Source of the DNA: a virus
Taxonomy: Duplodnaviria; Heunggongvirae; Uroviricota; Caudoviricetes
Reading direction: 5' to 3' (one strand)
Length of the DNA: 64,000 nt
IMG/VR virus record: IMGVR_UViG_2609459826_000002
The translations under genes were made by a program, and so were the position numbers. Every line of letters begins with the position of its first letter. Within the stretch, counting starts at the first letter, position 1. This document shows, piece after piece, positions 1 to 64,000 of this stretch. The notes beneath the pieces were generated by a model, which made no database searches, had not been told where the DNA came from, and saw only the letters and a program-made list of their open reading frames with translations.

Positions 1-279
1 ATTTAAAGTTTTTATTACTTTATTTAATTTCTCCTGAAAATCCTCCTTAAAGTTTTCAGGATTGCCGTCGACAACAAGAATCTGTTCACCCTGATTATCT
101 GGAAAAATAATCTTTGCACTTATCAATTTATTTTCTTTATAAACATCACCAAGTTTTATGGCTCCTCCAGATAACTGAATAATATGTTCATCTTTAAAGG
201 AGATGTTGCCAGAGATTATGAGAGATGAAAAAATAGCCGCTGCTCCAAGAATTACACTTGCTGTGATATAGCCTTTCAT
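1..279 (-). CDS. hypothetical exported/membrane-anchored protein (partial; 3' end beyond window edge)
   Basis: ATG at 279-277 on minus strand, frame open to position 1; N-terminus MKGYITASVILGAAAIFSSLIISG is hydrophobic (signal/anchor); strongly AT-rich; not in the ORF track because no stop lies inside the window. Confidence 0.4.
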   Translation of the reverse strand, partial: MKGYITASVILGAAAIFSSLIISGNISFKDEHIIQLSGGAIKLGDVYKENKLISAKIIFPDNQGEQILVVDGNPENFKEDFQEKLNKVIKTLN

Positions 280-370
280 TTTTCGCCTATTAACATTTTT
301 CTAAATGTGCATTAATTCTATCACTCTATTTATGACTTACAACCAGCAATACATGTGAGGGGAATCCTGG

Positions 371-2203
371 CTACCAAAATCGGGTATAGCCAACATCGTG
401 ATTTATATCAATGCCACTGGAGCGTGTTTCCGTAACCCGCATACCTGGTGGCATATTTATAAATGATACCTTGATCTCACCATCAACTTTTGGCGCGGTA
501 GCTTTATTAATCATGAAGGGATTCGAGCCTGTGGCATCGGAGGCGTTGTTTGCCTGAGCCGGATCCACCGCCGGATAAGGAGTGTATCCCCGTGCCGGTA
601 TTCCCGTCCCATAAGCATCATAAGCACCCGCGCCCCACTGCGCAGAGTTAATGGCATCGACCGTGTCACCGGAACTGTCGGTAAACCACTCAATAATTGG
701 CTTCAGCTTGTCCCACATATCCTGAAACCACTTAACAACCGGCCCCCAGTTATTGATCACCATCCCCATCGGCGACCAGGCAAAAACTTTCTTAAGGAGT
801 TCCCAGCCAGCCTCAAAATAAGGACCAATGGTTTCCCAGAGCTTCTTGAAATAAGGTCCGACAACATCCCAGTTAGTGATAATTAATCCCGCAGCCAGGG
901 CTATCGCCGTCGCAATCATGCCAATCGGCGTCATCGACATGATCCTGCTGACAATGCTGATGGCACTGCCCACGCCCATCAATCCCAGTTTCAGAATCGC
1001 AAGACCGGCAGCAAGCCCGACGACGCCGCGAATAACCCGGGGATTTTCATCCGCAAACTTCGTGAATTTTTCCCCCAACTCCCCCAGCCATTGCGTGATA
1101 TTTTTAGCGTCACCAGAAAATGCGCCGCCAATAGCCGCAAGGCCGTTAGTTGCGGTCCCTGTCATTGCCTCCCACAGGTTGGACAGCGTACCAAGCTGTG
1201 CCTGAACACGTTTATTCAGGCTGGCCTGTTTATTCATCTTCTGCTGGATCTGATCGTAGCCATCCTTTCCTTTATCGATTAGTGCATTGACCACCTGAAG
1301 GGTTTCGGCATCATCACCAAATATTGCCTTAAGTACACCGGTTCGCTTAACGTCGGTCAGTTTTCGCAGCTTTGCCAGTTGCCCGAACATGTTATCAAGA
1401 CCGCCAAAACTCCCTTTGCCATCAGTAAAATCGAGCTGTACCCCGAGTTTCTGGCGGGCCATGATTTTATTGACGTCCCTGATTTTCTTAACGCTTAATC
1501 CGGACTGGATAACTTTTCGCAGGGCATTACCTGCCGACTCCCCGTTCATCCCCATCTGATCCATCATGACACTGATGGGGGCAAGACTCTGTGCAGCCTG
1601 AAGACCGTCCTTATTCACCATCTTCAGAACAGAGCTGGTTTTAGTGAAGAATGACAGCATGTTGGTGTCGTCAACGCCCAGATAAAACGCCTTCTGAATT
1701 GTGTCGAACAGCCCCATCATGTCTTCTGAGGCCGTTCCGGTAGCATCCTGCATCTTTGCGGCAAACTCGGCAGCCGCTTCCGGTGTTTTTTTCAGTTGTA
1801 CCGCAAGATAAGCTGTCGCTTTACCCACACCACCCAGAATGTTTTCTGCCGGGATCCCCTGACGCACCAGCATCTGCATCATGTTCTGGAAATCAGCCGT
1901 TGTACCGGGTAGCTGGTTACCCAGGCCAATAGCCAGTTTATTGATGTCCTGAAAGCTCTTTCCAACCTCGCCGTTCGCATCCATCATGGCGACTTTCAGC
2001 CCGGTAGCGGCGTTTTCCTGATCGGCATAAGATTTCAGGGAAAGCGTCAGCCCCGCTGCCAATCCGCCACCAAGCGCCAGCCCACCCTGTGACGCCTCTT
2101 CCGCCTGGCGTTTAAATCCCCGGATTTTCTTTTGCATTTTCGACAGCGCGGGAGAAAGCCTGTCGACACCGGTGATCAACGCCTTAAGCTCAAATTCAGC
2201 CAT
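371..2203 (-). CDS. phage tail tape measure protein
   Basis: 610 aa, Ala/Gly/Leu/Gln-rich helical repeats and hydrophobic central segment typical of tape measure proteins; lies directly after chaperone/frameshift pair; ATG start. Confidence 0.85.
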   Translation of the reverse strand: MAEFELKALITGVDRLSPALSKMQKKIRGFKRQAEEASQGGLALGGGLAAGLTLSLKSYADQENAATGLKVAMMDANGEVGKSFQDINKLAIGLGNQLPGTTADFQNMMQMLVRQGIPAENILGGVGKATAYLAVQLKKTPEAAAEFAAKMQDATGTASEDMMGLFDTIQKAFYLGVDDTNMLSFFTKTSSVLKMVNKDGLQAAQSLAPISVMMDQMGMNGESAGNALRKVIQSGLSVKKIRDVNKIMARQKLGVQLDFTDGKGSFGGLDNMFGQLAKLRKLTDVKRTGVLKAIFGDDAETLQVVNALIDKGKDGYDQIQQKMNKQASLNKRVQAQLGTLSNLWEAMTGTATNGLAAIGGAFSGDAKNITQWLGELGEKFTKFADENPRVIRGVVGLAAGLAILKLGLMGVGSAISIVSRIMSMTPIGMIATAIALAAGLIITNWDVVGPYFKKLWETIGPYFEAGWELLKKVFAWSPMGMVINNWGPVVKWFQDMWDKLKPIIEWFTDSSGDTVDAINSAQWGAGAYDAYGTGIPARGYTPYPAVDPAQANNASDATGSNPFMINKATAPKVDGEIKVSFINMPPGMRVTETRSSGIDINHDVGYTRFW

Positions 2204-2378
2204 GTGTGCGTTTCTCCTGCTCTATCCTGTTTGCCTGACTGACCAGCAAGGGAATTTCACTGATCGGCATATTCAGCAATTCGAAGGGATTAATGCGCCA
2301 GTAGCTGGCGCAGTCAAAGAAGCGATCAGTGAGGTATTCAGCCGTCAGGCCTGGAGGAAAAAACCAGCCACAAGCCAC
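2196..2378 (-). other. -1 frame extension of tail chaperone (programmed frameshift product, E/E'- or G/GT-like)
   Basis: 60-codon ORF in -1 frame overlapping chaperone 3' end by 34 nt and tape measure start; slippery site T TTT TTC on minus strand = forward 2357-2363. Confidence 0.55.
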
Positions 2379-2614
2379 GCCGCTGCATTCAGGTCTGCCG
2401 GAGACATCTGGTCGACAGAGCTTTGCGGCACTTTCGCCAGCCGCACAATGTATTTCGACACCACATGCGCCAGAAGTCTGACGGACTCATCCTGATTCAT
2501 CTGGTAGGGATACCCCAGCTCGCGGACATCCTTCCCGGTGGGTTCATCAAACTCCAGTACGGAGAGTGTCTCACCATGAGCGATAATCGGTTTCTTTAAC
2601 TCAAGCTCTTTCAT
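2345..2614 (-). CDS. phage tail assembly chaperone (upstream frame of frameshift pair)
   Basis: 89 aa ORF between tail tube and tape measure genes; TAATG overlap with tube gene stop; ends AGFFLQA over a TTTTTTC slippery heptamer. Confidence 0.7.
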   Translation of the reverse strand: MKELELKKPIIAHGETLSVLEFDEPTGKDVRELGYPYQMNQDESVRLLAHVVSKYIVRLAKVPQSSVDQMSPADLNAAAWLVAGFFLQA

Positions 2615-2970
2615 TACTGGTAATCCCCTTCTTCACCGTGGAACTCAAGATCAACCGTGCCTTCTTCGGCATTATGGTTCGCTTCTCCGTGCAGCCAGGC
2701 GGACGACAATACATAGACCTGACCGTTCGCCAGCTCGGCAGTGATGGTCATCTCATCAGACGAGGTGATTTTGCTCACCGGAAAATTCTTCGGCACCTTG
2801 AAGGTCCCTTTGACATAAGGCGCACGGTGAGTTTCCTTGCGGTCCACTGAACCGTCCAGGCCGATGATGTCATCATTGACCGTCCTGTTCATGGGCACCT
2901 CAATGCCGCCGGTCAGCGATAGCTGCTGACCGTCAATTTTGAAATAACAGGTTCCCCCGATACGGGCCAT
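2614..2970 (-). CDS. phage tail tube protein (contractile tail)
   Basis: 118 aa, immediately downstream of sheath gene with TAATG overlap; size and position match myovirus tube proteins. Confidence 0.75.
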   Translation of the reverse strand: MARIGGTCYFKIDGQQLSLTGGIEVPMNRTVNDDIIGLDGSVDRKETHRAPYVKGTFKVPKNFPVSKITSSDEMTITAELANGQVYVLSSAWLHGEANHNAEEGTVDLEFHGEEGDYQ

Positions 2971-4466
2971 TATGCAGACTCCTCTGAATACTGAAGACGG
3001 AACTGGTTAACCACGGCAAAGACACGCAACTGGTTAACATAGTCAGGCGGGAACAGCGTGTTCAGGCGGTTCGGATCGCTGGCATCACGCTCCACAACCA
3101 GGTACTGCTTAAACAGTTCGTAGTTTTCCACGATCCCCGCACGCTCAAGCTGACGGTAGGTTGCCAGCAGTTCCCCTTTGATCACCGCCGGGGTGACAAT
3201 CGCCTGACCGGGACCAAAGCGGGTACCGTCACTGGCAAGCTTGTGACGCCCGTACTTACTGGTAATGACGGATTTCAGTTTGCGCAGTACATACGCGCTG
3301 GTATGCAGTGTCTCACTGTCGAGGTAGCTGTTATCCGCAACCCCGTAAGCGTTTTTCCTGTACGTGGTGACATCACGCTGAATGCGCAGTACCCCGCTTT
3401 CGACATACGCCGTTGCCACGCCATGAGACAGCAGGGTCTGTTGTTCGGTCATCGTGAACCGTTTCCCCTTCGGCGCAGGCAGCATACCCACCAGCTCACC
3501 GGTCTGCGTGGGACGTGCCGGATCGTTGCGGATAAACACCGCTGCGCGGGCGGTACGGCTTGCCGCAAGTTCGTCGGCAGGCGTCTGGGTCTCTTTTTCG
3601 TACCCTGCCAGGGTAATGTGCTGCTGGTTAAACTGGTCACCTGCGGTCACCAGTTCTGACAGCGTGCCGATCTTTGCCGTATACACATGACCATACAGCT
3701 GACGCGCATAGCTCCAGCGACCGCTGGTATCGTTCATCTCGGTCACCAGCGTGTTAACGGAGGCCGTGTCGTTGAACGGCAGGCCGATATAATCAAACGG
3801 CTCATCCGCCATTGCAGCCACCGCGCCGGTGAGAACCGGAGCACCCGTTCCGGCGGTACCCGTCGCCACGGCAATCTGTACGCCCGCTGGCAGCACTTCG
3901 CCCCCACCAAAGCCGTAGTAATTGAGGCTGACAGGAATTTCATTCCCGCAAAGCCCCTTATGACGCGCGGTAAGTGTGACCACGCCTGCCGAAGATGAAG
4001 CCGTAAACGGCAGGGCCGGAACGGCATTGATGGCATCTTTGATACTGCTGGCAATCGTCGTGACGTTATCGCCGTTGGTCACCGGAGCCTGCACGCGGGT
4101 ACGTCCCACATAGACATTCACCGTGCCGCTTTCGGTTGCTTCCCCGGTCACCGCCAGCGTAACCGTTGCCGCCGCGCCTGTGGCTTCCGGAACGGCAATC
4201 ACATACAGCTCACCAAACGGGTCTGTCTGGCGATAAGCCTCGACCATACGCGCCAGCTGACTTCCCGCACCACAAATCTGGCGTGCATAGTCTGCCGACG
4301 GCATCAGCACCAGACTGTTGGCAACAATCTCTGCACCGTTATTGGCATGACCAATCAGCAGCGATGCTCCGCTGTCCTGTGCAGTATTCGCAGCCTGGTT
4401 ATCCATTTCCGCATAAAACAGCGGAACCAGCGTATTCGACGGAATGGTGTTAAAGCTTATCGTCAT
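2970..4466 (-). CDS. phage tail sheath protein
   Basis: 498 aa, size and composition of contractile tail sheath; followed by tube, chaperone and tape measure in canonical order. Confidence 0.85.
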   Translation of the reverse strand: MTISFNTIPSNTLVPLFYAEMDNQAANTAQDSGASLLIGHANNGAEIVANSLVLMPSADYARQICGAGSQLARMVEAYRQTDPFGELYVIAVPEATGAAATVTLAVTGEATESGTVNVYVGRTRVQAPVTNGDNVTTIASSIKDAINAVPALPFTASSSAGVVTLTARHKGLCGNEIPVSLNYYGFGGGEVLPAGVQIAVATGTAGTGAPVLTGAVAAMADEPFDYIGLPFNDTASVNTLVTEMNDTSGRWSYARQLYGHVYTAKIGTLSELVTAGDQFNQQHITLAGYEKETQTPADELAASRTARAAVFIRNDPARPTQTGELVGMLPAPKGKRFTMTEQQTLLSHGVATAYVESGVLRIQRDVTTYRKNAYGVADNSYLDSETLHTSAYVLRKLKSVITSKYGRHKLASDGTRFGPGQAIVTPAVIKGELLATYRQLERAGIVENYELFKQYLVVERDASDPNRLNTLFPPDYVNQLRVFAVVNQFRLQYSEESA

Positions 4467-4620
4467 CGGTGTTCACCTTTTTATTCACGCGCCGGATATC
4501 ACCCGCTGCTTCACGGCGCAGCCAGTAGTTGTTCTCGTCAACATTTCGCCCTTCGGCGGGCAAAAGGTCGCCGCGGGCAGGGTCAGGCACTGACCGCCCT
4601 TTAACAGGTTTGACAAACAT
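4450..4620 (-). CDS. small phage protein, unknown function
   Basis: 56-codon ORF (MFVKPVKGRSVPDPARGDLLPAEGRNVDENNYWLRREAAGDIRRVNKKVNTDDDKL) with ATG, overlapping sheath start; below the 60-aa cutoff of the ORF track. Confidence 0.35.
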   Translation of the reverse strand: MFVKPVKGRSVPDPARGDLLPAEGRNVDENNYWLRREAAGDIRRVNKKVNTDDDKL

Positions 4621-4628
4621 GAGGATCC

Positions 4629-5189
4629 TCAGGAAGGAAGGGTTATTTCGGTGTGATGTTCGATATCGCCGTCAGGCCCGTTACCGGGCTCGAGATAATC
4701 AACATCAATCGCCAGCGTTTGCAGTTCACCCAGACTGTTCAGATCATCCTGCTGGCGGGTATCGTCTTCAGTCAGCTCGCTGATGACCGAAAAATCGAAC
4801 TGATAAATCAGCTCATGACGATTCAGATCCAGCAGCGTGCCGCCGTCATAGGTAATCGGGTTACCGCACGCTTCCGGGTTCCAGCCCAGCAGGGCCTTAA
4901 AGAGCATTTGCCGGACATCGTCCACCACATCATACGAGGAAAACTGACCGCGCTCATCACGCCCGTTACTCAGTATGACAACCACGGAGAAGCCCTCTTT
5001 CAGCTCCTGCCAGTAGTCGGTCTGGCTTTTGTTTTCTCCCGGAGAGTCATCACCCGGTACCACATACGCCGCCGGGAGTCTCAGCTTTCCGACCTCCGGC
5101 AGATTTTTGAACTGTGCCGCGCCTGCCACCCGGTTTTCAAAATACGGGCAGCGGGCACGCAGCGCAGCAATAACAGGCGTCAGTTTCAT
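4629..5189 (-). CDS. phage neck/tail-associated protein, unknown function
   Basis: 186 aa ORF between head-tail joining genes and sheath; operonic spacing. Confidence 0.5.
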   Translation of the reverse strand: MKLTPVIAALRARCPYFENRVAGAAQFKNLPEVGKLRLPAAYVVPGDDSPGENKSQTDYWQELKEGFSVVVILSNGRDERGQFSSYDVVDDVRQMLFKALLGWNPEACGNPITYDGGTLLDLNRHELIYQFDFSVISELTEDDTRQQDDLNSLGELQTLAIDVDYLEPGNGPDGDIEHHTEITLPS

Positions 5190-5692
5190 CTGTGTCGTCG
5201 CTCCGGCTTCAGTGATTTACGCAATTCCCGCGCCAGAAAATAGCGTGTCCAGCTGCGGTTCTTTTCAAGCGTTTCCACCATGAAGTTATTACGTGGAGCC
5301 AGTCGCCAGCCGCTGCCACCGGATGCACCACGATGATGACTACGACGACGTTTTGCTCCTCCCCGGACACCAAAAAACAGAAACGCCGGATAGAAGTCAC
5401 CAGAGATCATCCGGTTCCCCTTCCCGTTGCGCTGGTTAGGGGCAATGCGTGTCATAAAACCGGCTCGCTTTTTACTGGCTCTCGGCACCATATAACCAAT
5501 CGAACGAGCCAGGCGTCCGGTCTGATAACCGGGGTTTTCACCCGGTGCCGACCGCGCACGGCGCATCACCAGCCGACGGGCATCACGCATATGACGCTGC
5601 CCAATCGTGACAAACGCCCGCCGGACACGGGCGCGGTTAAAGCGCATCTCGGCGGGCTGCTGAACATCAACGTGAAAAAAGGGAGTCGCCAT
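5186..5692 (-). CDS. phage head-tail joining protein (HK97 gp10-like)
   Basis: 168 aa, basic, motif YPAFLFFGVRGG resembling gp10-family; ATG with GGAGG RBS; position after adaptor. Confidence 0.55.
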   Translation of the reverse strand: MATPFFHVDVQQPAEMRFNRARVRRAFVTIGQRHMRDARRLVMRRARSAPGENPGYQTGRLARSIGYMVPRASKKRAGFMTRIAPNQRNGKGNRMISGDFYPAFLFFGVRGGAKRRRSHHRGASGGSGWRLAPRNNFMVETLEKNRSWTRYFLARELRKSLKPERRHR

Positions 5693-6077
5693 TGCTGCCT
5701 CCGTGACTCTGCCTACATTCGCCCAGCTCCGTACACTCCAGCAGCAGAAAGCGCCGCGCCCCGTTCAGATCACGCTGACGTTTCACCCGGTACACACTGT
5801 CATCACAGACCACCTCATAATCAGCAGTGATCCCCCGGCGGTAACGAATGGTGATGTAATGGGTGATGGCGTCCCCGGTCTGCGCGGTTTCCTGCCAGGT
5901 GGTGGCACTGGTCTGGATAACCTTCGCCCATGTCCGGAACGTAACCGGGTATTGAGACTCCACGCCAAAGTTATCCGCGGGCATATCCACCCGCTGGCGG
6001 ATCAGGACGCGTTTATTCAGTTCACCGGGGTCCGGCAGAATGTAGGTTGCGCTGGTCTGCGCCTGACGAATTTTCAT
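5667..6077 (-). CDS. phage head-tail adaptor / head closure protein
   Basis: 136 aa; pattern ITHYITIRYRRGIT...YEVV...RVKR...LLLECTEL typical of head-tail adaptor family. Confidence 0.6.
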   Translation of the reverse strand: MKIRQAQTSATYILPDPGELNKRVLIRQRVDMPADNFGVESQYPVTFRTWAKVIQTSATTWQETAQTGDAITHYITIRYRRGITADYEVVCDDSVYRVKRQRDLNGARRFLLLECTELGECRQSHGGSNGDSLFSR

Positions 6078-6397
6078 TGCGGAAAGTACCTGTACGGGCC
6101 GACAAGCCAGCCAAAACTCTGCGGCATGTCGAGTTTCTCCACTTCCGTAACCGACGAGCGGTTTTCGTAAAAATGGCTGATAAGCATCAGCATCCCCAGA
6201 CGAATATCATCCGGCAGGTGCAGCCCGTCCGGATCGCTGTCCGGAATGGTTTCATCCGGTGCATAGAGCTTCCGGTTCAGATACGTTTCCGTCCGCTTTT
6301 GTGCCGCACAGGCCAGCAGTTGCAGATGGCGGTCATCAGCATCGAAATCCTCATCCAGCCGGAGTTGGGCTTTAATCTCTTCCATTGTCAGAAGCAT
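6074..6397 (-). CDS. phage head-tail connector protein (gp6-like)
   Basis: 107 aa acidic protein directly after capsid region; typical size and position. Confidence 0.6.
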   Translation of the reverse strand: MLLTMEEIKAQLRLDEDFDADDRHLQLLACAAQKRTETYLNRKLYAPDETIPDSDPDGLHLPDDIRLGMLMLISHFYENRSSVTEVEKLDMPQSFGWLVGPYRYFPQ

Positions 6398-6399
6398 AC

Positions 6400-6600
6400 T
6401 CAGCCCTCTTTACTGGTCGTGGCTTTTTTCTCTTTTGTCGCTTTACTGCTTTTTGCACTGGTTCCGCGCTCTGCTAACCCGGCCTGAAGTGCAATCTCCT
6501 GCACCCGGGCAGGAAGCGCCCCGTCGTCATACTCACCGGCCCGAATGACCTCAACACGCATACCGTCCGGTGACCATTTCAGATCTTGTTTCAGGATCAT
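6400..6600 (-). CDS. hypothetical small phage protein
   Basis: 66 aa ORF with ATG between capsid and connector genes; Lys/Ser-rich tail. Confidence 0.3.
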   Translation of the reverse strand: MILKQDLKWSPDGMRVEVIRAGEYDDGALPARVQEIALQAGLAERGTSAKSSKATKEKKATTSKEG

Positions 6601-6649
6601 GATTCTTCACCCGTCAGAACAGGGGGCGCGGTTCCGCGCCCCTGAGTGA

Positions 6650-7855
6650 TTACGCCGCTGCAATCTTCAGCAGTTTGATGGCCTGCGAATCGACCAGCAT
6701 CCCGCCGGTGCGCTTGGTGGTATAAAAACCGACAAACGGTTTATTGGTGTACGGGTCACGCAGAATGCGGGTGCCGATACGGTCAACGATGGTGTAACCC
6801 CGTTTGAAGTTACCAAATGCAATGGCTTTCGCATCAGCGGCGATATCCGGCATCTGTTCGTTTTCAGCGATACCGTAACCCGCCAGAGAGGACGGCTGCC
6901 CCAGTTCCAGCCCAGGACGCCACAGATAGTTACCCTCGGTGTCTTTCAGCAGACGGATGGCAAACAGGCTGTTGTTGTTCATCATGAACTTCGCGCCAGT
7001 GCGGTGTGCCTTTCGCAGCGTGTAAATCAGTTTGATAATGGCGTCTGCGGTCACCGCAGTCGCGTCGCCGGATACAATATGCTGAAGTTTGCCGAACGCC
7101 CGGACCTTATCGGTTTCATCAGTGGACTCATACGCCAGGAACCCTTTCGGCTTCTTGGTGCCATCGCCGGAGGTAAAGGCAATTTCTTCCTGTTCGGCAA
7201 ATTCGGTTGCCAGCTCGCTGTTGATCCAGGCCTCCACGTTGAAGAAGGCATCGTCCAGCATTTTCTGGGTAGCCTGCGGGTTGCCGTAGATTTCCCCCAT
7301 GAGAGGTTCAATCAGCTCCAGTCTGGAGGTGGCAGTCTGGGATCGCGTATCCGTTTCCCCCACCCATCCGGAAGCCGTACCGCCCAGATTCACCAGTTTT
7401 TTGTAGTCGGAACCGCCAACGGTGATCACCGTGGCTTCCTGACGCATCACCACTTCATCTTTCAGCAGGTTAAGAATGTTGCGATCCAGTTCTTCCGGCA
7501 CGGCGTAGCCACCGTCTTCATCGGTGCCCACCTGCAATGCCTTACGCTCCAGATCGCGCAGACCGTCTTCACGGCCTTTACGCAGGAAGCCCACAAACGC
7601 CTCTTTATGCTCGGTGGCCAGTTTATTTTGCGCTCCACCTGCCGGACGTTTCAGCTCAAGCAGCTCTTTTTCAAGGTCGCTTTTGAGATTTTCCAGCTCG
7701 CTGAGTTTTCCGTTCAGGGTTTCCACCTGCCCGGCAAGTTTGCCTTTTTCCTGCTCAATCGCCTCAACGCGCTTGTCGTTCTTTGCTTTGAAGTCGTCAA
7801 ACTTCTGCTGCAGCTCCTGCGCGACCTGTTCGACATCTTTAATATCAACCGCCAT
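6650..7855 (-). CDS. phage major capsid protein, HK97 family
   Basis: 401 aa; N-terminal coiled-coil delta domain (cleaved scaffold) then HK97-fold region; ATG with AGGAGA RBS; follows prohead protease. Confidence 0.9.
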   Translation of the reverse strand: MAVDIKDVEQVAQELQQKFDDFKAKNDKRVEAIEQEKGKLAGQVETLNGKLSELENLKSDLEKELLELKRPAGGAQNKLATEHKEAFVGFLRKGREDGLRDLERKALQVGTDEDGGYAVPEELDRNILNLLKDEVVMRQEATVITVGGSDYKKLVNLGGTASGWVGETDTRSQTATSRLELIEPLMGEIYGNPQATQKMLDDAFFNVEAWINSELATEFAEQEEIAFTSGDGTKKPKGFLAYESTDETDKVRAFGKLQHIVSGDATAVTADAIIKLIYTLRKAHRTGAKFMMNNNSLFAIRLLKDTEGNYLWRPGLELGQPSSLAGYGIAENEQMPDIAADAKAIAFGNFKRGYTIVDRIGTRILRDPYTNKPFVGFYTTKRTGGMLVDSQAIKLLKIAAA

Positions 7856-7869
7856 CGTATTTCTCCTGA

Positions 7870-8556
7870 TTAGAAGTTCAGATTTTTCAGTGCATTCAGT
7901 GCAGAGCCCACATCCTCAGCGTCGCGCAGGGACAGTGCGCCATAGCCCCCGGCCATGAATGCTTTGGCCTGGGTACGGGAGAGTCCGACATCACGCAGGA
8001 CTCTTTCGATTTTTTTCTGTTCGGGGATTTCCCCGCGGGCCAGTGCGTTCTTGACGTCGCTGATCCGCGCCTCGTCGTTAGACGGGAACGTCACCAGGCT
8101 GACTTCCCAGAGGTCGATTTCTTTCAGCAGAAAGGCTTCTTTGCTCCGGTCGTATTCCCAGTCTTTCAGGACGTACCCAATAGAAAGGCCGGTTAACGAA
8201 CCGGCCTTCATGTGTGCATGTGCGCGTTTTGCGAGGGGATCATCATCAATAAGCAACCGTCCCCTGACGTAAAGCCCGACATCGTCTTCCTTCATTTCGG
8301 TGTAAACACCGATGGGTTCATCCATGCGGTGCTGCCAGAGCAGCGCAGGTAACGCTTTTCTGTCACTCCACGCCCGCAGGGAAGCGGCAAATGCCCCTGA
8401 CATCACCACATCATCGTGGCTGTCCTTTACACCAAAGACGGAGCCATACCCTTCAAACTCACCGGAGTCACTGACAGATTTCAGACTCAGCGGTACATCA
8501 AGACGTTGTTTCGTCTGCATTGGCGTTATCCTTCTGCTTACCGGCTTTACTGCCAT
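7870..8556 (-). CDS. phage prohead protease, HK97 family
   Basis: 228 aa, between portal and capsid; sequence pattern of HK97-type maturation protease. Confidence 0.85.
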   Translation of the reverse strand: MAVKPVSRRITPMQTKQRLDVPLSLKSVSDSGEFEGYGSVFGVKDSHDDVVMSGAFAASLRAWSDRKALPALLWQHRMDEPIGVYTEMKEDDVGLYVRGRLLIDDDPLAKRAHAHMKAGSLTGLSIGYVLKDWEYDRSKEAFLLKEIDLWEVSLVTFPSNDEARISDVKNALARGEIPEQKKIERVLRDVGLSRTQAKAFMAGGYGALSLRDAEDVGSALNALKNLNF

Positions 8557-9739
8557 CGGAGGGTTTCGTGGTCATGTTCATCGGTGTGAGATAGACATCA
8601 CCACCGGGACGCGGATTCATATCTTCCAGGTCGCGGCAGTCATTGGGAGAGTAAATTCCCCAATTGATCCCGGTAGCGTAGGCTTCAAAACGGGACTTCA
8701 TATCCCCGCGCAGTAAGGCCCCGGCGTTAAATTTGGCGTAATAAACGCCCTGCTTACTTTTTCGTACCAGTCCGGTGTTGATCCGCTGCTCAATGCGGGT
8801 CAGATACGGCACCAGTGAATAGTTGATAAATCCCAGCCCCAGCTCTTCGATATTGTTGAAGGTGGCGCGATCGGTGTTCTGCACCATGTGCAACGGCACC
8901 CGGAACAGACGACAGATTTCTTCAAGCTGAAACTTGCGGGTTTCCAGGAACTGGCTGTCCTCGGCGTTCAGCGCCATCGACTTCCAGTCCAGCCCCATCT
9001 CAAGGATCATCGGGCGGTGAGCATTGCCAAGCCCGGTGTGACGCTCCTCAAAATCTTTCTTCAGGCGCTCATAAGCCTGATCTGACAGCGTCTGCTCTGT
9101 ACGCAACACACCCGACGTCACCGCGCCATTGCTGAACAGTCTGGCCCCGTGCTCTTCGGTCGCAGCTGCCAGCGATATTGCCTCGCGGGCATAGGCGATG
9201 GGATTCAGCCCCACCAGACCGTCCAGCGTCAGCGTGCGCACATGCCAGATATCTTCCTGGCTCAGTACATCCGTAGAGCCGTCCGGGAATGTGACCTGAT
9301 AGACCGGCTCCCAGCTACTGTTAAGCTTCGGTACCACACAGCCGGGATCGACGGGCAGCAGTTCAGCCACTTCGCCAAATGCTTTCACTTTGTAGGCGTA
9401 AAAGTTTCCCCGCAGGCACAGACAGGTGACCACCAGCTCCCAGAACTCCTGCGGCGTCATATAGCCATTGGGATGCGTGGAGATCAGCTTATGCAGACGC
9501 TCGCCGGTGGCTCTCTGTTTCAGGCTGCCGTTCAGGTGATACAGATTGCAGGGCAACATCCCGACCGACTCTGCCAGCACCCTGACGCAGGAAAAAACCG
9601 CCGTCAGTCGCATGGCCCGCTGGCTGCTGATCTGCTTTCCGGTATAGGTGTCGTAGGACAACCCGATAGCATCCGCCAGCTCTGCTGGCGTGGTCACCGG
9701 TGCGTCACTTTTTCGTTGAAATAATCCCGAAAAGAACAC
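8498..9739 (-). CDS. phage portal protein
   Basis: 413 aa, between terminase large subunit and protease; ORF starts with GTG at 9739 (true start may be internal). Confidence 0.85.
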   Translation of the reverse strand: MFFSGLFQRKSDAPVTTPAELADAIGLSYDTYTGKQISSQRAMRLTAVFSCVRVLAESVGMLPCNLYHLNGSLKQRATGERLHKLISTHPNGYMTPQEFWELVVTCLCLRGNFYAYKVKAFGEVAELLPVDPGCVVPKLNSSWEPVYQVTFPDGSTDVLSQEDIWHVRTLTLDGLVGLNPIAYAREAISLAAATEEHGARLFSNGAVTSGVLRTEQTLSDQAYERLKKDFEERHTGLGNAHRPMILEMGLDWKSMALNAEDSQFLETRKFQLEEICRLFRVPLHMVQNTDRATFNNIEELGLGFINYSLVPYLTRIEQRINTGLVRKSKQGVYYAKFNAGALLRGDMKSRFEAYATGINWGIYSPNDCRDLEDMNPRPGGDVYLTPMNMTTKPSDGSKAGKQKDNANADETTS

Positions 9740-9921
9740 TATTTACCTCCGCCGACAGACGACTGTGTACGGTCGAGATATCGCGCCACCAGCCACGACC
9801 AGAACAGGCACAACGCCCCGGCAACAACAAACCCCGCCGGGGGATAAATCAGCCAGGCACCATACGCCAGCAAAAGCGCCCCCAGCACGCCCACCAGAGG
9901 CGCGAGAATCAGCATGATCAT
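9739..9921 (-). CDS. small membrane protein, unknown function
   Basis: 60 aa, two hydrophobic helices ([22 protein letters not shown] / [16 protein letters not shown]); ATG with GAGG RBS. Confidence 0.4.
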
Positions 9922-9932
9922 AATTACCTCAG

Positions 9933-11666
9933 TTAAAGCGAGCGGATCCCATAGGACTCAATGTGGTCAGACAACGTGTCTTCTTTCTCGTACAGCATGG
10001 CTCTGCCAACCGCCATAATCAGCGCAACTGCACCATCGATTTTGTTTTCCGCCTGCTCTTTGACGGGCTTCACCACATCATCGTTACCCGGAATGGTTTT
10101 GCCGACCACGTTGCCGATACACCAGGTCATGATGGGATTGCCATCATGATGAAAGCGCCCCGATTCAATTGCCGCTTCCAGCTCTTTCATCGGGTCGGAC
10201 ATGTTGGTGTAGTTCTGAATGATAGTGACGGGATTCAGGTCTTCATCAGCAAGGTCATGTGACAACCCGGTCGCCCCGAAGGGGTCGATGGGTGACTCAC
10301 TGACCGGGCTGATTTTGTTCGCCGCTTTGGCCTCCTCGAGGATGTAGCGATAATCCACCTCCGCACCATCGGTAACGGTCAGAACGCCCATTTCCACCCA
10401 TTTCTGAAAGCGTTCGGCTGTCCGGCGATCTTCATTTTTCTCGACGCTGTACACCGTGTCATACGGTACCCAGAAGCGCGGAGCCACACTGTAGTAATGC
10501 GTTTTACCGTCAATCTCGCGGGTATAAAGTCGCGCCATGCTGTTCATATCCAGCTTACGCGCCAGGTCAAAGGCCAGAATGCACGGTTGCCCCTCGAACT
10601 GTTCAAGGGTCAGTGATTTATCCTCGCAGCTCTGCCAGCTCACTAGGTTGAAATACGCCGAACGCGCCGACACCCAGATATTGAGGTGTTTTGTTTTAAA
10701 GACGTTTGCCAGACGGGCGTTATTTTTCGCACGCTGCTGCTGACTTAACAAAAATTCGCGATAAACCGACACGCCAATATTCGGGTTAGCTTTTTCCAGC
10801 ACCTGCGGGTCGGTCCAGTCATCGCCTTCGTCAACGGTATAGATGATCCCGAACAGTTCATCGTTGGGTACCGAACCGTTGAGCATCTCGATAACTTCCC
10901 GCCGCTTGTCGTAGCACGGCCCCTCAATGTTGTACCCGGCGGTGGTGATGGCCCACATCAGTGGCTGACGTCGCGCGCCCATCCCGGTAAGCATCGTGGT
11001 ATAAAGCGCATCGGTGGCGTGCTCGTGATATTCATCCACCACGGCACAGTGGGGTGATGAACCATCACCGGGGTTACCGATCAGCGGTTCAAACCGCGCG
11101 CCATCCTCCGGACGGTTCATGTTTGAGGCGTTAACCTCAATCCCGAACGCTTCCGTCAGCATGGGTGTGCGTTTACACATCAGTCGCGCCGGGCGAAAGA
11201 CTTCCCACGCCTGTTTCTCTGTCGTGGCACCGGAATACACTTCCGCGCCAAACTCGTTATCACAGGCAAAACAATACAGGGCAACACCGGCAGAGATTGC
11301 CGATTTGCCGTTCTTACGGGGGATTTCGGTATACCCCTCCCTGAAGCGGCGCAGCCGGGAGCCTTTATTGACCCAGCCAAACGCACAGCAGATCACAAAG
11401 AGCTGCCACGGTTCCAGCGTGATGGGCATCCTCTTGAATGCCCACTCCCCCTTGGTGTGTGGCAACAGCTGAATAAATTTCGCGGCCCGTTCAGCCAGGT
11501 CCTTGTCGAAGCGGTAACGAAACGACTTACTTTTTTCCGCCATCAGGTCATCAAGATGGCGCTGGCAGGCCTGAATCACAAACTGGCAGGCCACAATCTT
11601 TCCGCGCACGACATCACGGGCATACTGATTGGCAGCATTTACGTTGGGGTAAGATTTCCGGCTCAT
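9933..11666 (-). CDS. phage terminase large subunit
   Basis: 577 aa with ATPase (GKS) and nuclease regions; canonical position upstream of portal. Confidence 0.9.
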
Positions 11667-12157
11667 GATTCGATGATTTTCAGAAACTGGTTAGTGGCTT
11701 TCTTCTGCCCCGCCAGGCCAATCAGACGCTGGCGGCTGCTGGGGTCGAGTCCGAGCATTGCCCCCGTGCTGCTCATCTCGGACTCCTGTTCTTTCTTGGC
11801 GGTCAGCTCCGGATTTTTGACCATGCCACCCATTGCACCGGTGATGGTGTTGCCCTGTCTGGCAATATTTTTCACGGCACGCCGCCAGAACTCGTAGGCC
11901 ACGCACCACCGCTCAAGCACCGCGAGGTCAGTCACGCACAGCAGGCCCTGACCGCAGAGTTCTTTGGTTGTCAGTTGCCACATGATCGTGGCGAGAGGGA
12001 GATCTTCTTCAGCGAACCACTCCGGTGGCTCAACACCTTTGATGGGCGTAAAAACAGGTTCATCTTTATTCAGGGCTCGCTTGCCGGGGTTTCCGGCCAG
12101 CGCCTTGCGCGCCGTTGGCTTGGGGCGACGCCCGGAACGCCCCGCCGTTCCAGCCAT
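11663..12157 (-). CDS. phage terminase small subunit (P27-like)
   Basis: ORF track starts at a GTG (12166); ATG at 12157 has AGGAG RBS 8 nt upstream; overlaps terminase large start. Confidence 0.7.
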
Positions 12158-12282
12158 ATGCGGCACTCCTGGTTAAATTTCATTTTTCGCGGGTATAAAA
12201 AAACGATGGGGCGGGCAGTCCGGAAGACGTCAGGTCACAGGGATTTGACCCGCCCCTCCCCTCTGGCTGTGGGAACTGGTTC

Positions 12283-12633
12283 TTACTTCAACCGTTCACG
12301 GGCCGTCTTCGCCTTATGACATGGCCAGCACAGGCTCTGCAGATTACTGTCAGCGTCAGTGCCGCCATGCGCCTTAGGGATAATGTGGTCAACGGTTTTC
12401 GCCTCACGCACCACACCGGCACGCAGACATAACTGACACAGGCCTTTGTCACGCTTCAGCACACGTTCACGGATGGTATCCCACTTCGAACCGTAACCGC
12501 GCTGATGACGTGACAGGCCTGGTTTGTATTGCTTCCAGCCTTCGCTTTTGTGGCTTTCGCAATAGCCTGACGGGTCAGTAGTGGTATTGCGGCAACCGCG
12601 AACGCGGCAGGCTTTTGGTGTACGTGGTGGCAT
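12283..12633 (-). CDS. HNH endonuclease (terminase-associated)
   Basis: Cys-rich N-terminus (CRVRGCRN...GYCESH) and HNH core (DHIIPKAHGG...NLQSLCWPCH); start taken at internal ATG with AAGGA RBS rather than 12720. Confidence 0.8.
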   Translation of the reverse strand: MPPRTPKACRVRGCRNTTTDPSGYCESHKSEGWKQYKPGLSRHQRGYGSKWDTIRERVLKRDKGLCQLCLRAGVVREAKTVDHIIPKAHGGTDADSNLQSLCWPCHKAKTARERLK

Positions 12634-12706
12634 TAATTGTTTCCTTAAGCCATTACGATGCGTCTGAAAATGAGTTAATCTGAAAATTCCTTCACTATGC
12701 GAGAGC

Positions 12707-13012
12707 ATGACAATGGTCATAGGACAAGAAGATCAGAAATGCTGCCCGGCTTGCAATTCAGATGCGACCTGGCAGAACCGTGATACCGCTTGGTTAATTA
12801 GATGCCCGATGTGTGAAACATTTCTCATCAGGAATTCCACCATTGAAATTTTGCGAAGTGACGTTGTGTATCGGACATTAGCTGGTGACCTTCTCAAACA
12901 AGAAGGTGGGTGTGACTACATGCTTACAAGAGGAAGGCTTGCGAACTTCGCGAAAACCCAGCTCCCAAAATCAAAGTTTCAGGAATACTTCCCTGGTGAC
13001 AACTACGAATAA
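12707..13012 (+). CDS. hypothetical zinc-ribbon protein (possible moron, opposite strand to late operon)
   Basis: 101 aa; CPACNS...CPMCE two CxxC pairs; only plus-strand ORF in a minus-strand late operon. Confidence 0.35.
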   Translation: MTMVIGQEDQKCCPACNSDATWQNRDTAWLIRCPMCETFLIRNSTIEILRSDVVYRTLAGDLLKQEGGCDYMLTRGRLANFAKTQLPKSKFQEYFPGDNYE

Positions 13013-13051
13013 GCCATTACAAAGCCCACCCGCAGATGAGCTTTGTAATGG

Positions 13052-13309
13052 CTACTGTGAGTTGCGTGACGTTTCTATCTTCCTGATACTGGCCTTGTCG
13101 ATGTTGCACTGGCCCAGCGCCGAAAGCAGGCTCACATTCAGATCCAGACTGGCCCCATAGGTCAGCGGGTCGGGAATGACTGGCTGGGGCGTTTCAGTGG
13201 TCAGGCTTGTTGGCAGCGGTACCGCCGGAACCGGCACGTAAACTGTTCGCGTACTTCCGCAACCGGTCAGCAGCGGCAGCAGGCACATGACGTGAAGCAC
13301 AATCATCAT
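13052..13309 (-). CDS. o-spanin (Rz1-like outer-membrane lipoprotein)
   Basis: Start MMIVLHVMCLLPLLTGC gives a lipobox (LLTGC); proline-rich mature part; partly embedded in +1 frame of Rz-like gene. Confidence 0.55.
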   Translation of the reverse strand: MMIVLHVMCLLPLLTGCGSTRTVYVPVPAVPLPTSLTTETPQPVIPDPLTYGASLDLNVSLLSALGQCNIDKASIRKIETSRNSQ

Positions 13310-13586
13310 CCGCAACAGCCACTTTGATATCTTCCTGGGTTCTCTGTGACTCCAGTGCGATCTGCTGTTTTGCATGCTGGTTAGCCTCTATAACTGTATT
13401 GATGATTTGCAGTGATTGCAGAACGTTACGGGTAATGGCAGTTGCTGATTCAGCATTTCGTACAGCCTCATCAGCACGCTCCTTTTCGTGCTGATATTTG
13501 CTGTAGTAATGTCCAGCAGACCAGATGAAGGAACCAATGACGCTAACAACGAAGGCAACAATAACCAGCTTATATCTCAGCCTCAT
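13194..13586 (-). CDS. i-spanin (Rz-like)
   Basis: 130 aa, N-terminal TM (LVIVAFVVSVIGSFIW) then coiled coil; directly after endolysin. Confidence 0.65.
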   Translation of the reverse strand: MRLRYKLVIVAFVVSVIGSFIWSAGHYYSKYQHEKERADEAVRNAESATAITRNVLQSLQIINTVIEANQHAKQQIALESQRTQEDIKVAVADDDCASRHVPAAAADRLRKYANSLRAGSGGTAANKPDH

Positions 13587-14046
13587 TTACTACCCCACCA
13601 GCTTTTTTAAATCGGGCAATCAGGTCACCGATTTTATGTTCATACTGACCGTAACCTGCACCAGGTAACGACGCCCAGATATTGCTGCAACGGTCGATTG
13701 CCTGACGAATACTGCCGCGGTCAATCATCGGTAAAGCACCACGCTCTTTAATCTGCTGCAGAGCTACAGCGTCCTGGCTTTCTGGAGAAAAATCTTTCAG
13801 TCCAAGCTGTTTACGGTAAGCATCCCACCAGCGTGAAAGAAGCTGGTAACGTCCGGCAGCTGTTGATTTGAGTTTGGGGTTTAGCGTGACAAGTTTGCGA
13901 GGGTGATCGGAGTAATCAGTGAACAGTTCGCCACCAACAATAACATCATAACCGTGGTTACGTGTCGGTTGTCGCCCGTTATCCGTTCCTTCTGACCATG
14001 CCACCATATCCAGGAAAGCTTTACGCTGGGAATTTAGTGCCTGCAT
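13570..14046 (-). CDS. endolysin, lambda R-like lytic transglycosylase
   Basis: 158 aa; near-identical over long stretches to lambda R as recalled (NSQRKAFLDM.AWSEGTDNGRQ.TRNHGYDVIVGGELFTDYSDHPRKLVTLNPKLKST.AGRYQLLSRWWDAYRKQLGLKDFSP.SQDAVALQQIKERGALPMIDRG); ATG with AAGGAG RBS. Confidence 0.9.
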   Translation of the reverse strand: MQALNSQRKAFLDMVAWSEGTDNGRQPTRNHGYDVIVGGELFTDYSDHPRKLVTLNPKLKSTAAGRYQLLSRWWDAYRKQLGLKDFSPESQDAVALQQIKERGALPMIDRGSIRQAIDRCSNIWASLPGAGYGQYEHKIGDLIARFKKAGGVVNEAEI

Positions 14047-14049
14047 AAA

Positions 14050-14385
14050 TTACTCCTTCGAGCTACCAAATTTGTTACCGATTACTCGCATTGCAGCCCC
14101 ACGAATAGCATCGACACCGATCAGCCCCACGCCACCACCAATGGCAACAGAAAGCGATTTAGGCCATCCGACATATTCAAGAGCGGATGCAAAGGTCAGC
14201 GTCAGAGCGCCACATAGCAAAATCTCGAGCGTTTTTCGCTTCCAGCCACCACCACCGCCAAAATAGGCGATGCGCAAACCAGCCATAACGATCGACATAA
14301 TCACTGCACCCAGCGGTGTGTCTCCACGCCACCAGCTCTGAAACAACTCCAGCCAGTCCGGCCAGGTATTTGGGTTATGAGGCAT
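14050..14385 (-). CDS. holin (class I, three TM segments)
   Basis: Directly upstream of endolysin; three hydrophobic segments and charged C-terminus; start taken at ATG 14385 (ORF track extends to a GTG at 14481). Confidence 0.55.
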   Translation of the reverse strand: MPHNPNTWPDWLELFQSWWRGDTPLGAVIMSIVMAGLRIAYFGGGGGWKRKTLEILLCGALTLTFASALEYVGWPKSLSVAIGGGVGLIGVDAIRGAAMRVIGNKFGSSKE

Positions 14386-14461
14386 TTCGTCATCTCTCAC
14401 CTCGCGATATTTGCGGGTGCTGTGTTGGAAATAAAAAGGCCACGCAACGTGGCCACCAGAA

Positions 14462-15514
14462 TTATTTCCCCACCAGTTCACTTACCTCTTTCACCGTCTG
14501 ATTAAACCGCTCTGACTCAAGTTCAACACCTAACGCCCGACGCCCCAGCGCCATTGCTGCTTTTATTGTGGAACCGGATCCCATAAAGAAATCAGCAACC
14601 AGATCACCAGGTCGACTACTGGCATTGATTATTTGCCGGAGCATATCCGCCGGTTTCTCGCACGGATGTTTACCCGGGTAGAACTGAACGGGCTTATGCG
14701 TCCAGACATCGGTATAAGGCACGGAGACTGATACGGAGAAATAGCGCCGGAGAGATTTAAACTCATCCAGCAATTCAGAATATTTGCGATTCAGTGAATC
14801 ATAAGATGCCACCAGCTGGTGGTGTGGTTGTTCCAGTTGTTGTTCCTGAAACTTCTCTGCCGCTATACGGGAAAACAGTGCCTGTAACTTCCGATAGTCA
14901 GCCTCATTCGGCAACTGCCACTGACTGGCACCAAACCAGTGGGAAACCATATTTTTCTTACCTGTGGCTTCGGCAATTTGTTTTGCCGTTATACCCAGTT
15001 CGGCACGAGCATCCCTGAAATACGATATCAGCGGTGCCATTATGTGCTGTTTGAGTTCCCTTTCTTTTGCCGCATAGCCGTCACTTTTGCCGCGATATGG
15101 CCCCTGGTAATGTTCAGCAAACAGAACGCGCTCTGTGGCAGGAAAATATGCGCGCAGACTTTCTTTATTACACCCATTCCAACGTCCGGACGGCTTCGCC
15201 CAGATGATATGGTTAAGCACGTTGAAACGTTCACGCATCATGATCTCAATATCAGATGCCAGGCGATGCCCACAGAACAGGTAAAGGCTTCCGGCAGGTT
15301 TCAACACCCGCCAGAACTGGGCCAGACAGTGGTCCAGCCACTTAAGGTAATCTTCGTCCCCTTTCCACTGATTGTCCCAACCGTTGGGTTTCACCTTGAA
15401 GTAAGGCGGATCGGTAACAATCAGGTCAATGGAATCATCAGGCAGGGACTGAATAAAATGCAGGCAATCAGCGTTGATTAAATCAACACTGTTTATTTTT
15501 ACAGTATTTTTCAT
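14462..15514 (-). CDS. DNA methyltransferase (N6-adenine/N4-cytosine type, DPPY motif), phage orphan
   Basis: 350 aa; motif IVTDPPYF and C-terminal AdoMet-binding region (FFMGSGST); no adjacent restriction gene. Confidence 0.85.
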   Translation of the reverse strand: MKNTVKINSVDLINADCLHFIQSLPDDSIDLIVTDPPYFKVKPNGWDNQWKGDEDYLKWLDHCLAQFWRVLKPAGSLYLFCGHRLASDIEIMMRERFNVLNHIIWAKPSGRWNGCNKESLRAYFPATERVLFAEHYQGPYRGKSDGYAAKERELKQHIMAPLISYFRDARAELGITAKQIAEATGKKNMVSHWFGASQWQLPNEADYRKLQALFSRIAAEKFQEQQLEQPHHQLVASYDSLNRKYSELLDEFKSLRRYFSVSVSVPYTDVWTHKPVQFYPGKHPCEKPADMLRQIINASSRPGDLVADFFMGSGSTIKAAMALGRRALGVELESERFNQTVKEVSELVGK

Positions 15515-15663
15515 GGATCAGTAAGCGTAACTCTGGTAGGCTCACTCTGCTTTTGCGCTAAAGCAGTGGGCCGTGGTTCGCTTGTGACCAGTAGGCATGA
15601 GCGAATGGCTGGCAGGTGCTACCAACACCCACCAGCCGCCCATTTTCACAAATTAAAAGCCCT

Positions 15664-15882
15664 TCATTGCTGAAGGCGTCTGTAACAGCCGAACTGGTAA
15701 TCTACCAGCCCCGCCATAACCAGCTGGGTCAGTATTAACTGACAGCGTTCGCGTGAAAGGTATGTGTTTTGTGCAATCTCCCCGACTGTTGCCGGTTCGA
15801 TGCTTAATTCATTAAAAACAACTTTCGCCGTTTCTGTCATATCTTGCTGTTTTAGCATGTCTTTTTCCCTTCTGGTTAACAT
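15664..15882 (-). CDS. hypothetical small DNA-binding-like protein
   Basis: 72 aa ORF; alternative ATG at 15858 has better RBS. Confidence 0.35.
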   Translation of the reverse strand: MLTRREKDMLKQQDMTETAKVVFNELSIEPATVGEIAQNTYLSRERCQLILTQLVMAGLVDYQFGCYRRLQQ

Positions 15883-16050
15883 GACATACCAATAACTCTT
15901 GTCTAAAAAGCCAGCAAGATAAAAAGTCAGTATTCACGACCACCAGCGTGTTTACCGTACTGCTCTTGGTTTACAGGTACAAAAAAACCGCTCGACGGCG
16001 GGTTTAAGCTGTGTGGCGAAGTAACCACTCTTAACAGATTATGATAGTTT

Positions 16051-16079
16051 TTGCGTACGCGTTAGTAATTTATTATGCT
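16051..16079 (+). promoter_or_regulatory. candidate sigma70 promoter for the AT-rich cassette
   Basis: TTGCGT (16051-16056), 17-nt spacer, TATGCT (16074-16079), about 25-40 nt upstream of the possible starts. Confidence 0.3.
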
Positions 16080-16103
16080 CTTTACAATTGTTAGCTTAAC
16101 CGC

Positions 16104-17270
16104 ATGGAATTGACCAAAAAAATGAGCAAAGCAAGCATACGCCACGTAATCGTTCATGAGCTCTTAAAAGAATCTAATAAAGACTTCGATCACTCCAAAC
16201 CATACAATCTTCGTGATACAGAACTAGATAAAACAAATGATATAGTAAAAAAATTAGTAGACGGTGTTATTGATTTGTATGGTTCAAAAGGGAACTCAGC
16301 GCATTATGGTGTTTTTATTAAAAATAAAACAAAGCAAGGCCCTATACCAGAACTATTTCATAAATACTCTTTAGTTCAACAATCTGTTTCAAGTGATTTC
16401 ATTGAATTATCGAAGGAAGTTATGAAACAAATGTATAAATCTGCTCAAGAGCAGATTTGGGCTTCTGGAGGATATGTTGTTTTTACTGATTATATTTTAT
16501 CTGGTTTCCGTTATCTATTGGTTACAATGATCAAAAAAACTAATGGCGTAACTATTAGTGAAAATTTAGAGCCAGAGGAAATGATTCACTTAGAACTTGG
16601 TAATATTAACCAAGCAGCAAAAATAAATTTCAGATATTATGAAGAATACCAAAAAGCAGATGACTTAAAAAAAACAGACTTAAGTTATCTAAGCTTTATA
16701 AGCAAAACTACGGGACAGTCAGCGGCAGCATATTTTATAGCAGCATTAGGATGTGACAAGGGGATTGCTTCAGCAGGTGCAACCCGTAAGTTACCAGATG
16801 AAATAAGGCGTTTCTTTAAGAAAGAACCTCTTTTAAAAAATCAAGCAGAGTCATTTAGAAATGATGTTATCAAATACTTAGAAAAGCAATTTGACAACGA
16901 GCACTCTGCAAGGCTTTCTGATATCGAATCGCTTGCTTCAGGCCATATGTCCGATTTAAAAGAGGAAGAAAAAACAGAACTTGTTGATAAATTAATGAAA
17001 CACCTCAATAGTGAGGAAGTCAGAATCCCATCAGAGTTCGTAATCAATAAAAACTCCTTAGATAAAATCCGCAATGTGATATATAAAACCCCATCATTGA
17101 GCTTTCACTTCGACAAGGATTTACTCGGTGTCACAACTGATGCTAAAATATATTATGATGACGAAAACCAAAGCCTAACATTTAATAATTTGCCTGTTGA
17201 AGCATTAACTAAGATAAGAAGAGCGTTGAAAGAAACTGATAACCCGAGTAATGAAGAAGATAAAGAATGA
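16104..17270 (+). CDS. NA37/YejK(NdpA)-like nucleoid-associated-family protein (cassette gene 1)
   Basis: 388 aa, AT-rich; motifs IRHVIVHEL, ASGGYVVFTDY...RYLLVTMIKK, ISENLEPEE, LSYLSFISK recall YejK family by eye; alternative start ATG 16122 (MSKASIRH); ATGA overlap with next gene. Confidence 0.6.
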   Translation: MELTKKMSKASIRHVIVHELLKESNKDFDHSKPYNLRDTELDKTNDIVKKLVDGVIDLYGSKGNSAHYGVFIKNKTKQGPIPELFHKYSLVQQSVSSDFIELSKEVMKQMYKSAQEQIWASGGYVVFTDYILSGFRYLLVTMIKKTNGVTISENLEPEEMIHLELGNINQAAKINFRYYEEYQKADDLKKTDLSYLSFISKTTGQSAAAYFIAALGCDKGIASAGATRKLPDEIRRFFKKEPLLKNQAESFRNDVIKYLEKQFDNEHSARLSDIESLASGHMSDLKEEEKTELVDKLMKHLNSEEVRIPSEFVINKNSLDKIRNVIYKTPSLSFHFDKDLLGVTTDAKIYYDDENQSLTFNNLPVEALTKIRRALKETDNPSNEEDKE

Positions 17271-18493
17271 ATGATTTTAGTATAATAGTTAATCTGTATA
17301 GATTATCAAGCTATCCTCATTTTGACGGGGCTAAGTTTTCTGCGCGTATAGCTTATAATGCAGACGTAAAATCATTGTTCAAAAGAATTTTGAACCCTAC
17401 TTTTCAAGCTGGTACAGCTGACGAAATAGAGGTGGATGGTCATTTAATTTATGATTATGAAGACTTTCCTGAAAAGGGAAATTTTCTTACATACTCGTTT
17501 AAAATTTCACAAGGAAGTGCGAATCGTTTTTATAAAAATAAAAACGAGTTTGTAAAAATAAACACGCTCAAGAAAGGCATAATGCCAGAGTATTTCTATA
17601 TTATAGAGGATGATTTCTATTCATTAGAAACACCAAAACCTTCTTATATCCAAAAAATTGAGGACATTTGTGAGCTAATCAATGCTCTTTCCATGCTTGC
17701 TCATTTCCATGATATAAAAAAAGATAGCAAAGGTACATTTTATCGTTTAGTCTTTATTTTAAACTCAGAGTCTAAATCTTCTTCTGCTGTAATTGAAACA
17801 AATATTACAGAAGAAATTTTTAATGATAAAACAGTAAATACTCAGTTAGTTAAAACATTAGTAAGTAGTGAAGCTACTACTGATGCCCATCACATTGAAA
17901 AGATTAACACTTTCAGAAACACAGTTATTGAGTATGTTAATAAAAATGGAAATTCCTTTGTCGAGTTAATTAACAAGTGGGATTTCATATGCGAACTTTA
18001 TACGAACAACTTAGCTGCTTATATGTCGGCATTTTCTTTTCATAAAGCAAGGAAAGAAGTTGTTGATGCTGAACTCGATTACTCAGAAAAACTGTCAAAA
18101 ATAATTTCAGAAATTTCTAACAAAGCTCTTGCAATACCTATTTCACTAGCTGGTTCAATTGCTATTTTCAAATTAACAACAAAAACTGATTGGATTATTG
18201 CTTTAATTGGATTGATTATCACAGCAATAATAACATCTGCAATGATTGTGTCACAAAAAAAACAACTCGCTCGTATTTCACACTCTAAAGAAATACTTTT
18301 TGGACAATTAAGATATAGAATAAAGGATGACACCAGCGATCTTAAAGAGAGCTTAGAAGAGGCTATTAAAAAATTAAATGACAATGAGGATTTTTGTCAT
18401 AAGGTGCTTGACAGTTTATTATCACTAGCATGGATGCCTACATTCATAGGCATCATCGGTATTTTATTTAAATTAATGCCAAATATTACTTGA
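17267..18493 (+). CDS. hypothetical protein with C-terminal three-helix membrane anchor (cassette gene 2)
   Basis: 408 aa, AT-rich, start overlaps stop of gene 1 (ATGA); hydrophobic helices near residues 288-305, 310-333, 385-403; no recognisable catalytic motif. Confidence 0.75.
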   Translation: MNDFSIIVNLYRLSSYPHFDGAKFSARIAYNADVKSLFKRILNPTFQAGTADEIEVDGHLIYDYEDFPEKGNFLTYSFKISQGSANRFYKNKNEFVKINTLKKGIMPEYFYIIEDDFYSLETPKPSYIQKIEDICELINALSMLAHFHDIKKDSKGTFYRLVFILNSESKSSSAVIETNITEEIFNDKTVNTQLVKTLVSSEATTDAHHIEKINTFRNTVIEYVNKNGNSFVELINKWDFICELYTNNLAAYMSAFSFHKARKEVVDAELDYSEKLSKIISEISNKALAIPISLAGSIAIFKLTTKTDWIIALIGLIITAIITSAMIVSQKKQLARISHSKEILFGQLRYRIKDDTSDLKESLEEAIKKLNDNEDFCHKVLDSLLSLAWMPTFIGIIGILFKLMPNIT

Positions 18494-18830
18494 GCATGTA
18501 CATAACCCCATTAATGAAACCTAACGCAGTCTGCAATTGCTTCCGGATTGTTCCATCTGAGCATCTGCGTCTCTTCGCAATAGAACGCAGTGAAATACCT
18601 ATAACGAAGTGAGCAATGATCAGCTCATATTCGTCTGGTTTATACTTACACAGGCGGGCAACACAGCCGTCTATCATGATGCCTTCATCATCATCACACT
18701 GAAGGCGTATTTTTTTACCATGAGGTAAAAGCCCCTTAAAGCCTGCTGCTATCGGCTGCCAGTCCACACCACTGTTATCTGCTGCAGCCCACGCTCCCCA
18801 GCGGTCTAAAACTTCATACATATCACGCAT
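18486..18830 (-). CDS. late-gene antiterminator Q (QuuD-like)
   Basis: Motifs MRD.YEVLDRWGAWAA...IAAGFKGL...CDDDEG...CSDG resemble the small Q family as recalled; ATG 18830 with GGAGAAAG RBS (ORF track begins at a TTG). Confidence 0.65.
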   Translation of the reverse strand: MRDMYEVLDRWGAWAAADNSGVDWQPIAAGFKGLLPHGKKIRLQCDDDEGIMIDGCVARLCKYKPDEYELIIAHFVIGISLRSIAKRRRCSDGTIRKQLQTALGFINGVMYMLK

Positions 18831-18847
18831 CAACTTTCTCCACAAAA

Positions 18848-19843
18848 TCAGGCCAGCACGCCAATTGCCAGCGCACGATCGATAAAACGAAATATCAGCT
18901 CCAGCTGGGAGCCATACTTCTCTTCAAATGCCACGGTATCCGCATGCAGCTCGTCGTGATGCTTTCTGCACAAAGGCAACACAAAGAGGTCATGCGCTTT
19001 TGTACCCATCCCGCCCTGACCGTGGCCTATCAGGTGGTGGGGATCATCAGCAGGCTTTCCACAACATGCACACGGCTGCGTCTTAACCCAGCGCGTGTAC
19101 TTTTCGTTAACCCAGCGGCGACGTTTTGGGCGTAACATAAAAGACTCCGGCGACTCCGGATCCACTTTCAGCGCCAGCACCTTTTTCGCTTTATCCTGGA
19201 TGATGCTGGTGGCAGGAACCGAAGGCACAAGGTCACTTTCCCGGGTGACAGACGGCACAACAGGCTTCGGTAATCTCAGTGCCTTACGGGCTGCACTTTC
19301 CGGTAAGGCATCCGCCAGGTCATTACGAACCAGCCACCAGCACAGTTCCGGCATTGTCACAACGTGACTGTCATCAAAACCGAGATCCCGACGCACGACA
19401 GACAACACCCAGCGGGCACAGTTATCCGTTGCCATTGATTCCAGCCGTTCCGTGAATTGATCGCGCAGCTGGTTATCGCAGTGCCAGCACAGACGGATTG
19501 CGCCCGGCGCGTGTCGCATTGTGGTCATGTTCTCGCTGTGCCAGTCGGAATGAGGCCATTGGCAGCCTTTTTCACGAAGTAACCAGCTTTCAAGACATTC
19601 CACCCCACCAGCACGACGGATCACTGCCTCATTGCGGAACACGGCCCGAACGGCAGGATCATCCGCCAGCGGTTGTGATGCCGCCGGAACGGCACCACTG
19701 GCGAAAGATGAATAACGTTCCGGCTCAGGCTCCAGCAGGACACGCCCCTGCATAAACAGGGGCATCAGCTCTGAACCGGGCCTGAACAATACGATCCCCA
19801 TACGCGGGGCAATTTCAGGGGTCAGTAGTGCTCTCACGGTCAC
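18848..19843 (-). CDS. phage protein with C-terminal HNH-like Cys/His motif (DUF968-like)
   Basis: 331 aa; C-terminal CACCGKP...PHHL...CRKHHDELH; ORF starts with GTG, alternative ATG at 19801. Confidence 0.55.
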   Translation of the reverse strand: MTVRALLTPEIAPRMGIVLFRPGSELMPLFMQGRVLLEPEPERYSSFASGAVPAASQPLADDPAVRAVFRNEAVIRRAGGVECLESWLLREKGCQWPHSDWHSENMTTMRHAPGAIRLCWHCDNQLRDQFTERLESMATDNCARWVLSVVRRDLGFDDSHVVTMPELCWWLVRNDLADALPESAARKALRLPKPVVPSVTRESDLVPSVPATSIIQDKAKKVLALKVDPESPESFMLRPKRRRWVNEKYTRWVKTQPCACCGKPADDPHHLIGHGQGGMGTKAHDLFVLPLCRKHHDELHADTVAFEEKYGSQLELIFRFIDRALAIGVLA

Positions 19844-19844
19844 C

Positions 19845-20654
19845 TCAATGAACGGTATCGAGCAGCTTTAACAGCTCAGGGAATCGGGATTCGAAGAAAT
19901 GCGGCTGCGTCTCGCGCGGATTTGCGGGACTGGTGATGTTCTTGCCGAACATGCAGCCTTTCGCTGTCAGCGACCAGAATTTTTTGATGTTGTTAATCGC
20001 GGTACGGCTGTATCGTTCGCGCTGCTCGACGATCCCCAGCTTCACCATCTGGTGATATGCCTGATTAGCCGTCAGGCAGATACCATACTGTTTCAGCAGT
20101 GCACTCAGTGACAGTGTCGGGCGACTTGAGCCATCGTGTGCATCAGCAGGAGCATCAATGGCATAGCGCGGTGCCAGATTCGGTAAGCCAACAGCCTCCT
20201 GGAGTTTCTGACAGGCACCAAGCACAGATGAGTTAGACAGGTTTAACTCCCGACGCATAAAGTCCAGCAGAATCACACCAGCCTGCATCTTGTCAGCAGC
20301 CTGTCCGGATAATTTTTCCGGTGCGCTGGTTACCATGTCGAAAGTACGGATCACCTTCAGATGGAATGACGGGCTGATCCACATTGCATAGGCATACACC
20401 AGTTCCTTGCAGACATAAGTTCCCCGTTCATTTCCCCCATGAATCACACTCACCGGGTCAACACCCAAATTCTGGGTGTTGGTCAATTCATGAACAAGTT
20501 CAACAGTTTGTTGGCTGGAAAGAAACTTTCCTGGCTCCTTGGTTCTGGCATTTGCACCAGATGCTACTGCTGCGCGATGCAGATCGTTCAGGCTGTAACG
20601 CCCATAAGCATCACGACGAACTTCAATACCATCAATGACCATCAGATTATTCAT
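19845..20654 (-). CDS. KilA-N domain protein / antirepressor-like
   Basis: N-terminal region MNNLMVIDGIEVRRDAYGRYSLNDLHRA typical of KilA-N; ATG 20654 with AGGAG RBS. Confidence 0.7.
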   Translation of the reverse strand: MNNLMVIDGIEVRRDAYGRYSLNDLHRAAVASGANARTKEPGKFLSSQQTVELVHELTNTQNLGVDPVSVIHGGNERGTYVCKELVYAYAMWISPSFHLKVIRTFDMVTSAPEKLSGQAADKMQAGVILLDFMRRELNLSNSSVLGACQKLQEAVGLPNLAPRYAIDAPADAHDGSSRPTLSLSALLKQYGICLTANQAYHQMVKLGIVEQRERYSRTAINNIKKFWSLTAKGCMFGKNITSPANPRETQPHFFESRFPELLKLLDTVH

Positions 20655-20673
20655 ACTTCGTTTCTCCTCTTGC

Positions 20674-21063
20674 TCAGGCGGCTGCACCCGCCGTTTTCTC
20701 GTACTTACTGATAGTGATCTCGACCTTCCCTTCCGGGATAACCGGTCCCCACTCCACCAGCATTCTTTTCACCTGGCTGTCGTCTTCCCACACACCCACG
20801 TGGGTCAGAACGTCAAACAGCGCCTTGTTATAGTTGTCCAGATCGCGGATCCGGTTATCCGGAGGAAACAACACGATCTCCACTGAAGCAGGTGCCGACG
20901 TTGGTTTTGGCAGACGACGTAACTGCTCAACTATTGCTGCACACGCCGCGCTCTGGAATTTTCGCCCCGCCGCGCTTATCAGGCTCTTACCTGCAAGCGC
21001 CCCTTTATTGGGGTGTCGCCAGTACGTGTTCACGCTGGGCGGAAAAGGCAGAATCAGCTTCAT
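20674..21063 (-). CDS. rusA: Holliday junction resolvase RusA
   Basis: 129 aa; MKLILPFPPSVNTYWR...DLDNYNKALFDVL pattern characteristic of RusA family. Confidence 0.85.
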   Translation of the reverse strand: MKLILPFPPSVNTYWRHPNKGALAGKSLISAAGRKFQSAACAAIVEQLRRLPKPTSAPASVEIVLFPPDNRIRDLDNYNKALFDVLTHVGVWEDDSQVKRMLVEWGPVIPEGKVEITISKYEKTAGAAA

Positions 21064-21386
21064 ACTTTCAGGCCCCTCTCATGTAACCAGTGGGCTGCAC
21101 GCAGCCTGGCGTTTTCCTCACCGGCAAGCAGTGAGCGGATAATCCCGACCGCCTCGCTGTCGTCGTCCTTCACCGCGGTATGAAGCGTTATCCCCCGGGC
21201 CACGCCACGCTTTATCGTGATGACGCCTTTTTTCTCCAGCGCACGAAGATGCTCCACCGCTGCATTCACCGAACGGTATCCCAGCATGGTTGCCACCTCC
21301 TGATTGGTTGGCGGGAAACCACGTTCTTTCTGATAAGAAATCAGCATATCCAGCACCTGCTGCTGGCATTGAGTTAACGTCGTCAT
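21060..21386 (-). CDS. LexA-type N-terminal DNA-binding domain protein
   Basis: 108 aa; QQQVLDMLISYQKERGFPPTNQEVATMLGYRSVNAAVEHLRALEKKGVI winged-helix like LexA N-domain; no peptidase domain. Confidence 0.6.
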   Translation of the reverse strand: MTTLTQCQQQVLDMLISYQKERGFPPTNQEVATMLGYRSVNAAVEHLRALEKKGVITIKRGVARGITLHTAVKDDDSEAVGIIRSLLAGEENARLRAAHWLHERGLKV

Positions 21387-22036
21387 GCCGCCATCTCCCT
21401 GACCAGTTTTTCCGCCTGCTGACGAACCTGCTCCAGAAACGCCTCACCACATGCCTCAAGTTCATCGCGCCCGATGTAGCTGATTGCCGGTCCATTCCAG
21501 GTCTTGTCGAAAACAGCAATAGCACCAGCGAAGAAAGCGCCTGTCGGCACCTGCTTCTCATCCTTCGGGATAAACCAGGCAGGCAGTTCAAAACCAATAC
21601 GCCCGCGAATAAAAGCAATATGATCTGCATCTTCCGGCCACCACACTTCGCTGGTGGCAGCTTTGATCAGGAAAACATAGCGCCCGCCCTTATCACGCAT
21701 GGCACTGGCATGCTTCATGATGTAACGCATGCCGGTGATGTATTGCCCCTCATGCTGACTGGCGCGGCTGTATGGGGGATTACCAAAGGCAGCACCTTTT
21801 AGCTCCGCAAGACGTTCTGACCAGTCATGCGCCAGCGCGTTGTCTTCCGCCGTGTAATACGCAGCACATTTGGCGTTATCACCGTCAGTGAACAGATCCA
21901 GAACAAACGGGCCAAACAGGGTGTTAATTCCCCAGAAAATGTTATCCGGCGTGCGCCACTGATCGCCCACTTCCTTCAGTTCATGGGCTGGTTTGTTCCG
22001 CAGTTCGACCAGCGCCTGGCAATATTTATTACTCAT
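21383..22036 (-). CDS. phage N6-adenine DNA methyltransferase (Dam-like orphan)
   Basis: Motif AFGNPPYS; start at ATG 22036 overlapping upstream stop (TAATG); ORF track begins at a GTG 33 nt further. Confidence 0.8.
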   Translation of the reverse strand: MSNKYCQALVELRNKPAHELKEVGDQWRTPDNIFWGINTLFGPFVLDLFTDGDNAKCAAYYTAEDNALAHDWSERLAELKGAAFGNPPYSRASQHEGQYITGMRYIMKHASAMRDKGGRYVFLIKAATSEVWWPEDADHIAFIRGRIGFELPAWFIPKDEKQVPTGAFFAGAIAVFDKTWNGPAISYIGRDELEACGEAFLEQVRQQAEKLVREMAA

Positions 22037-22524
22037 TAAGCCCCCACGTAATTCCCTGACAGATACCACTCATCACCCGGTACAGCGCGCTTGCTGCTTT
22101 TCCGTAAACACCGCTCACGACGCGCAAGAAAATTGTTTCGCTCTGGCTGGGAGTGGCTTTCACGGAATGCCGCCATCCACACCGTTGCAGCACGACGGTA
22201 TAAGCCCCTGGACTCCAGTTCTTCCGCCTGGCGGGTCAGGCACAAAATCACCCGGGGATCGTTAGTGCCGACATAGAAATTGCGCACAGGTCTGGTTTCA
22301 CGAACTGGTTGTGGTTCCGGCTCCTGCGCTCTCTCAGTCAGGCGTGGGAAATGTCTGCGTGTATCTCCTTCACAACGGTGAGCCACACGCCCACTCTGAC
22401 GTAACTTGCTTGCTGACTGCAGAACGCGCTGCCGTGAGTAACCTGCAAAAGCATCCGCAATGTCTCCGGAAGTACACCCCGGATGGGCTTCAATGAATTT
22501 CTGAACTTCATTCAAAAGACTCAT
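22036..22524 (-). CDS. hypothetical phage protein
   Basis: 162 aa from ATG 22524; Arg-rich; coupled to Dam-like gene. Confidence 0.4.
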   Translation of the reverse strand: MSLLNEVQKFIEAHPGCTSGDIADAFAGYSRQRVLQSASKLRQSGRVAHRCEGDTRRHFPRLTERAQEPEPQPVRETRPVRNFYVGTNDPRVILCLTRQAEELESRGLYRRAATVWMAAFRESHSQPERNNFLARRERCLRKSSKRAVPGDEWYLSGNYVGA

Positions 22525-22526
22525 GA

Positions 22527-23468
22527 TCACCCCCTGAATCCTGCCGGGATCTGGCTGTAGTCCACGTTGTCGTAACTGGCTTTGAAGTACGGGTCTTCGC
22601 GTTTTTCTGTGTACGTGCTGACGGACGGCGATAAGCGCAGGGAAAGCTCATCCCATTTTTCCCGCAGCTTCGACGGGCTGAGCACGTTACGGCACCAGAA
22701 CGGATCGCGGCTGACGCGGCTGTACATCTCGCAGATTTGTTTGTGAGTACGACCATCCTGCACACACATCAGGCGAATTTCGTTTGCCCAGGCTGTCCAG
22801 TTCGGTTCTTTGGGACGAACCACCTCGCCGTCACATTCGGCAGCCTGCTCGTACAGGGCGATGATTTTTTTCCAGAGCCACTGTGCGCAGGTCAAATCAT
22901 CCTGCGTCCCCCACTGGCGCTTTTTAGGGCTGAATACAACCGCATCAGGATGGCGAGTTAAAAAATCCTGTTCAGCCGTCTGCGTGTCCGGTTGCGAAGC
23001 GTCCGGACGAGAAGGTTTTTTATCTGACGGATCATGTTTTGATTTTACTGACGGATCCCCGCCAGATTCTGACGGGTGAAAACCCGCTTTTTTGCCAGAT
23101 TTCGACGCATCAAATTTTGACGGGTCAGATTTTGATGCGTCAGATTTTGACGGGTCAGAATCTGACAGTTGAGAAAATGCCGCTGCCTGAAGCTTCGCAA
23201 CGTTAAGCTGATAAACATTCGACGCATTGCGGTTACCCTGGCGACGCGCCTTACGCGTTAACCAGCCTTCTGCTTCCAGCCGTGCGATAGCCGTTCTGAC
23301 GGTACTCATCCCCGCGCCAATCTGACGGGCAATGGTTTCAATTGATGGCCAGCACACACCTTCGTCATTACTGAAATCAGCCAAGCGGGCCATAATTGCC
23401 ACGCTGGATAACTTCATGCCTGATGCAGCGCAACCATCCCATACATAGCCGGTTAATTTAGTGCTCAT
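22527..23468 (-). CDS. phage replication initiator-like protein (N-terminal winged-helix, internal iteron repeats)
   Basis: 313 aa; N-terminal HTH; internal peptide repeats SDPSKSDASKSDPSKFDASKS encoded by tandem ~15-bp DNA repeats, as in lambda O carrying ori. Confidence 0.6.
   Translation of the reverse strand: MSTKLTGYVWDGCAASGMKLSSVAIMARLADFSNDEGVCWPSIETIARQIGAGMSTVRTAIARLEAEGWLTRKARRQGNRNASNVYQLNVAKLQAAAFSQLSDSDPSKSDASKSDPSKFDASKSGKKAGFHPSESGGDPSVKSKHDPSDKKPSRPDASQPDTQTAEQDFLTRHPDAVVFSPKKRQWGTQDDLTCAQWLWKKIIALYEQAAECDGEVVRPKEPNWTAWANEIRLMCVQDGRTHKQICEMYSRVSRDPFWCRNVLSPSKLREKWDELSLRLSPSVSTYTEKREDPYFKASYDNVDYSQIPAGFRG
23041..23171. repeat. tandem ~15-bp iteron-like direct repeats (candidate replication origin)
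   Basis: About 8 copies of ATTTTGACGGGTCAG-like units, last four contiguous at 15-bp period (23112-23171), inside replication gene. Confidence 0.5.
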
Positions 23469-23477
23469 GACCGACCT

Positions 23478-23816
23478 CTATTTCCCTGAATTTACGACGA
23501 AACTGTTCGAGCGGACTGAAGCATTCATGCTCATAACCTTCGCGGAGGTAGATAACCCGTTGTGTTTCCGGCTCCCAACGAATGACTCTGACGGGCACTC
23601 CGTAGTGATCTTTGAACCAGCGGTTAACTTGTCGCAAAGGACTGTCTCCTTCTGCCGGTTGAAATCACCCACAGCCCACTCTGCAAAGCTGTGGGTTACA
23701 ATTTCCCTGTCACCTGGTACATTCACTGCATAGCAATATTCCACCTTCGCTTTTCCACCCGGTACAGGAAGCGCAATCAGTTGCGAGCGACGGTAGTGTG
23801 TTGTTAAACTGTTCAT
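23478..23816 (-). CDS. hypothetical protein
   Basis: 112 aa ORF between regulatory and replication genes; an overlapping plus-strand ORF also exists, assignment uncertain. Confidence 0.3.
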
Positions 23817-24382
23817 GCGTTAGTTTCTCCACAACCAGAAGCAATCGACGCCACGACGCCCGGAGCTGCACACTCGCGGGCGTCATTACTTTCTGAAATG
23901 CAAAAAATTTTGTAGACAAGTGCTGCATGCTCCTGCAGCCTCGAAATTGAGAGATACAGCTCGTCGTTAATTGCTGTCTTCTCATGCGGTTCCACTACAC
24001 CGTCTTCGATTGCTGAACGAATCTGTTTTGAATAACTGCCGATCTGTTCAATGACTTCCAGCAGACGCTGGTTAATATCGGCGTTGTCCACATCCTCGAC
24101 GTCAGGAAGAGACACAAAGACGCCATTTGCAGACTGCGCCACAGCATCAGCAATGAAGTGAGTGCCACCAGCACGCTGTAAAACCATTGCCCATCCCAGC
24201 GGGAAAATCTGATCGCCATCTGCACGAAGGCGGTTGAATAAAGCGTTTTCTGTTACATCGAGCCAGTCAGCCGCTTCAGCGTAACCACCCGGCAACGCCG
24301 CGATAGTTTTTCTGACAGCTTTCACGTACCACTCAGGCTGTTTTTCTATTTTCCAGTGATGCTTACCCACGATTAGCCTCAT
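23813..24382 (-). CDS. hypothetical early-region protein (possible CII/YdaT-like regulator)
   Basis: 189 aa ORF immediately downstream of cro-like gene; function inferred from position only. Confidence 0.4.
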
Positions 24383-24413
24383 CGTTCTGTGGTTAAAAAT
24401 TGAAAGTGTTCTG

Positions 24414-24614
24414 CTAATCTTTCGGATAGATATCCGGTCTTAAGTCAGATTTCGTAATTGCACCTGACGTGCATTGCTCAAGTTTTTTAGCCAGCACAAA
24501 ACTGGCTTTTTTATAGCCATTGAAAACCAGCCGTAAGTAGCCAGGTGTTGAGCCAACTTTTCCGGCCAACTCGCCCTGCTGTTCTTTGGTTAAAGAGTCC
24601 CAATACGCTTTCAT
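24414..24614 (-). CDS. Cro/YdaS-like HTH regulator
   Basis: 66 aa from ATG 24614 with GGAGG RBS; divergent from repressor gene; SLTKEQQGELAGKVGSTPGYLRLV HTH. Confidence 0.65.
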   Translation of the reverse strand: MKAYWDSLTKEQQGELAGKVGSTPGYLRLVFNGYKKASFVLAKKLEQCTSGAITKSDLRPDIYPKD

Positions 24615-24620
24615 ACAATA

Positions 24621-24689
24621 TGTACCTCCAGTGTACATATTACATGATTAAAATGAACCTTCAAGATACTTGTACCTTAACGGTACAAG
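24621..24689. promoter_or_regulatory. immunity-region operators/divergent promoters
   Basis: Inverted repeat CTTGTACC-n5-GGTACAAG at 24669-24689 plus further TGTAC half-sites at 24621 and 24632 between cro-like and repressor genes. Confidence 0.45.
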
Positions 24690-24704
24690 GGTTTTAATTT
24701 CGTT

Positions 24705-25379
24705 ATGAAAACAATCCATGACATCCGGCGGTCTAACGCCAGAAAACTGAGAGATGGTGTTGGCGGGAATTCTTCCTTTGCCACTATGATTGATCGCGAG
24801 CCAACCCAGACCAGCAGGTTTATGGGAGATGGTGCTACTAAAAATATCGGTGACAGCATGGCACGACACATCGAAAAATGTTTCGACCTGCCTGTCGGAT
24901 GGCTCGATCAAGAACACCAGACAACGAACATCACAAAAAAACCTGATGTTTCAATCACTAATAAACAAATCACATTAGTCCCTGTCATATCATGGGTACA
25001 GGCCGGAGCATGGAAAGAAGTTGGATATTCTGAGGTTGATTTGAGCACAGCAGAAACGTATCCCTGCCCTGTACCCTGTGGGGAAATGACTTATATCTTG
25101 CGGGTGATAGGTGATTCAATGATTGATGAGTACCGCCCGGGAGACATGATTTTTGTCGATCCTGAAGTACCTGCCTGCCACGGTGACGACGTTATTGCAT
25201 TGATGCACGATACAGGTGAAACCACCTTCAAAAGGTTGATAGAAGATGGGACACAGCGTTATCTCAAAGCGTTAAACCCAAACTGGCCTGAGCCTTACAT
25301 TAAGATCAACGGTAATTGCTCTATAATTGGAACTGTGATTTTCTCAGGAAAACCAAGAAGATACAAAATCAAAGCCTAA
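24705..25379 (+). CDS. prophage repressor, LexA/CI-like S24 autopeptidase family
   Basis: 224 aa; N-terminal HTH; C-terminal VIGDSM (Ser) and TFKRL (Lys) motifs of S24 peptidases. Confidence 0.85.
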   Translation: MKTIHDIRRSNARKLRDGVGGNSSFATMIDREPTQTSRFMGDGATKNIGDSMARHIEKCFDLPVGWLDQEHQTTNITKKPDVSITNKQITLVPVISWVQAGAWKEVGYSEVDLSTAETYPCPVPCGEMTYILRVIGDSMIDEYRPGDMIFVDPEVPACHGDDVIALMHDTGETTFKRLIEDGTQRYLKALNPNWPEPYIKINGNCSIIGTVIFSGKPRRYKIKA

Positions 25380-25550
25380 TCAATGTTTATGAACCTGCTT
25401 CGGCAGGTTTTTTTATACTTGACAATGTACCTATGAGATACATAATGTACCCAAGAGAAACAACAAACAGGCAGGACGCCCACGAAGTAGCCGCCGGTGG
25501 CGTATGAATGACCGGATGATTCGTTAAATACTATGTGTAAGAGAGCGCAA

Positions 25551-25754
25551 ATGAACCGTTATTTAACATGCTCGTTTTGTGGCGCAAACGAGCTGCAGGC
25601 AAAAAAAATCATCGCCAAAGGCGGAAAAGATGAAGTTGCTATCTGCTCTGAGTGCGTAGTCTTGTGTGTCGGGGCATTAATCAATAGCAGCACAACTATT
25701 CGGTTCACACCAAATGAGAATGCGCCTTTAGATGCGCGGAAATCTGGAGGTTAA
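25551..25754 (+). CDS. small ClpX-type C4 zinc-finger protein
   Basis: LTCSFCGANELQAKKIIAKGGKDEVAICSECVVLC resembles ClpX N-terminal zinc-binding domain (CSFCG...C.EC); ATG 25551 with AAGAGAG RBS. Confidence 0.55.
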   Translation: MNRYLTCSFCGANELQAKKIIAKGGKDEVAICSECVVLCVGALINSSTTIRFTPNENAPLDARKSGG

Positions 25755-25762
25755 AGAACAAA

Positions 25763-26038
25763 ATGAAAGTCCAGATTTTAAACAATAGTGGTGAAGTCGT
25801 TTGGTCATGCGACATAGCCGCTCCTGTAGATCAGAGCGGCGATAGCTGGACCAATGGGAAACATCAGATTATGGCTGGAGGTGTATTCTCTTTACGCCGT
25901 GCTTTGGAACAGGCTGAAGTCTTTCCATCAGACCCTGAATGGAAATGGCCTTTTTCTATTTGTCCAAATTCGGAGAGTACATTTCAGAAAATTGGTCAGA
26001 AAGTCGCACTCGAAGAGCATCAGCCAACTGTTTCCTGA
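25763..26038 (+). CDS. hypothetical protein
   Basis: 91 aa; ATG with GGAGG RBS; 3' end overlaps a convergent minus-strand ORF. Confidence 0.4.
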   Translation: MKVQILNNSGEVVWSCDIAAPVDQSGDSWTNGKHQIMAGGVFSLRRALEQAEVFPSDPEWKWPFSICPNSESTFQKIGQKVALEEHQPTVS

Positions 26039-26201
26039 TTTTTTCAGGTAACTCGTCGGCATCGCAGAAACAACAACGCTCGATCATGTTGAAAGCCGAT
26101 TCGTAGAACTGTTTTTGCTGAGTGTCGCTGAGACAGGAAAAGAGCGACGTTACGATGATTTTATTAATTGCATTATCAAGTTCTTTTTCATCAAAAGTCA
26201 T
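25956..26201 (-). CDS. hypothetical protein
   Basis: 81 aa; ATG with AAGGAAAA RBS; overlaps 3' end of 25763-26038, so one of the two may be spurious. Confidence 0.4.
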   Translation of the reverse strand: MTFDEKELDNAINKIIVTSLFSCLSDTQQKQFYESAFNMIERCCFCDADELPEKIRKQLADALRVRLSDQFSEMYSPNLDK

Positions 26202-26454
26202 TTGATTTTCCTTTTATGTATACGGGCTTAAAAGGATACCACCGAGCCTGAAGTGGTGAAAAGACAGGCACATAACAGCTAAGTATTTTCAACCTGAGAG
26301 AATCCTTAGCGTTGTGGTGAATGCGGCTCAGCGCACGCGGGTTAAGGTTGAGGCTGACAGTCGACCTTCTGTGGATACCCACCCGCCTGGTGTGCAACCT
26401 TCGCCAGGCACCGGGAGGCACCCGGCACCACAACTTTATGCTGTGTAGTCTTGG

Positions 26455-26500
26455 CGGTACCAGCTTGTACCCTTGCTTCCGGCTGGTACCGTCCTTTTTA
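26455..26500 (+). terminator. rho-independent terminator-like hairpin
   Basis: Perfect 10-bp GC-rich stem CGGTACCAGC/GCTGGTACCG followed by TCCTTTTTA. Confidence 0.4.
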
Positions 26501-26712
26501 CAAAACAGAGAAGAGCATCACCGGACGACGGGCTCATAACCCAATCCATCCGGGCGGCTGCCACCGCAGGTGTTCTTCTCTGTTTTGTGGAGAAACTAAC
26601 CGCCCCTACGGGGGCATTTATGGAAATGTAATTGACTCAATAATCGCCGGACGGTGAGGGCTTCCTTTTACCCGAATTCAGCGCGGTGCAGCGCATATAC
26701 GTGGAGAACAAA

Positions 26713-27249
26713 ATGTCATTTATTAAAACTTTTTCCGGGAAGCATTTTTATTATGACAGGATAAATAAAGACGAAATCGTTATTAACGATATCGCGGTTT
26801 CCCTTTCAAATATCTGTCGCTTTGCAGGACATCTTTCACACTTCTACAGTGTCGCCCAACATGCGGTGCTTTGCAGCCAGCTGGTGCCACAGGAATTTGC
26901 TTTTGAAGCTTTAATGCATGATGCAACAGAAGCATATTGCCAGGACATCCCCGCACCACTGAAACGACTTCTTCCTGACTATAAACGGATGGAAGAAAAA
27001 ATAGACGCCGTAATCCGTGAGAAATACGGGTTACCTCCTGTTATGAGCACGCCAGTGAAATATGCCGATCTCATTATGCTGGCAACCGAACGCCGCGATC
27101 TCGGGCTTGATGATGGCTCTTTCTGGCCTGTACTGGAAGGTATCCCGGCAACAGAGATGTTCAAAGTGATTCCACAGGCACCGGGCCATGCCTACGGGAT
27201 GTTTATGGAACGTTTTAACGAGTTATCGGAGTTACGCAAATGCGCATGA
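26713..27249 (+). CDS. HD-domain phosphohydrolase (YfbR/YfdR-like 5'-deoxynucleotidase)
   Basis: 178 aa from ATG 26713 (GGAGA RBS); H...HD motif (SVAQHAV...LMHDATEAY). Confidence 0.7.
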   Translation: MSFIKTFSGKHFYYDRINKDEIVINDIAVSLSNICRFAGHLSHFYSVAQHAVLCSQLVPQEFAFEALMHDATEAYCQDIPAPLKRLLPDYKRMEEKIDAVIREKYGLPPVMSTPVKYADLIMLATERRDLGLDDGSFWPVLEGIPATEMFKVIPQAPGHAYGMFMERFNELSELRKCA

Positions 27250-27602
27250 ATGTTTTCGAAATGGAAGGGTTTCTTCGTGGGAGATGTGTACCGCGAGATC
27301 TGAAAGTGAATGAAACAGATGCTGAATACCTGGTGCGTAAATTCGATACGCTTGAAGCTAAATGTGCAGCACAGGAAAACAAAGTAATACCAGTGTCAAC
27401 TGAACTGCCACCAGCAAATAAAAGTGCTTTGTTATTCGATGCTAACGGAGAAGGCTGGCTAATTGGCTGGCGTTCTCTCTGGTACACCTGGGGACAAAAA
27501 GAAACCGGAGAATGGCAGTGGACATTTCAGGTCGGGGACCTTGAAAACGTCAATATCACTCACTGGGCAGTAATGCCAAAAGCACCGGAGGCTGGAGCAT
27601 AA
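27246..27602 (+). CDS. hypothetical phage protein
   Basis: ATGA overlap with upstream gene; Trp-rich. Confidence 0.45.
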   Translation: MNVFEMEGFLRGRCVPRDLKVNETDAEYLVRKFDTLEAKCAAQENKVIPVSTELPPANKSALLFDANGEGWLIGWRSLWYTWGQKETGEWQWTFQVGDLENVNITHWAVMPKAPEAGA

Positions 27603-27907
27603 TGACCACTTTTACCGACAAAGAACTGATTAAAGAAATTAAAGAGCGTATCAGCAGCCTTGACGTGCGAGACGATATTGAGCGCCGTGCTTATGAAATC
27701 GCACTCCTATCTCTGGAAGTAGAACCAGATGAACGCGAAGCTTATGAATTATTCATGGAAAAGCGTTTCGGTGACTTAGTAGATCGTCGGAGAGCAAAAA
27801 ACGGCGATAACGAATACATGGCATGGGATATGACTCTCGGTTGGATCGTCTGGCAGCAACGAGCAGGTATCCATTTTTCAACAATGTCACAACAAGAGGT
27901 GAAATAA
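27602..27907 (+). CDS. hypothetical phage protein
   Basis: 101 aa, TAATG coupling on both sides. Confidence 0.45.
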   Translation: MTTFTDKELIKEIKERISSLDVRDDIERRAYEIALLSLEVEPDEREAYELFMEKRFGDLVDRRRAKNGDNEYMAWDMTLGWIVWQQRAGIHFSTMSQQEVK

Positions 27908-28257
27908 TGGAGCCATACAGCCTCACACTCGATGAGGCCTGTCATTTTCTCAAGATATCCAGACCGACTGCCATTAACTGGATACGCACAGGGCGTCTTC
28001 AGGCAACACGCAAAGATCCCACTAAGAATAAATCTCCTTACCTCACAACACGACAAGCCTGCATTGCGGCTCTTCAGTCTCCGCTGCATACTGTCCAGGT
28101 GAGCGCGGGTGATGGCATAACAGAGGAAAGAAAATGTCACTCTTCCGCAGAGGTGAAATATGGTACGCCAGTTTCACATTGCCGAACGGTAAAAGATTTA
28201 AACAGTCTCTTGGAACAAAGGACAAAAGGCAGGCGACAGAACTCCATGACAAGCTAA
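27907..28257 (+). CDS. xis: excisionase-like protein
   Basis: ATG 27907; [32 protein letters not shown]; immediately upstream of and overlapping integrase gene; 3' boundary uncertain. Confidence 0.5.
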
Positions 28258-29297
28258 AGGCTGAAGCATGGCGGGTCAGCAAACTTGGTGAAATACCTGA
28301 TATAACGTTCGAGGAAGCGTGTGTCAGGTGGCTTGAAGAGAAAGCACATAAAAAATCACTGGACGATGACAAAAGCCGGATCGGATTCTGGCTTCAACAT
28401 TTCGCAGGAATGCAACTAAGAGACATTACTGAATCAAAAATTTATTCAGCAATGCAGAAAATGACGAACCGGCGTCATGAGGAAAACTGGAAACTCAGGG
28501 CAGAAGCATGCAGAAAAAAAGGGAAACCTGTTCCAGAATACACGCCAAAACCAGCGTCCGTTGCAACGAAGGCTACGCATCTTTCATTTATAAAGGCCCT
28601 ACTAAGAGCCGCAGAGCGTGAATGGAAAATGCTGGATAAGGCACCAATTATTAAAGTGCCTCAACCAAAGAATAAACGGATCCGCTGGCTGGAGCCCCAT
28701 GAAGCACAAAGGCTGATTGATGAATGTCCGGAGCCATTAAAGTCTGTTGTTGAATTTGCACTGGCAACAGGCTTAAGACGCTCGAACATCATCAACCTTG
28801 AATGGCAACAAATAGATATGCAGCGCCGGGTGGCATGGATAAACCCGGAAGAGAGTAAATCAAACCGCGCAATCGGCGTTGCGCTGAATGATACTGCATG
28901 TCGCGTTTTGAAAAAACAAATCGGGAATCATCACCGTTGGGTATTTGTGTACAAGGAAAGCTGCACCAAACCAGACGGAACGAAAGCGCCAACAGTAAGG
29001 AAGATGCGGTATGACGCAAACACAGCCTGGAAAGCGGCGCTGAGACGGGCTGGTATTGATGATTTCAGATTTCACGACTTGAGACACACCTGGGCAAGTT
29101 GGCTGGTTCAAGCCGGAGTCCCGTTGTCAGTGTTACAGGAAATGGGAGGCTGGGAGTCTATCGAAATGGTTCGTCGATATGCTCACCTTGCACCTAATCA
29201 CCTTACCGAACACGCACGGCAAATAGACTCGATCCTGAACCCATCGGTCCCAAATTTGTCCCAGTCAAAAAATAAGGAAGGTACTAATGATGTGTAA
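28134..29297 (+). CDS. int: lambdoid tyrosine integrase (IntD/DLP12-like)
   Basis: 387 aa; near-identity to E. coli DLP12 IntD as recalled; catalytic region HDLRHTWAS...VRRYAHL; stop 15 nt before att core. Confidence 0.9.
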
Positions 29298-29311
29298 CTT
29301 ATTGATTTAAA

Positions 29312-29360
29312 TGGTGCCGATAATAGGAGTCGAACCTACGACCTTCGCATTACGAATGCG
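29312..29360 (-). other. attachment-site core: 49-nt copy of the 3' end of tRNA-Thr(CGU) (thrW-type), not a complete tRNA gene
   Basis: Minus strand reads CGCATTCGTAATGCGAAGGTCGTAGGTTCGACTCCTATTATCGGCACCA (anticodon loop with CGT, T-arm, acceptor 3' strand, CCA); sequence upstream of it does not continue the tRNA. Confidence 0.75.
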
Positions 29361-29542
29361 ACGTTATTATATTTTTACCCCTTTAAAAACCTACTCTTAA
29401 AACAAGTAATTCATTATAAAACATTGTGTTATGAAAAACACCTGTTGATAAAAATTGACAGGTGTTGATGTTTATTCCCCCATTTTACTTACACCAGCAG
29501 TTACATTATGGTGATGTAACATTTCTCATCTGGAGCCCCAAA

Positions 29543-30850
29543 ATGGCACTTCCAAGACAAAAACTCACCTTCGAGCGCATTCGAAAATTTGCTTTATCTG
29601 AAGGAAAAACCCAGGCATTTCTTTGGGATGCGGACGTAACTTCCCTGGCATGTCGGGCAACTCGCGGAACAAAAGCTTTTGTGTTCCAAAGCGTATATGC
29701 GGGAAAAACCCTTCGCATGACCATTGGCAACATTAACGATTGGAGGATTGATGATGCCAGGGCCGAAGCCAGGCGGCTGCAAACATTAATCGATACTGGG
29801 ATAGATCCGCGTATAGCTAAGGCAGAAAAAATTGCTGAAGCGGAATCACAGCAGGATGAATCTCGTAAAACGAAGGTAACCTTCACAAGCGCCTGGGAAG
29901 ATTACCTTGAAGAATTGAGAACCGGAATCAGCGCAAAAACTAAACGCCCATATTCTACTCGATACATTGCCGATCACATTAACTTGTCCAGCCGTGGAGG
30001 GGAAAGTAAAAAAAGAGGCCGGGGCCCAACCTCGGCTGGACCATTGGCTAGCTTACTCGACCTACCGTTATCGGAACTAACACCAGAGAACATTGCCGCA
30101 TGGCTAAGTACAGAGAGACAAAATCGGCCTACCGTCACTGCTCATGCCTACCGGCTGTTGCGTGCATTTATCAAATGGGCTAATTACCAGAAAAAATATC
30201 AGGGAATAATCCATGGCGATATTGCACAAGATCATAACGTGAGAAAAGTGGTTCCAGTATCAGCGAGTAAAGCGGGAGATTGCTTACAAAAAGAACAGTT
30301 AAAAATCTGGTTCAGTGCCGTACGTAGCCTCAATAATCCCATTGCATCGGCCTATCTCCAAGTACTTTTGCTCACCGGTGCACGGCGTGAAGAAATTGCG
30401 TCACTTCGGTGGTCTGACGTAGATTTCAAATGGTCAAGCATGAGGATTAAAGACAAGATCGAAGGCGAACGTATCATCCCTCTCACTCCTTATGTTTCTG
30501 AGCTGTTAAGTGCGCTAGCGCAATTCCCAAATTCTGACGTAAATAAGGAGGGTTGGGTTTTCAGAAGTAACAGCAAAAGTGGCAAAATTATTGAACCGCG
30601 TTCAGGACACAACAGAGCGTTAGCTCGAGCTGAGTTACCACATATCAGCCTTCACGGCTTACGCCGTAGTTTTGGCACTCTTGCTGAATGGGTTGAAGTG
30701 CCAACAGGTATTGTTGCTCAAATTATGGGACACAAACCAAGTGCACTGGCGGAAAAACACTACCGCCGTCGTCCGTTAGATCTGTTGCGCAAATGGCATG
30801 AAAAAATTGAGAGGTGGATCTTACAGCAAGCAAATATTGTAAAAAAATAA
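29543..30850 (+). CDS. int: P4-type tyrosine integrase
   Basis: 435 aa from ATG 29543 (GGAG RBS); catalytic motifs ...HGLRRSFGT...IMGHK...YRR; begins about 180 bp from tRNA fragment. Confidence 0.9.
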   Translation: MALPRQKLTFERIRKFALSEGKTQAFLWDADVTSLACRATRGTKAFVFQSVYAGKTLRMTIGNINDWRIDDARAEARRLQTLIDTGIDPRIAKAEKIAEAESQQDESRKTKVTFTSAWEDYLEELRTGISAKTKRPYSTRYIADHINLSSRGGESKKRGRGPTSAGPLASLLDLPLSELTPENIAAWLSTERQNRPTVTAHAYRLLRAFIKWANYQKKYQGIIHGDIAQDHNVRKVVPVSASKAGDCLQKEQLKIWFSAVRSLNNPIASAYLQVLLLTGARREEIASLRWSDVDFKWSSMRIKDKIEGERIIPLTPYVSELLSALAQFPNSDVNKEGWVFRSNSKSGKIIEPRSGHNRALARAELPHISLHGLRRSFGTLAEWVEVPTGIVAQIMGHKPSALAEKHYRRRPLDLLRKWHEKIERWILQQANIVKK

Positions 30851-30972
30851 CCGTTGATATGCGTTGATTTCATTTAATATCAATAGATTACAGAACAACA
30901 TCCATCGTTGACATAAGTGTATTTTAAGGTTTAAATTCCATCGTCCACTTTTAAATCAGGAGATAAAGCATT

Positions 30973-31422
30973 ATGTCTAATTCTTTGATGAGTTCTGCGC
31001 AAACAAGCTCACAGGCTCGAATAGTACGAGCCGTGCGTAAGATCATAGTTGTTCGTTCGAGTAAGCAGCGACAAACCTGTGCTGAGTCCATATTTCAGGA
31101 AAGACAGATGAACATCAGGATTCGAGCTGCTCTTGGACACCTTAATGAAAAAAACTCTGTATACAAAAAAAACAATCGTGATAAAACTTTGGGAGTTTTT
31201 TTTGCACGTAACATCTCGCACAAAAATCAGGCCGAAAACTCGCAAGGTAATGCGTCTAAATCAACTAAAAGTACCTCATCCGGTTCAAGCGAAGGTAGTG
31301 ACCCTGACCCTGAGGCTTATTCAAGCTTGAATTTTTCGTTTTCTTTTTGGTCCTTTCTTTCCCTTTTAATTTCATTACTCTTTGTATATGCCTGCATCTC
31401 AATCATTGAGGTGGTAGCATGA
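30973..31422 (+). CDS. hypothetical low-complexity protein with C-terminal hydrophobic helix
   Basis: 149 aa, AGGAG RBS, Ser/Lys-rich, C-terminal FSFWSFLSLLISLLFVYACISII; AT-rich. Confidence 0.35.
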   Translation: MSNSLMSSAQTSSQARIVRAVRKIIVVRSSKQRQTCAESIFQERQMNIRIRAALGHLNEKNSVYKKNNRDKTLGVFFARNISHKNQAENSQGNASKSTKSTSSGSSEGSDPDPEAYSSLNFSFSFWSFLSLLISLLFVYACISIIEVVA

Positions 31423-31640
31423 GCATATATGAGCAATCTAAAACACCTCTATCTGAGCTTGTTTCCACAGGTGAGTTAGCACATCTACTAAATCTTAAAG
31501 CCCAAACAATTAGAAAATGGCTTTGCCAAGACAAACTGCCTAATGGTTTACCGCGCCCCAAGAAAATTAACAGCCGACATTATTGGTTACGCAAAGACAT
31601 TGATAGATTCCTATTAACCTTCTCAGCATTTTGTAACTAA
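31419..31640 (+). CDS. AlpA-family phage/island regulatory protein
   Basis: 73 aa; LSELVSTGELAHLLNLKAQTIRKWLCQDKLP typical AlpA HTH; GAGGTGG RBS. Confidence 0.8.
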   Translation: MSIYEQSKTPLSELVSTGELAHLLNLKAQTIRKWLCQDKLPNGLPRPKKINSRHYWLRKDIDRFLLTFSAFCN

Positions 31641-31775
31641 CATAGGCCTCAGGATAATAACTCACCAGCTATTCTAAAGAATAGCTGGCTTAATTAACAT
31701 AAACAATCCATTAATAGCATAGAATAAATCATCACTGTTTATCACATTTTACATTAACGAAATTCAAGGATACAT

Positions 31776-32540
31776 ATGAAAAAACGCATCACTTTCAGCG
31801 CAAACAAAAAATCTACTATTGATGCAATTGATGACTATAGCCGTGCAAAAGGATACTCTAGGTCAGAGGTGATATCATTTTTGTTAAACGCCACAGCCCC
31901 AGCATTGAATAAAATAACATCGCAATATCATATAGCTCAAACTTTGGAGTCAACATTAGGCTGTATTTTTGAAGAGAAGGCCCCCTCAATCGCACGGGGT
32001 GAGCCAAAATTAACTTACGAAGAGTTTTTTTATTCCGTCTGGAACACTCACATTCGACACCGGAACGAGGTTGTCGATCAAGATTTTTATGCGCACAAAA
32101 TACCTCATGATAAGATGGGTAAGAGCGAAAAAAAATTAATTCATGAAAAGCTCTCATACATTATAAAAAGTTTCAATGTGAAAAAAGCAATTTTTATTTA
32201 CACAGATCGGCGCGTGAACCGCAAACATCTCATTGCAGGAGGGTTATCTAATATCATACTGATAAAGGACACAGTCTACGATGGTTGTTTTTTTGATTTG
32301 AGCAGCATTGTGATTATGCCAATCTTTGAACTTATTACATTTGGAGTTGAGGCAGTATTGAAAAGAAATAAAACTCCCCCTAAACAATCATGCTATTGCT
32401 GGATACCAATTTATTACACAAATGATCTAGCGGTAATGGTTCCGGTAATTGCCGAAGGCGATACACCTCAAAAGGCGATGAAAGGAGGAGATGCCATCAT
32501 TATTAATCCCTTTAACGGTGAAGTAAACCATACATTCTGA
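31776..32540 (+). CDS. hypothetical protein with N-terminal ribbon-helix-helix-like region and uncharacterised C-terminal domain
   Basis: 254 aa, AT-rich; N-terminus KRITFSANKKSTIDAIDDYSRAKGYSRSEVISFLL resembles RHH (CopG/Arc) fold; AAGGA RBS. Confidence 0.5.
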   Translation: MKKRITFSANKKSTIDAIDDYSRAKGYSRSEVISFLLNATAPALNKITSQYHIAQTLESTLGCIFEEKAPSIARGEPKLTYEEFFYSVWNTHIRHRNEVVDQDFYAHKIPHDKMGKSEKKLIHEKLSYIIKSFNVKKAIFIYTDRRVNRKHLIAGGLSNIILIKDTVYDGCFFDLSSIVIMPIFELITFGVEAVLKRNKTPPKQSCYCWIPIYYTNDLAVMVPVIAEGDTPQKAMKGGDAIIINPFNGEVNHTF

Positions 32541-32623
32541 TACCAATGTTAAGCATAACCACTTAGTTTACATACATCTCGACAGTATGGAGTTATTGCC
32601 TAATAGCTAGATGAGAGCAAAAG

Positions 32624-32800
32624 ATGCCTACTAACAAAACAAAACCAAAGAAAATGCAGGGAAGACCTGAAGGAAGTAAATATTCTTATCTAATTCAGAA
32701 TGAGAAGGCTAAGCATTACTCTCAATCCAAGGTGGCAAAGATCTTAGGAATAAGCATTTCCACGGTAAAAAGATACTGGGATAATGGTATCTTTGGATGA
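32624..32800 (+). CDS. small HTH protein
   Basis: 58 aa (MPTNKTKPKKMQGRPEGSKYSYLIQNEKAKHYSQSKVAKILGISISTVKRYWDNGIFG); below ORF-track cutoff. Confidence 0.4.
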   Translation: MPTNKTKPKKMQGRPEGSKYSYLIQNEKAKHYSQSKVAKILGISISTVKRYWDNGIFG

Positions 32801-33002
32801 TTATAATTGCAGAGTTACTTTTTAAGTATTTTACTGCACGGGTAATGGGTTGATAACAAGTTTTATTGTTGGAAAGGTATTATAAAGCAATCATTACTAC
32901 CAACAGTTAATTAACATAACTAATTACAGACATTCAACTATGTCTTATCATATTACTATATACGGCTATCGAAAGCCGTAGGACTAGCTACAGGATCGAA
33001 AC

Positions 33003-33623
33003 ATGGAATTATATCATGGTTCACATGGTGAGCATGTGCTCGCCTATAAAAAAAATATTGAACGAGTCGTCAATGATGCACTCAGTGAATTCCCCAGAAC
33101 AATGGCATTACGTGTTGATGTACATTACCCCCCCATTCTAGACAGAGGTGATACTGTTTGCTGTTTTCCTAATCTAGAGCCTGGTGCCATATCCCGTTTC
33201 CGTAATGCATTAAATGCCATGTTGGAGGCCAATGAGAGAGCCAGAGCCGCCAACGGTAAAAGAATATATCCAAACCGAGTTCGTCATGTTTGGGTAAGGG
33301 AGTTTTCCGAAGAGGGAAAATGTCATTTTCATATTGGTCTTTTTTTTAACAAAGATGCTTATTACCATTTAGGTGATTATGAGGCTGAAAGCAATTTAAG
33401 GATGATGATTGTAAGAGCATGGTATAGCGCACTGGGATTGGAACTGGATGATTATCCGGGATTGGTTCACTACCCTGAAAATTGTCGTTATATATTAGAC
33501 GTCAATGATTTTAACTTTGAAGGAGAATACAATAAATTACTGAATCGTCTTGACTACCTGGCTAAACTTGATACAAAAGTATACGGAGATGGCGACCGTA
33601 GCTTCGGCTGCAGTCGCGGGTAA
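33003..33623 (+). CDS. YagK/YfjJ-family (inovirus Gp2-like) protein
   Basis: 206 aa; size and sequence style of YagK/YfjJ proteins of P4-type islands (recalled family). Confidence 0.65.
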   Translation: MELYHGSHGEHVLAYKKNIERVVNDALSEFPRTMALRVDVHYPPILDRGDTVCCFPNLEPGAISRFRNALNAMLEANERARAANGKRIYPNRVRHVWVREFSEEGKCHFHIGLFFNKDAYYHLGDYEAESNLRMMIVRAWYSALGLELDDYPGLVHYPENCRYILDVNDFNFEGEYNKLLNRLDYLAKLDTKVYGDGDRSFGCSRG

Positions 33624-33696
33624 TTTATTTTTTTACAGAAATGGCCTTTCTTATGGATGGAAAGGCCAAACCCATCAGTTAAAGATGGTTGTTTTA

Positions 33697-34191
33697 CTAT
33701 AATCCAACGACCTCATCCCCGATATTAGTCAAAATCATTAATTCTTTAATCTCTCGTTGTGCCAACTGTAATTCAAACTGCTCTTGAATTAACATCCACT
33801 TCGACCAACTTCCACCGACTACATGCGATAATCGGAGTGCCATAGCTTTCGTCAGTGAAACTGAACCGTTCAACAATTCAACTATCTCTTGCTCGCGACA
33901 TCCCATGTAAACCGAAAATTTATTCAGTCCTATATTTGATACCGCTAGTATTTCGGCCAGTTTAATGCCGGGATGATCAGGAAGTAAGGTCATGCCGTAT
34001 TCATCCTGATAAATTCCATAAATAGAACAGCCAGTTTCTCTCAGTTCTCGTAAATTCTTCCCTGCAAACTTCAGCTCGTGTGAAAGCCCGAGAAACTCAC
34101 CAGTAAATTCATATTCTGCTTCAGGCCTATGGTGGCATTTGATCAATGCAAATGCCGCCCCTACTTTCTCAACTGTTACAGTAACCGACAT
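33697..34191 (-). CDS. HigA/VapI-like HTH (XRE-type) protein with about 65-aa N-terminal extension
   Basis: 164 aa, ATG with GGAGGTGG RBS; C-terminal HPGIKLAEIL...LNGSVSLTKAMALRLSHVVGGSWSKWMLIQEQFELQ matches HigA-type antidote pattern; 34 nt downstream of hsdR. Confidence 0.55.
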   Translation of the reverse strand: MSVTVTVEKVGAAFALIKCHHRPEAEYEFTGEFLGLSHELKFAGKNLRELRETGCSIYGIYQDEYGMTLLPDHPGIKLAEILAVSNIGLNKFSVYMGCREQEIVELLNGSVSLTKAMALRLSHVVGGSWSKWMLIQEQFELQLAQREIKELMILTNIGDEVVGL

Positions 34192-34225
34192 TGAACCACC
34201 TCCGTCAAGATAATCGATGAACGTT

Positions 34226-37200
34226 TTAGACTGTCCAGCTGTTCGACACCACTTCTGCCTGCTTCAAAATCAGTTCCACGGCGCCCGGCGTTTTGTCCGG
34301 CGGATACTTATACTTACGCAGCGTCTGGCGCACCAGAATACGCAATCGGGCACGCACGCTTTCACGCACCTGCCAGTCCACGGTGGTGGACTGCCGCAAT
34401 TTCAATGTCACTTCGATGGCCAGCTTTCTCAGCGTATCATCGCCCAGTTCACGCACTGCACTTTCATTTTCAGCCAGCGCATCATAGAAGGCGATTTCAT
34501 CCGGGGTCAGCCCCAGCGCATCATCACGCGCCATCGCCTCCTGGAACGCTTTCGCCATCTGGATCAGCTCTTCAATCACCTGCGCGGTCTCAATGGCGCG
34601 GTTATTGTATTTGAGCAGCACCGCTTTCAGTCGGTCGGAGTATTTCTTCTGCTGCACCACGTTATTGCCCGAACGGGCATGAATGCCGTCATTGAGCAGT
34701 TTTTCCAGCAGTTCCACTGCCAGATTACGCTGCGGCATTTCCCGCACTTCTTCCAAAAACTCATCGGACAGCAAACCTATGTTCGGTTTATCCAGCCCGG
34801 CGAGTGCGAAGACATCCTCAACCCCGGTCGCGACAACCGCGTTATCGAGGATCTTGCTCAGCAGAGAGTTTTTTTCTGACTGGCTAAACTTTGCCTTCGG
34901 ATCGAGCTTGATAAGCCCCACCCTGACCGCCGAAAGAAACGCGAACTCCTCCTGTAAGGGTTTCGCCTCATCCAGCGTATTACACAGTGACCAGGCTTTA
35001 CTCATCGCCAGCGAAACATCGAGGTAGCGTTTTTTACCGTCATCCAGCCCCAGAATATAGTTCACCGCATCGCGTAAGAACGCTAACGGGTCGCGAGAAA
35101 AACCTGCGTAACTGAAGCCGGGTTTTCCTGCCGAGGGCGCAAACATCCCATGAATAATGTCGATTTTTTCCAGCAGAATGGCAAAGGCTTCCCGGGCATC
35201 GACCGTGGACTGCCCTTTGCCTTTTGAGTCGGTATAGGTTTTCAGCGCCTGCTTCAGCTCGTTGGCAATGCCGATGTAATCGACCACCAGCCCGCCGGGC
35301 TTATCGCGGAACACGCGGTTAACACGCGCAATGGCCTGCATCAGGTTGTGGCCACGCATCGGCTTGTCGATATACATGGTGTGGCAGCACGGCGCGTCAA
35401 ACCCAGTCAGCCACATATCCCGCACAATCACCAGTTTCAGCGGGTCATTTAGATCTTTAAAGCGGGCTTCCAGGCGTTTTTTGGTCTGTTTGTTGTAGAT
35501 ATGCGATTGCAGATGATCTTTATCTGACGCTGATCCGGTCATGATGACTTTGATCGCCCCTTGTTCAACGTCTTCACTGTGCCATTCAGGGCGTATCGCC
35601 ACGATGGCATCGTACAGTTTCACGCAGATCTCGCGGCTCATGGCGACAACCATCGCCTTGCCGTTCATGGCAGTGTTACGTGTTTCAAAATGCTGAACCA
35701 GATCGGCGGCGACCTGCTGAATACGTGGCTCTGAACCGACCAGCTTTTCCAGACGGCTCCAGTCACCTTTGGTTTTCTCCTGCTGGCCGGTCTCTTCATC
35801 TTCCACCAGCTCATCCACCTGATCGGAGAGCGTTTCCAGCTCCTCATGGTTCAGGTCGAGCTTTGCCAAGCGGGATTCGTAGTAAATTGGCACCGTCGCG
35901 CCGTCATCCACCGCATCCTGAATATCGTAGATCGAGACATAATCACCGAACACGGCACGGGTATCTTTATCTTCAGACGCAATCGGTGTACCGGTAAAGC
36001 CCATAAACGACGCATTCGGTAGCGCATCGCGCATATGCTTGGCGTAGCCGTATTTATAGGCCCCGGTTTGCCGGTCCAGCGTGGCGCTCAGGCCATACTG
36101 GCTACGGTGCGCTTCATCGGAAATCACCACGATGTTGCTGCGTGAGTTAAGTGCCGGATGGCTCTGCTCGTTGTCCAGAGGCGCAAACTTTTGCACAGTG
36201 GTAAAGATAATGCCGCCGGATTCACGGGCATTGAGCAGTTCGCGCAATTCGTCACGGTCATTAGCCTGTAACGGCGTTTGCTTGAGTAAATCCTGCGCCT
36301 GGCAAAACGTGGCATAGAGCTGCCCGTCGAGATCGTTACGATCCGTCACCACCACGATGGTCGGGTTGTTCATCTCCGCCTGTTGCAGCAGCTTTCCGGC
36401 GTAACAGCACATGGAGATACTCTTGCCAGAGCCCTGGGTATGCCACACCACGCCTGCTTTTTTACTGCCCGGCTGGATGTTACTCCGTAATGGCAGATAT
36501 TTGCCGGTAGACGCCACAATCGTCGCCGCAACCGCTTCACGCACCGCGTGGAACTGATGGTATGCGGCAATCTTTTTGATAAGCCGTTTGCCATCGTTTT
36601 CAAACAGCACAAAGAAACGAATGTAATCGAGCAGCAGTTCGCGATTAAAGAAGCCCTGCACTACCGTTTTAAGCTGCCAGTCAAACTGCGGCTTGTCGTC
36701 TTCGTTAGCCACGGTTTTCCACGGCAGGAAACGCTCTTCATCGGCGGTCAGCGAGCCGATACGCGCATTCTGCCCGTCGCTTACCACCAGCGCTTCATTG
36801 CAGATAAACAGGTCGCTCAGTTCGTTTTTATAGGTCTGTAGCTGGTTAAACGCCGCCCAGATATCGGCACTGGCATCAATCGGGCTTTTCAGCTCAAGCA
36901 CCGCCACCGGCAGGCCGTTGATATAGCCAATCACATCCGGGCGACGTACCTGTTTTATGCCCTGAATCGCCACCTGATTGACCACCATAAAGCGGTTATT
37001 GGCGGTGCGGTTAAAATCCATCAGCAGCGCTTTATCGTGGATAACCTTGTCTTCCTGCTTGTACTCAACGGGCACACCGTCGAGCAGCAGATGATGGAAG
37101 GCTTTGTTGCTGACGACAAGATCCGGGCTTTGGGCATGGGCGATACGCAGTATCACCTCTTCCAGCACGGCAACAGGGAGATGGGGATTGATGGTTTGCA

Positions 37201-37357
37201 GTTGCTCCAGCATCACCGGGCGAAGAAACACATCATGAAAGGAAGCACGCAACGGGTTGTCGCCATCCGGCGCAATATCTGGCCCGTGCAGCACTTCCCA
37301 GCCCTGTACAGCAAACCATTGCAGGCACTGCTGTTCTAAATCGTCTTCGCTTAGCAT
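34226..37357 (-). CDS. hsdR: type I restriction enzyme R subunit (HsdR)
   Basis: 1043 aa; helicase motifs ([10 protein letters not shown] Walker [15 protein letters not shown] box); ATG with GAGGAAG RBS; shares 1 nt with upstream gene stop. Confidence 0.9.
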
Positions 37358-38544
37358 CAGGCTTCCTCTGTCTCAGGATCGTCCGCTTCTTCCGGTACGT
37401 TGGATATCTCTTTCAACGCCATATTCAGTGGCGCAATAAAGGGATCGAGCGCTTTTTCAAACGCCGTCAGGTTAACCAGCAGCCAGTCGATCATCGCTGG
37501 CCAGTTGCTCTCATCAAGGTTGGTAGCAGGTGTGGCAAAGGAGATTCGGCAGGATTTTTTGCCTGGCAGCGGTTCCCACTTCAGCGCATGACCAAATGTC
37601 TCTTCAATCGCCGCTTTACGCTCATACAGCCAGTTATAGGCAAAGGTGTTGCTCTCTGCCGAGGATTTGGCAATCCAGAACTCAACGCGAGTTTCTTTCT
37701 TACTAAAAATCATATTGTAAGAAAGTGCGCTGATACCCGAACCGGCACTAAGCCAGTGGTCTGTTGACGGGCTGATATTGTTGTACAGCGTGCAGGAACT
37801 GGCTTTCAGACGCTCCAGCATTTTGGTCCAGAAAGCTTTGCGCAGCAGATGGCGGGTTTTCAGCTCGCCGCTGGTGGACTGCTCTTCGGCTTCTTTCTGC
37901 GCCATGCCGATCATGAAGGATTCGGCTTCCGGCGTCGGGATCACCTGGCGAATATCAACGAAAACATCATCGTTGAATTTGTATGGTTTCACCTTAAAGC
38001 ACTGCACACGCAGGCCAAACTGCATCAACCATAGCGCGGTATTGGTGACCTCTTTGCGGAAGCTCGCCGCCACCATCATCACCCTCTGGGTGCGGCTCTG
38101 GTTAATTTGCACTTCATCCAGGCTTTCACACTCCAGAAACTCCGCCATCACCTCTGCCGCCGGACGGGTCTCTTCCGGTTCGTATTTATCGAGATAGAGT
38201 TGGAAGATGTCCAGAATCTGTTCTTTACGCAGATTGGCGCAGTAACCGGCGTATTTCAGCGCCTGCCACACTACGTCACGCCCGGAGTCATCGAGCTTAT
38301 TTTCGATGATCACCAAATTGCGCTGTTTATCGATAGCCAGCAGGTCGAGGCGCTCTTTGGTGTCGTCAAAACCGGCGAACTCTTTCTGGATAATCAGCAG
38401 TTCATCATCGTTATCGCGGGTCAACGCCTGGGGATTTTTTGCCAGCCACTCCTGCAGGTGATAGCGCTCGGTATAACCGAGGCTGCTAAAAGACACCTCC
38501 TGCAACGAGTGCAGGCTATTGGTTGGCATATCGACTTTATACAT
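37357..38544 (-). CDS. uncharacterised protein encoded inside the type I R-M operon; PD-(D/E)xK/NucS-like motif
   Basis: 395 aa; overlaps hsdS stop by 8 nt and hsdR start by 1 nt; motif [23 protein letters not shown] resembles D...E.K nuclease core; no Walker A. Confidence 0.7.
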
Positions 38545-39955
38545 TTTCCGCCTCGCTTACCGCCTGCTCGGCTTCCGGCAGGGTGATTTCACCGGAGAGG
38601 AGTTTGGGGAGAAGGGTGTCTCGGATATTTTTTAATAACACCGTTTGTTTTTTACGCTGAACTACCCCGTTGATTATGGTTTTACAATGATCTTCAAATT
38701 TTTTTACTAGTTTAAAATCAGGTGCTACTAACTCAATATTTTTCAGATGAGATGATGGCCTGGCAATAGAAGGAACACCTACTTGCGAGGCGTTTGATAA
38801 TAATAGATGTTGTCCTGTCCGCGATCTAAAGAAATATAGCAAATAATAAGGAGATATTAGTTTTTTGTCTGCACGCAAAAAGAACTGTCGCTGAGATATA
38901 ACATAACGTTCATATTCTGAAAATTCAGGAATGATTGAAACCTGCCCTATACTCCCTGCATGCGTAAAAATGATATCTTCGCTAAATACATTTGAGCTTT
39001 TCAATTTATCGGCATGTTCGAGTGTAATAAAATTATTCTCACCATCATTAAGAATAGATTCTTTTAAATGCTGCCCACTAATTATAGGAATACCTTCATC
39101 AACAAAGGTGGATACCTTAATATTTGAACCAAATGGCCCCATTCCAATTTTACTAGTCAATTCTTCAGTTTTAACAACCGCCCATCCCTTTGGAATATCC
39201 CTCCCCTCGCTCTCCTGCATCGCCGATGGAAACAGCTCTGCTGTGGCTTTTAATTGAGCATATTGCTCAGGGTGTTCACGCTCAAAAACCACCAACGCAT
39301 CAGAATCTTTCCCGGAAATCGCTGTCATAGCGGCAAGCATCGCGTCTTCCTGCGAACCGCCCGCTTCCAGTGCTGTGATTTTGGCTTTTACCGGTTCAAA
39401 ATCGACAAACCAGCTTTTGAACAGGGCTTGCGCCATTTGTTCGAGAGTATGGTTGATTTGATGATTTAATAAAATTTTATCGTCGAATTTCTTTAAAACA
39501 TCACCTGCAAATTTCCTTAATCTTTTGTCAGGGAAATCATATTCATAATCGGCTAATGATTGCCATGCAACGCGTTGACGTCCAGAAGTTCCTTCCATTC
39601 TGGATCGAGCAAATGAACGGAATTCCCCAAGGCGTGAGAGATAATAAATATAATCACTATCGTACTCAGGCTCTTTTGCAGCTAAAACGATAAATTCCGT
39701 TGAACCAAAAGCAACCTCACCATCCGATAAACCGGAAACAAGCGATGTTTTACCATTTTCAAGACAAGGTGTTATACGAGCAAACAAGGTGTCTTTATTT
39801 GCAAATTTTGAACCGCCACCGGTGAAGATTTTTTCATCAACTCTATTTATATCTCTACCATTTTCGGGAAGTGCGGCCATTTCAACAAAGGCTGCACTTT
39901 CTCCTTTTTTTAGTGGGCGCTTTGGATTAAAAATAACCAAATCAGATAATTTCAT
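38537..39955 (-). CDS. hsdS: type I R-M specificity subunit (HsdS)
   Basis: 472 aa with two target-recognition domains around central conserved repeat; overlaps hsdM stop; second TRD region markedly AT-rich. Confidence 0.85.
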   Translation of the reverse strand: MKLSDLVIFNPKRPLKKGESAAFVEMAALPENGRDINRVDEKIFTGGGSKFANKDTLFARITPCLENGKTSLVSGLSDGEVAFGSTEFIVLAAKEPEYDSDYIYYLSRLGEFRSFARSRMEGTSGRQRVAWQSLADYEYDFPDKRLRKFAGDVLKKFDDKILLNHQINHTLEQMAQALFKSWFVDFEPVKAKITALEAGGSQEDAMLAAMTAISGKDSDALVVFEREHPEQYAQLKATAELFPSAMQESEGRDIPKGWAVVKTEELTSKIGMGPFGSNIKVSTFVDEGIPIISGQHLKESILNDGENNFITLEHADKLKSSNVFSEDIIFTHAGSIGQVSIIPEFSEYERYVISQRQFFLRADKKLISPYYLLYFFRSRTGQHLLLSNASQVGVPSIARPSSHLKNIELVAPDFKLVKKFEDHCKTIINGVVQRKKQTVLLKNIRDTLLPKLLSGEITLPEAEQAVSEAENV

Positions 39956-41654
39956 AACCCAGCCCCCCCAGATTCGCCTTAATCTGTGCTTCCAGGTTCG
40001 CGCTCTCTTCCAACTGATCTTTCAGTTGCGCCGTCAGTCGTGCCATCTTCTCGGCAAAGGGCTCATCATCTTCGTCCTGCTCGGCAGCACCGACATAGCG
40101 ACCTGGGGTCAGGACAAAGTCATTTTTCTTTATATCTTCCAGCGTTGCGGCGAAGCAGAATCCCGCTTCATCTTCATAGTCTTTATCCGTCTGCCATGAA
40201 TGGAAGGTGTCGGCAATTCTGGCGATATCTTCACGGCTAAAATCACGCAACACGCGATCTTTCATATAACCAATCTGGCGCGCGTCTATAAACAGTACTT
40301 CACCTTTACGGTGTGCTTTGCCGTTGCCACCAGATTTATCTTTGGTCAGAAACCAGATGCAGGCCGGGATTTGGGTGTTGGTAAACAGTTGCCCTGGCAG
40401 CGCCACCATACATTCCACCAGATCCGCTTCAATCAGGTTGCGGCGGATTTCGCCTTCATTGTTGGTGTTGGAACTCATTGAGCCGTTCGCCAGCAGCAGA
40501 GCCATCGAACCTTTTGGCGCGAGGTGGTGGATCATGTGCTGCATCCACGCAAAGTTGGCGTTGCCCTGCGGCGGCGTACCATATTTCCAGCGCACGTCGT
40601 TTTCCAGCTTCGCGTTCCACCACTCCTTCATGTTGAACGGCGGGGTTGCCATCACGAAGTCGGCACGCAGATCCGGGTGCTGGTCGTCCAGCAGGGTATC
40701 GGCGTTTTTGCTGCCGAAGTTAAAGTCGATACCCCGGATCGCCATATTCATCGCCGCCAGCTTCCAGGTGGTCGGGTTGGACTCTTGGCCGTAAACGGAG
40801 ATATTGCGCTTCTGCTCGGCGGCGTTGTACTGCTTCTCGCCCGCGTGCTCTTCGATAAAACGGTCGCTGGAAACAAAGAACCCGCCGGAACCCATCGCCG
40901 GGTCATACACGCGCCCGTTATACGGTTGCAGCATTTCAACAATCAGGGTGACGATACTTTTTGGCGTGTAATACTGGCCGCCCTGCTTACCTTCCGCCAG
41001 CGCGAACTGACCGAGGAAATATTCGTACACGTGACCGAGAATATCTTTGCTCTTTAAGTTGAGCTTCTCGCCGTTATATTCCGGGTTGCTGAAGTTGGCG
41101 TCAGAGAAAGTATTAATCAGCCCGGTCAACACTTCGTTGCCCAATTGATACTGGCTGATACGGTTCAGAATACCTTTCAGCTTCGGGTTGGTTTTTTCGA
41201 TTTCATCGAGCGCGTTATCCACCAGCCAGGACACAGAGCGCAGCGTCACATCCTTGCCGGTGGTTTCATCCACCCACAGCACGGTGCCGGTCGGCAACAT
41301 GGCTTTGTTTTTCAGCGTGTCCCAGCGCGCGGCTTTCGGCACCCAGAAGATGTTCTTTTCGGTGTAGTAATCTTCCACCTCCAGTTCATCCACAATCGCC
41401 TGTGCGTACTCTTCATCAGAGTCGTAACCGTCGCGCGACATGGCATAGATGTTGTCCGGGTTGCCGACATCGCGGAACAAGGTGATTAGCTCCTGCTGAC
41501 GCGCCTCGAAGGCATCGGACACATACTTGAGGAAGATAAGCCCCAGCACCACGTGCTTGTAGTTGGCGGCATCCATGTTGGCGCGTAGCTTGTCGGCGGC
41601 TTTCCAGAATTTGTTATCCAGCTCGTTCAGGAACTGTTGTTCGGCGTTGTTCAT
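39942..41654 (-). CDS. hsdM: type I R-M DNA methyltransferase (HsdM)
   Basis: 570 aa from ATG 41654 (GAGGA RBS); N6-adenine MTase motifs (DPAMGSGGFF; ATPPFN). Confidence 0.9.
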   Translation of the reverse strand: MNNAEQQFLNELDNKFWKAADKLRANMDAANYKHVVLGLIFLKYVSDAFEARQQELITLFRDVGNPDNIYAMSRDGYDSDEEYAQAIVDELEVEDYYTEKNIFWVPKAARWDTLKNKAMLPTGTVLWVDETTGKDVTLRSVSWLVDNALDEIEKTNPKLKGILNRISQYQLGNEVLTGLINTFSDANFSNPEYNGEKLNLKSKDILGHVYEYFLGQFALAEGKQGGQYYTPKSIVTLIVEMLQPYNGRVYDPAMGSGGFFVSSDRFIEEHAGEKQYNAAEQKRNISVYGQESNPTTWKLAAMNMAIRGIDFNFGSKNADTLLDDQHPDLRADFVMATPPFNMKEWWNAKLENDVRWKYGTPPQGNANFAWMQHMIHHLAPKGSMALLLANGSMSSNTNNEGEIRRNLIEADLVECMVALPGQLFTNTQIPACIWFLTKDKSGGNGKAHRKGEVLFIDARQIGYMKDRVLRDFSREDIARIADTFHSWQTDKDYEDEAGFCFAATLEDIKKNDFVLTPGRYVGAAEQDEDDEPFAEKMARLTAQLKDQLEESANLEAQIKANLGGLGYEII

Positions 41655-41994
41655 GAAAATCCTCAGGGGCGATCGCAGCGATAGTGCAAACATGCCTATC
41701 TTAAATTGGGTTTTGGAATGCTAATCGCAAAATGATACCCGGAATGACTAGGTTCATAAACGAGATAGCGCAAAGAAGTGGAAGATGGGCTATGGCTAAG
41801 TTGACATTAAGTTCCGGGCCTCAAGCAGACGTCTCAACGTTGTCTCGCGAATATGCCAAATTATTCCGCAGCAGATGCTCAGCCCTACGGATTGACAGTC
41901 TATATTACTCTCCAAACAGTCTTCATTTACCTTCGGTTTTACGATACATGTCTGGTCGGTTGATCTGCCAGACAAAGTCTGGTCGGTTCAACGG

Positions 41995-42040
41995 GAGATA
42001 TCTGAACATAAAACACTATCAGTAAGTTAGAGTCATTACC
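41995..42040 (+). mobile_element. IS1 terminal remnant (about 46 bp of an IS1 end)
   Basis: ATCTGAACATAAAACACTATCAGTAAGTTAGAGTCATTACC matches IS1 terminus with a few mismatches; separated by 7 bp (TCGAGAT) from an intact IS1. Confidence 0.5.
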
Positions 42041-42102
42041 TCGAGATGGTAATGGTGCCAACTTACTGATTTAGTGTATGATGGTGTTTTTGAGGTGCTC
42101 CA

Positions 42103-42378
42103 GTGGCTTCTGTTTCTATCAGCTGTCCCTCCTGCTCAGCTACTGACGGGGTGGTGCGTAACGGTAAAAGTACTGCCGGACATCAGCGCTATCTCTGCTC
42201 TCACTGCCGTAAAACATGGCAGCTACAGTTCACTTACACCGCTTCTCAACCCGGTACGCATCAGAAAATCATTGATATGGCCATGAATGGCGTTGGATGC
42301 CGGGCAACCGCCCGCATTATGGGCGTTGGCCTCAACACGATTTTACGTCACTTAAAAAACTCAGGCCGCAGTCGGTAA
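42103..42378 (+). CDS. insA: IS1 InsA
   Basis: 91 aa [23 protein letters not shown]... zinc-finger/HTH. Confidence 0.85.
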
Positions 42379-42800
42379 CCTCGCGCATACAGCCGGGCAG
42401 CGATGTGATTGTCTGCGCTGAAATGGACGAACAGTGGGGCTACGTCGGTGCTAAATCACGTCAGCGCTGGCTGTTTTACGCGTATGACAGGATACGGAGG
42501 ACGGTTGTGGCGCACGTCTTCGGTGAACGCACTCTGGCCACACTGGAGCGTCTTCTGAGCCTGCTGTCGGCCTTTGAGGTCGTGGTATGGATGACGGATG
42601 GCTGGCCGCTGTATGAATCCCGCCTGAAGGGAAAGCTGCACGTAATCAGCAAGCGATACACGCAGCGCATTGAGCGACATAACCTGAATCTGAGACAACA
42701 TCTGGCAAGGCTGGGACGGAAGTCACTGTCGTTCTCAAAATCGGTGGAGCTGCATGACAAAGTCATCGGGCATTATCTGAACATAAAACACTATCAGTAA
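42297..42800 (+). CDS. insB: IS1 InsB (expressed as InsAB' by frameshift)
   Basis: ORF in -1 frame overlapping insA 3' end. Confidence 0.8.
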
Positions 42801-42967
42801 GTTGGAGTCATTACCCGTCCTCCGGTATTGAAAGTTAATACACAAATCAGGATGATGGAGGCTCATACTGGTACAGCGCGACCACTTATGCAGGCGTCTC
42901 TGTCAGGTTTGTTGCCCGGATCACCCGCATCAGGGACAGGGCTGTTCAGTTATCCGCAGGAGAAAAT

Positions 42968-43978
42968 ATGTCACTCAAGGCTATCGCCGCCGAACTCGGG
43001 ATCTCTGTCACCACAGTCAGCCGGGCGCTTGGCGGATTTTCGGACGTTTCCGCTTCGACCCGTGCACGTGTAGAAGCGGAAGCTCGGCGTCGTGGTTATC
43101 GCCCGAATACCCTGGCAAGACGTCTCAAAACCGGTAAAACCGATGCGGTCGGCCTGGTCTTCCCTGAACATGCTGTACTGTTCAGCAGTAGTGTGTTTGT
43201 GGATATGGTCAGTTGTATCAGCCGGGAACTGGCCCGCCATGATATTGACTTACTGCTGATAGCCGATGATGAACGGGCTGACAGCCACAGCTATATGCGT
43301 CTGGTCGAAAGCCGCCGGGTTGATGCCCTTATCGTGGCGCACACGATGGATAATGACCCGCGTCTTACACACCTGCAGGAGGCCGGTATTCCGTTTCTGG
43401 CACTCGGTCAGGTGCCGTCCGGTCTTCCCTGTGCCTGGTTTGACTTTGATAACCATGCAGGAACCTGGCAGGCCACACAGCACCTGATTGCCCTGGGCCA
43501 TCAGCGAATTGCCCTGCTGAGTGAGGACAACTCCCGTGCCTATGTCACTGCACGACGTCAGGGATGGCGCGATGCCCTGAGTGAACATGGTCTGCCTGAG
43601 ACCTGGCTACGCCGGGTCTCTCCCACCCGACGCTCAGGTTTCCAGGCAGTGACTGAGTTAATGTCACTTCCGCTTCCCCCGACGGCCATTATTACCGACA
43701 GTGACCTGATCGGTGATGGCGCGGCCATGTCGCTGCAGTTATCCGGTCATCTGTCCGGAGAGGATGCCGTCTCTCTTGTGGTTTATGATGGTCTGCCGCA
43801 GGACAGTATTATTGAACAGGATGTGGCTGCAGTTCTTCAGTCAACACGACATCGCGTCGGTCGTCAGATTGCCGACATGATACGCCAGCTGGTCACGAAT
43901 GTTTCACCTGAAATGCTACAAGTACTCTGGCAGCCGGAATTTCATCCTGGCAAGACAACGCTTGCTCCCTCCGCCTGA
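42968..43978 (+). CDS. rafR: raffinose operon repressor RafR (LacI/GalR family)
   Basis: 336 aa; N-terminal HTH MSLKAIAAELGISVTTVSRALGG; precedes alpha-galactosidase and permease genes. Confidence 0.85.
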   Translation: MSLKAIAAELGISVTTVSRALGGFSDVSASTRARVEAEARRRGYRPNTLARRLKTGKTDAVGLVFPEHAVLFSSSVFVDMVSCISRELARHDIDLLLIADDERADSHSYMRLVESRRVDALIVAHTMDNDPRLTHLQEAGIPFLALGQVPSGLPCAWFDFDNHAGTWQATQHLIALGHQRIALLSEDNSRAYVTARRQGWRDALSEHGLPETWLRRVSPTRRSGFQAVTELMSLPLPPTAIITDSDLIGDGAAMSLQLSGHLSGEDAVSLVVYDGLPQDSIIEQDVAAVLQSTRHRVGRQIADMIRQLVTNVSPEMLQVLWQPEFHPGKTTLAPSA

Positions 43979-44071
43979 TTTTTAATCCCGCTCACAAATC
44001 CGAATCGTTTCGGTTGCTATCCGAAACGATTCGGATCAACAGTAAGGCATACCCGAAAACGGAGATGTCTT

Positions 44072-46198
44072 ATGGAACCGATGTACCGCAGGCTGACCAG
44101 TCCCCACTCAGACCTGATTATTAAAACCCACCCGTATGCAGAGATTGTCTGGTGGGGATCCACCCTGAAACACTTTTCACCGGATGATTGTATCAGCCTG
44201 GAAAGGCCGGTTGCGAATGGTCGTCTGGATACCGACACCCCACTGACGCTGATGGCCGAAAACGGCGCGGGACTTTTTGGCTCGCCGGGGCTGGAGGGAC
44301 ACCGCAACGGGCTGGATGCGTCCCCTGTGTTCCGTACCATCAGCGTGGTACAGGCCGGAGAATCACTCACCCTGACCAGTGAGGATGCAGTGGCGGGTCT
44401 GCGCATGGTCAGTGAACTGGTGCTGACATCGTCCGGTGTGCTGAAGATGCGTCATGCCCTGACGAACCTCCGTGAAGGGGACTGGCAGGTGAACCGCTTC
44501 GCCATCACGCTCCCTGTGGCTGAAAGGGCAGAGGAAGTCATGGCCTTCCACGGACGCTGGACTCGTGAGTTTCAGCCGCACAGGGTCCGTCTCACACATG
44601 ACGGTTTTGTGCTGGAGAACCGCCGGGGCCGCACGTCCCATGAGCATTTTCCGGCACTGATTGCCGGTGCCCCCGGTTTCTCAGAACAGCAGGGCGAGGT
44701 GTGGGCCGTACATCTGGGCTGGAGTGGCAACCATCGCATGAAATGTGAGGTCAAAACTGACGGACGGCGTTACCTCCAGGCGGAAGCACTGTGGATGCCC
44801 GGAGAAAAAGCCCTGAAGAAGGATGAGACCGTGTACACGCCGTGGCTGTACGCCAGCTATTCCCCGGAGGGGCTCAATGGTATGAGTCAGCAGTACCACC
44901 GTTTTCTGCGCGATGAAATCATCCGTTTTCCTGAGCAGAAACCCCGTCCGGTGCACCTCAATACCTGGGAAGGTATTTATTTTGACCACGACCCGAACTA
45001 CATCATGCAGATGGCCGGACGTGCGGCAGCGCTTGGCGTTGAACGTTTCATTATCGACGACGGCTGGTTTAAGGGGCGCAATGATGACCATGCGGCTCTG
45101 GGCGACTGGTATCTGGATGAACAGAAGTATCCGGACGGACTGATGCCGGTGATTAACCATGTGAAATCACTCGGCATGGAGTTCGGTATCTGGGTGGAAC
45201 CGGAAATGATTAACCCGGACTCTGACCTCTTTCGCCGCCATCCTGACTGGATACTGTCAATGCCGGGGTACACACAACCAACCGGGAGACATCAGTATGT
45301 TCTCAACCTGAACATTCCTGAGGCCTTTGCTTACATTTATGAACGCTGTTTATGGCTGCTGGGCGAACACCCAGTTGACTATGTGAAATGGGACATGAAC
45401 CGCGAGCTGGTCCAGGCCGGGCATGAAGGTCGGGCGGCGGCGGACGCGCAGACCCGTCAGTTTTACCGGCTGCTGGATCTCCTGCGCGAACGTTTTCCCC
45501 GTGTTGAGTTTGAGTCCTGCGCTTCCGGCGGTGGACGTATCGACTTTGAGGTTCTGACCCGCACGCACCGCTTCTGGGCTTCTGACAACAATGACGCCCT
45601 GGAGCGCTGCACCATACAGCGTGGCATGAGTTACTTTTTCCCGCCGGAGGTTATGGGGGCACACATCGGTCATCATCGCTGCCATGCCACCTTCCGGCAG
45701 CACAGCATTGCCTTTCGCGGTCTGACGGCCCTGTTCGGTCATATGGGACTGGAGCTGGATCCGGTAACGGCCGGAGAAGAGGAATCCGCCGGTTACCGCC
45801 GCTATGCCTCGCTCTACAAAGAATGGCGGCAGCTTATCCACACGGGCACCCTATGGCGGGGGGATATGCCGGATGCGGCGACACAGGTGCAGGGGGGGGT
45901 CAGCCCGGATCAGTCGCAGGCGCTCTTCCTGGTGAGCCAGCTTGCCATGCCGGATCACACCCTGCCGGGTGCTCTACGTTTTCCGGGGCTGGCACCACAG
46001 GCCCGTTACCGGCTTCGTGTTGTTGACCATCCGGATATTCAGCTGGTCGGTGAAGGCGGGCATACCATGCGCAGGCTGCCCGGCTGGATGAACCAGACCT
46101 CCGACATCAGTGGGGAATGGCTGGCGCAGGCCGGTATTCAGCTTCCCGTACTGGATCCGGAAAGCGCCATGCTGATTGCCCTTGAACGTTTGGCATAA
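44072..46198 (+). CDS. rafA: alpha-galactosidase RafA (GH36)
   Basis: 708 aa; GH36 signature regions (KWDMNR..., CASGGGR). Confidence 0.9.
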   Translation: MEPMYRRLTSPHSDLIIKTHPYAEIVWWGSTLKHFSPDDCISLERPVANGRLDTDTPLTLMAENGAGLFGSPGLEGHRNGLDASPVFRTISVVQAGESLTLTSEDAVAGLRMVSELVLTSSGVLKMRHALTNLREGDWQVNRFAITLPVAERAEEVMAFHGRWTREFQPHRVRLTHDGFVLENRRGRTSHEHFPALIAGAPGFSEQQGEVWAVHLGWSGNHRMKCEVKTDGRRYLQAEALWMPGEKALKKDETVYTPWLYASYSPEGLNGMSQQYHRFLRDEIIRFPEQKPRPVHLNTWEGIYFDHDPNYIMQMAGRAAALGVERFIIDDGWFKGRNDDHAALGDWYLDEQKYPDGLMPVINHVKSLGMEFGIWVEPEMINPDSDLFRRHPDWILSMPGYTQPTGRHQYVLNLNIPEAFAYIYERCLWLLGEHPVDYVKWDMNRELVQAGHEGRAAADAQTRQFYRLLDLLRERFPRVEFESCASGGGRIDFEVLTRTHRFWASDNNDALERCTIQRGMSYFFPPEVMGAHIGHHRCHATFRQHSIAFRGLTALFGHMGLELDPVTAGEEESAGYRRYASLYKEWRQLIHTGTLWRGDMPDAATQVQGGVSPDQSQALFLVSQLAMPDHTLPGALRFPGLAPQARYRLRVVDHPDIQLVGEGGHTMRRLPGWMNQTSDISGEWLAQAGIQLPVLDPESAMLIALERLA

Positions 46199-46252
46199 AA
46201 GGACCGGAGCCGGTCACGGCTCCCTGCACTCAGTCCCGTGAGGATAACAATA

Positions 46253-47530
46253 ATGAATACTGTCAGTACTCATAAAAACCCCGATTTCTGGATATTTGGT
46301 CTGTTCTTTTTTCTCTACTTTTTCATCATGGCAACCTGTTTCCCGTTTCTGCCCGTCTGGCTGTCAGACATTGTGGGGCTGAGTAAAACGGATACCGGGA
46401 TTGTTTTTTCATGCCTCTCCCTGTTTGCCATCAGCTTCCAGCCGCTGCTGGGGGTCATCTCAGACCGTCTTGGCCTGAAAAAACACCTGATGTGGATCAT
46501 CAGCCTGCTGCTGGTCCTGTTTGCACCGTTCTTTCTGTACGTTTTTGCGCCGCTGCTGCGGTTCAACATCTGGGCCGGAGCACTGAGCGGCGGGATTTTT
46601 ATCGGCTTCGTTTTTTCTGCGGGAGCCGGTGCCATCGAAGCCTATATTGAACGTGTCAGCCGCAGCAGCGGATTTGAATACGGTAAGGCCCGGATGTTCG
46701 GCTGTCTGGGCTGGGCGCTGTGTGCCACCACGGCAGGGCTGCTTTTCAACGTGGATCCGTCCCTGGTATTCTGGATGGGGTCCGGCTGCGCATTGCTGCT
46801 GGTCCTTCTGGTGGCGCTGGCGCGTCCCGGAACCAGTCAGACAGCGATGGTCATGAATGCGCTGGGTGCCAACTCGCCCGTGATTTCCGCCGGAATGGTG
46901 TTCAGTCTGTTTCGTATGCGTCAGATGTGGATGTTCGTGCTTTACATGATTGGGGTGGCCTGCGTCTATGACGTGTTTGACCAGCAGTTTGCCACGTTCT
47001 TCCGTGCATTTTTTGACACGCCGCAGGCGGGGATCCGGGCATTTGGTTTTGCCACCACGGCTGGCGAGATTTGCAATGCCATCATCATGTTCTGCTCCCC
47101 CTGGATAATCAGCCGCATTGGTGCCAAAAACACACTGCTTGTCGCGGGTCTGATTATGACCATCCGCATCACAGGGTCGGCCTTTGCCACCACGGCTACT
47201 GAAGTGGTGAGCCTGAAAATGCTGCATGCCCTTGAAGTCCCATTCCTGCTGGTTGGTGCGTTCAAGTATATCACCGGCGTGTTTGATACCCGGCTGTCGG
47301 CCACCATTTATCTGATTGGCTTTCAGTTCTCCAAACAACTGGCGGCGATATTCCTCTCAACCTTTGCAGGTCACCTGTATGACCGCATGGGGTTCCAGAA
47401 CACCTATCTGGTTCTGGGCGGTATTGTCCTTGCGGTCACCGTGTTATCGGCTTTCACCCTGAGCAGTACCCGTAAAACGGCTGCCCCGTCAGCAGAAACC
47501 GCTACAGCACAGACGGAGGTTCGCTTATGA
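46253..47530 (+). CDS. rafB: raffinose permease RafB (LacY-family MFS symporter)
   Basis: Strong similarity to LacY along whole length; ATG 46253 with GAGGA RBS. Confidence 0.85.
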   Translation: MNTVSTHKNPDFWIFGLFFFLYFFIMATCFPFLPVWLSDIVGLSKTDTGIVFSCLSLFAISFQPLLGVISDRLGLKKHLMWIISLLLVLFAPFFLYVFAPLLRFNIWAGALSGGIFIGFVFSAGAGAIEAYIERVSRSSGFEYGKARMFGCLGWALCATTAGLLFNVDPSLVFWMGSGCALLLVLLVALARPGTSQTAMVMNALGANSPVISAGMVFSLFRMRQMWMFVLYMIGVACVYDVFDQQFATFFRAFFDTPQAGIRAFGFATTAGEICNAIIMFCSPWIISRIGAKNTLLVAGLIMTIRITGSAFATTATEVVSLKMLHALEVPFLLVGAFKYITGVFDTRLSATIYLIGFQFSKQLAAIFLSTFAGHLYDRMGFQNTYLVLGGIVLAVTVLSAFTLSSTRKTAAPSAETATAQTEVRL

Positions 47531-48957
47531 AACAGCGTCTTGCCTCTGCACAGGTTGCACTTGATACACTCCGCGCCCGTCGTGGTGATACCTGGTACCC
47601 GGTTTTTCATCTGGCTCCACCTGCCGGATGGATGAATGATCCGAACGGGCTTATTTATTTCAGCGGTCGCTATCACGCATTCTTTCAGCACCATCCGGCA
47701 AGTGAACATCAGGGGCCGATGCACTGGGGACATGCCACCAGTCCGGACATGCTGCACTGGCAGCATGAGCCGGTTGCGCTGGCACCCGGTGATGAATATG
47801 ACCGGGATGGCTGTTTTTCCGGCAGCGCAGTGGACGACAACGGCGTGCTGTCGCTTATCTACACCGGTCATCTCTGTCTGGAGGATCGGGGGGATGACAG
47901 CATCATCCGCGAAGTCCAGTGTCTGGCAACCAGCCGTGACGGCATTCACTTTGAGAAGCAGGGCTGCGTGCTGACGCCACCGGAAGGCATCATGCATTTC
48001 CGTGACCCGAAGGTCTGGCGGGAAGGGGGATACTGGTGGATGGTTATCGGCGCGCGGGATACCTCTGACACCGGTCAGGTGCTGCTGTATCGCGGCACAT
48101 CCCTGCGGGACTGGCGCCAGGAACGGGTTCTAGCGCAGTCGGCAGCCGGAGAAAGCTATATGTGGGAATGTCCGGACTTTTTCCGCTGTGGCGACCATCA
48201 CTGGCTGATGTTCTCCCCGCAGGGGATGACGCCCGGCGGATACCGGTTCCGCAACCGCTTTCAGAGCGGAGTTTTACCGGGTCACTGGCAGCCGGGGGCC
48301 GCCTTTGCCCTGAGCGGGGCATTTGAAGAACTGGATCACGGTCATGATTTTTATGCCCCGCAGTCCCTGGTCGCGGAGGACGGACGGCGCATCATCATGG
48401 CCTGGATGAATATGTGGGACTCCCCGATGCCTACAAAGCGTGAGGCCTGGGCCGGATGTCTGACCCTGCCGAGGGAACTTTTTGAACGCCATGGTCGTCT
48501 GTGTCAGCGTCCGGTTCGCGAAGCCGAATCCCTTCGCGGGACGTGCCAGCCGTTACACCCTGTAAGGCTCAGTGGCACGCAGTTGCTGGCTGAGGACGCA
48601 CAGGCCGTGGAACTGGTGCTGACGTGGCATACCCTCGACAGTCAGGCAGAGCATTACGGCATCCACCTGGGAGACGGGCTCCGGCTGTATGTGGATAACC
48701 AGGCAGGACGGCTGGTGCTTTGGCGTCACTACCCGGATGAGGGGCTGGACGGTTACCGCAGTATCGCGCTGCCTGGCGCAGAATATCTGACGCTACGGGT
48801 TTTCCTGGACCGTTCATCGGTGGAAGTGTTCGTTAACGATGGCGATGCCACCCTGTCCAGCCGTATTTACCCGCAGCCCGGAACCCGCCGGTTGTCGCTA
48901 TATGCAGCTCACGGCGAGGCTGTGCTGACGGACGGCTCACTGTGGACGCTGGCCTGA
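47527..48957 (+). CDS. rafD: raffinose invertase RafD (GH32 beta-fructofuranosidase)
   Basis: 476 aa; GH32 motifs WMNDPNG, FRDP, EC; overlaps rafB stop. Confidence 0.85.
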   Translation: MKQRLASAQVALDTLRARRGDTWYPVFHLAPPAGWMNDPNGLIYFSGRYHAFFQHHPASEHQGPMHWGHATSPDMLHWQHEPVALAPGDEYDRDGCFSGSAVDDNGVLSLIYTGHLCLEDRGDDSIIREVQCLATSRDGIHFEKQGCVLTPPEGIMHFRDPKVWREGGYWWMVIGARDTSDTGQVLLYRGTSLRDWRQERVLAQSAAGESYMWECPDFFRCGDHHWLMFSPQGMTPGGYRFRNRFQSGVLPGHWQPGAAFALSGAFEELDHGHDFYAPQSLVAEDGRRIIMAWMNMWDSPMPTKREAWAGCLTLPRELFERHGRLCQRPVREAESLRGTCQPLHPVRLSGTQLLAEDAQAVELVLTWHTLDSQAEHYGIHLGDGLRLYVDNQAGRLVLWRHYPDEGLDGYRSIALPGAEYLTLRVFLDRSSVEVFVNDGDATLSSRIYPQPGTRRLSLYAAHGEAVLTDGSLWTLA

Positions 48958-48966
48958 AATAATTCC

Positions 48967-48997
48967 ACTGCCGTCGGTGACGGCAGTACTTTCGGTT
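48967..48997 (+). terminator. terminator-like hairpin after rafD
   Basis: 9-bp stem ACTGCCGTC/GACGGCAGT followed by ACTTTCGGTT. Confidence 0.4.
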
Positions 48998-49020
48998 CAC
49001 CCGTAATGAAGGAAAGCACA

Positions 49021-49536
49021 ATGGGATTACTGGGCAGGATTAAACAACTGATAAGTGAAAATGAGAAACCGGCGGAAGTCACCCGCGTGATGGCACCGCT
49101 GTCCGGTGAAATTGTCCCTCTGGACACGGTTCCGGATGCTGTGTTTGCCGGGAAAATAGTGGGGGATGGTATTGCTATCCGTCCTTCCGGCGGCGATACC
49201 TTGATGGCTCCTGTCAGCGGCACTATCGGTAAAATACTGGAGACAAACCACGCGTTTTCCATCCGCACCGACAGTGGCACTGAACTGTTCGTGCACTTCG
49301 GTATTAACACAGTTGACCTCAGGGGAGAGGGTTTCCGGCGTATTGCCCAGGAAGGCCAGCTGATCAGCACCGGTGACCCCGTCATCGGGTTTGACCTTGC
49401 GTTACTTCAGCAGAAAGCACAGTCCACGCTGACACCGGTGATTGTGGCGGACTCTGACCGTGTCCAGGAGATAACCCTGTTCTCCGGCCCGGTCATCGCC
49501 GGAGAAACACCGGTTTTTGATATCAGCAGCCAGTAA
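49021..49536 (+). CDS. PTS glucose-type EIIA (Crr-like) paralog
   Basis: 171 aa from ATG 49021 (AAGGAAAG RBS); close match to IIA-Glc pattern (APLSGEIVPLDTVPDAVFA.KIVGDGIAI.P...GTIGKILETNHAFSI..DSGTELFVHFGI). Confidence 0.8.
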   Translation: MGLLGRIKQLISENEKPAEVTRVMAPLSGEIVPLDTVPDAVFAGKIVGDGIAIRPSGGDTLMAPVSGTIGKILETNHAFSIRTDSGTELFVHFGINTVDLRGEGFRRIAQEGQLISTGDPVIGFDLALLQQKAQSTLTPVIVADSDRVQEITLFSGPVIAGETPVFDISSQ

Positions 49537-49549
49537 GCGCCATGAGTGA

Positions 49550-50509
<960 letters not shown>

Positions 50510-50745
50510 ACACTAACGCTCCCGGTGTACCGGGAGCGTTGCCGGTCATTGTCCCGTAAATGAAAGCGTTGTTCATCAATAGGAATTTAAACCCCAAAAA
50601 GATTAAAAAAACACCTGAAAAAGGGCACTTTCTCAGCATCGTCACACATGCCATAACTTCGACGTCATCAATTAAATGGACTTCATTGATTGATACCGGG
50701 TATCGTGACGGGAGCCTGTTTAGGATTCTGTGTAAATGCCTTTTC

Positions 50746-51538
50746 TCAGAAGTGACCGTCCAGGCGGTCACCGAACTCGATAATAAAGCGGCTCATTGCC
50801 ATTCGCCAGTCCTTCAACGGCATCGTCCATTTCGGGGACGCAGACTGGATTGCCAGCCACACCACTTTATTCACCGAGTCGTCTGTCGGGAACACTTTAC
50901 GCTTTTTGATCGCATGGCGGATCACGCTGTTTAGCGACTCGATGGCATTCGTCGTATAGATCACTTTGCGGATGTCCGTTGGATAAGCGAAGAACGTGGC
51001 AAGATTCGGCCAGTTAGCCTGCCAGCTTCGGCTTATCTGAGGATAGCGACTGTCCCAGGCCGCAGCGAACGCTTCCAGTGCCTGCTGACCTGCCTCTTCC
51101 GTGGGAGCTTGATAAATCGCTTTCAGGTCGCGAGTGACGGCCTTGTAGTCCTTCCATGACACGAAGCGCAGGCTGTTGCGCACCATATGCACGATGCATA
51201 ACTGGATGCGGGCCTTCGGATATACTGTGTTGATGGCATCCGGGAAGCCTTTCAGGCCATCCACACAGGCGATGAGGATATCGTTCAGACCGCGGTTTTT
51301 CAGTTCAGTCAGCACATTGAGCCAGAACTTCGCCCCTTCATTTTCGGCCAGCCACATACCCAGCAGTTCCTTCTGACCTTCGATATTGATGCCCAGTGCC
51401 AGGAACACCGATTTGTTGATGACGCGACTGTCCTGCCGAACTTTCAGGACGATACAGTCAAGATAAACAATGGGGTAAACAGCATCCAGTGGTCTGTTTT
51501 GCCATTCTACAACCTGCTCCATCACGGCATCGGTGACC
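50746..51538 (-). pseudogene. IS256-family transposase, N-terminally truncated by IS3-family insertion
   Basis: C-terminal ~260 aa of mutator-type transposase; reading frame runs into the IS end at 51539. Confidence 0.7.
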
Positions 51539-51592
51539 TGAACCGCCCCGGGAATCCTGGAGACTAAACTCCCTGAGAAAGAGGTAAACAGG

Positions 51593-51919
51593 ATGACTAA
51601 AAATACACGTTTTTCCCCCGAGGTCCGTCAACGGGCAGTTCGTATGGTTCTGGAAAGTCAGGGCGAATATGACTCACAATGGGCGGCAATTTGTTCCATT
51701 GCCCCAAAGATTGGCTGTACACCAGAGACTCTGCGTGTGTGGGTTCGTCAGCATGAGCGGGATACCGGGAGTGGTGATGGTGGACTCACCACCGCTGAAC
51801 GTCAGCGTCTGAAAGAGCTGGAACGTGAAAATCGTGAACTGCGCCGCAGTAACGATATCCTTCGCCAGGCTTCCGCTTATTTTGCGAAGGCGGAGTTCGA
51901 CCGCCTCTGGAAAAAATAA
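51593..51919 (+). CDS. IS3-family transposase OrfA (IS629-like)
   Basis: 108 aa HTH/leucine-zipper OrfA; A6 frameshift window at orfA/orfB junction. Confidence 0.8.
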
Positions 51920-52333
51920 TGCCGCTGCTGGATAAGCTGCGTGAGCAGTACGGGGTCGGACCGGTATGCAGTGAACTGCATATTGCCCCGTCAACGTATT
52001 ACCACTGTCAGCAACAGCGACATCATCCTGATAAACGCAGTGCCCGTGCTCAGCGCGATGACTGGCTGAAGAGAGAGATACAGCGCGTATACGATGAAAA
52101 TCATCAGGTGTACGGTGTGCGTAAAGTCTGGCGCCAGTTGTTACGCGAAGGTATCAGGGTGGCCAGATGTACAGTGGCGCGCCTCATGGCGGTTATGGGA
52201 CTTGCCGGTGTTCTCCGGGGTAAAAAGGTCCGTACTACCGTCAGCCGGAAAGCCGTTTCCGCAGGCGACCGCGTAAACCGTCAGTTCGTGGCAGAACGTC
52301 CTGACCAGCTGTGGGTGGCTGATTTTACTTACG
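51919..52333 (+). pseudogene. IS3-family transposase OrfB, 5' segment (interrupted)
   Basis: Homology to OrfB up to ...QLWVADFTY then intron 5' end GTGTG. Confidence 0.6.
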
Positions 52334-54603
52334 GTGTGCCCGGAGTTCAGGGCGGGCATGGATGCTTAAATGAACCGCGAGTCTGTCTGGAATATTGAAC
52401 CGGTAACTCACGATGAGAAACCCAACAATCCCACCGGGTGTGACGGTGGAGAACCTGAGCGGCAGTGACCTGCGGCATGCCCGCAGGGTGATGTAACCCG
52501 CTGACAACGGGGATTGAGGCGAGATCACTAAGCCGAGATGATCCTCAAGGTTAAGTACTGAAAGGCTGAAGAACATGAACCCGTTAATCCGCCTCTGTGG
52601 GTTGAAAACGTCACCACGGCCTACGTGATCTGACAGGCCGTGCAGGAGGAACTGGCAGTGATACGTAAGCACTGCCGGTCGAAGGTGTTTTGACATGTAT
52701 GCGAAACACCGGGGCAGCAGCGTCTATCACGCTTGCGTTGCTGACTTCTGCCAACTTGCGGCAAGCAAGGATAAAGAGTGCGACGGGCAGCCTCCTCAGT
52801 ATGCCTGAGTCCAGGCAGGTAAACCGGGGAAGGTCAGCGACGGATGTTAAGGGGGCATGGCTCCGATGACGCGCTGGCTGGCGGAGCTTCCGTAGTAGTC
52901 CGCGATGGGGAAAGTCCATTACATGGCGAAGGGAAGCAGTTTGAATGTGTTTGCGACGTGAATTAACTGACCTAACGAGGTGAAGACCTTTGATAATCAG
53001 CGAAATGCAACGCAAGCTTGCCACATGGGCAGTCACCGATCCGTCCCTACGGATTCAACGGCTGCTGCGTCTGATAACACAACCAGAATGGCTGGCTGAA
53101 GCGGCGCGGATCACGCTTTCATCAAAGGGGGCCCATACCCCCGGCGTTGATGGCGTGAACAAAACAATGCTACAGGCCAGACTGGCTGTTGAGCTGCAAA
53201 TCCTCAGGGATGAATTACTCTCAGGCCACTACCAGCCCTTGCCCGCCAGACGGGTTTACATCCCTAAAAGCAACGGCAAACTGCGACCACTGGGTATCCC
53301 CGCGTTGCGGGATCGTATTGTTCAGCGGGCCATGCTGATGGCGATGGAGCCGATATGGGAGAGTGATTTTCATACGCTCTCATATGGCTTCCGGCCTGAG
53401 CGCAGTGTCCACCACGCTATCCGCACGGTGAAATTACAGCTCACAGACTGTGGTGAAACCCGGGGACGCTGGGTGATTGAAGGCGACCTGTCCAGTTACT
53501 TCGACACCGTACATCATCGACTGCTGATGAAGGCTGTACGCCGCAGGATCAGTGACGCACGTTTCATGACTCTGCTGTGGAAAACCATCAAGGCGGGACA
53601 TATCGATGTCGGTCTCTTTCGGGCGGCCAGTGAAGGTGTGCCACAGGGCGGTGTTATATCGCCGCTATTATCGAACATCATGCTGAATGAGTTCGATCAA
53701 TACCTGCATGAGCGCTACCTGAGCGGGAAAGCCAGAAAAGATCGGTGGTACTGGAATAACAGTATCCAACGGGGCCGAAGTACGGCGGTCAGAGAAAACT
53801 GGCAGTGGAAACCCGCGGTGGCGTACTGCCGCTATGCCGATGATTTTGTCCTCATCGTCAAAGGCACCAAAGCACAGGCGGAAGCCATCAGGGAGGAGTG
53901 TCGGGGTGTGCTCGAAGGCAGTCTGAAACTCAGGCTGAACATGGATAAGACTAAAATCACCCATGTTAATGACGGCTTTATCTTTCTGGGGCACAGGATC
54001 ATTCGCAAACGCAGTCGTTATGGCGAGATGCGAGTGGTCTCAACGATCCCGCAGGAGAAAGCCAGAAACTTCGCCGCATCGCTGACAGCACTGTTATCAG
54101 GCAACTACAGTGAAAGCAAAGTCGATATGGCTGAACAACTCAACCGAAAACTGAAAGGCTGGGCCATGTTCTATCAGTTCGTTGATTTTAAGGCCAAAGT
54201 CTTCAGTTATATCGACCGTGTCGTGTTCTGGAAGCTGGCTCACTGGCTGGCCCGCAAATACCGTACAGGTATCGCTTCCCTGATGAGGTGGTGGTGTAAA
54301 TCACCGAAACCGGGTCAGAGCAAAACGTGGGTTTTATTTGGTAAAACCAATCACGGCAAGCTCAGCGGCGAAATACTGTACCGGTTGGTGGGGCAAGGCA
54401 AGAAGCTGTTCCGCTGGCGGCTACCCGAAGGTAATCCCTATCTGAGGACGGAGACCAGAAACACGTATACATCGCGCTTTACAGAAGTGGCAATGGCGTT
54501 CGCCAGCATTTAAATGGAGAGCCGGATGCGCTGAAAGGTGCACGTCCGGTTCGGGGAGGAGAGGCAGGGAAATAGTCCGACTACGCCCTGCCTCTTACTC
54601 TAC
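52334..54603 (+). mobile_element. bacterial group II intron (about 2.27 kb)
   Basis: 5' GTGTG; domain V GAGCCGGATGCGCTGAAAGGTGCACGTCCGGTTC at 54519-54552; ends ...CTAC; encodes RT/maturase; flanking exon frame is restored across the junction. Confidence 0.8.
52990..54513 (+). CDS. group II intron-encoded reverse transcriptase/maturase
   Basis: 507 aa; RT motifs incl. YADD (AYCRYADDFVLIV); maturase X region; no HNH endonuclease domain evident. Confidence 0.9.
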   Translation: MIISEMQRKLATWAVTDPSLRIQRLLRLITQPEWLAEAARITLSSKGAHTPGVDGVNKTMLQARLAVELQILRDELLSGHYQPLPARRVYIPKSNGKLRPLGIPALRDRIVQRAMLMAMEPIWESDFHTLSYGFRPERSVHHAIRTVKLQLTDCGETRGRWVIEGDLSSYFDTVHHRLLMKAVRRRISDARFMTLLWKTIKAGHIDVGLFRAASEGVPQGGVISPLLSNIMLNEFDQYLHERYLSGKARKDRWYWNNSIQRGRSTAVRENWQWKPAVAYCRYADDFVLIVKGTKAQAEAIREECRGVLEGSLKLRLNMDKTKITHVNDGFIFLGHRIIRKRSRYGEMRVVSTIPQEKARNFAASLTALLSGNYSESKVDMAEQLNRKLKGWAMFYQFVDFKAKVFSYIDRVVFWKLAHWLARKYRTGIASLMRWWCKSPKPGQSKTWVLFGKTNHGKLSGEILYRLVGQGKKLFRWRLPEGNPYLRTETRNTYTSRFTEVAMAFASI

Positions 54604-54835
54604 TCTGGACAGGCAAGCGTTGGGCTTACCTTGCTGTTGTTCTCGATCTGTTCGCAAGGAAACCTGAGGGTTGGGCAATGTCATTCTCACCGGACAGCAA
54701 GCTGACATCAAAGCGCTGGAAATTGCGTGGGAAGCTTGCGGTAAACCCGCCGGAGTGATGTTCCACAGTGACAGTAATAATGCCGGTGTCAGTCTTTACC
54801 ACCACTCAGTTTGCCGTTTAACCCGATTGGTGTGA
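54604..54835 (+). pseudogene. IS3-family transposase OrfB, downstream segment (frameshifted, truncated)
   Basis: WTGKRWAYLAVVLDLFARK...GWAMS then frameshift ...GKPAGVMFHSD; truncated before scrR. Confidence 0.5.
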
Positions 54836-54946
54836 TTACTGATGCAGTGAAGACCTTTCCGCATCACATCACTACAAATATTGATTTTTAATTGTTGGAT
54901 TCGCACCAGATTTCACCTCTGTAGGGTATTCAAAAATGCTCAGTTA

Positions 54947-55951
54947 TTACTGATGCCTAAACTGCAGCGTTGCGGGCAGGTAGCGTTGTAGCGTTTCGGG
55001 CGTATCGCCCTCGATCAATTGGCTTATCAGATCATAGCAGTGCCAGGCCAACTGGCGGTTATCCTGCTGTACGGTATCGATACGCAGCGACAGCGAATCA
55101 TAAAGATAGTGATCGTCAAAGCTCGTCAGATGGATATCTGAGTCGAGTAAATGGTGCTGGCTCATATAGCGCAGTACCCCTTCGAGCAGTCCACAGGCGG
55201 CAGTGAACAGCGCCTTAGGCGGCCGCCCAAGTCGCGCGCAGAGTGCGGCGAACATCTCATAGCCTGAGCTCGGGTGGTAGTTACCGTTAATCACCCATTC
55301 CGGGCGCAGTGCAATACCCGCCTGAGCCAAACCCTGCGTGAAGCCGGTCAGACGATCGCGTGAAGGCGACAGACGCGACTGACCGCCTAAAAACCAGAAC
55401 TCATCGCTATGCTTAGGTGCAATGCGGGAAATCAGTTCCGCCGTTGGGGTAATCGAATCAGTCATCACCAGCGGCAGCAGGCTTTCATTAGGACAACGGT
55501 CAAACAGCACTACTGGCAGTTGTTGGCTGAGCTTAAGATAGTCGGCATCGTTGTGCATACATGAAGCGACGATCAGACCGTCAACCTGGCGGGAAATCAT
55601 GTTATTGACCACCACGCTCTCCTGACCGGGGTTTTCATCAGTACAAGAGATCAATAGCTGGACGCCTGCTTCGCGGCACAGCATTTCCAGCTCATGTGAA
55701 AAGACCGCAAAGCCGTGGTTGGTGATCTCCGGCACCACCAGTCCGATGGTGTGGCTGCGGTTGTCGCGCAGCGAGCGGGCGTGAATGCTTGGCTGATAGT
55801 GCTGCTCACGGGCAATCGCCAGTACTCGCTCACGCGTTTCCTGCGCCACACGCAGCTCCTTACCACGACCGTTCAGTACTAGGCTGGCGGTCGCTTTTGA
55901 GACGCCAGCCTGTTCGGCGATATCTTTAATGGTTACGCGTTTAGTTTTCAT
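54947..55951 (-). CDS. scrR: sucrose operon repressor ScrR (LacI family)
   Basis: ATG 55951; [31 protein letters not shown]. Confidence 0.85.
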
Positions 55952-55980
55952 TACGACGCCATGAGCTTGAGGCAAAACGC

Positions 55981-57381
55981 TTATTCTACCATGCAAGTTC
56001 GCAGCGGCCAGTAGCAGAATGCGTCCGGTGTGATGCCAGAGAACATTAGCTGCCCTGAACAGGCCGGGAAGTAGCGGCAGCTCATCACTCCTTCGCCGCC
56101 GTTGATGAAAATCTCCACGCTAGACTGGTCGATGAAAATATGCAGCGAGCGGACGTCTCCGCGCCAGTAACGATAATGCTTCTCGTCGCTGGCCAGACTG
56201 GGTCGGGCCAGGCGGATCCCGCTGGCATCGCGTTCAAGGATTAATGCGCCGTCAAAATCGAGGCTCAAAATATCGTCCCCAGTGGTTTGTAGAACGATTT
56301 CCATCGGTGCCAGCGGCAGGGAGTTCCCTGCCCAGCCGTGCGCTTCGCCGCGCAGGGCGCTCAGCTCTCGTAGAGGACGTTGGTATAGCTGACCATCGAT
56401 AAACTCCAGCTCACGCAGGCAGGTCATCTGATGGATCCAGCCGTTGGTGAGGGTCGGTTGAAGCATCTCTTCGCCCTCCGGCACGCCCATCCAGCCGACC
56501 AGCAGACGGCGGCCATCACTGGTAAGCATGGTTTGCGGGGCGTAGAACTCAAACCCTGCGTCCAATTCGTGCAGTTCGCCATGCCCGAAGGCCGCGCGGT
56601 GGTAGTCGAAATCGCCGCTCATCCACACTGCCGGGTAGGTGTTGAGATAGCGCTCTTTCTCACGAGGCACGCCCTGCGGGCAGCAAATCAGGACATGCTG
56701 GTCGCCGAGGGCAAACAGGTCCGGGCATTCCCACATATAGCCCGCGTCGTCCAGGCCATTGATGCCATAACCGGCGATTTCGCCCTGACTCGTCCACTCA
56801 TGAAGGTCCGCTGAGCTGAATAACAACACCTTGCCACGCTTTTGCAAATCCTGTGCGCCCAGCACCATGTACCAGCGACCTTCGTGCTGCCAGACTTTCG
56901 GGTCACGCACGTGGCCGGTATAGCCCTCCGGCAGCGGTAATACCGGGCCGAGTTTGGTAAACGTGCCGTCGGCATTTTCCGTCGCCAGGCACTGCCACGC
57001 GGTTCGGCTGCCGTCGTCAAATTTTACGTTGCCGGTATAGCACAGGGTGAGCGTGCCCTGACTATCCACGGCGCTTCCGGAGTAGCAGCCGTTGCGGTCA
57101 TACTCTTCATCCGGCATGAGCGCGATCGGCTCATGTTGCCAGTGCAGCAGGTCGGCAGAGCTCCAGTGCCCCCAGCACTTGAACTTATGATCGCAGGCGA
57201 GCGGGTTCCACTGATAAAACAGGTGATAACGTCCGGCAAATTCAATAAAGCCGTTGGGATCGTTCATCAGCCCGGTCACCGGCGCATGGTGCCAGCGGGG
57301 ATAGTGGCTGTCGGCCAGCGCGCGCGGCTGGCCCTGCATAACAGCCTGCAAAATCGCAGGCAGGCGTGATGGATGTGACAT
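55981..57381 (-). CDS. scrB: sucrose-6-phosphate hydrolase ScrB (GH32)
   Basis: 466 aa; GH32 motifs LMNDPNG, VRDP, WECPD; TAATG overlap with scrA. Confidence 0.85.
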
Positions 57382-58751
57382 TATTCAGCGTCCGTTTTGT
57401 ATTTCAGTACCAGGGAGACGACAAAGGCGACGCCAAAGGCGATAACCATCCCGATAATGTAGTTCAGCAGCGAGCTGGCCTGCACGATAGCCATGCCAGG
57501 GATAGCCGTCAGGCCCACCGCGGTCATGTAAACATGCATGGATACCACCCACGCGCCGCCCACCGCGCCGCCAATCAGGGCTGCGATAAACGGTTTTACA
57601 AAGCGTAAGTTAATACCAAAAATCGCCGCTTCGGTGATGCCGAGCATGGCAGAAAACGCCGAGGGCAGGGTAATGGCTTTGATTTTGGCATCTTTCGTTT
57701 TGAACCACACCGCCAGACAAGCACCGCCCTGAGCGACGTTGGCCATCGCCCAAATCGGCAGCAGGAAGTTGACGCCGATGGATGGGTTGCCCAGCAGTCC
57801 CGCTTCGATGGCGTGGAAGCTGTGGTGAATACCGGTAATGACGATAACCGAATAGAGACCGCCAAACAGCAGTCCGGCCAGCCAACCGGCGTGGGTAATC
57901 AGGGTGCTAAGGACAAACGAAATACCGTCGCCAAGCGCGCGACCAGCCGGGCCGATAATCAGCAGGGCGATAAAACCGGAAATGATCACCGTCAGGAACG
58001 GCGTCAGGATCAGATCCAGTGCATCGGGGATCACGCGACGCAGCTGTTTCTCAACGATGCTCATAAACCACACCGCCAGCAGCACCGGGAACACCGTGCC
58101 CTGATAGCCGATCATGGCAATCTCAAGGCCGAAGAAGTTCATGGTGTGGAAACCGGCGGCCACACCCCAGGCGTTGGTGAGCGCCGGGTGAGTCAGGATG
58201 CCGCCAAGCGTCGCGCCAAGATAAGGATTACCACCGAACTCGCGGGCGGCGGTGAAGCCAATCAGGATCGGCAGAATAATAAACGCCGCTGAGCTGCACA
58301 TATCCAGCATGATGTAGATGGCGTTACCCGGGTCGACCCAGCCGTACGTTTTAACCATCCCCAGAAGGCCCATCAACAGGCCGGAGGCGACGATAGCCGG
58401 GATGATCGGCACAAAGATGTTCGACAACAGGCGGGCAATGCGCTGGAAAGGATTCAGTTTTTTCGCCGCAATGTCGGCAGCTTCCGATTTGCTGGATTCG
58501 CCAATCCCTGCCGCCTGGATAAAGGCGGCGTAGACTTTGTTCACCACCCCGGTGCCGAAGATAATCTGCATCTGTCCGGCGTTACGGAAACAGCCCTTCA
58601 CCCCATCAATTTTGCCGATGGCCTGCTGATCGGCCAGTGAGTCATCGACCAGCACCAGGCGCAGGCGTGTGGCACAGTGCGCGGCGCTGGCGATATTTTC
58701 CTTGCCTCCCAGAAGCGGAAGTAGCGAGCGGGAAATCTGTTCAAAATCCAT
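57381..58751 (-). CDS. scrA: PTS sucrose-specific EIIBC ScrA
   Basis: 456 aa; N-terminal IIB domain with Cys (AAHCATRLRL) then multi-TM IIC domain. Confidence 0.9.
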   Translation of the reverse strand: MDFEQISRSLLPLLGGKENIASAAHCATRLRLVLVDDSLADQQAIGKIDGVKGCFRNAGQMQIIFGTGVVNKVYAAFIQAAGIGESSKSEAADIAAKKLNPFQRIARLLSNIFVPIIPAIVASGLLMGLLGMVKTYGWVDPGNAIYIMLDMCSSAAFIILPILIGFTAAREFGGNPYLGATLGGILTHPALTNAWGVAAGFHTMNFFGLEIAMIGYQGTVFPVLLAVWFMSIVEKQLRRVIPDALDLILTPFLTVIISGFIALLIIGPAGRALGDGISFVLSTLITHAGWLAGLLFGGLYSVIVITGIHHSFHAIEAGLLGNPSIGVNFLLPIWAMANVAQGGACLAVWFKTKDAKIKAITLPSAFSAMLGITEAAIFGINLRFVKPFIAALIGGAVGGAWVVSMHVYMTAVGLTAIPGMAIVQASSLLNYIIGMVIAFGVAFVVSLVLKYKTDAE

Positions 58752-58888
58752 AGTACCCTCTGAATGCGTATTGATTTTCGAGTTGTCGTCCCGTGGTAGC
58801 CGGAGCGCATTCTCTTCGTTGTTATTGTGTCCGGGGCGACGAAACGTATTTTGTCGCCCCGGCGGTTACTGTCGCCAGGTGTTAACCA

Positions 58889-60522
<1,634 letters not shown>

Positions 60523-60571
60523 TAAGTGTGATGGATGCAACAAAGTGGACCGCGTACGACGGTATTTAGGA

Positions 60572-61495
60572 TCAAATCTGGCGGTGTAGATCGCGCTGGT
60601 ATGGCAGGGCAGTCATCGCGCCTTTCGCCAGGGTTGCCAGGGCACCGCAGGTTTGCGCCAGAGCGAGCGTTGGCTCCAGGGCATTGATATCCGCCGGCAT
60701 CCCGTTGGCAGCAAGGCTGGCAAGCAGTCCGGCGACAAACGCATCGCCCGCACCGGTGGTATCCACGCTGACAACCGGTTTAGCGCTGAAATGGATAAAC
60801 TGCTGCTGGAATGCGGCGATGACGCCCGCTTTACCCTGAGTCACCAGCAGTAATTCAGGCTGATAACGCTCAGTGATGCTGGCGATCCCCTGCGCGATAT
60901 CATTACTCCCGCTGATGAGTATCAGCTCTTCTTCGGACAGTTTCACCACGTTCGCCAGACGCAGGGCGCGGTCGAGACAGGCGTGCAACAGGTTCTGATC
61001 TTGCCAGAGATCCAGGCGGATATTAGGGTCAAAGCTCACCCGGCCACCGGCACGTTTGATGTTCTCCATAGCCGCGAAGGTAGCACTGCGGCTGGGCTCG
61101 GCGCTGAGCGCGATGGAGCAGATGTGCAACCACTGTCCGGCGGCAAACTGTGGCAGGTCTTCTTCAGCCAGGAACAGGTCAGCGCTGGGGCGTACCATAA
61201 AGGTAAAGGTGCGTTCACCTTGGTCATCAAGGTCGACCACCACAGTGGACGTGCGGTGATGATCGTCAAGATACATATGGCTGACGTCGACCTGCTCCTG
61301 TTGCAGGGTATGACGCATGTAGCGGCCAAACGGGTCACCGCCGACGCGGCCGATAAATCCGCTGTTGCCGCCAAGGCGGGCAACCCCTACCGCCACGTTA
61401 GCCGGCGCGCCTCCAGGGCACTGTAGCAAGCGCCCTTCACTCTCCGGTAGCAGGTCCACCACTGCGTCGCCCAGAACCCAAACTTTTGCTTTCAT
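60572..61495 (-). CDS. scrK: fructokinase ScrK (PfkB family)
   Basis: ATG 61495 with GGAGGG RBS; PfkB motifs (GGAPANVA, DTTGAGDAF). Confidence 0.85.
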   Translation of the reverse strand: MKAKVWVLGDAVVDLLPESEGRLLQCPGGAPANVAVGVARLGGNSGFIGRVGGDPFGRYMRHTLQQEQVDVSHMYLDDHHRTSTVVVDLDDQGERTFTFMVRPSADLFLAEEDLPQFAAGQWLHICSIALSAEPSRSATFAAMENIKRAGGRVSFDPNIRLDLWQDQNLLHACLDRALRLANVVKLSEEELILISGSNDIAQGIASITERYQPELLLVTQGKAGVIAAFQQQFIHFSAKPVVSVDTTGAGDAFVAGLLASLAANGMPADINALEPTLALAQTCGALATLAKGAMTALPYQRDLHRQI

Positions 61496-61522
61496 GCTAA
61501 AACCCTCCAAGGCTAAACTTAA

Positions 61523-61536
61523 CTAAACCGGTTTAG
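61523..61536. promoter_or_regulatory. scrK operator (same palindrome as at scrY)
   Basis: CTAAACCGGTTTAG 28 nt upstream of scrK start. Confidence 0.5.
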
Positions 61537-61740
61537 CATATTAAATCACAGTGAATGAGTGGGGGAAAGTTCCAGCCGGAAAAGCACTGCTCAGGGCATA
61601 AAAACGTGAGCCGCCTTACGAAATAGAATTGATTCGACAGCTGTGAAGACTTACGTCCTGGACACAAATGGATCCTGGATAAATTACCATGCAACTTGAT
61701 GAAATTATCATGTTTTATCTTATTTACAGATAAATCAAAG

Positions 61741-62082
61741 GGCTTTTAACACCACACTTCTTGGCATAATGGTTAAGTGTAGTAATGCTCGCTCTGGATG
61801 GGTTTGCTTCTATGCTGCGCAGGTATTTGTAAGAAATACCCATTCTACTGGCGAGTTGTTGTCGCATCAGGCCAGCGAAACTGCGCAATTTCATCAGCGT
61901 TTCTGGAGGGTTTCCTTTAAAACTTCATCGACAAAACCGCTTTTTACCGTAGATACAGTAAGTGCCTCTTCTCTGCCATTATCCCAGCATCCAAGGTTAC
62001 CGGGTTCTGATGTAGTCTGCCGATATGCAAGAAATGCAACGGCATCATGCTGGTTATGATGCTGTTTAATCTTCATTGTCAC
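61741..62082 (-). pseudogene. frameshifted HTH (XRE-like) gene
   Basis: 62-aa ORF ends ...LQKR stop; downstream +1 frame continues MKLRSFAGLMRQQLASRMGISYKYLRSIEANPSRASITTLNHYAKKCGVKS (HTH); single-base frameshift would join them. Confidence 0.35.
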
Positions 62083-62403
62083 ATGGACTATTCAGGGAGC
62101 GACAAGCGCTCCCACATGAAAACAGAACCACTCGTTTCATTTACGTGCTTCCTCAAAAGTAATCTCATACCCAATACTTCTGATTTAGTAGGGTTCTGAT
62201 CATATCATGCAGCTCGATTGCGCTCAATTTGACGGTTTTCATCTTTACACAATGCTCGGTTATGATACTTTGTGATAGGCATGACAAGATCTGGCCGTAA
62301 TTTTTTAGAAGTGATTTTCCCCGCCACTTCACGGGACAGCATACATCCGGATAAAACCGGTAACAGGAAAGGCTCCACGCTGCATACGGAGGAAACAGAA
62401 TTA

Positions 62404-62712
62404 ATGAATGATAAATTGCCGCCCTGCGCTGATACCAGGGTGGAACGTGTCCGTCTTAAAGATGGGGATTACTTTTTCCCTGCTGAACCCGCCATAAAAG
62501 CGGATTCTTTGCGGACAAAATCGCTCCTTCATCGTTTTAACCACACCGATCCTGCTCATATTGATTCCCGCCTGCTACTGATGAAAGAGTTGCTGCCTGA
62601 ATGTGGGGAAGGGGTATCTGTCACCACGTCTTTCCACTGCAGCAGGGGGTATAACATTCGTAAGCGTCGTCTCAGCACCGTCTGGCAGATCCTGAAATTC
62701 CTGAGAGGATAG
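62404..62712 (+). pseudogene. truncated hexapeptide-repeat O-acetyltransferase (Maa/LacA-like N-terminal part)
   Basis: SLLHRFNHTDPAHIDSRLLLMKELLPECGEGVSVTTSFHCSRGYNI resembles N-terminus of maltose/galactoside acetyltransferases; frame ends after about 100 aa at a palindromic junction. Confidence 0.5.
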
Positions 62713-62740
62713 TGGACACCAAATATGGTGGACACTATCC

Positions 62741-63262
62741 ATGAAATCATTAACCACAGTGCGTAAAAAAAGCCCTAATTATCCCGTTGAGTTCAAAATC
62801 AAAATGGTTGAACTCTCGCATCGACCAGATATCCGAGTCTTTGCGTTTGCCAGCGAGGATAAGGAGTACCAACCGTTACTCGATGATATTCTGGATGGTC
62901 CAATGGTTGGGCGTTTTGATACTGAGGAAGCCGGAAAGGCTTTGATCGATGGTGGATTGATTGAGCGTTTGATGTCAACTATCATGCCCTTTATCACTTC
63001 AGAGGCCCCTCTACCCGATACGCATCTACGTCGGGAAACAACCTGGTATTATCCACTGGAAGCTATTCGCGAAACTGTTGTAAATGCACTGGCTCATCGT
63101 GACTGGACACGCTTTGTTGAGATAGAGATTGGCTTGTATAGCAATCGATTTGAAGTTATTAGCCCAGGGGCGCTGAATAATTCGATGTCGATTGAAAAGA
63201 TGGTTACAGGTCAGCGATCACCACGCAATACGATTATTATGGAAGTCTTACGTGATTATGGT
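62741..63262 (+). pseudogene. mosaic remnant: IS OrfA-like N-terminus fused to a RecG-like (HATPase_c_4-type) C-terminal fragment
   Basis: KSPNYPVEFKIKMVEL resembles IS transposase OrfA HTH start; remainder (WYYPLEAIRETVVNALAHRDW...RNTIIMEVLRDYG) resembles C-terminus of divergent-AAA/RecG-like regulators; reading frame runs into IS1. Confidence 0.4.
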
Positions 63263-64000
63263 GGTGATGCTGCCAACTTACTGATTTAGTGTATGATGGT
63301 GTTTTTGAGGTGCTCCAGTGGCTTCTGTTTCTATCAGCTGTCCCTCCTGTTCAGCTACTGACGGGGTGGTGCGTAACGGCAAAAGCACCGCCGGACATCA
63401 GCGCTATCTCTGCTCTCACTGCCGTAAAACATGGCAACTGCAGTTCACTTACACCGCTTCTCAACCCGGTACGCACCAGAAAATCATTGATATGGCCATG
63501 AATGGCGTTGGATGCCGGGCAACTGCCCGCATTATGGGCGTTGGCCTCAACACGATTTTCCGCCATTTAAAAAACTCAGGCCGCAGTCGGTAACCTCGCG
63601 CATACAGCCGGGCAGTGACGTCATCGTCTGCGCGGAAATGGACGAACAGTGGGGATACGTCGGGGCTAAATCGCGCCAGCGCTGGCTGTTTTACGCGTAT
63701 GACAGGCTCCGGAAGACGGTTGTTGCGCACGTATTCGGTGAACGCACTATGGCGACGCTGGGGCGTCTTATGAGCCTGCTGTCACCCTTTGACGTGGTGA
63801 TATGGATGACGGATGGCTGTCCGCTGTATGAATCCCGCCTGAAGGGAAAGCTGCACGTAATCAGCAAGCGATATACGCAGCGAATTGAGCGGCATAACCT
63901 GAATCTGAGGCAGCACCTGGCACGGCTGGGACGGAAGTCGCTGTCGTTCTCAAAATCGGTGGAGCTGCATGACAAAGTCATCGGGCATTATCTGAACATA
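63263..64000 (+). mobile_element. IS1 (second copy, same orientation; right end beyond window)
   Basis: Begins GGTGATGCTGCCAACTTACTGATTTAGTG; insA 63318-63593; insB runs to window edge. Confidence 0.9.
63318..63593 (+). CDS. insA: IS1 InsA
   Basis: 91 aa, same as copy 1 with few substitutions. Confidence 0.85.

What the first reader, a model, noticed from the sequence alone, without database searches (positions are those of the whole stretch)
33697..34191. HigA-type HTH antidote-like gene with an N-terminal extension and no obvious cognate toxin, immediately downstream of hsdR
Seen: the C-terminal ~100 aa match the HigA/VapI XRE pattern, but the ORF has a well-supported ATG (GGAGGTGG RBS) about 65 codons upstream, and no RelE/HigB-like ORF is found between it and hsdR (only 34 nt). 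Inference: either a fused or orphan antitoxin, or a regulator coupled to the R-M operon.
Basis: partly seen in the sequence, partly recalled or inferred. Interest (0 to 1): 0.4.

Follow-up and report, generated by a model that had tools for sequence, protein, structure and literature searches.

The report
Toxin-less HigA-like regulator after hsdR
A small DNA-binding gene that looks like the antidote half of a toxin-antitoxin pair, but has no toxin and carries a 66-residue front end found nowhere else, always rides at the tail of one lineage of type I restriction-modification operon in enterobacteria; it is real and maintained but dispensable, and is probably an ordinary accessory regulator.

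Summary
A 164-codon ORF lies on the minus strand at 33697-34191, 34 nt after hsdR, with GGAGGTGG 7 nt before its ATG. Residues 69-150 are a HigA/VapI-type HTH (TIGR02607 E 9e-12, 44.7 bits, just under the 47.7 cutoff; PDB HigA/VapI chains to 4e-8). Residues 1-66 match no family, and an exhaustive phmmer search of 1.84 billion representatives found only copies of itself. No toxin family appears in the N-terminus, the other frames or nearby small ORFs.

Three alleles (90-100% aa) keep the frame open; dN/dS is 0.27 for the N-terminal part and 0.11-0.15 for the C-terminal part. In about 22 loci the gene sits directly after one HsdR lineage (95-98% aa), whatever the hsdS allele, DUF4268 insert or yfjJ backbone. 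Cassettes 77-86% identical in DNA carry other genes there. At least two strains carry IS insertions in the gene while hsdM, hsdS, DUF4268 and hsdR are all annotated intact.

Verdict: an orphan HigA-family regulator with a lineage-specific N-terminal extension, an accessory last cistron of this R-M cassette, not a working toxin-antitoxin pair. Its target and the role of the N-terminus are unknown, and structure prediction failed. Modest interest.

The parts
33697..34191 (-). Complete ORF, 164 aa plus TAG stop; identical to RefSeq WP_006809979.1
   Evidence: The frame is intact in three alleles of 90-100% aa identity.
33994..34191 (-). N-terminal extension, residues 1-66: a sequence orphan of unknown fold
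   Evidence: No Pfam, NCBIfam, PHROG or PADLOC hit. phmmer against 1.84e9 representatives found only self fragments plus one low-complexity artefact. No paralogous DNA in 5426 E. coli genomes. dN/dS 0.26-0.27. AF2 pLDDT 38-39, with contradictory secondary structure between the two runs.
33742..33987 (-). HigA/VapI-type XRE helix-turn-helix domain, residues 69-150
   Evidence: TIGR02607 E 8.9e-12, 44.7 bits. PDB 3cec, 2icp, 3trb, 4mcx. phrog_1381. dN/dS 0.11-0.15.
33991..33993 (-). Met67 codon, the position where canonical HigA proteins begin; a weak AGGA lies 10 nt upstream
   Evidence: Alignments; canonical HigA lengths; sequence context.
34196..34203 (-). Shine-Dalgarno GGAGGTGG, 7 nt before the ATG counted from the GGAGG core
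   Evidence: It lies in DNA homologous to the left arm of the post-hsdR hairpin of sister cassettes.
34192..34225 (-). 34-nt hsdR-to-ORF spacer; 33 of 34 nt conserved between alleles whose flanking hsdR third codon positions differ by 35-39%
34210..34237 (-). Promoter-like site (TGGACA, 16 nt, GATTAT) spanning the hsdR stop codon; consensus match only
   Evidence: 9 of 12 matches; 4 sites found against 1.8 expected in shuffles.
33945..33948 (.). CTAG inside codons 82-83, where homology breaks next to two IS families (ISKpn26 of the IS5 family, ISEc33 of the IS630 family)
33642..33668 (.). Perfect 9-bp hairpin between the convergent 164-aa ORF and the yfjJ-like gene
34226..37357 (-). hsdR, type I restriction subunit R, immediately upstream on the same strand
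37357..38544 (-). DUF4268 / PADLOC PDC-S11 gene inserted between hsdS and hsdR; present in some cassettes and absent in others
38537..39955 (-). hsdS
39942..41693 (-). hsdM

Best explanation
The ORF encodes a stand-alone (orphan) HigA-family DNA-binding protein. A canonical HigA-type HTH domain (residues 67-164) is preceded by a lineage-specific 66-residue extension with no relatives.

**Shown.** It is not half of a working toxin-antitoxin pair, because no toxin gene or toxin-like domain is present. It is not needed to keep cells with this R-M system alive. It is tightly linked to one HsdR lineage. It evolves under purifying selection.

**Inferred.**
- It is translated from the ATG at 34191, using the strong GGAGG site.
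- It is expressed as the last cistron of the hsdM-hsdS-(DUF4268)-hsdR unit and/or from a promoter-like site that overlaps the hsdR stop codon.
- It binds DNA through the HTH, as HigA proteins do, and acts as a transcription regulator. Its targets are unknown; its own spacer/promoter or cassette and island genes are the obvious candidates.
- The N-terminal part provides an added interaction or oligomerisation surface.
For: **Domain identity.** HigA-type HTH at residues 69-150.

**No toxin.**
- The N-terminal part has no hit in Pfam, NCBIfam, PHROGs or PADLOC.
- Only self hits in 1.84e9 proteins.
- Smith-Waterman against a real HigB is no better than shuffles (p = 0.32).
- The other reading frames and nearby small ORFs give no toxin family.

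**Long form is real.**
- PGAP calls the 164-aa form.
- GGAGGTGG and the ATG are conserved in three alleles, the ORF is open in all, and N-terminal dN/dS is 0.26-0.27 (binomial P about 0.02-0.07).
- Whole-gene dN/dS is 0.18 (P = 4e-7).
- The N- and C-terminal halves share the same low G+C (42.9% and 40.7%, against 53.9% for hsdR). The gene therefore arrived as one unit.

**Linkage.**
- In every one of about 22 loci that include upstream DNA, the gene directly follows this HsdR lineage (95-98% aa).
- This holds with hsdS alleles only 40-57% identical, with DUF4268 present (99% or 65% alleles) or absent, and with yfjJ alleles of 99% or about 46% identity.
- 23 E. coli records have an hsdR 3' end at >=90% identity. 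25 carry the 5' part of the gene, 2 of them having lost hsdR. By these counts every hsdR of this lineage has it.

**Conservation.** The spacer is 33 of 34 nt identical, and the gene is less diverged than hsdR third positions or the downstream intergenic DNA.

**Dispensability.** Strains PSJ-22 (ISKpn26) and VREC0761 (ISEc33) have the HTH part cut off, yet hsdM, hsdS, DUF4268 and hsdR are all annotated intact.
Against: - No functional data exist. No operator-like palindrome was found in the spacer, and no motif is shared with the hsdM upstream region.
- The TIGR02607 score is just below the curated cutoff, and Pfam HTH_3 does not hit at all. The HTH is divergent.
- Structure prediction failed, so it is not shown that the N-terminal part is a folded domain.
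- The SD and ATG lie in DNA homologous to a post-hsdR hairpin of sister cassettes. The long reading frame could be a recombination-junction product, with Met67 still used as a start.
- Selection on the N-terminal part rests on only 11 substitutions per allele pair.
- The tight linkage could partly reflect how young and narrow the family is.
Confidence: 0.6

Rival explanations
1. Dedicated controller of the type I R-M cassette, analogous to a C-protein. The HTH protein sets the timing or level of hsdR or hsdMS expression, for example on entry into a new host, and the N-terminal part senses HsdR or the state of the cassette.
For: - Invariable position directly after this HsdR lineage, across different island backbones, hsdS alleles and DUF4268 states.
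- Same strand, 34-nt gap, no terminator in between.
- The block comprising the hsdR 3' end, spacer and gene is 99-100% identical across E. coli, Enterobacter and Citrobacter, while the rest of hsdR is a mosaic of 80-95%.
- The spacer is almost invariant.
Against: - IS-disrupted alleles coexist with hsdM, hsdS, DUF4268 and hsdR all annotated intact, in at least two independent events.
- Sister cassettes 77-86% identical in DNA lack the gene and carry unrelated genes in the same slot.
- The gene lies downstream of R, not upstream as C genes do.
- No C-box-like repeats, and no shared motif with the hsdM upstream region.
- As general knowledge, type I systems are controlled post-translationally rather than by C proteins.
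Confidence: 0.15
2. The true product is a canonical 98-aa HigA starting at Met67. The 66 upstream codons are a fortuitous open frame created when the gene was joined to the hsdR 3' end, or they give a second, minor isoform.
For: - Met67 aligns with the N-termini of canonical HigA proteins.
- AGGA lies 10 nt upstream of Met67.
- The N-terminal part is a complete orphan.
- Homology with the E24377A-type cassette runs through the spacer and stops at the ATG. GGAGGTGG corresponds to the G-rich arm of that cassette's post-hsdR hairpin.
- A 66-codon open frame has about a 4% chance of arising at random.
Against: - The frame is open in three alleles despite 11 substitutions per pair, and nonsynonymous changes are under-represented (dN/dS 0.27, P about 0.02-0.07).
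- The GGAGG spacing is optimal and conserved.
- The N-terminal DNA is less diverged (5.6%) than the downstream intergenic DNA (24-29%) or hsdR third positions (35-39%).
- PGAP selects the long form.
Confidence: 0.12
3. Fused, single-chain toxin-antitoxin. The N-terminal 66 aa are a small novel toxin or effector held in check by the HigA-like domain.
For: - The extension occupies the position where HigB is encoded in higBA operons.
- The domain is unknown.
- The gene lies in a defence island.
Against: - No similarity to any toxin family.
- 66 aa is shorter than RelE/HigB folds.
- Fragments encoding only residues 1-82 or 1-62, without the HTH, persist in several E. coli chromosomes and at least 14 listed plasmids, 13 Klebsiella and 1 Raoultella. 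An active toxin would not be tolerated this way.
Confidence: 0.05
4. A decaying remnant of a higBA module whose toxin was lost, with no current function.
For: - Narrow distribution: about 0.4% of complete E. coli genomes, plus Enterobacter and Citrobacter.
- Frequent IS hits and truncated copies.
Against: - Whole-gene dN/dS is 0.18 (P = 4e-7), with no frameshifts or stops in three alleles.
- The spacer and SD are conserved.
- No HigB trace in any frame.
Confidence: 0.08

Closest known systems
HigA / VapI antitoxins (TIGR02607, COG3093; PDB 3cec, 2icp, 3trb, 4mcx)
   Same: Residues 69-150 carry the family's HTH. The HPG...NG..S.T...A.RLS...G.S...W...Q pattern aligns over about 80 residues at roughly 30-40% identity.
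   Different: - 164 aa instead of 94-104.
- An extra 66-aa N-terminal part.
- No HigB/RelE-type toxin gene upstream or nearby.
- The score falls 3 bits below the NCBIfam cutoff.
- It sits behind hsdR, not in a two-gene addiction module.
Orphan HigA-like regulators of E. coli such as YddM and YbaQ (PDB 2eby)
   Same: HigA-type HTH proteins without an adjacent toxin. YbaQ is a weak hit (E 0.11). That these two proteins are solitary is from general knowledge.
   Different: Those are short, single-domain core-genome proteins. This one has an orphan N-terminal extension and belongs to a mobile R-M cassette.
Two-domain antitoxins with an N-terminal toxin-binding domain and a C-terminal XRE HTH (HicB, MqsA)
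   Same: The overall layout is the same: a small N-terminal domain followed by an XRE-type HTH, 130-165 aa in total.
   Different: - No sequence or profile similarity to HicB: hhalign probability 0.1%, BLASTP nothing.
- No MqsA-type CxxC zinc motifs in the sequence.
- No hicA or mqsR gene nearby.
Controller (C) proteins of restriction-modification systems
   Same: A small XRE-family HTH protein encoded inside an R-M gene cluster.
   Different: C genes precede or overlap the R gene of type II systems and have C-box operators. This gene follows hsdR of a type I system, no operator repeats were found, and it is dispensable with R-M intact.

Membership tests
HigA family antitoxin (TIGR02607) | HigA-type XRE helix-turn-helix domain scoring above the curated cutoff | tested here: inconclusive
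   44.7 bits against a cutoff of 47.7, E 8.9e-12. Clear hits to solved HigA/VapI chains. Pfam HTH_3 is not hit.
HigA family antitoxin (TIGR02607) | Adjacent cognate HigB/RelE-ParE-type toxin gene | tested here: not met
   - Only 34 nt to hsdR upstream, and a convergent yfjJ-like gene downstream.
- No toxin family in the N-terminal part, the other frames or nearby ORFs.
- The same arrangement holds in about 22 related loci.
HigA family antitoxin (TIGR02607) | Single-domain protein of about 95-105 aa that starts just before the HPG motif | tested here: not met
   164 aa, with the HPG motif at residues 73-75. The canonical relatives examined are 97-102 aa.
HigA family antitoxin (TIGR02607) | Neutralises a toxin and represses its own operon | not testable with these tools
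   Needs co-expression and toxicity assays, and EMSA.
HicB-type antitoxin | N-terminal HicB domain (PF15919 / PF15970) | tested here: not met
   - No Pfam hit.
- hhalign against 20 HicB sequences gives probability 0.1%.
- Smith-Waterman score is below the shuffle mean.
HicB-type antitoxin | Adjacent hicA toxin gene | tested here: not met
   No such ORF or family hit nearby.
R-M controller (C) protein | Gene upstream of or overlapping the restriction gene, with C-box inverted repeats in its promoter | tested here: not met
   The gene lies downstream of hsdR. No inverted repeat with half-sites of 5 nt or more was found in the 109 nt upstream.
R-M controller (C) protein | Required for controlled expression or establishment of the R-M system | tested here: inconclusive
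   Natural IS knock-outs retain an intact annotated R-M cassette, which argues against necessity. Expression itself was not measured.
RelE/ParE/HigB toxin superfamily (for the N-terminal 66 aa) | Detectable RelE-fold toxin domain | tested here: not met
   - No Pfam or NCBIfam hit at E<=10 or E<=1.
- Pairwise score against a plasmid HigB is no better than shuffles.
- The fold is not testable because the AF2 models are unusable.

The most novel reading that the evidence does not exclude
The 66-residue N-terminus is an evolutionarily young, junction-born extension. A HigA gene was recombined onto the 3' end of a type I R-M cassette exactly at what is now its start codon. The G-rich arm of the former hsdR terminator hairpin became the Shine-Dalgarno site. 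The previously untranslated upstream DNA was then captured as a new protein segment, which is now under selection. It may give the HTH protein a new partner, for example HsdR, and so make it a type I R-M-specific controller or guard.
Probability: 0.12. Interest if true: 0.5.

Novelty: new variant of a known kind. Interest (0 to 1): 0.25.

Why it matters
If the reading is right, this is one more case of an antitoxin-type HTH protein working alone as an accessory regulator inside a mobile defence cassette. It also offers a clean example of an orphan protein segment grafted onto a well-known domain.

It matters mostly for annotation: the gene should not be called an antitoxin or counted as a TA system. 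It also provides a small, testable model with two uses. One is whether type I R-M cassettes carry their own regulators. The other is how new N-terminal extensions arise at recombination junctions. It does not bear on any major open question.

Tried and rejected
1. **HicB-like N-terminal domain.** The first AF2 model suggested a beta-beta-beta-alpha-beta topology. I rejected the idea for three reasons:
   - hhalign against 20 HicB sequences gave probability 0.1%.
   - BLASTP and Smith-Waterman showed nothing.
   - The second AF2 run, also at pLDDT 39, made the same region helical. Neither model can be used, so I ran no fold search.
2. **HigB remnant, in frame or in another frame.** No similarity to a real plasmid HigB (p = 0.32). 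No Pfam hit for the other two frames.
3. **TrkA_C (E 0.014) and KH_1 (E 0.22) hits for residues 41-72**. These are partial, below cutoff, and cover less than half of the TrkA_C profile. I treat them as chance.
4. **Two other weak hits.** A hit to the Legionella DotG repeats in the PDB and an 808-aa low-complexity protein are repeat artefacts.
5. **The 165-aa gene in the same slot in strain SA186.** It is an unrelated membrane protein.
6. **A 'short form' in metagenome contig L033** (residues 67-164). It is an IS-truncated copy.
7. **mRNA structure around the start.** Not different from shuffles (z = 0.37).
8. **Operator search.** No palindromes in the spacer, and only one shared 9-mer with the hsdM upstream region.
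9. **Rfam.** Nothing near the gene.
10. **Literature.** Searches for the accession, DUF4268 with type I R-M, and orphan HigA found nothing specific. One preprint that mentions PDC-S11 could not be opened.
11. **Word-seeded homologue searches.** These returned only the family itself. The nearest non-family HigA relatives were reached only through tblastn of plasmids and phages.

Full report
**1. What is there**

- The minus strand carries an ATG-initiated ORF of 164 codons at 33697-34191, with a TAG stop at 33697-33699.
- It lies 34 nt downstream of a 1043-aa hsdR (34226-37357).
- hsdR is the last recognised gene of a same-strand, tightly packed array: hsdM (39942-41693), hsdS (38537-39955), a DUF4268 gene (37357-38544), then hsdR.
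- GGAGGTGG lies at 34196-34203. Counted from the GGAGG core, it is 7 nt before the ATG.
- Downstream, 73 nt away, a yfjJ-type (YagK/YfjJ) gene converges on it (33003-33623).
- RefSeq/PGAP annotates an identical 164-aa protein, WP_006809979.1, as 'helix-turn-helix transcriptional regulator', in the same arrangement in E. coli PD7.
- All descriptive elements of the finding are therefore confirmed.

**2. The two halves of the protein**

*C-terminal part*
- Residues 71-146 match NCBIfam TIGR02607 (antidote_HigA) at E 8.9e-12. The score is 44.7 bits, 3 bits under the curated cutoff.
- Residues 69-150 match solved HigA/VapI structures 3cec, 2icp, 3trb and 4mcx (E 3.8e-8 to 1.5e-4). They also match a PHROG of 'plasmid antitoxin with HTH domain'.
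- Pfam gives nothing for this part, even at E<=10. It is a genuine but divergent HigA-type HTH.
- Met67 lines up with the N-termini of canonical HigA proteins. The two plasmid examples I examined are 97 and 102 aa.

*N-terminal part (residues 1-66)*
- It has no match in Pfam, NCBIfam, PHROGs or PADLOC.
- It has no meaningful match in the PDB.
- An exhaustive phmmer search of residues 1-72 against 1.84 billion representative proteins returned only fragments of the same protein, plus one low-complexity artefact.
- Sensitive blastn of the coding DNA against 5426 complete E. coli genomes found only the gene itself.
- Two AlphaFold runs gave pLDDT 38-39 and contradictory secondary structure for this part. 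No structural inference is possible.

**3. Is the long reading frame real?**

- Three alleles exist: the window type; L005 (90% aa); and L031 (92% aa).
- All three keep the ATG, the GGAGGTGG and an uninterrupted frame.
- Between the window allele and the other two, dN/dS is 0.26-0.27 for codons 1-66. That rests on 5.5 synonymous and 5.5 nonsynonymous changes. The binomial P is 0.02-0.07 against neutrality.
- dN/dS is 0.11-0.15 for codons 67-164, and 0.18 for the whole gene (P = 4e-7).
- The N-terminal DNA differs by 5.6% between alleles. This is less than the downstream intergenic region (24-29%) or hsdR third codon positions (35-39%). The 34-nt spacer differs at a single position.
- The two halves of the gene share the same low G+C (42.9% and 40.7%), against 53.9% for hsdR. 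The gene came in as a unit from a different source than hsdR.
- I conclude that the long form is most likely translated and maintained. The statistical support for selection on the N-terminal part alone is modest.

**4. A caveat on the start**

- The E24377A-type sister cassette is about 80% identical to the window over the last 1.2 kb of hsdR.
- Its homology with the window continues through the stop codon and the spacer (ATTATCTTGA...GAG.GG.TCAAT) and ends at the ATG.
- In that cassette the same stretch forms the left arm and loop of a -18 kcal/mol hairpin that follows hsdR.
- The SD and start codon therefore sit on the 'constant' side of a recombination junction, and the coding sequence sits on the 'variable' side.
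- This fits an N-terminal extension born at a junction, which would explain its orphan status. The direction of change is not established.
- A weak AGGA lies 10 nt before Met67, so a second, canonical-length product cannot be excluded.

**5. No toxin**

- The 34-nt gap upstream and the convergent gene downstream leave no room for a partner.
- No RelE/ParE/HigB/HicA or other toxin family is detected in the N-terminal part, in the other two frames of its DNA, or in the small ORFs nearby.
- A Smith-Waterman comparison with a bona fide plasmid HigB scores no better than shuffled sequence (p = 0.32).
- I also tested whether the N-terminal part is a HicB-type toxin-binding domain. hhalign against 20 HicB sequences gave probability 0.1%, and BLASTP gave nothing.

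**6. Distribution and context**

*Where it occurs*
- The family is narrow. It is intact in about 19 of 5426 complete E. coli genomes.
- It is also present in Enterobacter and Citrobacter genomes, one Citrobacter plasmid, and gut metagenome and IMG/VR contigs.

*What it is linked to*
- In every one of about 22 loci with upstream sequence, the gene directly follows the same HsdR lineage (95-98% aa).
- The rest of the neighbourhood varies: hsdS is 40-57% identical; DUF4268 is present as a 99% or a 65% allele, or absent; the yfjJ gene downstream is 99% or about 46% identical.
- 23 E. coli records have an hsdR 3' end at >=90% identity. 25 carry the 5' part of the gene, 2 of them having lost hsdR. 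By these counts every hsdR of this lineage has it.
- Across species, the block made of the hsdR 3' end, the spacer and the gene is 99-100% identical. The rest of hsdR is a mosaic of 80-95%.

*What replaces it in sister cassettes*
- Cassettes 77-86% identical in DNA have unrelated genes in the same slot:
  - a UvrD-type helicase plus a hypothetical gene (E24377A, 2018-11-3CC);
  - a 580-aa hypothetical gene plus a 5'-nucleotidase (EC291);
  - a 165-aa membrane protein (SA186).
- The position after hsdR is thus a variable cargo slot, and this gene is the cargo of one cassette lineage.

**7. Natural knock-outs**

- The homology breaks next to ISKpn26 (IS5 family) and ISEc33 (IS630 family) fall at 33945 and 33947, on the CTAG at 33945-33948, inside codons 82-83.
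- In PSJ-22 and VREC0761 the HTH part is cut off, while hsdM, hsdS, DUF4268 and hsdR remain annotated as intact proteins.
- In B379, IS903B lies beside the gene, homology ends 10 nt short of the ATG, and the R-M genes are gone. In ECONIH5, ISEc33 lies at the same CTAG and the R-M genes are also gone.
- At least 14 listed plasmids (13 Klebsiella, 1 Raoultella) carry residues 1-62. In the one I examined, the fragment is joined to an hsdR remnant.
- The protein is therefore neither an essential antidote nor an essential brake on this R-M system.
- An N-terminal-only product is tolerated, which argues against a cis toxin.

**8. Interpretation**

- The best-supported reading is an orphan HigA-family DNA-binding protein with a lineage-specific N-terminal extension.
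- It is carried as the accessory last cistron of one type I R-M cassette inside CP4-57-like integrative islands.
- The following are shown:
  - the domain identity;
  - the absence of a toxin;
  - the linkage to this HsdR lineage;
  - purifying selection;
  - dispensability.
- Three things are inferred from family knowledge, not shown: DNA binding and transcriptional regulation; co-transcription with hsdR or use of the promoter-like site at 34210-34237; and a protein-interaction role for the N-terminal part.
- I found no operator-like repeats and no literature on this protein.

**9. Comparison with known families and novelty**

- The protein works like, and is related to, HigA/VapI proteins. 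It fails two defining features of HigA antitoxins, the cognate toxin and the single-domain size, and narrowly misses the curated score.
- It should therefore be filed as a HigA-like HTH regulator, not as an antitoxin.
- It shares only its general layout with HicB and MqsA, and only its genomic neighbourhood with R-M C-proteins.
- I rate it a new variant of a known kind, of modest interest.
- The most novel reading not excluded is a junction-born N-terminal segment that turns a HigA domain into a type I R-M-specific controller.

Noticed in passing
window 37357-38544 (-): A 395-aa gene sits between hsdS and hsdR with overlapping start and stop codons, the position PrrC occupies in EcoprrI. It has a weak PD-(D/E)XK hit N-terminally and DUF4268 C-terminally, and matches the PADLOC candidate defence family PDC-S11 at E 2.5e-174. 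In otherwise equivalent cassettes it is present as a 99% allele, a 65% allele, or absent (L014, L021, L025, L026, L038).
   Followed up: partly
L006, L007, L008, L009 (E. coli EC291, 2018-11-3CC, E24377A, SA186), just downstream of hsdR: The slot after hsdR is a variable cargo site in related hsdM-hsdS-DUF4268-hsdR cassettes. It holds a UvrD-type helicase plus a hypothetical gene, or a 580-aa hypothetical gene plus a 5'-nucleotidase, or a 165-aa membrane protein. These may be uncharacterised R-M-associated defence genes.
   Followed up: partly
window 34192-34225; L008 about 3434-3493: The 34-nt spacer, including the SD of the 164-aa ORF, is homologous to the left arm and loop of a -18 kcal/mol hairpin that follows hsdR in E24377A-type cassettes. 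Homology ends at the ATG, so the recombination junction coincides with the start codon.
   Followed up: partly
window 33945-33948: Homology breaks at a CTAG inside the gene next to two unrelated IS families in different strains: ISKpn26 (PSJ-22, and contigs L033 and L035) and ISEc33 (VREC0761, ECONIH5). From general knowledge, both IS families prefer CTAG-type targets.
   Followed up: partly
L015 (K. pneumoniae pKP46-5) 2638-4207, and about 13 similar listed plasmids: An hsdR 3' remnant (about 93% identical) plus codons 1-62 of the gene is fossilised next to two DUF262 (GmrSD-like) genes in the plasmid examined. The same aa 1-62 fragment occurs at 100% identity on at least 14 listed plasmids (13 Klebsiella, 1 Raoultella).
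   Followed up: partly
window 33700-37357 compared with L001, L003, L004, L014: hsdR is a recombination mosaic, 80-100% identical in 150-nt windows. Its last 0.3-1.2 kb, the spacer and the HTH gene are 99-100% identical across E. coli, Enterobacter and Citrobacter. G+C drops from 54% to 42% exactly at the boundary between hsdR and the ORF.
   Followed up: partly
window 33994-34191 compared with 33700-33993: Synonymous divergence between alleles is lower in the N-terminal part (dS 0.14) than in the HTH part (dS 0.37), and much lower than at hsdR third positions. The cause could be an intragenic recombination breakpoint or an extra constraint on this DNA. It is unexplained.
   Followed up: no
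window 42103-42800: IS1 (insA/insB-like ORFs) lies about 400 nt upstream of hsdM. In other strains and plasmids a 200-aa HTH-domain gene (WP_001581470.1), with a B3/B4-domain gene beyond it and in some loci a GNAT gene, lies upstream of hsdM. I did not look for these genes in the window. A LacI-type regulator and a large glycosidase-like ORF follow the IS1.
   Followed up: no
window 28134-30850 and 29323-29379: Two tyrosine integrase genes lie in tandem (387 aa and 462 aa). A tRNA-like fragment lies between them (Rfam tRNA, 29.7 bits, model positions 9-63), suggesting tandem islands at one attachment site. ARAGORN finds no complete tRNA or tmRNA in the window.
   Followed up: no
window 51874-51990 and 52990-54603: An ALIL pseudoknot is present (an IS3-family frameshift signal, 120.9 bits). 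There is also a group II intron 3' domain (RF00029, 64.9 bits) directly after a 507-aa ORF, probably the intron's reverse transcriptase.
   Followed up: no

Follow-up and report, generated by a model that had tools for sequence, protein, structure and literature searches.

The window, a stretch of 64,000 bp of DNA, ends where the draft contig JNPJ01000107.1 (GCA_000703665.1) ends; window positions 1 and 64000 correspond to positions 4082 and 68081 of that record. The host genome is probably E. coli. The part of the window described here would be cargo of a chromosomal integrative island that stands in tandem with a lambdoid prophage and whose backbone appears to consist of an integrase, a Gp2-family gene and a type I restriction-modification (R-M) system. 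Two IS1 copies, IS1(L) and IS1(R), enclose a raf and a scr gene cluster. The features, with coordinates in the window, are listed below.

41923-42000, minus strand: final 78 nt of a GNAT acetyltransferase gene of the type I R-M island, cut at 42000
42001-42040, plus strand: right (IRR) end remnant of an older IS1, 40 bp, oriented as IS1(L)
42041-42047: spacer of 7 bp, TCGAGAT by direct reading, that separates the old IRR from the IRL of IS1(L)
42048-42815, plus strand: IS1(L), complete, 768 bp, an isoform other than IS1A/B
42968-43978, plus strand: rafR, LacI-family repressor (NCBIfam LacI-family; 99.9% DNA identity to loci L001-L003)
44072-46198, plus strand: rafA, alpha-galactosidase, 708 aa (Pfam Melibiase/GH36; annotated in L001-L003 and L013)
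46253-47530, plus strand: rafB, LacY-type oligosaccharide permease, 425 aa (TIGR00882, 673 bits; gene call in L026)
47527-48957, plus strand: rafD, GH32 invertase, 476 aa (TIGR01322 scrB_fam, 445 bits)
49021-49536, plus strand: crr-like PTS EIIA-Glc, 171 aa (NF006962, 235.7 bits, cut-off 212; crr in L001-L003)
49601-50509, plus strand: rafY', the C-terminal 302 codons of a LamB/ScrY-type glycoporin, the rest deleted
50746-51525, minus strand: IS1414 (IS256-family) transposase fragment (NF033543, 307 bits, profile positions 106-336 of 338)
51541-52333, plus strand: 5' part (5' exon) of an IS3-family element with orfA, frameshift pseudoknot and start of orfB (NF033516)
52334-54605, plus strand: group II intron with ltrA at 53005-54513 (TIGR04416, 340.9 bits)
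54606-54781, plus strand: truncated 3' part (3' exon) of the IS3-family element, scr-module allele (DDE fragment in L001 and L006)
54947-55951, minus strand: scrR (TIGR02417, 466 bits; its equivalent is WP_003029591.1 in L001 and L006)
55981-57381, minus strand: scrB, sucrose-6-phosphate hydrolase (TIGR01322, 575 bits)
57381-58751, minus strand: scrA, sucrose PTS EIIBC (TIGR01996, 653.7 bits)
58889-60406, minus strand: scrY, sucrose porin, 505 aa (LamB-family match; Pfam Sugarporin_N and LamB)
60572-61495, minus strand: scrK, fructokinase, 307 aa (NF006957, 500 bits)
61724-61894, minus strand: short HTH ORF, scr-flank debris (gene calls and Pfam in L010 and L011)
62404-62712, plus strand: Mac-domain-only acetyltransferase fragment (Pfam; partial NCBIfam match, maltose O-acetyltransferase)
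62741-63262, plus strand: gene of an 'ATP-binding protein' (HATPase_c_4), with 174 of its 218 codons left ahead of IS1(R), which cuts it
63263-64000, plus strand: IS1(R), IS1B-like, first 738 of 768 bp visible

The genes rafR, rafA, rafB and rafD were found in the order of the pRSD2-type, all at full length and with gene lengths equal to those of the annotated loci. Downstream of rafRABD is the known position of rafY (PMC4809568). In the window rafY' has neither a start nor a promoter, so that the raf-type downstream glycoporin is not full length; it shares 71% identity with scrY, with which it forms an inverted repeat. Mapping on L002 placed window 42816-49613 at 15465-22262 and window 49605-54768 at 24415-29579, which revealed that 2.15 kb have been deleted, comprising a pair of DUF2913 genes, a fructokinase-like gene and the 5' portion of rafY. 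At the junction of this deletion a microhomology of 8 out of 9 bp was seen (GGGCTGGTA versus GGGCGGGTA). The IS1414 fragment is likewise annotated in L002 and L013, and window 42816-51540 as a whole showed about 99.7% identity to the raf-only loci. The GC content is 57.2% in the raf half and 56.5% in the scr half, versus 50.3% in the neighbouring prophage.

In the scr half, scrK and scrY-scrA-scrB-scrR are also full length and have the gene lengths of L001 and L006. The scores of scrA, scrB, scrK and scrR exceeded the curated NCBIfam cut-offs, whereas the LamB-family score of scrY fell below its cut-off, the assignment of this gene resting on Pfam and length. A zone of debris (61724-62712 as a whole) is followed by the interrupted ATP-binding-protein gene. 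The intact version of this gene, of 218 aa, was present in 14 genomes (ECONIH4 and 13 others). The ORF in which it is fused to IS1(R) (62741-63289) was recorded in only five contigs, with an identical product of 182 aa in each, including one from an independent Logan run. The Logan contig concerned, ERR7734005_111, measures 20,504 bp, approximately the span between the IS1 copies, and both inner junctions are probably shared by at least this one other sample. From 52306 to 63262 the window is 99.8% identical to the scr-only ECONIH4 locus.

The original prediction had described a complete IS1 at 42048-42815 and a second one beginning at 63263 in the same orientation, enclosing rafRABD, a crr-like gene, a porin fragment, IS and intron debris and scrKYABR, and this description was borne out in every part. 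IS1(L) has its full 768 bp with intact ends and frames: its intact IRL begins with GGTAATGGTGCC, its IRR terminates in GAGTCATTACC, and no damage is seen in insA (42103-42378), in insB' (42297-42800) or in the A6C frameshift motif. Its InsB' has the sequence of a widely multiplied isoform and the frames are open, suggesting a functional transposase. The identity of IS1(L) is 97.9% to a widespread isoform with the same IRL (L017-L025) and 94% to IS1A/B, the isoform-specific bases being mixed as a patchwork along the element. IS1(R) starts with GGTGATGCTGCC on the same strand, differs by three mismatches from an annotated IS1B copy (L004) and encodes an InsA with F81. As the window and the draft contig end together, it follows that IS1(R) was truncated where the assembly broke off at a repeat; its IRR lies about 30 bp past the contig end, and the outer flank to its right is outside the assembly. 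Over the visible 738 bp the two copies differ at 46 positions (93.8% identity). These differences are spread over nearly the full length, and the longest runs of perfect identity extend up to 79 bp. The two starts are 21,215 bp apart and the cargo between the copies (42816-63262) comprises 20,447 bp.

On the left, IS1(L) cuts the raf upstream flank and adjoins the 40-bp IS1 remnant and the truncated GNAT gene. In L001, L002 and L003 the raf flank runs on leftwards (...GGTAATCAAAT directly followed by CGTCCTCCGG) where the window has the IRR of IS1(L). Homology of the outer flank to L007 and L008 extends to window 42000 (L007 17443), and these two loci keep the whole GNAT gene (L007 17366-17827). 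The remnant differs from the last 40 bp of IS1 by one mismatch, and its join with the GNAT gene displays microhomology (CGGGAGATA followed by TCTGAAC, versus CGGGCATTA followed by TCTGAAC in IS1). No exact match to the junction of remnant and spacer (AAGTTAGAGTCATTACCTCGAGAT) was found among species-representative genomes. IS1 duplicates 8 or 9 bp of its target, and transposition is very inefficient in copies of the IS1B-type (PMC12428005). A duplication directly around IS1(L) was not found, the outer 9 bp on its left reading CCTCGAGAT (the 8-9 bp preceding it, (C)CTCGAGAT) versus CGTCCTCCG on its right. Nor do the inner flanks of the bracket, GATTATGGT and CGTCCTCCG, form a duplication.

Comparison with plasmid raf and scr loci matched each half to a known mobile module, and the same DNA, at 97-99.9% identity, occurs on plasmids and on several different chromosomal islands, in agreement with the mobility that had been ascribed to both operons. 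In relatives lacking the IS1 boundaries of the window, raf-scr, or only one of the two clusters, is present at 99-99.9% identity. Among these relatives are E. coli of the ET776/ES10-type from frog farms (NZ_CP100909.1 and others), in which both the raf and the scr half are 99.9% identical to the window, and which share its 3' intron, its junction of 3' exon and scrR, and an IS1B-like copy that interrupts the ATP-binding-protein gene in equal orientation. Their raf side, in contrast, is without IS1, the native flank passing the cut point of IS1(L); window 49592-54101 is missing, the surrounding island is a different one, and the right-hand IS1 is located at 63077, 185 bp further in than that of the window (63262). 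At this 63077 junction ES9 has another isoform, IS1X2. It had been considered that relatives might hold the module free of IS1. This was found in part: the ET776-type is without IS1(L), and scr-only relatives have the ATP-binding-protein gene intact.

Both inner IS1 junctions, raf-side and scr-side, were missing from all 5,426 complete E. coli genomes. That on the raf side also had no match in PLSDB (72,556 plasmids), GTDB species representatives or JGI metagenomes, and that on the scr side had none in JGI metagenomes. No genome or plasmid record in the collections searched covers at least 80% of the IS1-raf-scr-IS1 unit, no PLSDB plasmid has raf and scr together with both bracket junctions, and a second context for the unit was encountered neither in the 5,426 E. 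coli genomes and 72,556 plasmids nor in the GTDB representatives and JGI metagenomes.

Between the two halves, the intron splits its IS3-family host element, fragments of which are present on both sides. Rfam detected the ALIL pseudoknot in the 5' exon (51874-51990, 120.9 bits) and domains V-VI of the intron (RF00029, Intron_gpII; 54517-54603, 64.9 bits). A counterpart of the 5' exon was present only in raf-type loci. In the three raf-only loci examined it is about 94.5% identical to the window, which implies that the exact raf-type parent is not among these three. On the other side, positions 54606-54768 showed one difference from scr-only ECONIH4 (L006) versus more than 25 from raf-only L002, and from the 3' exon rightwards the allele is of the scr-type throughout and differs from the raf-only loci. 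The intron is consequently flanked by a raf-type allele on its left and an scr-type allele on its right. It contains few differences itself, and the crossover is located only to about 52334-54605. In ES7 a second crossover lies within the same intron at about 53241, indicating that the intron is a recurrent site of recombination. Judged from the flanking alleles, the raf-scr seam is the shared group II intron and not an IS1, and homologous recombination within it is the most probable way in which raf and scr came together.

The block had been proposed to be a composite-transposon-like unit that was acquired, or can move, as an IS1 composite element. A genuine IS1 compound transposon like Tn9, about 21,983 bp long and inserted beside the older IS1 remnant, could become mobile again if InsAB' of IS1(L) acted on its own IRL together with the IRR of IS1(R). 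It would explain the cargo between two direct IS1 copies, the undamaged ends and frames of IS1(L) and the right-junction fusion ORF in five contigs, one of about the inter-IS1 length. As it predicts, neither arm has its own target duplication on the visible flanks; since compound arms are expected to be without them, their lack at IS1(L) does not by itself argue against transposition of the unit. Yet the arms are different isoforms of 93.8% identity, and IS1(R) is IS1B-like with InsA F81, a type that transposes extremely rarely (PMC12428005). In addition, the searches yielded no second context in E. coli genomes, plasmids, GTDB representatives or JGI metagenomes, and in relatives the same raf-scr block has no IS1(L) and its native flanks extend further, which implies that the block is older than the bracket. 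This origin is accordingly quite unlikely. Of the composite-transposon proposal the architecture stands, with direct IS1 copies around a cargo. Acquisition of the unit as an IS1 composite is unsupported, given arms that are 6.2% apart, relatives free of IS1(L), scr-only relatives with an intact ATP-binding-protein gene, inner junctions not seen in the complete E. coli genomes and a seam that lies in the intron.

Slightly less doubtful, although still improbable, is the entry of a circle or plasmid segment with one IS1 into the island at a resident IS1, by homologous recombination or IS1-mediated cointegration that leaves the block between two directly oriented IS1 copies. Such an entry fits the direct repeats and the lack of individual target duplications. 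The base patchwork of IS1(L) is as expected after recombination or conversion between copies, and the end of an older IS1 that is left 7 bp upstream of it shows that the site hosted an IS1 before. IncF plasmids commonly have scr beside a single IS1, and the isoform swap of ES9 at a fixed junction also agrees with exchange. On the other hand, a replicative cointegrate would have yielded identical IS1 copies, whereas the observed copies diverge nearly throughout. As the inner flanks do not repeat each other (GATTATGGT versus CGTCCTCCG), the hypothetical donor IS1 would not have been a simple insertion either, and PLSDB contains no plasmid joining raf, scr and the bracket junctions. That the window stops exactly at a draft contig end within IS1(R) could point to a partial assembly artefact, in which a collapsed repeat was wrongly attached as the contig-end IS1. 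This is very hard to reconcile with the identical 182-aa fusion ORF in five contigs, including the independent Logan run, and with the sister junction, 185 bp away and with a near-identical IS1, in closed genomes.

The reading preferred here, with a probability of about 0.7, is that the block consists of separate modules joined at the intron and trimmed by IS1, and not of one compound-transposon insertion. A first, pRSD2-type module would have carried rafRABD, the crr-like gene, two DUF2913 genes, the kinase, rafY, the IS1414 fragment and the intron-bearing IS3 element. A second module, of the Citrobacter freundii-type, would have contained the intron-bearing IS3 element, scrRBAYK, the HTH and Mac fragments and the ATP-binding-protein gene. 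Both may have circulated independently, each ending in the same group II intron, and the flank alleles suggest that they were fused by recombination inside it (about 52334-54605). After fusion, the 2.15-kb microhomology deletion would have taken the kinase and most of rafY from the raf module, both presumably redundant once scrK and scrY were present. At its right breakpoint IS1(R) would have interrupted the ATP-binding-protein gene, and at the left one IS1(L) would have replaced the native raf upstream flank, which became joined to the old IS1 remnant and the truncated GNAT gene. Because the IS1 copies are unrelated isoforms, each at a breakpoint, separate insertions would be the simplest origin of the bracket, followed by IS1-adjacent deletion or inter-IS1 recombination. 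Large IS1-related deletions do occur in clinical E. coli (PMC10569738). Two known mobile sugar modules make up the raf-scr block, an ordinary IS-bounded mosaic specific to its lineage; beyond the architecture of the bracket the composite-transposon reading is unsupported, and there is no sign of movement as an IS1 transposon.

With nine catabolic and regulatory genes at full length, the host is predicted to use raffinose, melibiose and sucrose. The direct IS1 repeats would allow RecA-dependent deletion of the block or its excision as a 21.2-kb circle. The runs of perfect identity, of up to 79 bp, could serve this exchange, consistent with the earlier expectation that IS1 x IS1 recombination would delete both operons, and the 6% divergence of the copies should reduce the frequency of excision.

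Among known systems, the pRSD2-type raffinose module (Aslanidis 1989 and Ulmke 1997, as cited in PMC4809568 and PMC12987596) has rafRABD in the same order, 99.7-99.9% identical between the window and raf loci of E. coli plasmids and chromosomes (L001-L003 and L013), and shares the crr-like gene, the IS1414 fragment and the intron-bearing IS3 element. The window differs from it by the replacement of the upstream flank by IS1(L), by the 2.15-kb deletion and by another allele (94.5%) of the 5' part of the IS3 element. Citrobacter freundii-like scr loci have been transferred horizontally into rare non-B2 E. coli (PMC11251922). The window copy is 99.8% identical to the chromosomal locus of ECONIH4, flanking debris included, and 97.1-97.6% identical to IncF plasmid copies, and shares its protein accessions with these loci; unlike them, it is joined to raf via the intron and has its distal flanking gene cut by IS1. 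Together with the C. freundii-like scr, the scr regulon of pUR400 and K. pneumoniae is grouped as the closest known system. Tn9 (IS1-cat-IS1, direct repeat) and Tn1681 are IS1 compound transposons, and like the window, whose left arm keeps its ends and transposase frames intact, they have two direct IS1 copies around non-IS cargo. In contrast to them, the window has heterologous isoforms as arms (93.8%) and a cargo of 20.4 kb that includes IS and intron debris.

The original prediction, that two IS1 copies in the same orientation enclose raf, a crr-like gene, a porin fragment, IS and intron debris and scr, was borne out by sequence and gene content. The left IS1 at 42048-42815 is complete (768 bp; IRL GGTAATGGTGCC..., IRR end ...GAGTCATTACC), and its insA frame, A6C frameshift motif and insB' frame are all open. 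The right IS1 runs on the same strand from 63263 up to the window's end, with 738 of 768 bp visible. Between the two copies lie rafR, rafA, rafB and rafD, a crr-like EIIA-Glc gene, the C-terminal 302 codons only of a LamB/ScrY-type porin, a fragment of an IS256-family element (IS1414), an IS3-family element interrupted by a group II intron and, on the minus strand, scrR, scrB, scrA, scrY and scrK. The intron carries ltrA (TIGR04416, 341 bits) and Rfam domains V-VI at 54517-54603, and Rfam placed an ALIL frameshift pseudoknot at 51874-51990. All nine sugar genes (9/9) are as long as their counterparts in annotated relatives. The two IS1 copies differ at 46 of 738 positions, distributed along nearly the entire length (93.8% identity); they are different isoforms and neither is a copy of the other. 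The right IS1 has three mismatches to an annotated IS1B copy, and its InsA contains F81, which has been linked to poorly transposing non-consensus IS1 types (PMC12428005). The left IS1 belongs to another widespread isoform, has a different IRL and is 97.9% identical to the copies L017-L025 of that isoform and 94% to IS1A/B. Its sequence is a patchwork of isoform-specific bases.

The enclosed DNA was compared with loci that carry a single module. Window 42816-51540 is ~99.7% identical to the raf-only loci, one internal deletion aside, and 52306-63262 is 99.8% identical to the scr-only locus of ECONIH4. Both types of module share a terminal group II intron, which lies within an IS3-family element. 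The 5' exon of the window has a counterpart in raf-type loci only, as a 94.5% allele. From the 3' exon rightwards the window is of the scr-type allele, and more than 25 sites differ from the raf-only loci. This exon pattern indicates that the intron (~52334-54605) is the raf-scr seam. The simplest mechanism would be homologous recombination between two intron copies; we infer this step, because the intron contains too few differences for the crossover inside it to be placed from SNPs. Another allele switch was seen inside the same intron, at ~53241, in ES7 (L012, 10001-12300), which implies that the intron is a recurrent recombination site. The switches occur at different internal points in different genomes, and the intron seems to provide a portable block of homology through which island cargo is shuffled.

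In comparison with the raf-only loci 2.15 kb is missing from the window. The lost stretch held two DUF2913 genes, a fructokinase-like gene and the 5' portion of the porin gene. Microhomology of 8/9 bp is seen at the deletion junction (window 49605-49613 versus 22254-22262 and 24415-24423 in L002, the raf-only locus of CP66-6). The cut porin is rafY, which is situated downstream of rafRABD (PMC4809568, PMC12987596), and the resulting 302-aa rafY' ORF is common to a few other samples. The lost functions are those that scrK and scrY also provide, at a distance of 9 kb. Plausibly, the kinase and porin of the raf module would have been dropped as redundant once scrK and scrY adjoined.

At the left boundary, the raf loci of ET776, CP66-6 and plasmid pF1022-2 have a common native flank to the left of 42816, ...GGTAATCAAAT/CGTCCTCCGG, leading to an IS3-family element. 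In the window this flank is replaced at 42816 by the IRR of the left IS1, and the following features precede that copy:

Left of the IS1 remnant: GNAT acetyltransferase gene, last 78 nt only
42001-42040, orientation as the left IS1: right-end remnant of an older IS1, its last 40 bp
Within 42001-42047: spacer TCGAGAT, 7 bp, between the older IS1 remnant and the IRL of the left IS1

The GNAT gene is complete in L007 and L008, islands with the neighbouring type I restriction-modification system. Its join to the older IS1 shows microhomology (CGGGAGATA/TCTGAAC versus CGGGCATTA/TCTGAAC in IS1), and exact-protein look-up gave no record of the ORF across this junction. The nine bases on either side of the left IS1, CCTCGAGAT and CGTCCTCCG, are unrelated. 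Together with the structure of the edge this indicates that the left IS1 is positioned at the breakpoint of a multi-step rearrangement and not at a simple insertion site. In 42001-42047 the remnant, TCGAGAT and the start of the complete IS1 form a head-to-tail IRR-7 bp-IRL arrangement, which could have been left by a tandem IS1 pair or by a circle junction of IS1. IS1 circles have a short spacer.

At the right boundary, IS1 interrupts a 218-codon gene for an 'ATP-binding protein' (HATPase_c_4) after codon 174. The same gene is intact beside the same scr locus in 14 complete E. coli genomes. In 13 genomes, of frog-farm and sediment isolates from Shantou, an IS1 of the same orientation is located at 63077, 185 bp further into the gene. 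It is near-identical to the right IS1 in most of them; ES9 has at this shared junction an IS1X2-type copy (NZ_CM184323.1, 824866-825481; 96.9%) where its relatives have an IS1B-type one, and is an example of isoform replacement at a fixed site. The 63077 pattern fits an IS1-adjacent deletion from a window-like state plus isoform replacement through inter-copy recombination, both of which are ordinary IS1 behaviour. The junction of the window at 63262 was found in no complete E. coli genome searched. The exact 182-aa fusion ORF at this junction is recorded in five contigs only, one of which, ERR7734005_111 (20,504 bp), matches the inter-IS1 length exactly. The interrupted ORF begins with codons (MKSLTTVRKKSPNYPVEFKIKMVELS..., window 62646-62833) that resemble the N-terminus of an IS3-family OrfA, and more than 1,000 plasmids have DNA matching 62646-62833 that is annotated as 'transposase'. 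This suggests that the gene cut by the right IS1 is chimeric with older IS debris.

The surroundings of the block consist of a prophage followed by an island:

1 to ~29300: lambdoid prophage, its first 12.3 kb 99.9% identical to one in E. coli 2022CK-00450
28134-29297: prophage integrase (tyrosine recombinase)
29462-30850: island integrase (tyrosine recombinase), back to back with the prophage integrase

Directly after the prophage integrase come the island integrase, a Gp2-family gene and a type I restriction-modification system with a DUF4268 gene, together the backbone of an integrative island that is common in E. coli. No tRNA gene was found by ARAGORN anywhere in the window. ECONIH4 has the same tandem arrangement of prophage and island. 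Its scr block is situated on the same backbone right after the Gp2-family gene (L006 20309-20452; window 33672) in the opposite orientation, the ATP-binding-protein gene facing Gp2, whereas the window has this end directed away from the backbone, to the right flank. Within the restriction-modification system (34226-41693) the DUF4268 gene sits between hsdR and hsdS, and the hsdS region is variable (37400-39950, where identity to L008 falls to 83-88% or is lost). The type I system beside raf in CP66-6 was considered as a counterpart, implying an inversion, and was rejected as it has no nucleotide similarity to that of the window. The G+C content is 57.2% for raf and 56.5% for scr, against 50.3% for the prophage. 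The scr proteins have accessions of a C. freundii-like locus, described in rare non-B2 E. coli as acquired horizontally (PMC11251922).

In the ET776-type genomes the raf-scr block is present at 99.9% identity without the left IS1 and with a longer native flank, which implies that the block is older than the IS1 bracket. We regard it as probable (about 0.7) that separate IS1 events, i.e. insertion, adjacent deletion and inter-copy recombination, around a pre-existing mosaic produced the bracket. It is considered unlikely that the block came in at a resident IS1, through recombination or cointegration. The block had also been proposed to have been acquired, or to be able to move, as an IS1 composite element. 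Its architecture qualifies, but the heterologous arms and the raf-scr relatives free of the left IS1 speak against acquisition as a unit, as does the lack of a second context: none was found, and a search with the whole unit had no match in complete E. coli genomes. The raf-side inner junction had no match in 5,426 complete E. coli genomes, 72,556 plasmids (PLSDB), GTDB species representatives and JGI metagenomes, and the scr-side inner junction had none in complete E. coli genomes or JGI metagenomes (the GTDB and JGI scans used exact patterns). Searches of E. coli genomes and PLSDB with the left outer and inner junctions gave, at >=80%, matches that were GNAT and IS1 in other arrangements (L014 and L015 were checked by BLAST). 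A true compound-transposon insertion is consequently judged improbable. The absence of duplications at the individual arms is neutral, since it is also expected of a compound element. Still more doubtful is an active, unnamed IS1 compound transposon of ~22 kb that moves the raf and scr package between E. coli replicons, with the IRR-7 bp-IRL edge as the relic of a head-to-tail dimer or circle junction.

The window is the final 64,000 bp of draft contig JNPJ01000107.1 (GCA_000703665.1; window 1 = record 4082, 64000 = record 68081). As the contig stops inside the right IS1, what follows the bracket on the right lies outside the assembly. There the compound-transposon reading predicts (C)CTCGAGAT after the IRR, giving an 8-9-bp duplication outside both arms, and simple IS1 insertion predicts (G)ATTATGGT followed by TACGTTGATTTCAGGGGGATGGG, the remaining ATP-binding-protein gene as in ECONIH4. 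An assembly artefact is very improbable. The prediction that recombination between the IS1 copies would delete or excise both operons holds in principle, as the copies still share perfectly identical runs of 79, 60 and 53 bp. Such runs suffice for RecA-dependent exchange, and the 6% divergence should lower its rate.

Preferring separate IS1 events, we read the locus as two classic mobile sugar modules, raf and a C. freundii-type scr, becoming one block in an E. coli island, apparently joined through recombination in a group II intron common to both, after which the IS1 copies would trim the block and render it deletable. Its import is small beyond strain-level bookkeeping. It does caution, for draft-genome scans, that an IS at a contig end is unable to support a compound-transposon call. 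rafY has been associated with chicken-gut E. coli (PMC12987596). As raffinose and sucrose use is relevant to the niche, a dual-sugar block that is bounded by IS copies and can be excised would account for unstable Raf+/Scr+ phenotypes in the lineage.

With regard to known systems, plasmid scr loci were considered as compact IS1-scr-IS1 transposons. This was rejected, as the plasmid loci L004 and L005 have a single IS1, at scrR, and other IS elements at scrK; both query IS1 copies had matched one and the same plasmid IS1 copy. Raf/K88 plasmids may carry IS1 direct repeats. A literature search that did not cover the primary papers (PMC179467, PMC210573) yielded nothing usable on an IS1-flanked raf/K88 transposon or the flanks of pRSD2. 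Overall, the locus is an ordinary mosaic, bounded by IS copies and specific to its lineage, in which two well-known mobile sugar modules are combined: the parts are known and their arrangement is new.

Follow-up and report, generated by a model that had tools for sequence, protein, structure and literature searches.

Architecture of the locus

The composite element lies within a window of 64,000 nucleotides (the whole stretch of DNA that was analysed). A complete group II intron is flanked there by a part of IS629 as its 5′ exon and by a part of another IS3-family transposase gene as its 3′ exon. The features are as follows.

50746-51538, minus strand: remaining 3′ part of the transposase gene of an IS1414 (IS256 family), interrupted by IS629; left context of the composite
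51539-52333, plus strand: 5′ 795 bp of IS629, the 5′ exon of the intron, with the left inverted repeat, orfA, the pseudoknot and the start of orfB
51593-51919, plus strand: IS629 orfA
51874-51990, plus strand: IS629 frameshift pseudoknot (Rfam ALIL, RF01497, 120.9 bits)
from 51919, plus strand: first 138 codons of IS629 orfB
52334-54603, plus strand: complete group II intron E.c.I4 of 2270 bp (bacterial class A); identity to the published copies 99.7-99.9%
52521-52527, plus strand: candidate EBS2 (GAGAUCA), tentative, pairing with IS629 positions -14 to -8
52664-52669, plus strand: EBS1 (CGUAAG), in the loop of the hairpin 52651-52679 (10-bp stem, 9-nt terminal loop)
53005-54513, plus strand: reverse transcriptase/maturase, intact, 502 aa plus stop, without an endonuclease domain (RVT_1, GIIM)
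54517-54603, plus strand: ribozyme domains V (54519-54552) and VI (Rfam RF00029), with the bulged branch-point A at 54597
54604-54772, plus strand: orfB fragment (169 bp) of ISx, an unnamed IS911-group element; the 3′ exon, frameshifted and cut at an HSD codon
54773-54865, plus strand: 93 bp from the left end of an IS110-family element, the remnant of an insertion into ISx orfB
54947-55996, minus strand: scrR (LacI-family sucrose repressor), an ORF and the first scr gene, always found after the ISx fragment; context

The first-pass annotation of this DNA, made from the letters alone, had drawn the region from 51539 to 54835. Its left limit is the true left end of IS629, but its right limit was set too far, as the IS3-family fragment stops at 54772.

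Identity and boundaries of the intron

The intron opened with GTGTG (RNA GUGUG, 52334-52338), which provides the conserved 5′ GUGYG end, and finished with ...CTCTAC at 54603 (RNA ...UAC), which provides the conserved 3′ AY end. Both ends were fixed independently, by comparison with intact IS629 and with an empty ISx site. The tail of the upstream exon, ...GATTTTACTTACG at 52333, was the point at which homology to the intact IS629 copy L008 stopped, whereas the first intron-free base, 54604, was the start of the match to an uninterrupted ISx copy in L007. Domains V and VI matched Rfam RF00029 over 54517-54603 with 64.9 bits (E = 1.7e-10, gathering score 40). The same segment folded with -48.2 kcal/mol (z = -6.45) and left the A at 54597, which lies 7 nt from the 3′ end, as the only bulged A.

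Over 2270 bp, the intron was 99.74% identical to E.c.I4-3a from strain 55989 (L003; NC_011748, 3366025-3368295) and 99.78% identical to E.c.I4-10 from IAI39 (L005; NC_011750, 489783-492052). Both copies were found via the coordinates in Table S3 of PMC3522654, where E.c.I4 is catalogued with a length of 2270-2271 bp. The identification rests on the tables of Leclercq & Cordaux (PMC3522654, the source of the E.c.I4 coordinates and class) and on direct sequence comparison. E.c.I4, known from Escherichia and Shigella and named S.f.I1 in Shigella flexneri, shares with our element the length, the insertion point and a reverse transcriptase/maturase that lacks an endonuclease domain, as described for bacterial class A introns (PMC3552965). 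Our element departs from the compared copies by three bases and by one amino acid of the maturase, which is nothing of substance. It is a complete, apparently functional copy of E.c.I4.

The maturase ORF contained the YADD motif and matched RVT_1 (1.4e-34) and GIIM (1.3e-10), with no further Pfam family at E ≤ 0.001. According to RefSeq annotation, translation starts at ATG 53005, giving 502 aa, and not at TTG 52990. The protein was identical to the maturase of L002 (WP_001189111.1) at 501 of 502 positions, the conservative A10V being the sole change.

These results agree with the first-pass annotation in the intron boundaries (GTGTG at 52334, CTAC at 54603), the position of domain V and the YADD reverse transcriptase/maturase ORF. 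What it had called simply a group II intron can now be given the name of a catalogued class A element.

Exon-binding sites

The hairpin presenting EBS1 had a folding energy of -16 kcal/mol (z = -3.3). Counted by hand, EBS1 paired at 6/6 positions with CUUACG, the six bases that end the IS629 exon, and at 4/6 positions with the corresponding bases of IS911, ISx, the SMS-3-5 host and the IAI39 host. The candidate EBS2 formed 7/7 pairs, including two G-U pairs, with UGAUUUU of IS629, and 4-5/7 pairs with the other host ISs (also by hand); its local hairpin was weak (z = -0.74). Judged from these pairings, the exon-binding sites of E.c.I4 appear to fit IS629 best, EBS2 remaining a candidate. For IS911-type exons, pairing of AUACGU with ACGUAU in a shifted EBS1 register was considered and rejected, as the splice site would move by one base.

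The 5′ exon is a fragment of IS629

Over its 795 bp, the 5′ flank showed 100% identity to intact copies of IS629 type from O145 and O103 strains, including L008. All features of the left part of IS629 were present, namely the left inverted repeat, orfA, the programmed -1 frameshift signal and orfB, and the Pfam domains HTH_Tnp_1 and HTH_21 were recognized. The rve domain of the intact IS629 covers OrfB residues 126-222, whereas the IS629 sequence of the window ends at codon 139. The 3′ part and the right inverted repeat of IS629 were absent throughout the window, so IS629 is represented by a fragment and not by the whole element. The intron is inserted in the rve (DDE) domain, 3 residues past the first catalytic D of IS629 OrfB.

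IS629 itself interrupts the IS1414 transposase gene, which matched Transposase_mut (1.8e-80) over profile positions 145-377 only. The corresponding IS1414-family pseudogene, annotated in L001 and L002, was 99.7% identical to the part in the window. The IS1414|IS629 junction was found in about 202 of 5426 E. coli genomes.

The arrangement in L001 and L002 represents what we call locus A, present in about 200 E. coli genomes (for example DAX4 and strain 32-4) and composed of the IS1414 fragment, a 5′ part of an IS629 variant, E.c.I4 and a 3′ part of IS911. The window and locus A share the IS1414|IS629 junction and an identical upstream sugar-island context, and their introns are 99.7-99.9% identical. 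In contrast, their exons diverge, by 4.9% in exon 1 and by about 17% in exon 2, and the right neighbours are a lactate permease gene and dld at locus A but scr genes in the window.

The 3′ exon belongs to a different element

The 3′ flank was 57% identical to the homologous segment of IS629, about 82% (82-83%) to IS911 and 99-100% to ISx. It is not IS911 itself but belongs to the related, unnamed ISx. The fragment occurred at 99-100% identity in 27 E. coli genomes, every time next to scrR, and in L007 it joined upstream ISx sequence without an intron. The nearest longer relatives of ISx, on plasmids of Klebsiella, Citrobacter and Phytobacter, were 94-96% identical. Joining of the two exons keeps the frame (...DFTY-V-WTGKRWAYLAVVLDLF...), and a 1-nt deletion relative to IS911 then leads to a stop at 54752-54754; the fragment is labelled as frameshifted in the annotations of L006, L007 and L011. 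The IS110-family remnant that truncates it was 95.6% identical to the left end of a 1374-bp IS110-family element located at the homologous point of IS911 (L001, L010). Further to the right, scrR is annotated in L006, L007, L011, L012 and L016-L024, and positions 54102-63077 of the window were 99.91% identical to L006.

Hence, the reading of the flanks in the first-pass annotation holds. It had placed the insertion at the FTY codon of the DDE domain, noted the frame restored by joining the exons (DFTY-V), and taken the upstream segment as IS629-like and the downstream one as a different, frameshifted IS3 lineage not contiguous with it. No single IS matches both flanks over its whole length.

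States of the scr-side locus in other genomes

The junction on the scrR side was found in several states among E. coli genomes. In VREC0864 (L007), the ISx target site is empty (GTGACGTATA|TCTGGACAGG). In EcPF16 and PCP06171 (including L011 and L012), E.c.I4 resides between the 5′ and 3′ exons of ISx, which is the parental state. Elsewhere, the ISx 3′ exon is combined with a foreign 5′ exon: from IS911 in ECONIH4 and CAVP776, from an IS911 variant in strain 81, from a fourth IS3-family element in AW1.7, MS6192, Z142-1 and MSB1_9D, and from a 72% relative of IS629 in ET490. Across strains, at least four other 5′ exons of the IS3 family are thus attached to the constant ISx 3′ exon.

Sister copies give a direct view of crossovers inside the intron. 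The intron of L022/L023 is a mosaic, with 68-70 differences in the first ~900 nt and 3 in the remaining ~1360 nt, and in L016/L018 the divergence is confined to the first ~450 nt, which puts the switch points near nt 900 and nt 450, respectively.

The complete genomes ET734, ET776, ET881 and ES10 correspond to the window minus one 4510-bp deletion (49592-54101), with 99.9% identity on both sides. This deletion was present in 4 of the 27 genomes with the ISx-scrR pair, and the rest carry other 5′ exons. A single occurrence of the intron|ISx junction, in Kluyvera georgiana ATCC 51603, lies in an 8-kb locus that begins inside the intron; the private deletion junction of the window was absent from GTDB representative genomes. 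The exact arrangement of the window occurred in 0 of 5426 complete E. coli genomes, the best match reaching 96% coverage and 97.7% identity. A count of 1306 genomes takes in any IS629::E.c.I4 copy and is not specific to this locus.

Probable origin of the chimera

We consider it very probable that the chimera arose by homologous recombination between E.c.I4 copies resident in two different ISs, one of the two origins put forward in the first-pass annotation. The parental ISx::E.c.I4 (L011, L012) and the mosaic sister introns support this origin, and we infer that the junction in the window was produced by the same kind of recombination. E.c.I4 is known to home into IS3-family transposase genes, which it enters by reverse splicing at one conserved spot, one base past the Y codon of D-x-T-Y, the motif with the first catalytic aspartate. 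One copy would have homed in this way into ISx beside scrR. A second copy would have been resident in an IS629 inserted in IS1414, on the downstream side of a raffinose-like sugar island. RecA-type homologous recombination between the two copies, inside their 2.27 kb of near-identical sequence, would then have connected the DNA left of the IS629-borne copy to the DNA right of the ISx-borne copy.

To the left of IS629, the window carries more than 9 kb of the chromosomal context of locus A, with the IS1414|IS629 junction shared with L001 and L002. Since this DNA came along, the exchange took place at the DNA level and was not a cDNA event. RNA-mediated co-conversion of the 5′ exon was rejected for the same reason, as the transferred DNA includes the IS1414 junction, which is not part of a transcribed unit.

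The IS629 part differs from that of locus A in L001/L002 by the 4.9% noted above, with differences spanning 51542 to 52309, in a locus that is otherwise 99.7% identical. The proposed single crossover does not account for the IS629 part, and at least one further exchange or conversion is needed, with its left crossover in the first ~53 bp of the IS. A comparison of the window intron with eight other copies gave 16 variable columns, the window differing at 3, too few to map the crossover within it; one of the three differences was shared with an IS629-borne copy. The window contained no reciprocal product, no second intron and no second IS629 copy.

Three other explanations were weighed against recombination between intron copies. 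An assembly artefact, in which the 2.27-kb repeat was wrongly bridged so that the IS629::E.c.I4 5′ junction and the ISx::E.c.I4 3′ junction come from two places, is improbable. It would explain why the exact arrangement was not met in complete E. coli genomes and why the private deletion junction was missing from GTDB representatives; moreover, the start of the Kluyvera georgiana locus inside the intron may mark a contig end, in which case the repeat is hard to assemble. Nevertheless, the 64-kb window runs unbroken through other repeats (two IS1, IS629, IS1414), which is typical of a finished or long-read assembly, and the four genomes with the 4510-bp deletion indicate that the left and right contexts are truly adjacent in the lineage. 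Analogous chimeras are also present in many complete genomes.

Homing of E.c.I4 into an IS629/ISx hybrid transposase gene, formed beforehand by recombination between the two ISs, is very improbable. The insertion points in IS629 and IS911/ISx are exactly homologous, so that such a hybrid would still be a target, but IS629 and ISx are only 55-58% identical near the site, too low for homologous exchange, and the switch between them falls to the base at both intron ends. In addition, this locus is occupied in other genomes by ISx::E.c.I4 with its two ISx exons, sister loci have crossovers inside the intron, and an empty hybrid site was not seen in any search.

Simple retrohoming into one IS3-family element with subsequent mutational decay of its downstream half, the other origin proposed in the first-pass annotation, would suit a frameshifted and truncated downstream fragment and the homing of E.c.I4 into IS629 (intron|IS629 3′ junction in about 1308 genomes), but it is effectively refuted, because decay cannot yield an exon 1 that is 100% IS629 next to an exon 2 that is 57% identical to IS629 and 99-100% identical to a separate element, the upstream half of which occurs at this chromosomal junction both next to the intron and, in L007, uninterrupted.

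Presumed consequences for the intron and the scr module

Lacking a right end and a complete DDE domain, and with a frameshifted 3′ exon, the hybrid host IS is presumably dead. The IS629 promoter could still drive transcription of the intron, and splicing could follow, since beyond the 5′ exon the ribozyme reads no more than the first base of the 3′ exon, which is U in all hosts. It could also still act as a source of new copies.

A wider and more speculative reading, which we regard as possible but rather doubtful, is that E.c.I4 serves as a portable homology cassette that repeatedly re-attaches the scr sucrose-utilisation module to new contexts. Across strains, one and the same junction (3′ part of the intron, ISx, scrR) carries at least five different 5′ exons of the IS3 family, and the crossover points within the intron vary. 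In the window, the exchange would have fused the raffinose-like island and the scr genes within a 20-kb segment flanked by direct copies of IS1. In the strongest form of this reading, a circular scr-bearing element would integrate through a single crossover with any resident IS::E.c.I4, and the intron would be the attachment site by which the island moves.

Relation to described chimeric hosts

Chimeric IS629/IS911 hosts of E.c.I4 are already in the literature, and the finding in the window is correct but ordinary. Table S2 of PMC3522654 describes the host of E.c.I4-3a, which lies in the SHI-1 island of E. coli 55989, as "a chimeric IS629/IS911", and that of E.c.I4-15 of IAI39 as a chimeric IS629/ISEc31. 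Like the window, E.c.I4-3a (L003) has an IS629-type 5′ exon and an IS911-group 3′ exon around an intact E.c.I4. However, the 3′ exon in the window is ISx (82% to IS911), tied to scr genes, and not IS911 proper, and its 5′ exon is IS629 proper, whereas L003 has a 95% variant; the chromosomal contexts also differ.

Ectopic homologous recombination is known between dispersed IS copies and, in Wolbachia (reference 43 of PMC3522654), between copies of group II introns; near-identical repeats act there as portable homology and lead to fusions, deletions or inversions. Tandems of introns and ISs were named as recombination substrates in the discussion of PMC3522654, which expressly predicted such events for them. 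In comparison with such cases, one locus can be traced here through empty, occupied, recombinant and deleted states with several partners. Comparison with other genomes adds a modest point, the recurrent re-joining around the scr module. The locus offers a clean worked example of how a retroelement nested in other selfish elements supplies 2.3 kb of near-perfect homology and reshuffles genomic islands; in this case, intron homology would have joined two sugar-utilisation clusters and later seeded a deletion. It lends support to the published view of intron/IS tandems as recombination hazards and opens no new question.

In annotation, the region should not be treated as one interrupted transposase gene. 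The labels due are E.c.I4 (ltrA intact), a 5′ fragment of IS629, a 3′ fragment of an IS911-group element and a remnant of an IS110-family element.

The intron and its identity

A group II intron and its reading frame were located in the window as follows:

52334-54603 (+), group II intron, starting with GTGTG and ending with CTCTAC
53005 (ATG) to 54513 (stop), intron-internal ORF of 502 aa with RVT_1 and GIIM domains

The region 54517-54603 matched the Rfam group II intron model with 64.9 bits (gathering score 40). Its fold (z = -6.45) comprises domain V (54519-54552) followed by domain VI, in which only one A, at 54597, bulges out. The ORF contained the YADD motif; the domain search returned nothing beyond RVT_1 and GIIM, hence no endonuclease domain. 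Over all 2270 bases, the intron was 99.74% identical to E.c.I4-3a of strain 55989 and 99.78% identical to E.c.I4-10 of IAI39, and its maturase shared 501 of 502 residues with a copy from the E. coli locus A (L002, annotated WP_001189111.1). By these matches we identify the intron as E.c.I4, a class A intron of 2270-2271 bp (Leclercq & Cordaux 2012, PMC3522654). Class A proteins are missing the endonuclease domain (PMC3552965), as is the protein encoded here.

Two different IS3-family flanks

51539-52333, IS3-family 5′ segment (exon 1): left end, intact orfA, ALIL frameshift pseudoknot and 138 orfB codons
54604-54772, IS3-type 3′ fragment (exon 2): reads WTGKRWAYLAVVLDLFARKPEGWAMSFSPDSKLT, then out of frame
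54773-54865, left end of an IS110-family element, right of exon 2

Exon 1, with its ALIL pseudoknot scoring 120.9 bits, agreed in all 795 bp (100%) with IS629-type elements that lie intact and uninterrupted in many O145 and O103 genomes. These read ...GATTTTACTTACG directly followed by TCAGCACATGG across the target site. Exon 1 is IS629. The identity of exon 2 was 57% with the corresponding stretch of IS629 and ~82% with IS911, values that assign it to neither. In 27 complete E. coli genomes there is a fragment of 99-100% identity to exon 2, directly adjacent to the scr sucrose genes in all of them. The closest longer copies (94-96%) resided on Klebsiella, Citrobacter, Phytobacter and Raoultella plasmids. 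We assign exon 2 to a separate, unnamed IS911-group element, referred to as ISx; the two flanks therefore derive from two distinct IS3-family elements. Compared separately, they matched no single IS end to end.

The ligated exons stay in frame; projected onto the OrfB of an intact IS629, their junction lies within the rve domain (residues 126-222), directly after ADFTY. The first-pass annotation had described the intron ends, domain V, the YADD ORF and the in-frame exons, all of which agree with the sequence, Rfam and Pfam-type domain results, as well as an IS629-like upstream segment facing a different, frameshifted IS3 lineage. Only its right limit, 54835, has to be corrected, to 54772.

The complete IS110-family element measures 1374 bp (L001 from locus A, 9375-10748; L010, about 3180-4545). 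In orfB of the IS911 group it splits the HSDQGS codons between D and Q, at the second catalytic aspartate; the E.c.I4 target lies at the first. This point was occupied in IS911 (L001, L010) and, by a 93-bp remnant, in the ISx of the window, which suggests that one IS targets another in a sequence-specific way.

Exon recognition and expected activity

52664-52669, EBS1 (CGUAAG), part of the 9-nt loop that caps a stable hairpin (z = -3.3)
52521-52527, candidate EBS2 (GAGAUCA), pairing 7/7 with IS629 positions -14 to -8

EBS1 paired with all of the final six IS629-exon bases, compared with 4/6 in the IS911, ISx, SMS-3-5 and IAI39 exons, and the candidate EBS2 target in IS629 was centred on a GAU aspartate codon. 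Since pairing was best with IS629, this element appears to be the cognate site, the other hosts looking like tolerated near-cognate ones. The first base of the 3′ exon was U in every host. The intron should splice from the hybrid context because the IS629 promoter region, the ribozyme elements and the maturase are all intact, and it may act as a source of new copies. The hybrid host has no right inverted repeat and, judged from its sequence, is dead; from its predicted ligated message, OrfA would be translated along with a shortened OrfAB′ that keeps the first catalytic aspartate only.

Origin of the hybrid host

Other genomes retain earlier states, with ISx empty or occupied, at the scrR-side junction that the window also has. 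In VREC0864, ISx was unbroken across the target site (...GATGTGACGTATA running into TCTGGACAGGCAAG...), and the match to the window started exactly at 54604, the first base past the intron. EcPF16 and PCP06171 carried the full E.c.I4 in this site; since ISx sequence lay on both sides, E.c.I4 evidently homed into ISx. Left of the window intron, IS629 was inserted in a fragment of IS1414; before it come a remnant of a carbohydrate porin, crr and a raffinose-like cluster. The same context, including the exact IS1414-IS629 junction, characterizes locus A, found in ~202 E. coli genomes with an IS629-variant 5′ part, E.c.I4 and an IS911 3′ part.

The window is thus made up of locus A on its left and the scr locus on its right, and the changeover would lie somewhere inside the 2.27-kb intron. 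Since >9 kb of ordinary DNA was carried along on the left, the exchange took place by DNA recombination rather than through a cDNA. On the scr side it may have been a deletion, an inversion or the integration of a circle; the reciprocal product was not found within the window. Between the two origins offered by the first-pass annotation, retrohoming followed by decay or recombination between intron copies in two ISs, the empty and occupied ISx states and the mosaic introns of sister genomes back the latter.

ET734, ET776, ET881 and ES10 lacked 4510 bp of the window (49592-54101) through a single deletion and otherwise corresponded to it, with 99.9% identity on both sides. Because these four genomes match on both sides, the two sugar clusters are indeed fused in the ET734-type lineage, of which the window looks like the undeleted form. 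The sole rival worth retaining, mis-assembly across the intron repeat, is unlikely, as the window runs unbroken through other repeats and the ET734-type derivatives speak against it.

Recombination between locus A and the scr locus does not account for the IS629 part (51539-52333), which differed by 4.9% from that of locus A (L001/L002, 6140-6934). The differences were spread from 51542, the fourth IS base, to 52309, whereas the neighbouring IS1414 fragment (99.7%) and intron (99.7-99.9%) were nearly identical, which implies that the IS part alone was replaced or converted. This would need one more event, an exchange or a conversion, involving an IS629::E.c.I4 copy and having its left crossover within the first ~53 bp of the IS. 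The intron SNP 53033 T, common to the window and an IS629-borne copy (L013), hints weakly at such an exchange.

Repeated exchange at the scr module

The constant right part (intron 3′ part, ISx fragment, IS110 remnant, scrR) had many different left partners.

Left partners of the constant right part in sister genomes
IS911 proper (99%): ECONIH4, CAVP776
IS911 variant (92%): strain 81
Fourth IS3-family element: AW1.7, MS6192, Z142-1, MSB1_9D
IS629 relative (72%): ET490
Intron cut by IS1: H6

Introns joined to the fourth element had a diverged 5′ part, then changed abruptly to the canonical sequence. Z142-1 and MSB1_9D showed 68-70 differences in the first ~900 nt and 3 in the remainder; in AW1.7 and MS6192, divergence was limited to the first ~450 nt. 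Such switches indicate crossovers within the intron at two different points. These four introns beside scrR (L016, L018, L022 and L023) were mosaic E.c.I4 copies, in which a diverged 5′ part, with as many as 35 differences in a single 227-nt bin, adjoined a canonical 3′ part. The diverged variant accompanied the 5′ exon of the fourth element, an unnamed IS3-family member with the tail ...CACTGATATTACTTATA. In Kluyvera georgiana ATCC 51603 (NZ_LXEU01000074.1), the intron 3′ part, ISx fragment and scr genes were present at 99.9% identity; the module, intron stub included, therefore occurs in more than one genus.

Residence of E.c.I4 in IS3-family transposase genes has been published and the intron itself catalogued; chimeric IS629/IS911 and IS629/ISEc31 hosts are on record (Table S2), and intron/IS tandems were discussed as recombination substrates (PMC3522654). 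The window adds one more case, which differs in its 3′ partner: the chimera is a correct finding, not new in kind, and the comparative series shows clearly how exchange has recurred around one scr module.

Other features of the window

The region 17101-42100 resembled E. coli genomic-island DNA only at ~92% identity and <=67% coverage, and none of 5426 complete E. coli genomes has a close counterpart of it; the matches carried type I restriction-modification, integrase and UvrD-like helicase genes, and Zorya genes in one case. A tRNA-like fragment at 29323-29379 (-) (Rfam tRNA, 29.7 bits, model positions 9-63), where ARAGORN called no tRNA gene, may be a duplicated attachment-site remnant of a genomic island.

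Two IS1 copies (42048-42817 and 63263-64000), in direct orientation and 93.8% identical to each other, flank ~20 kb comprising the raffinose-like cluster, the intron and the scr segment, an arrangement resembling a composite transposon. Left of the first IS1, the window was not collinear with the ET734 chromosome. A 9-bp overlap at 49605-49613 marks a 2.15-kb deletion relative to L001/L002. Two DUF2913 genes and a kinase are lost in it, as is the 5′ portion of the carbohydrate porin, which makes ORF 49601-50509 a porin remnant.
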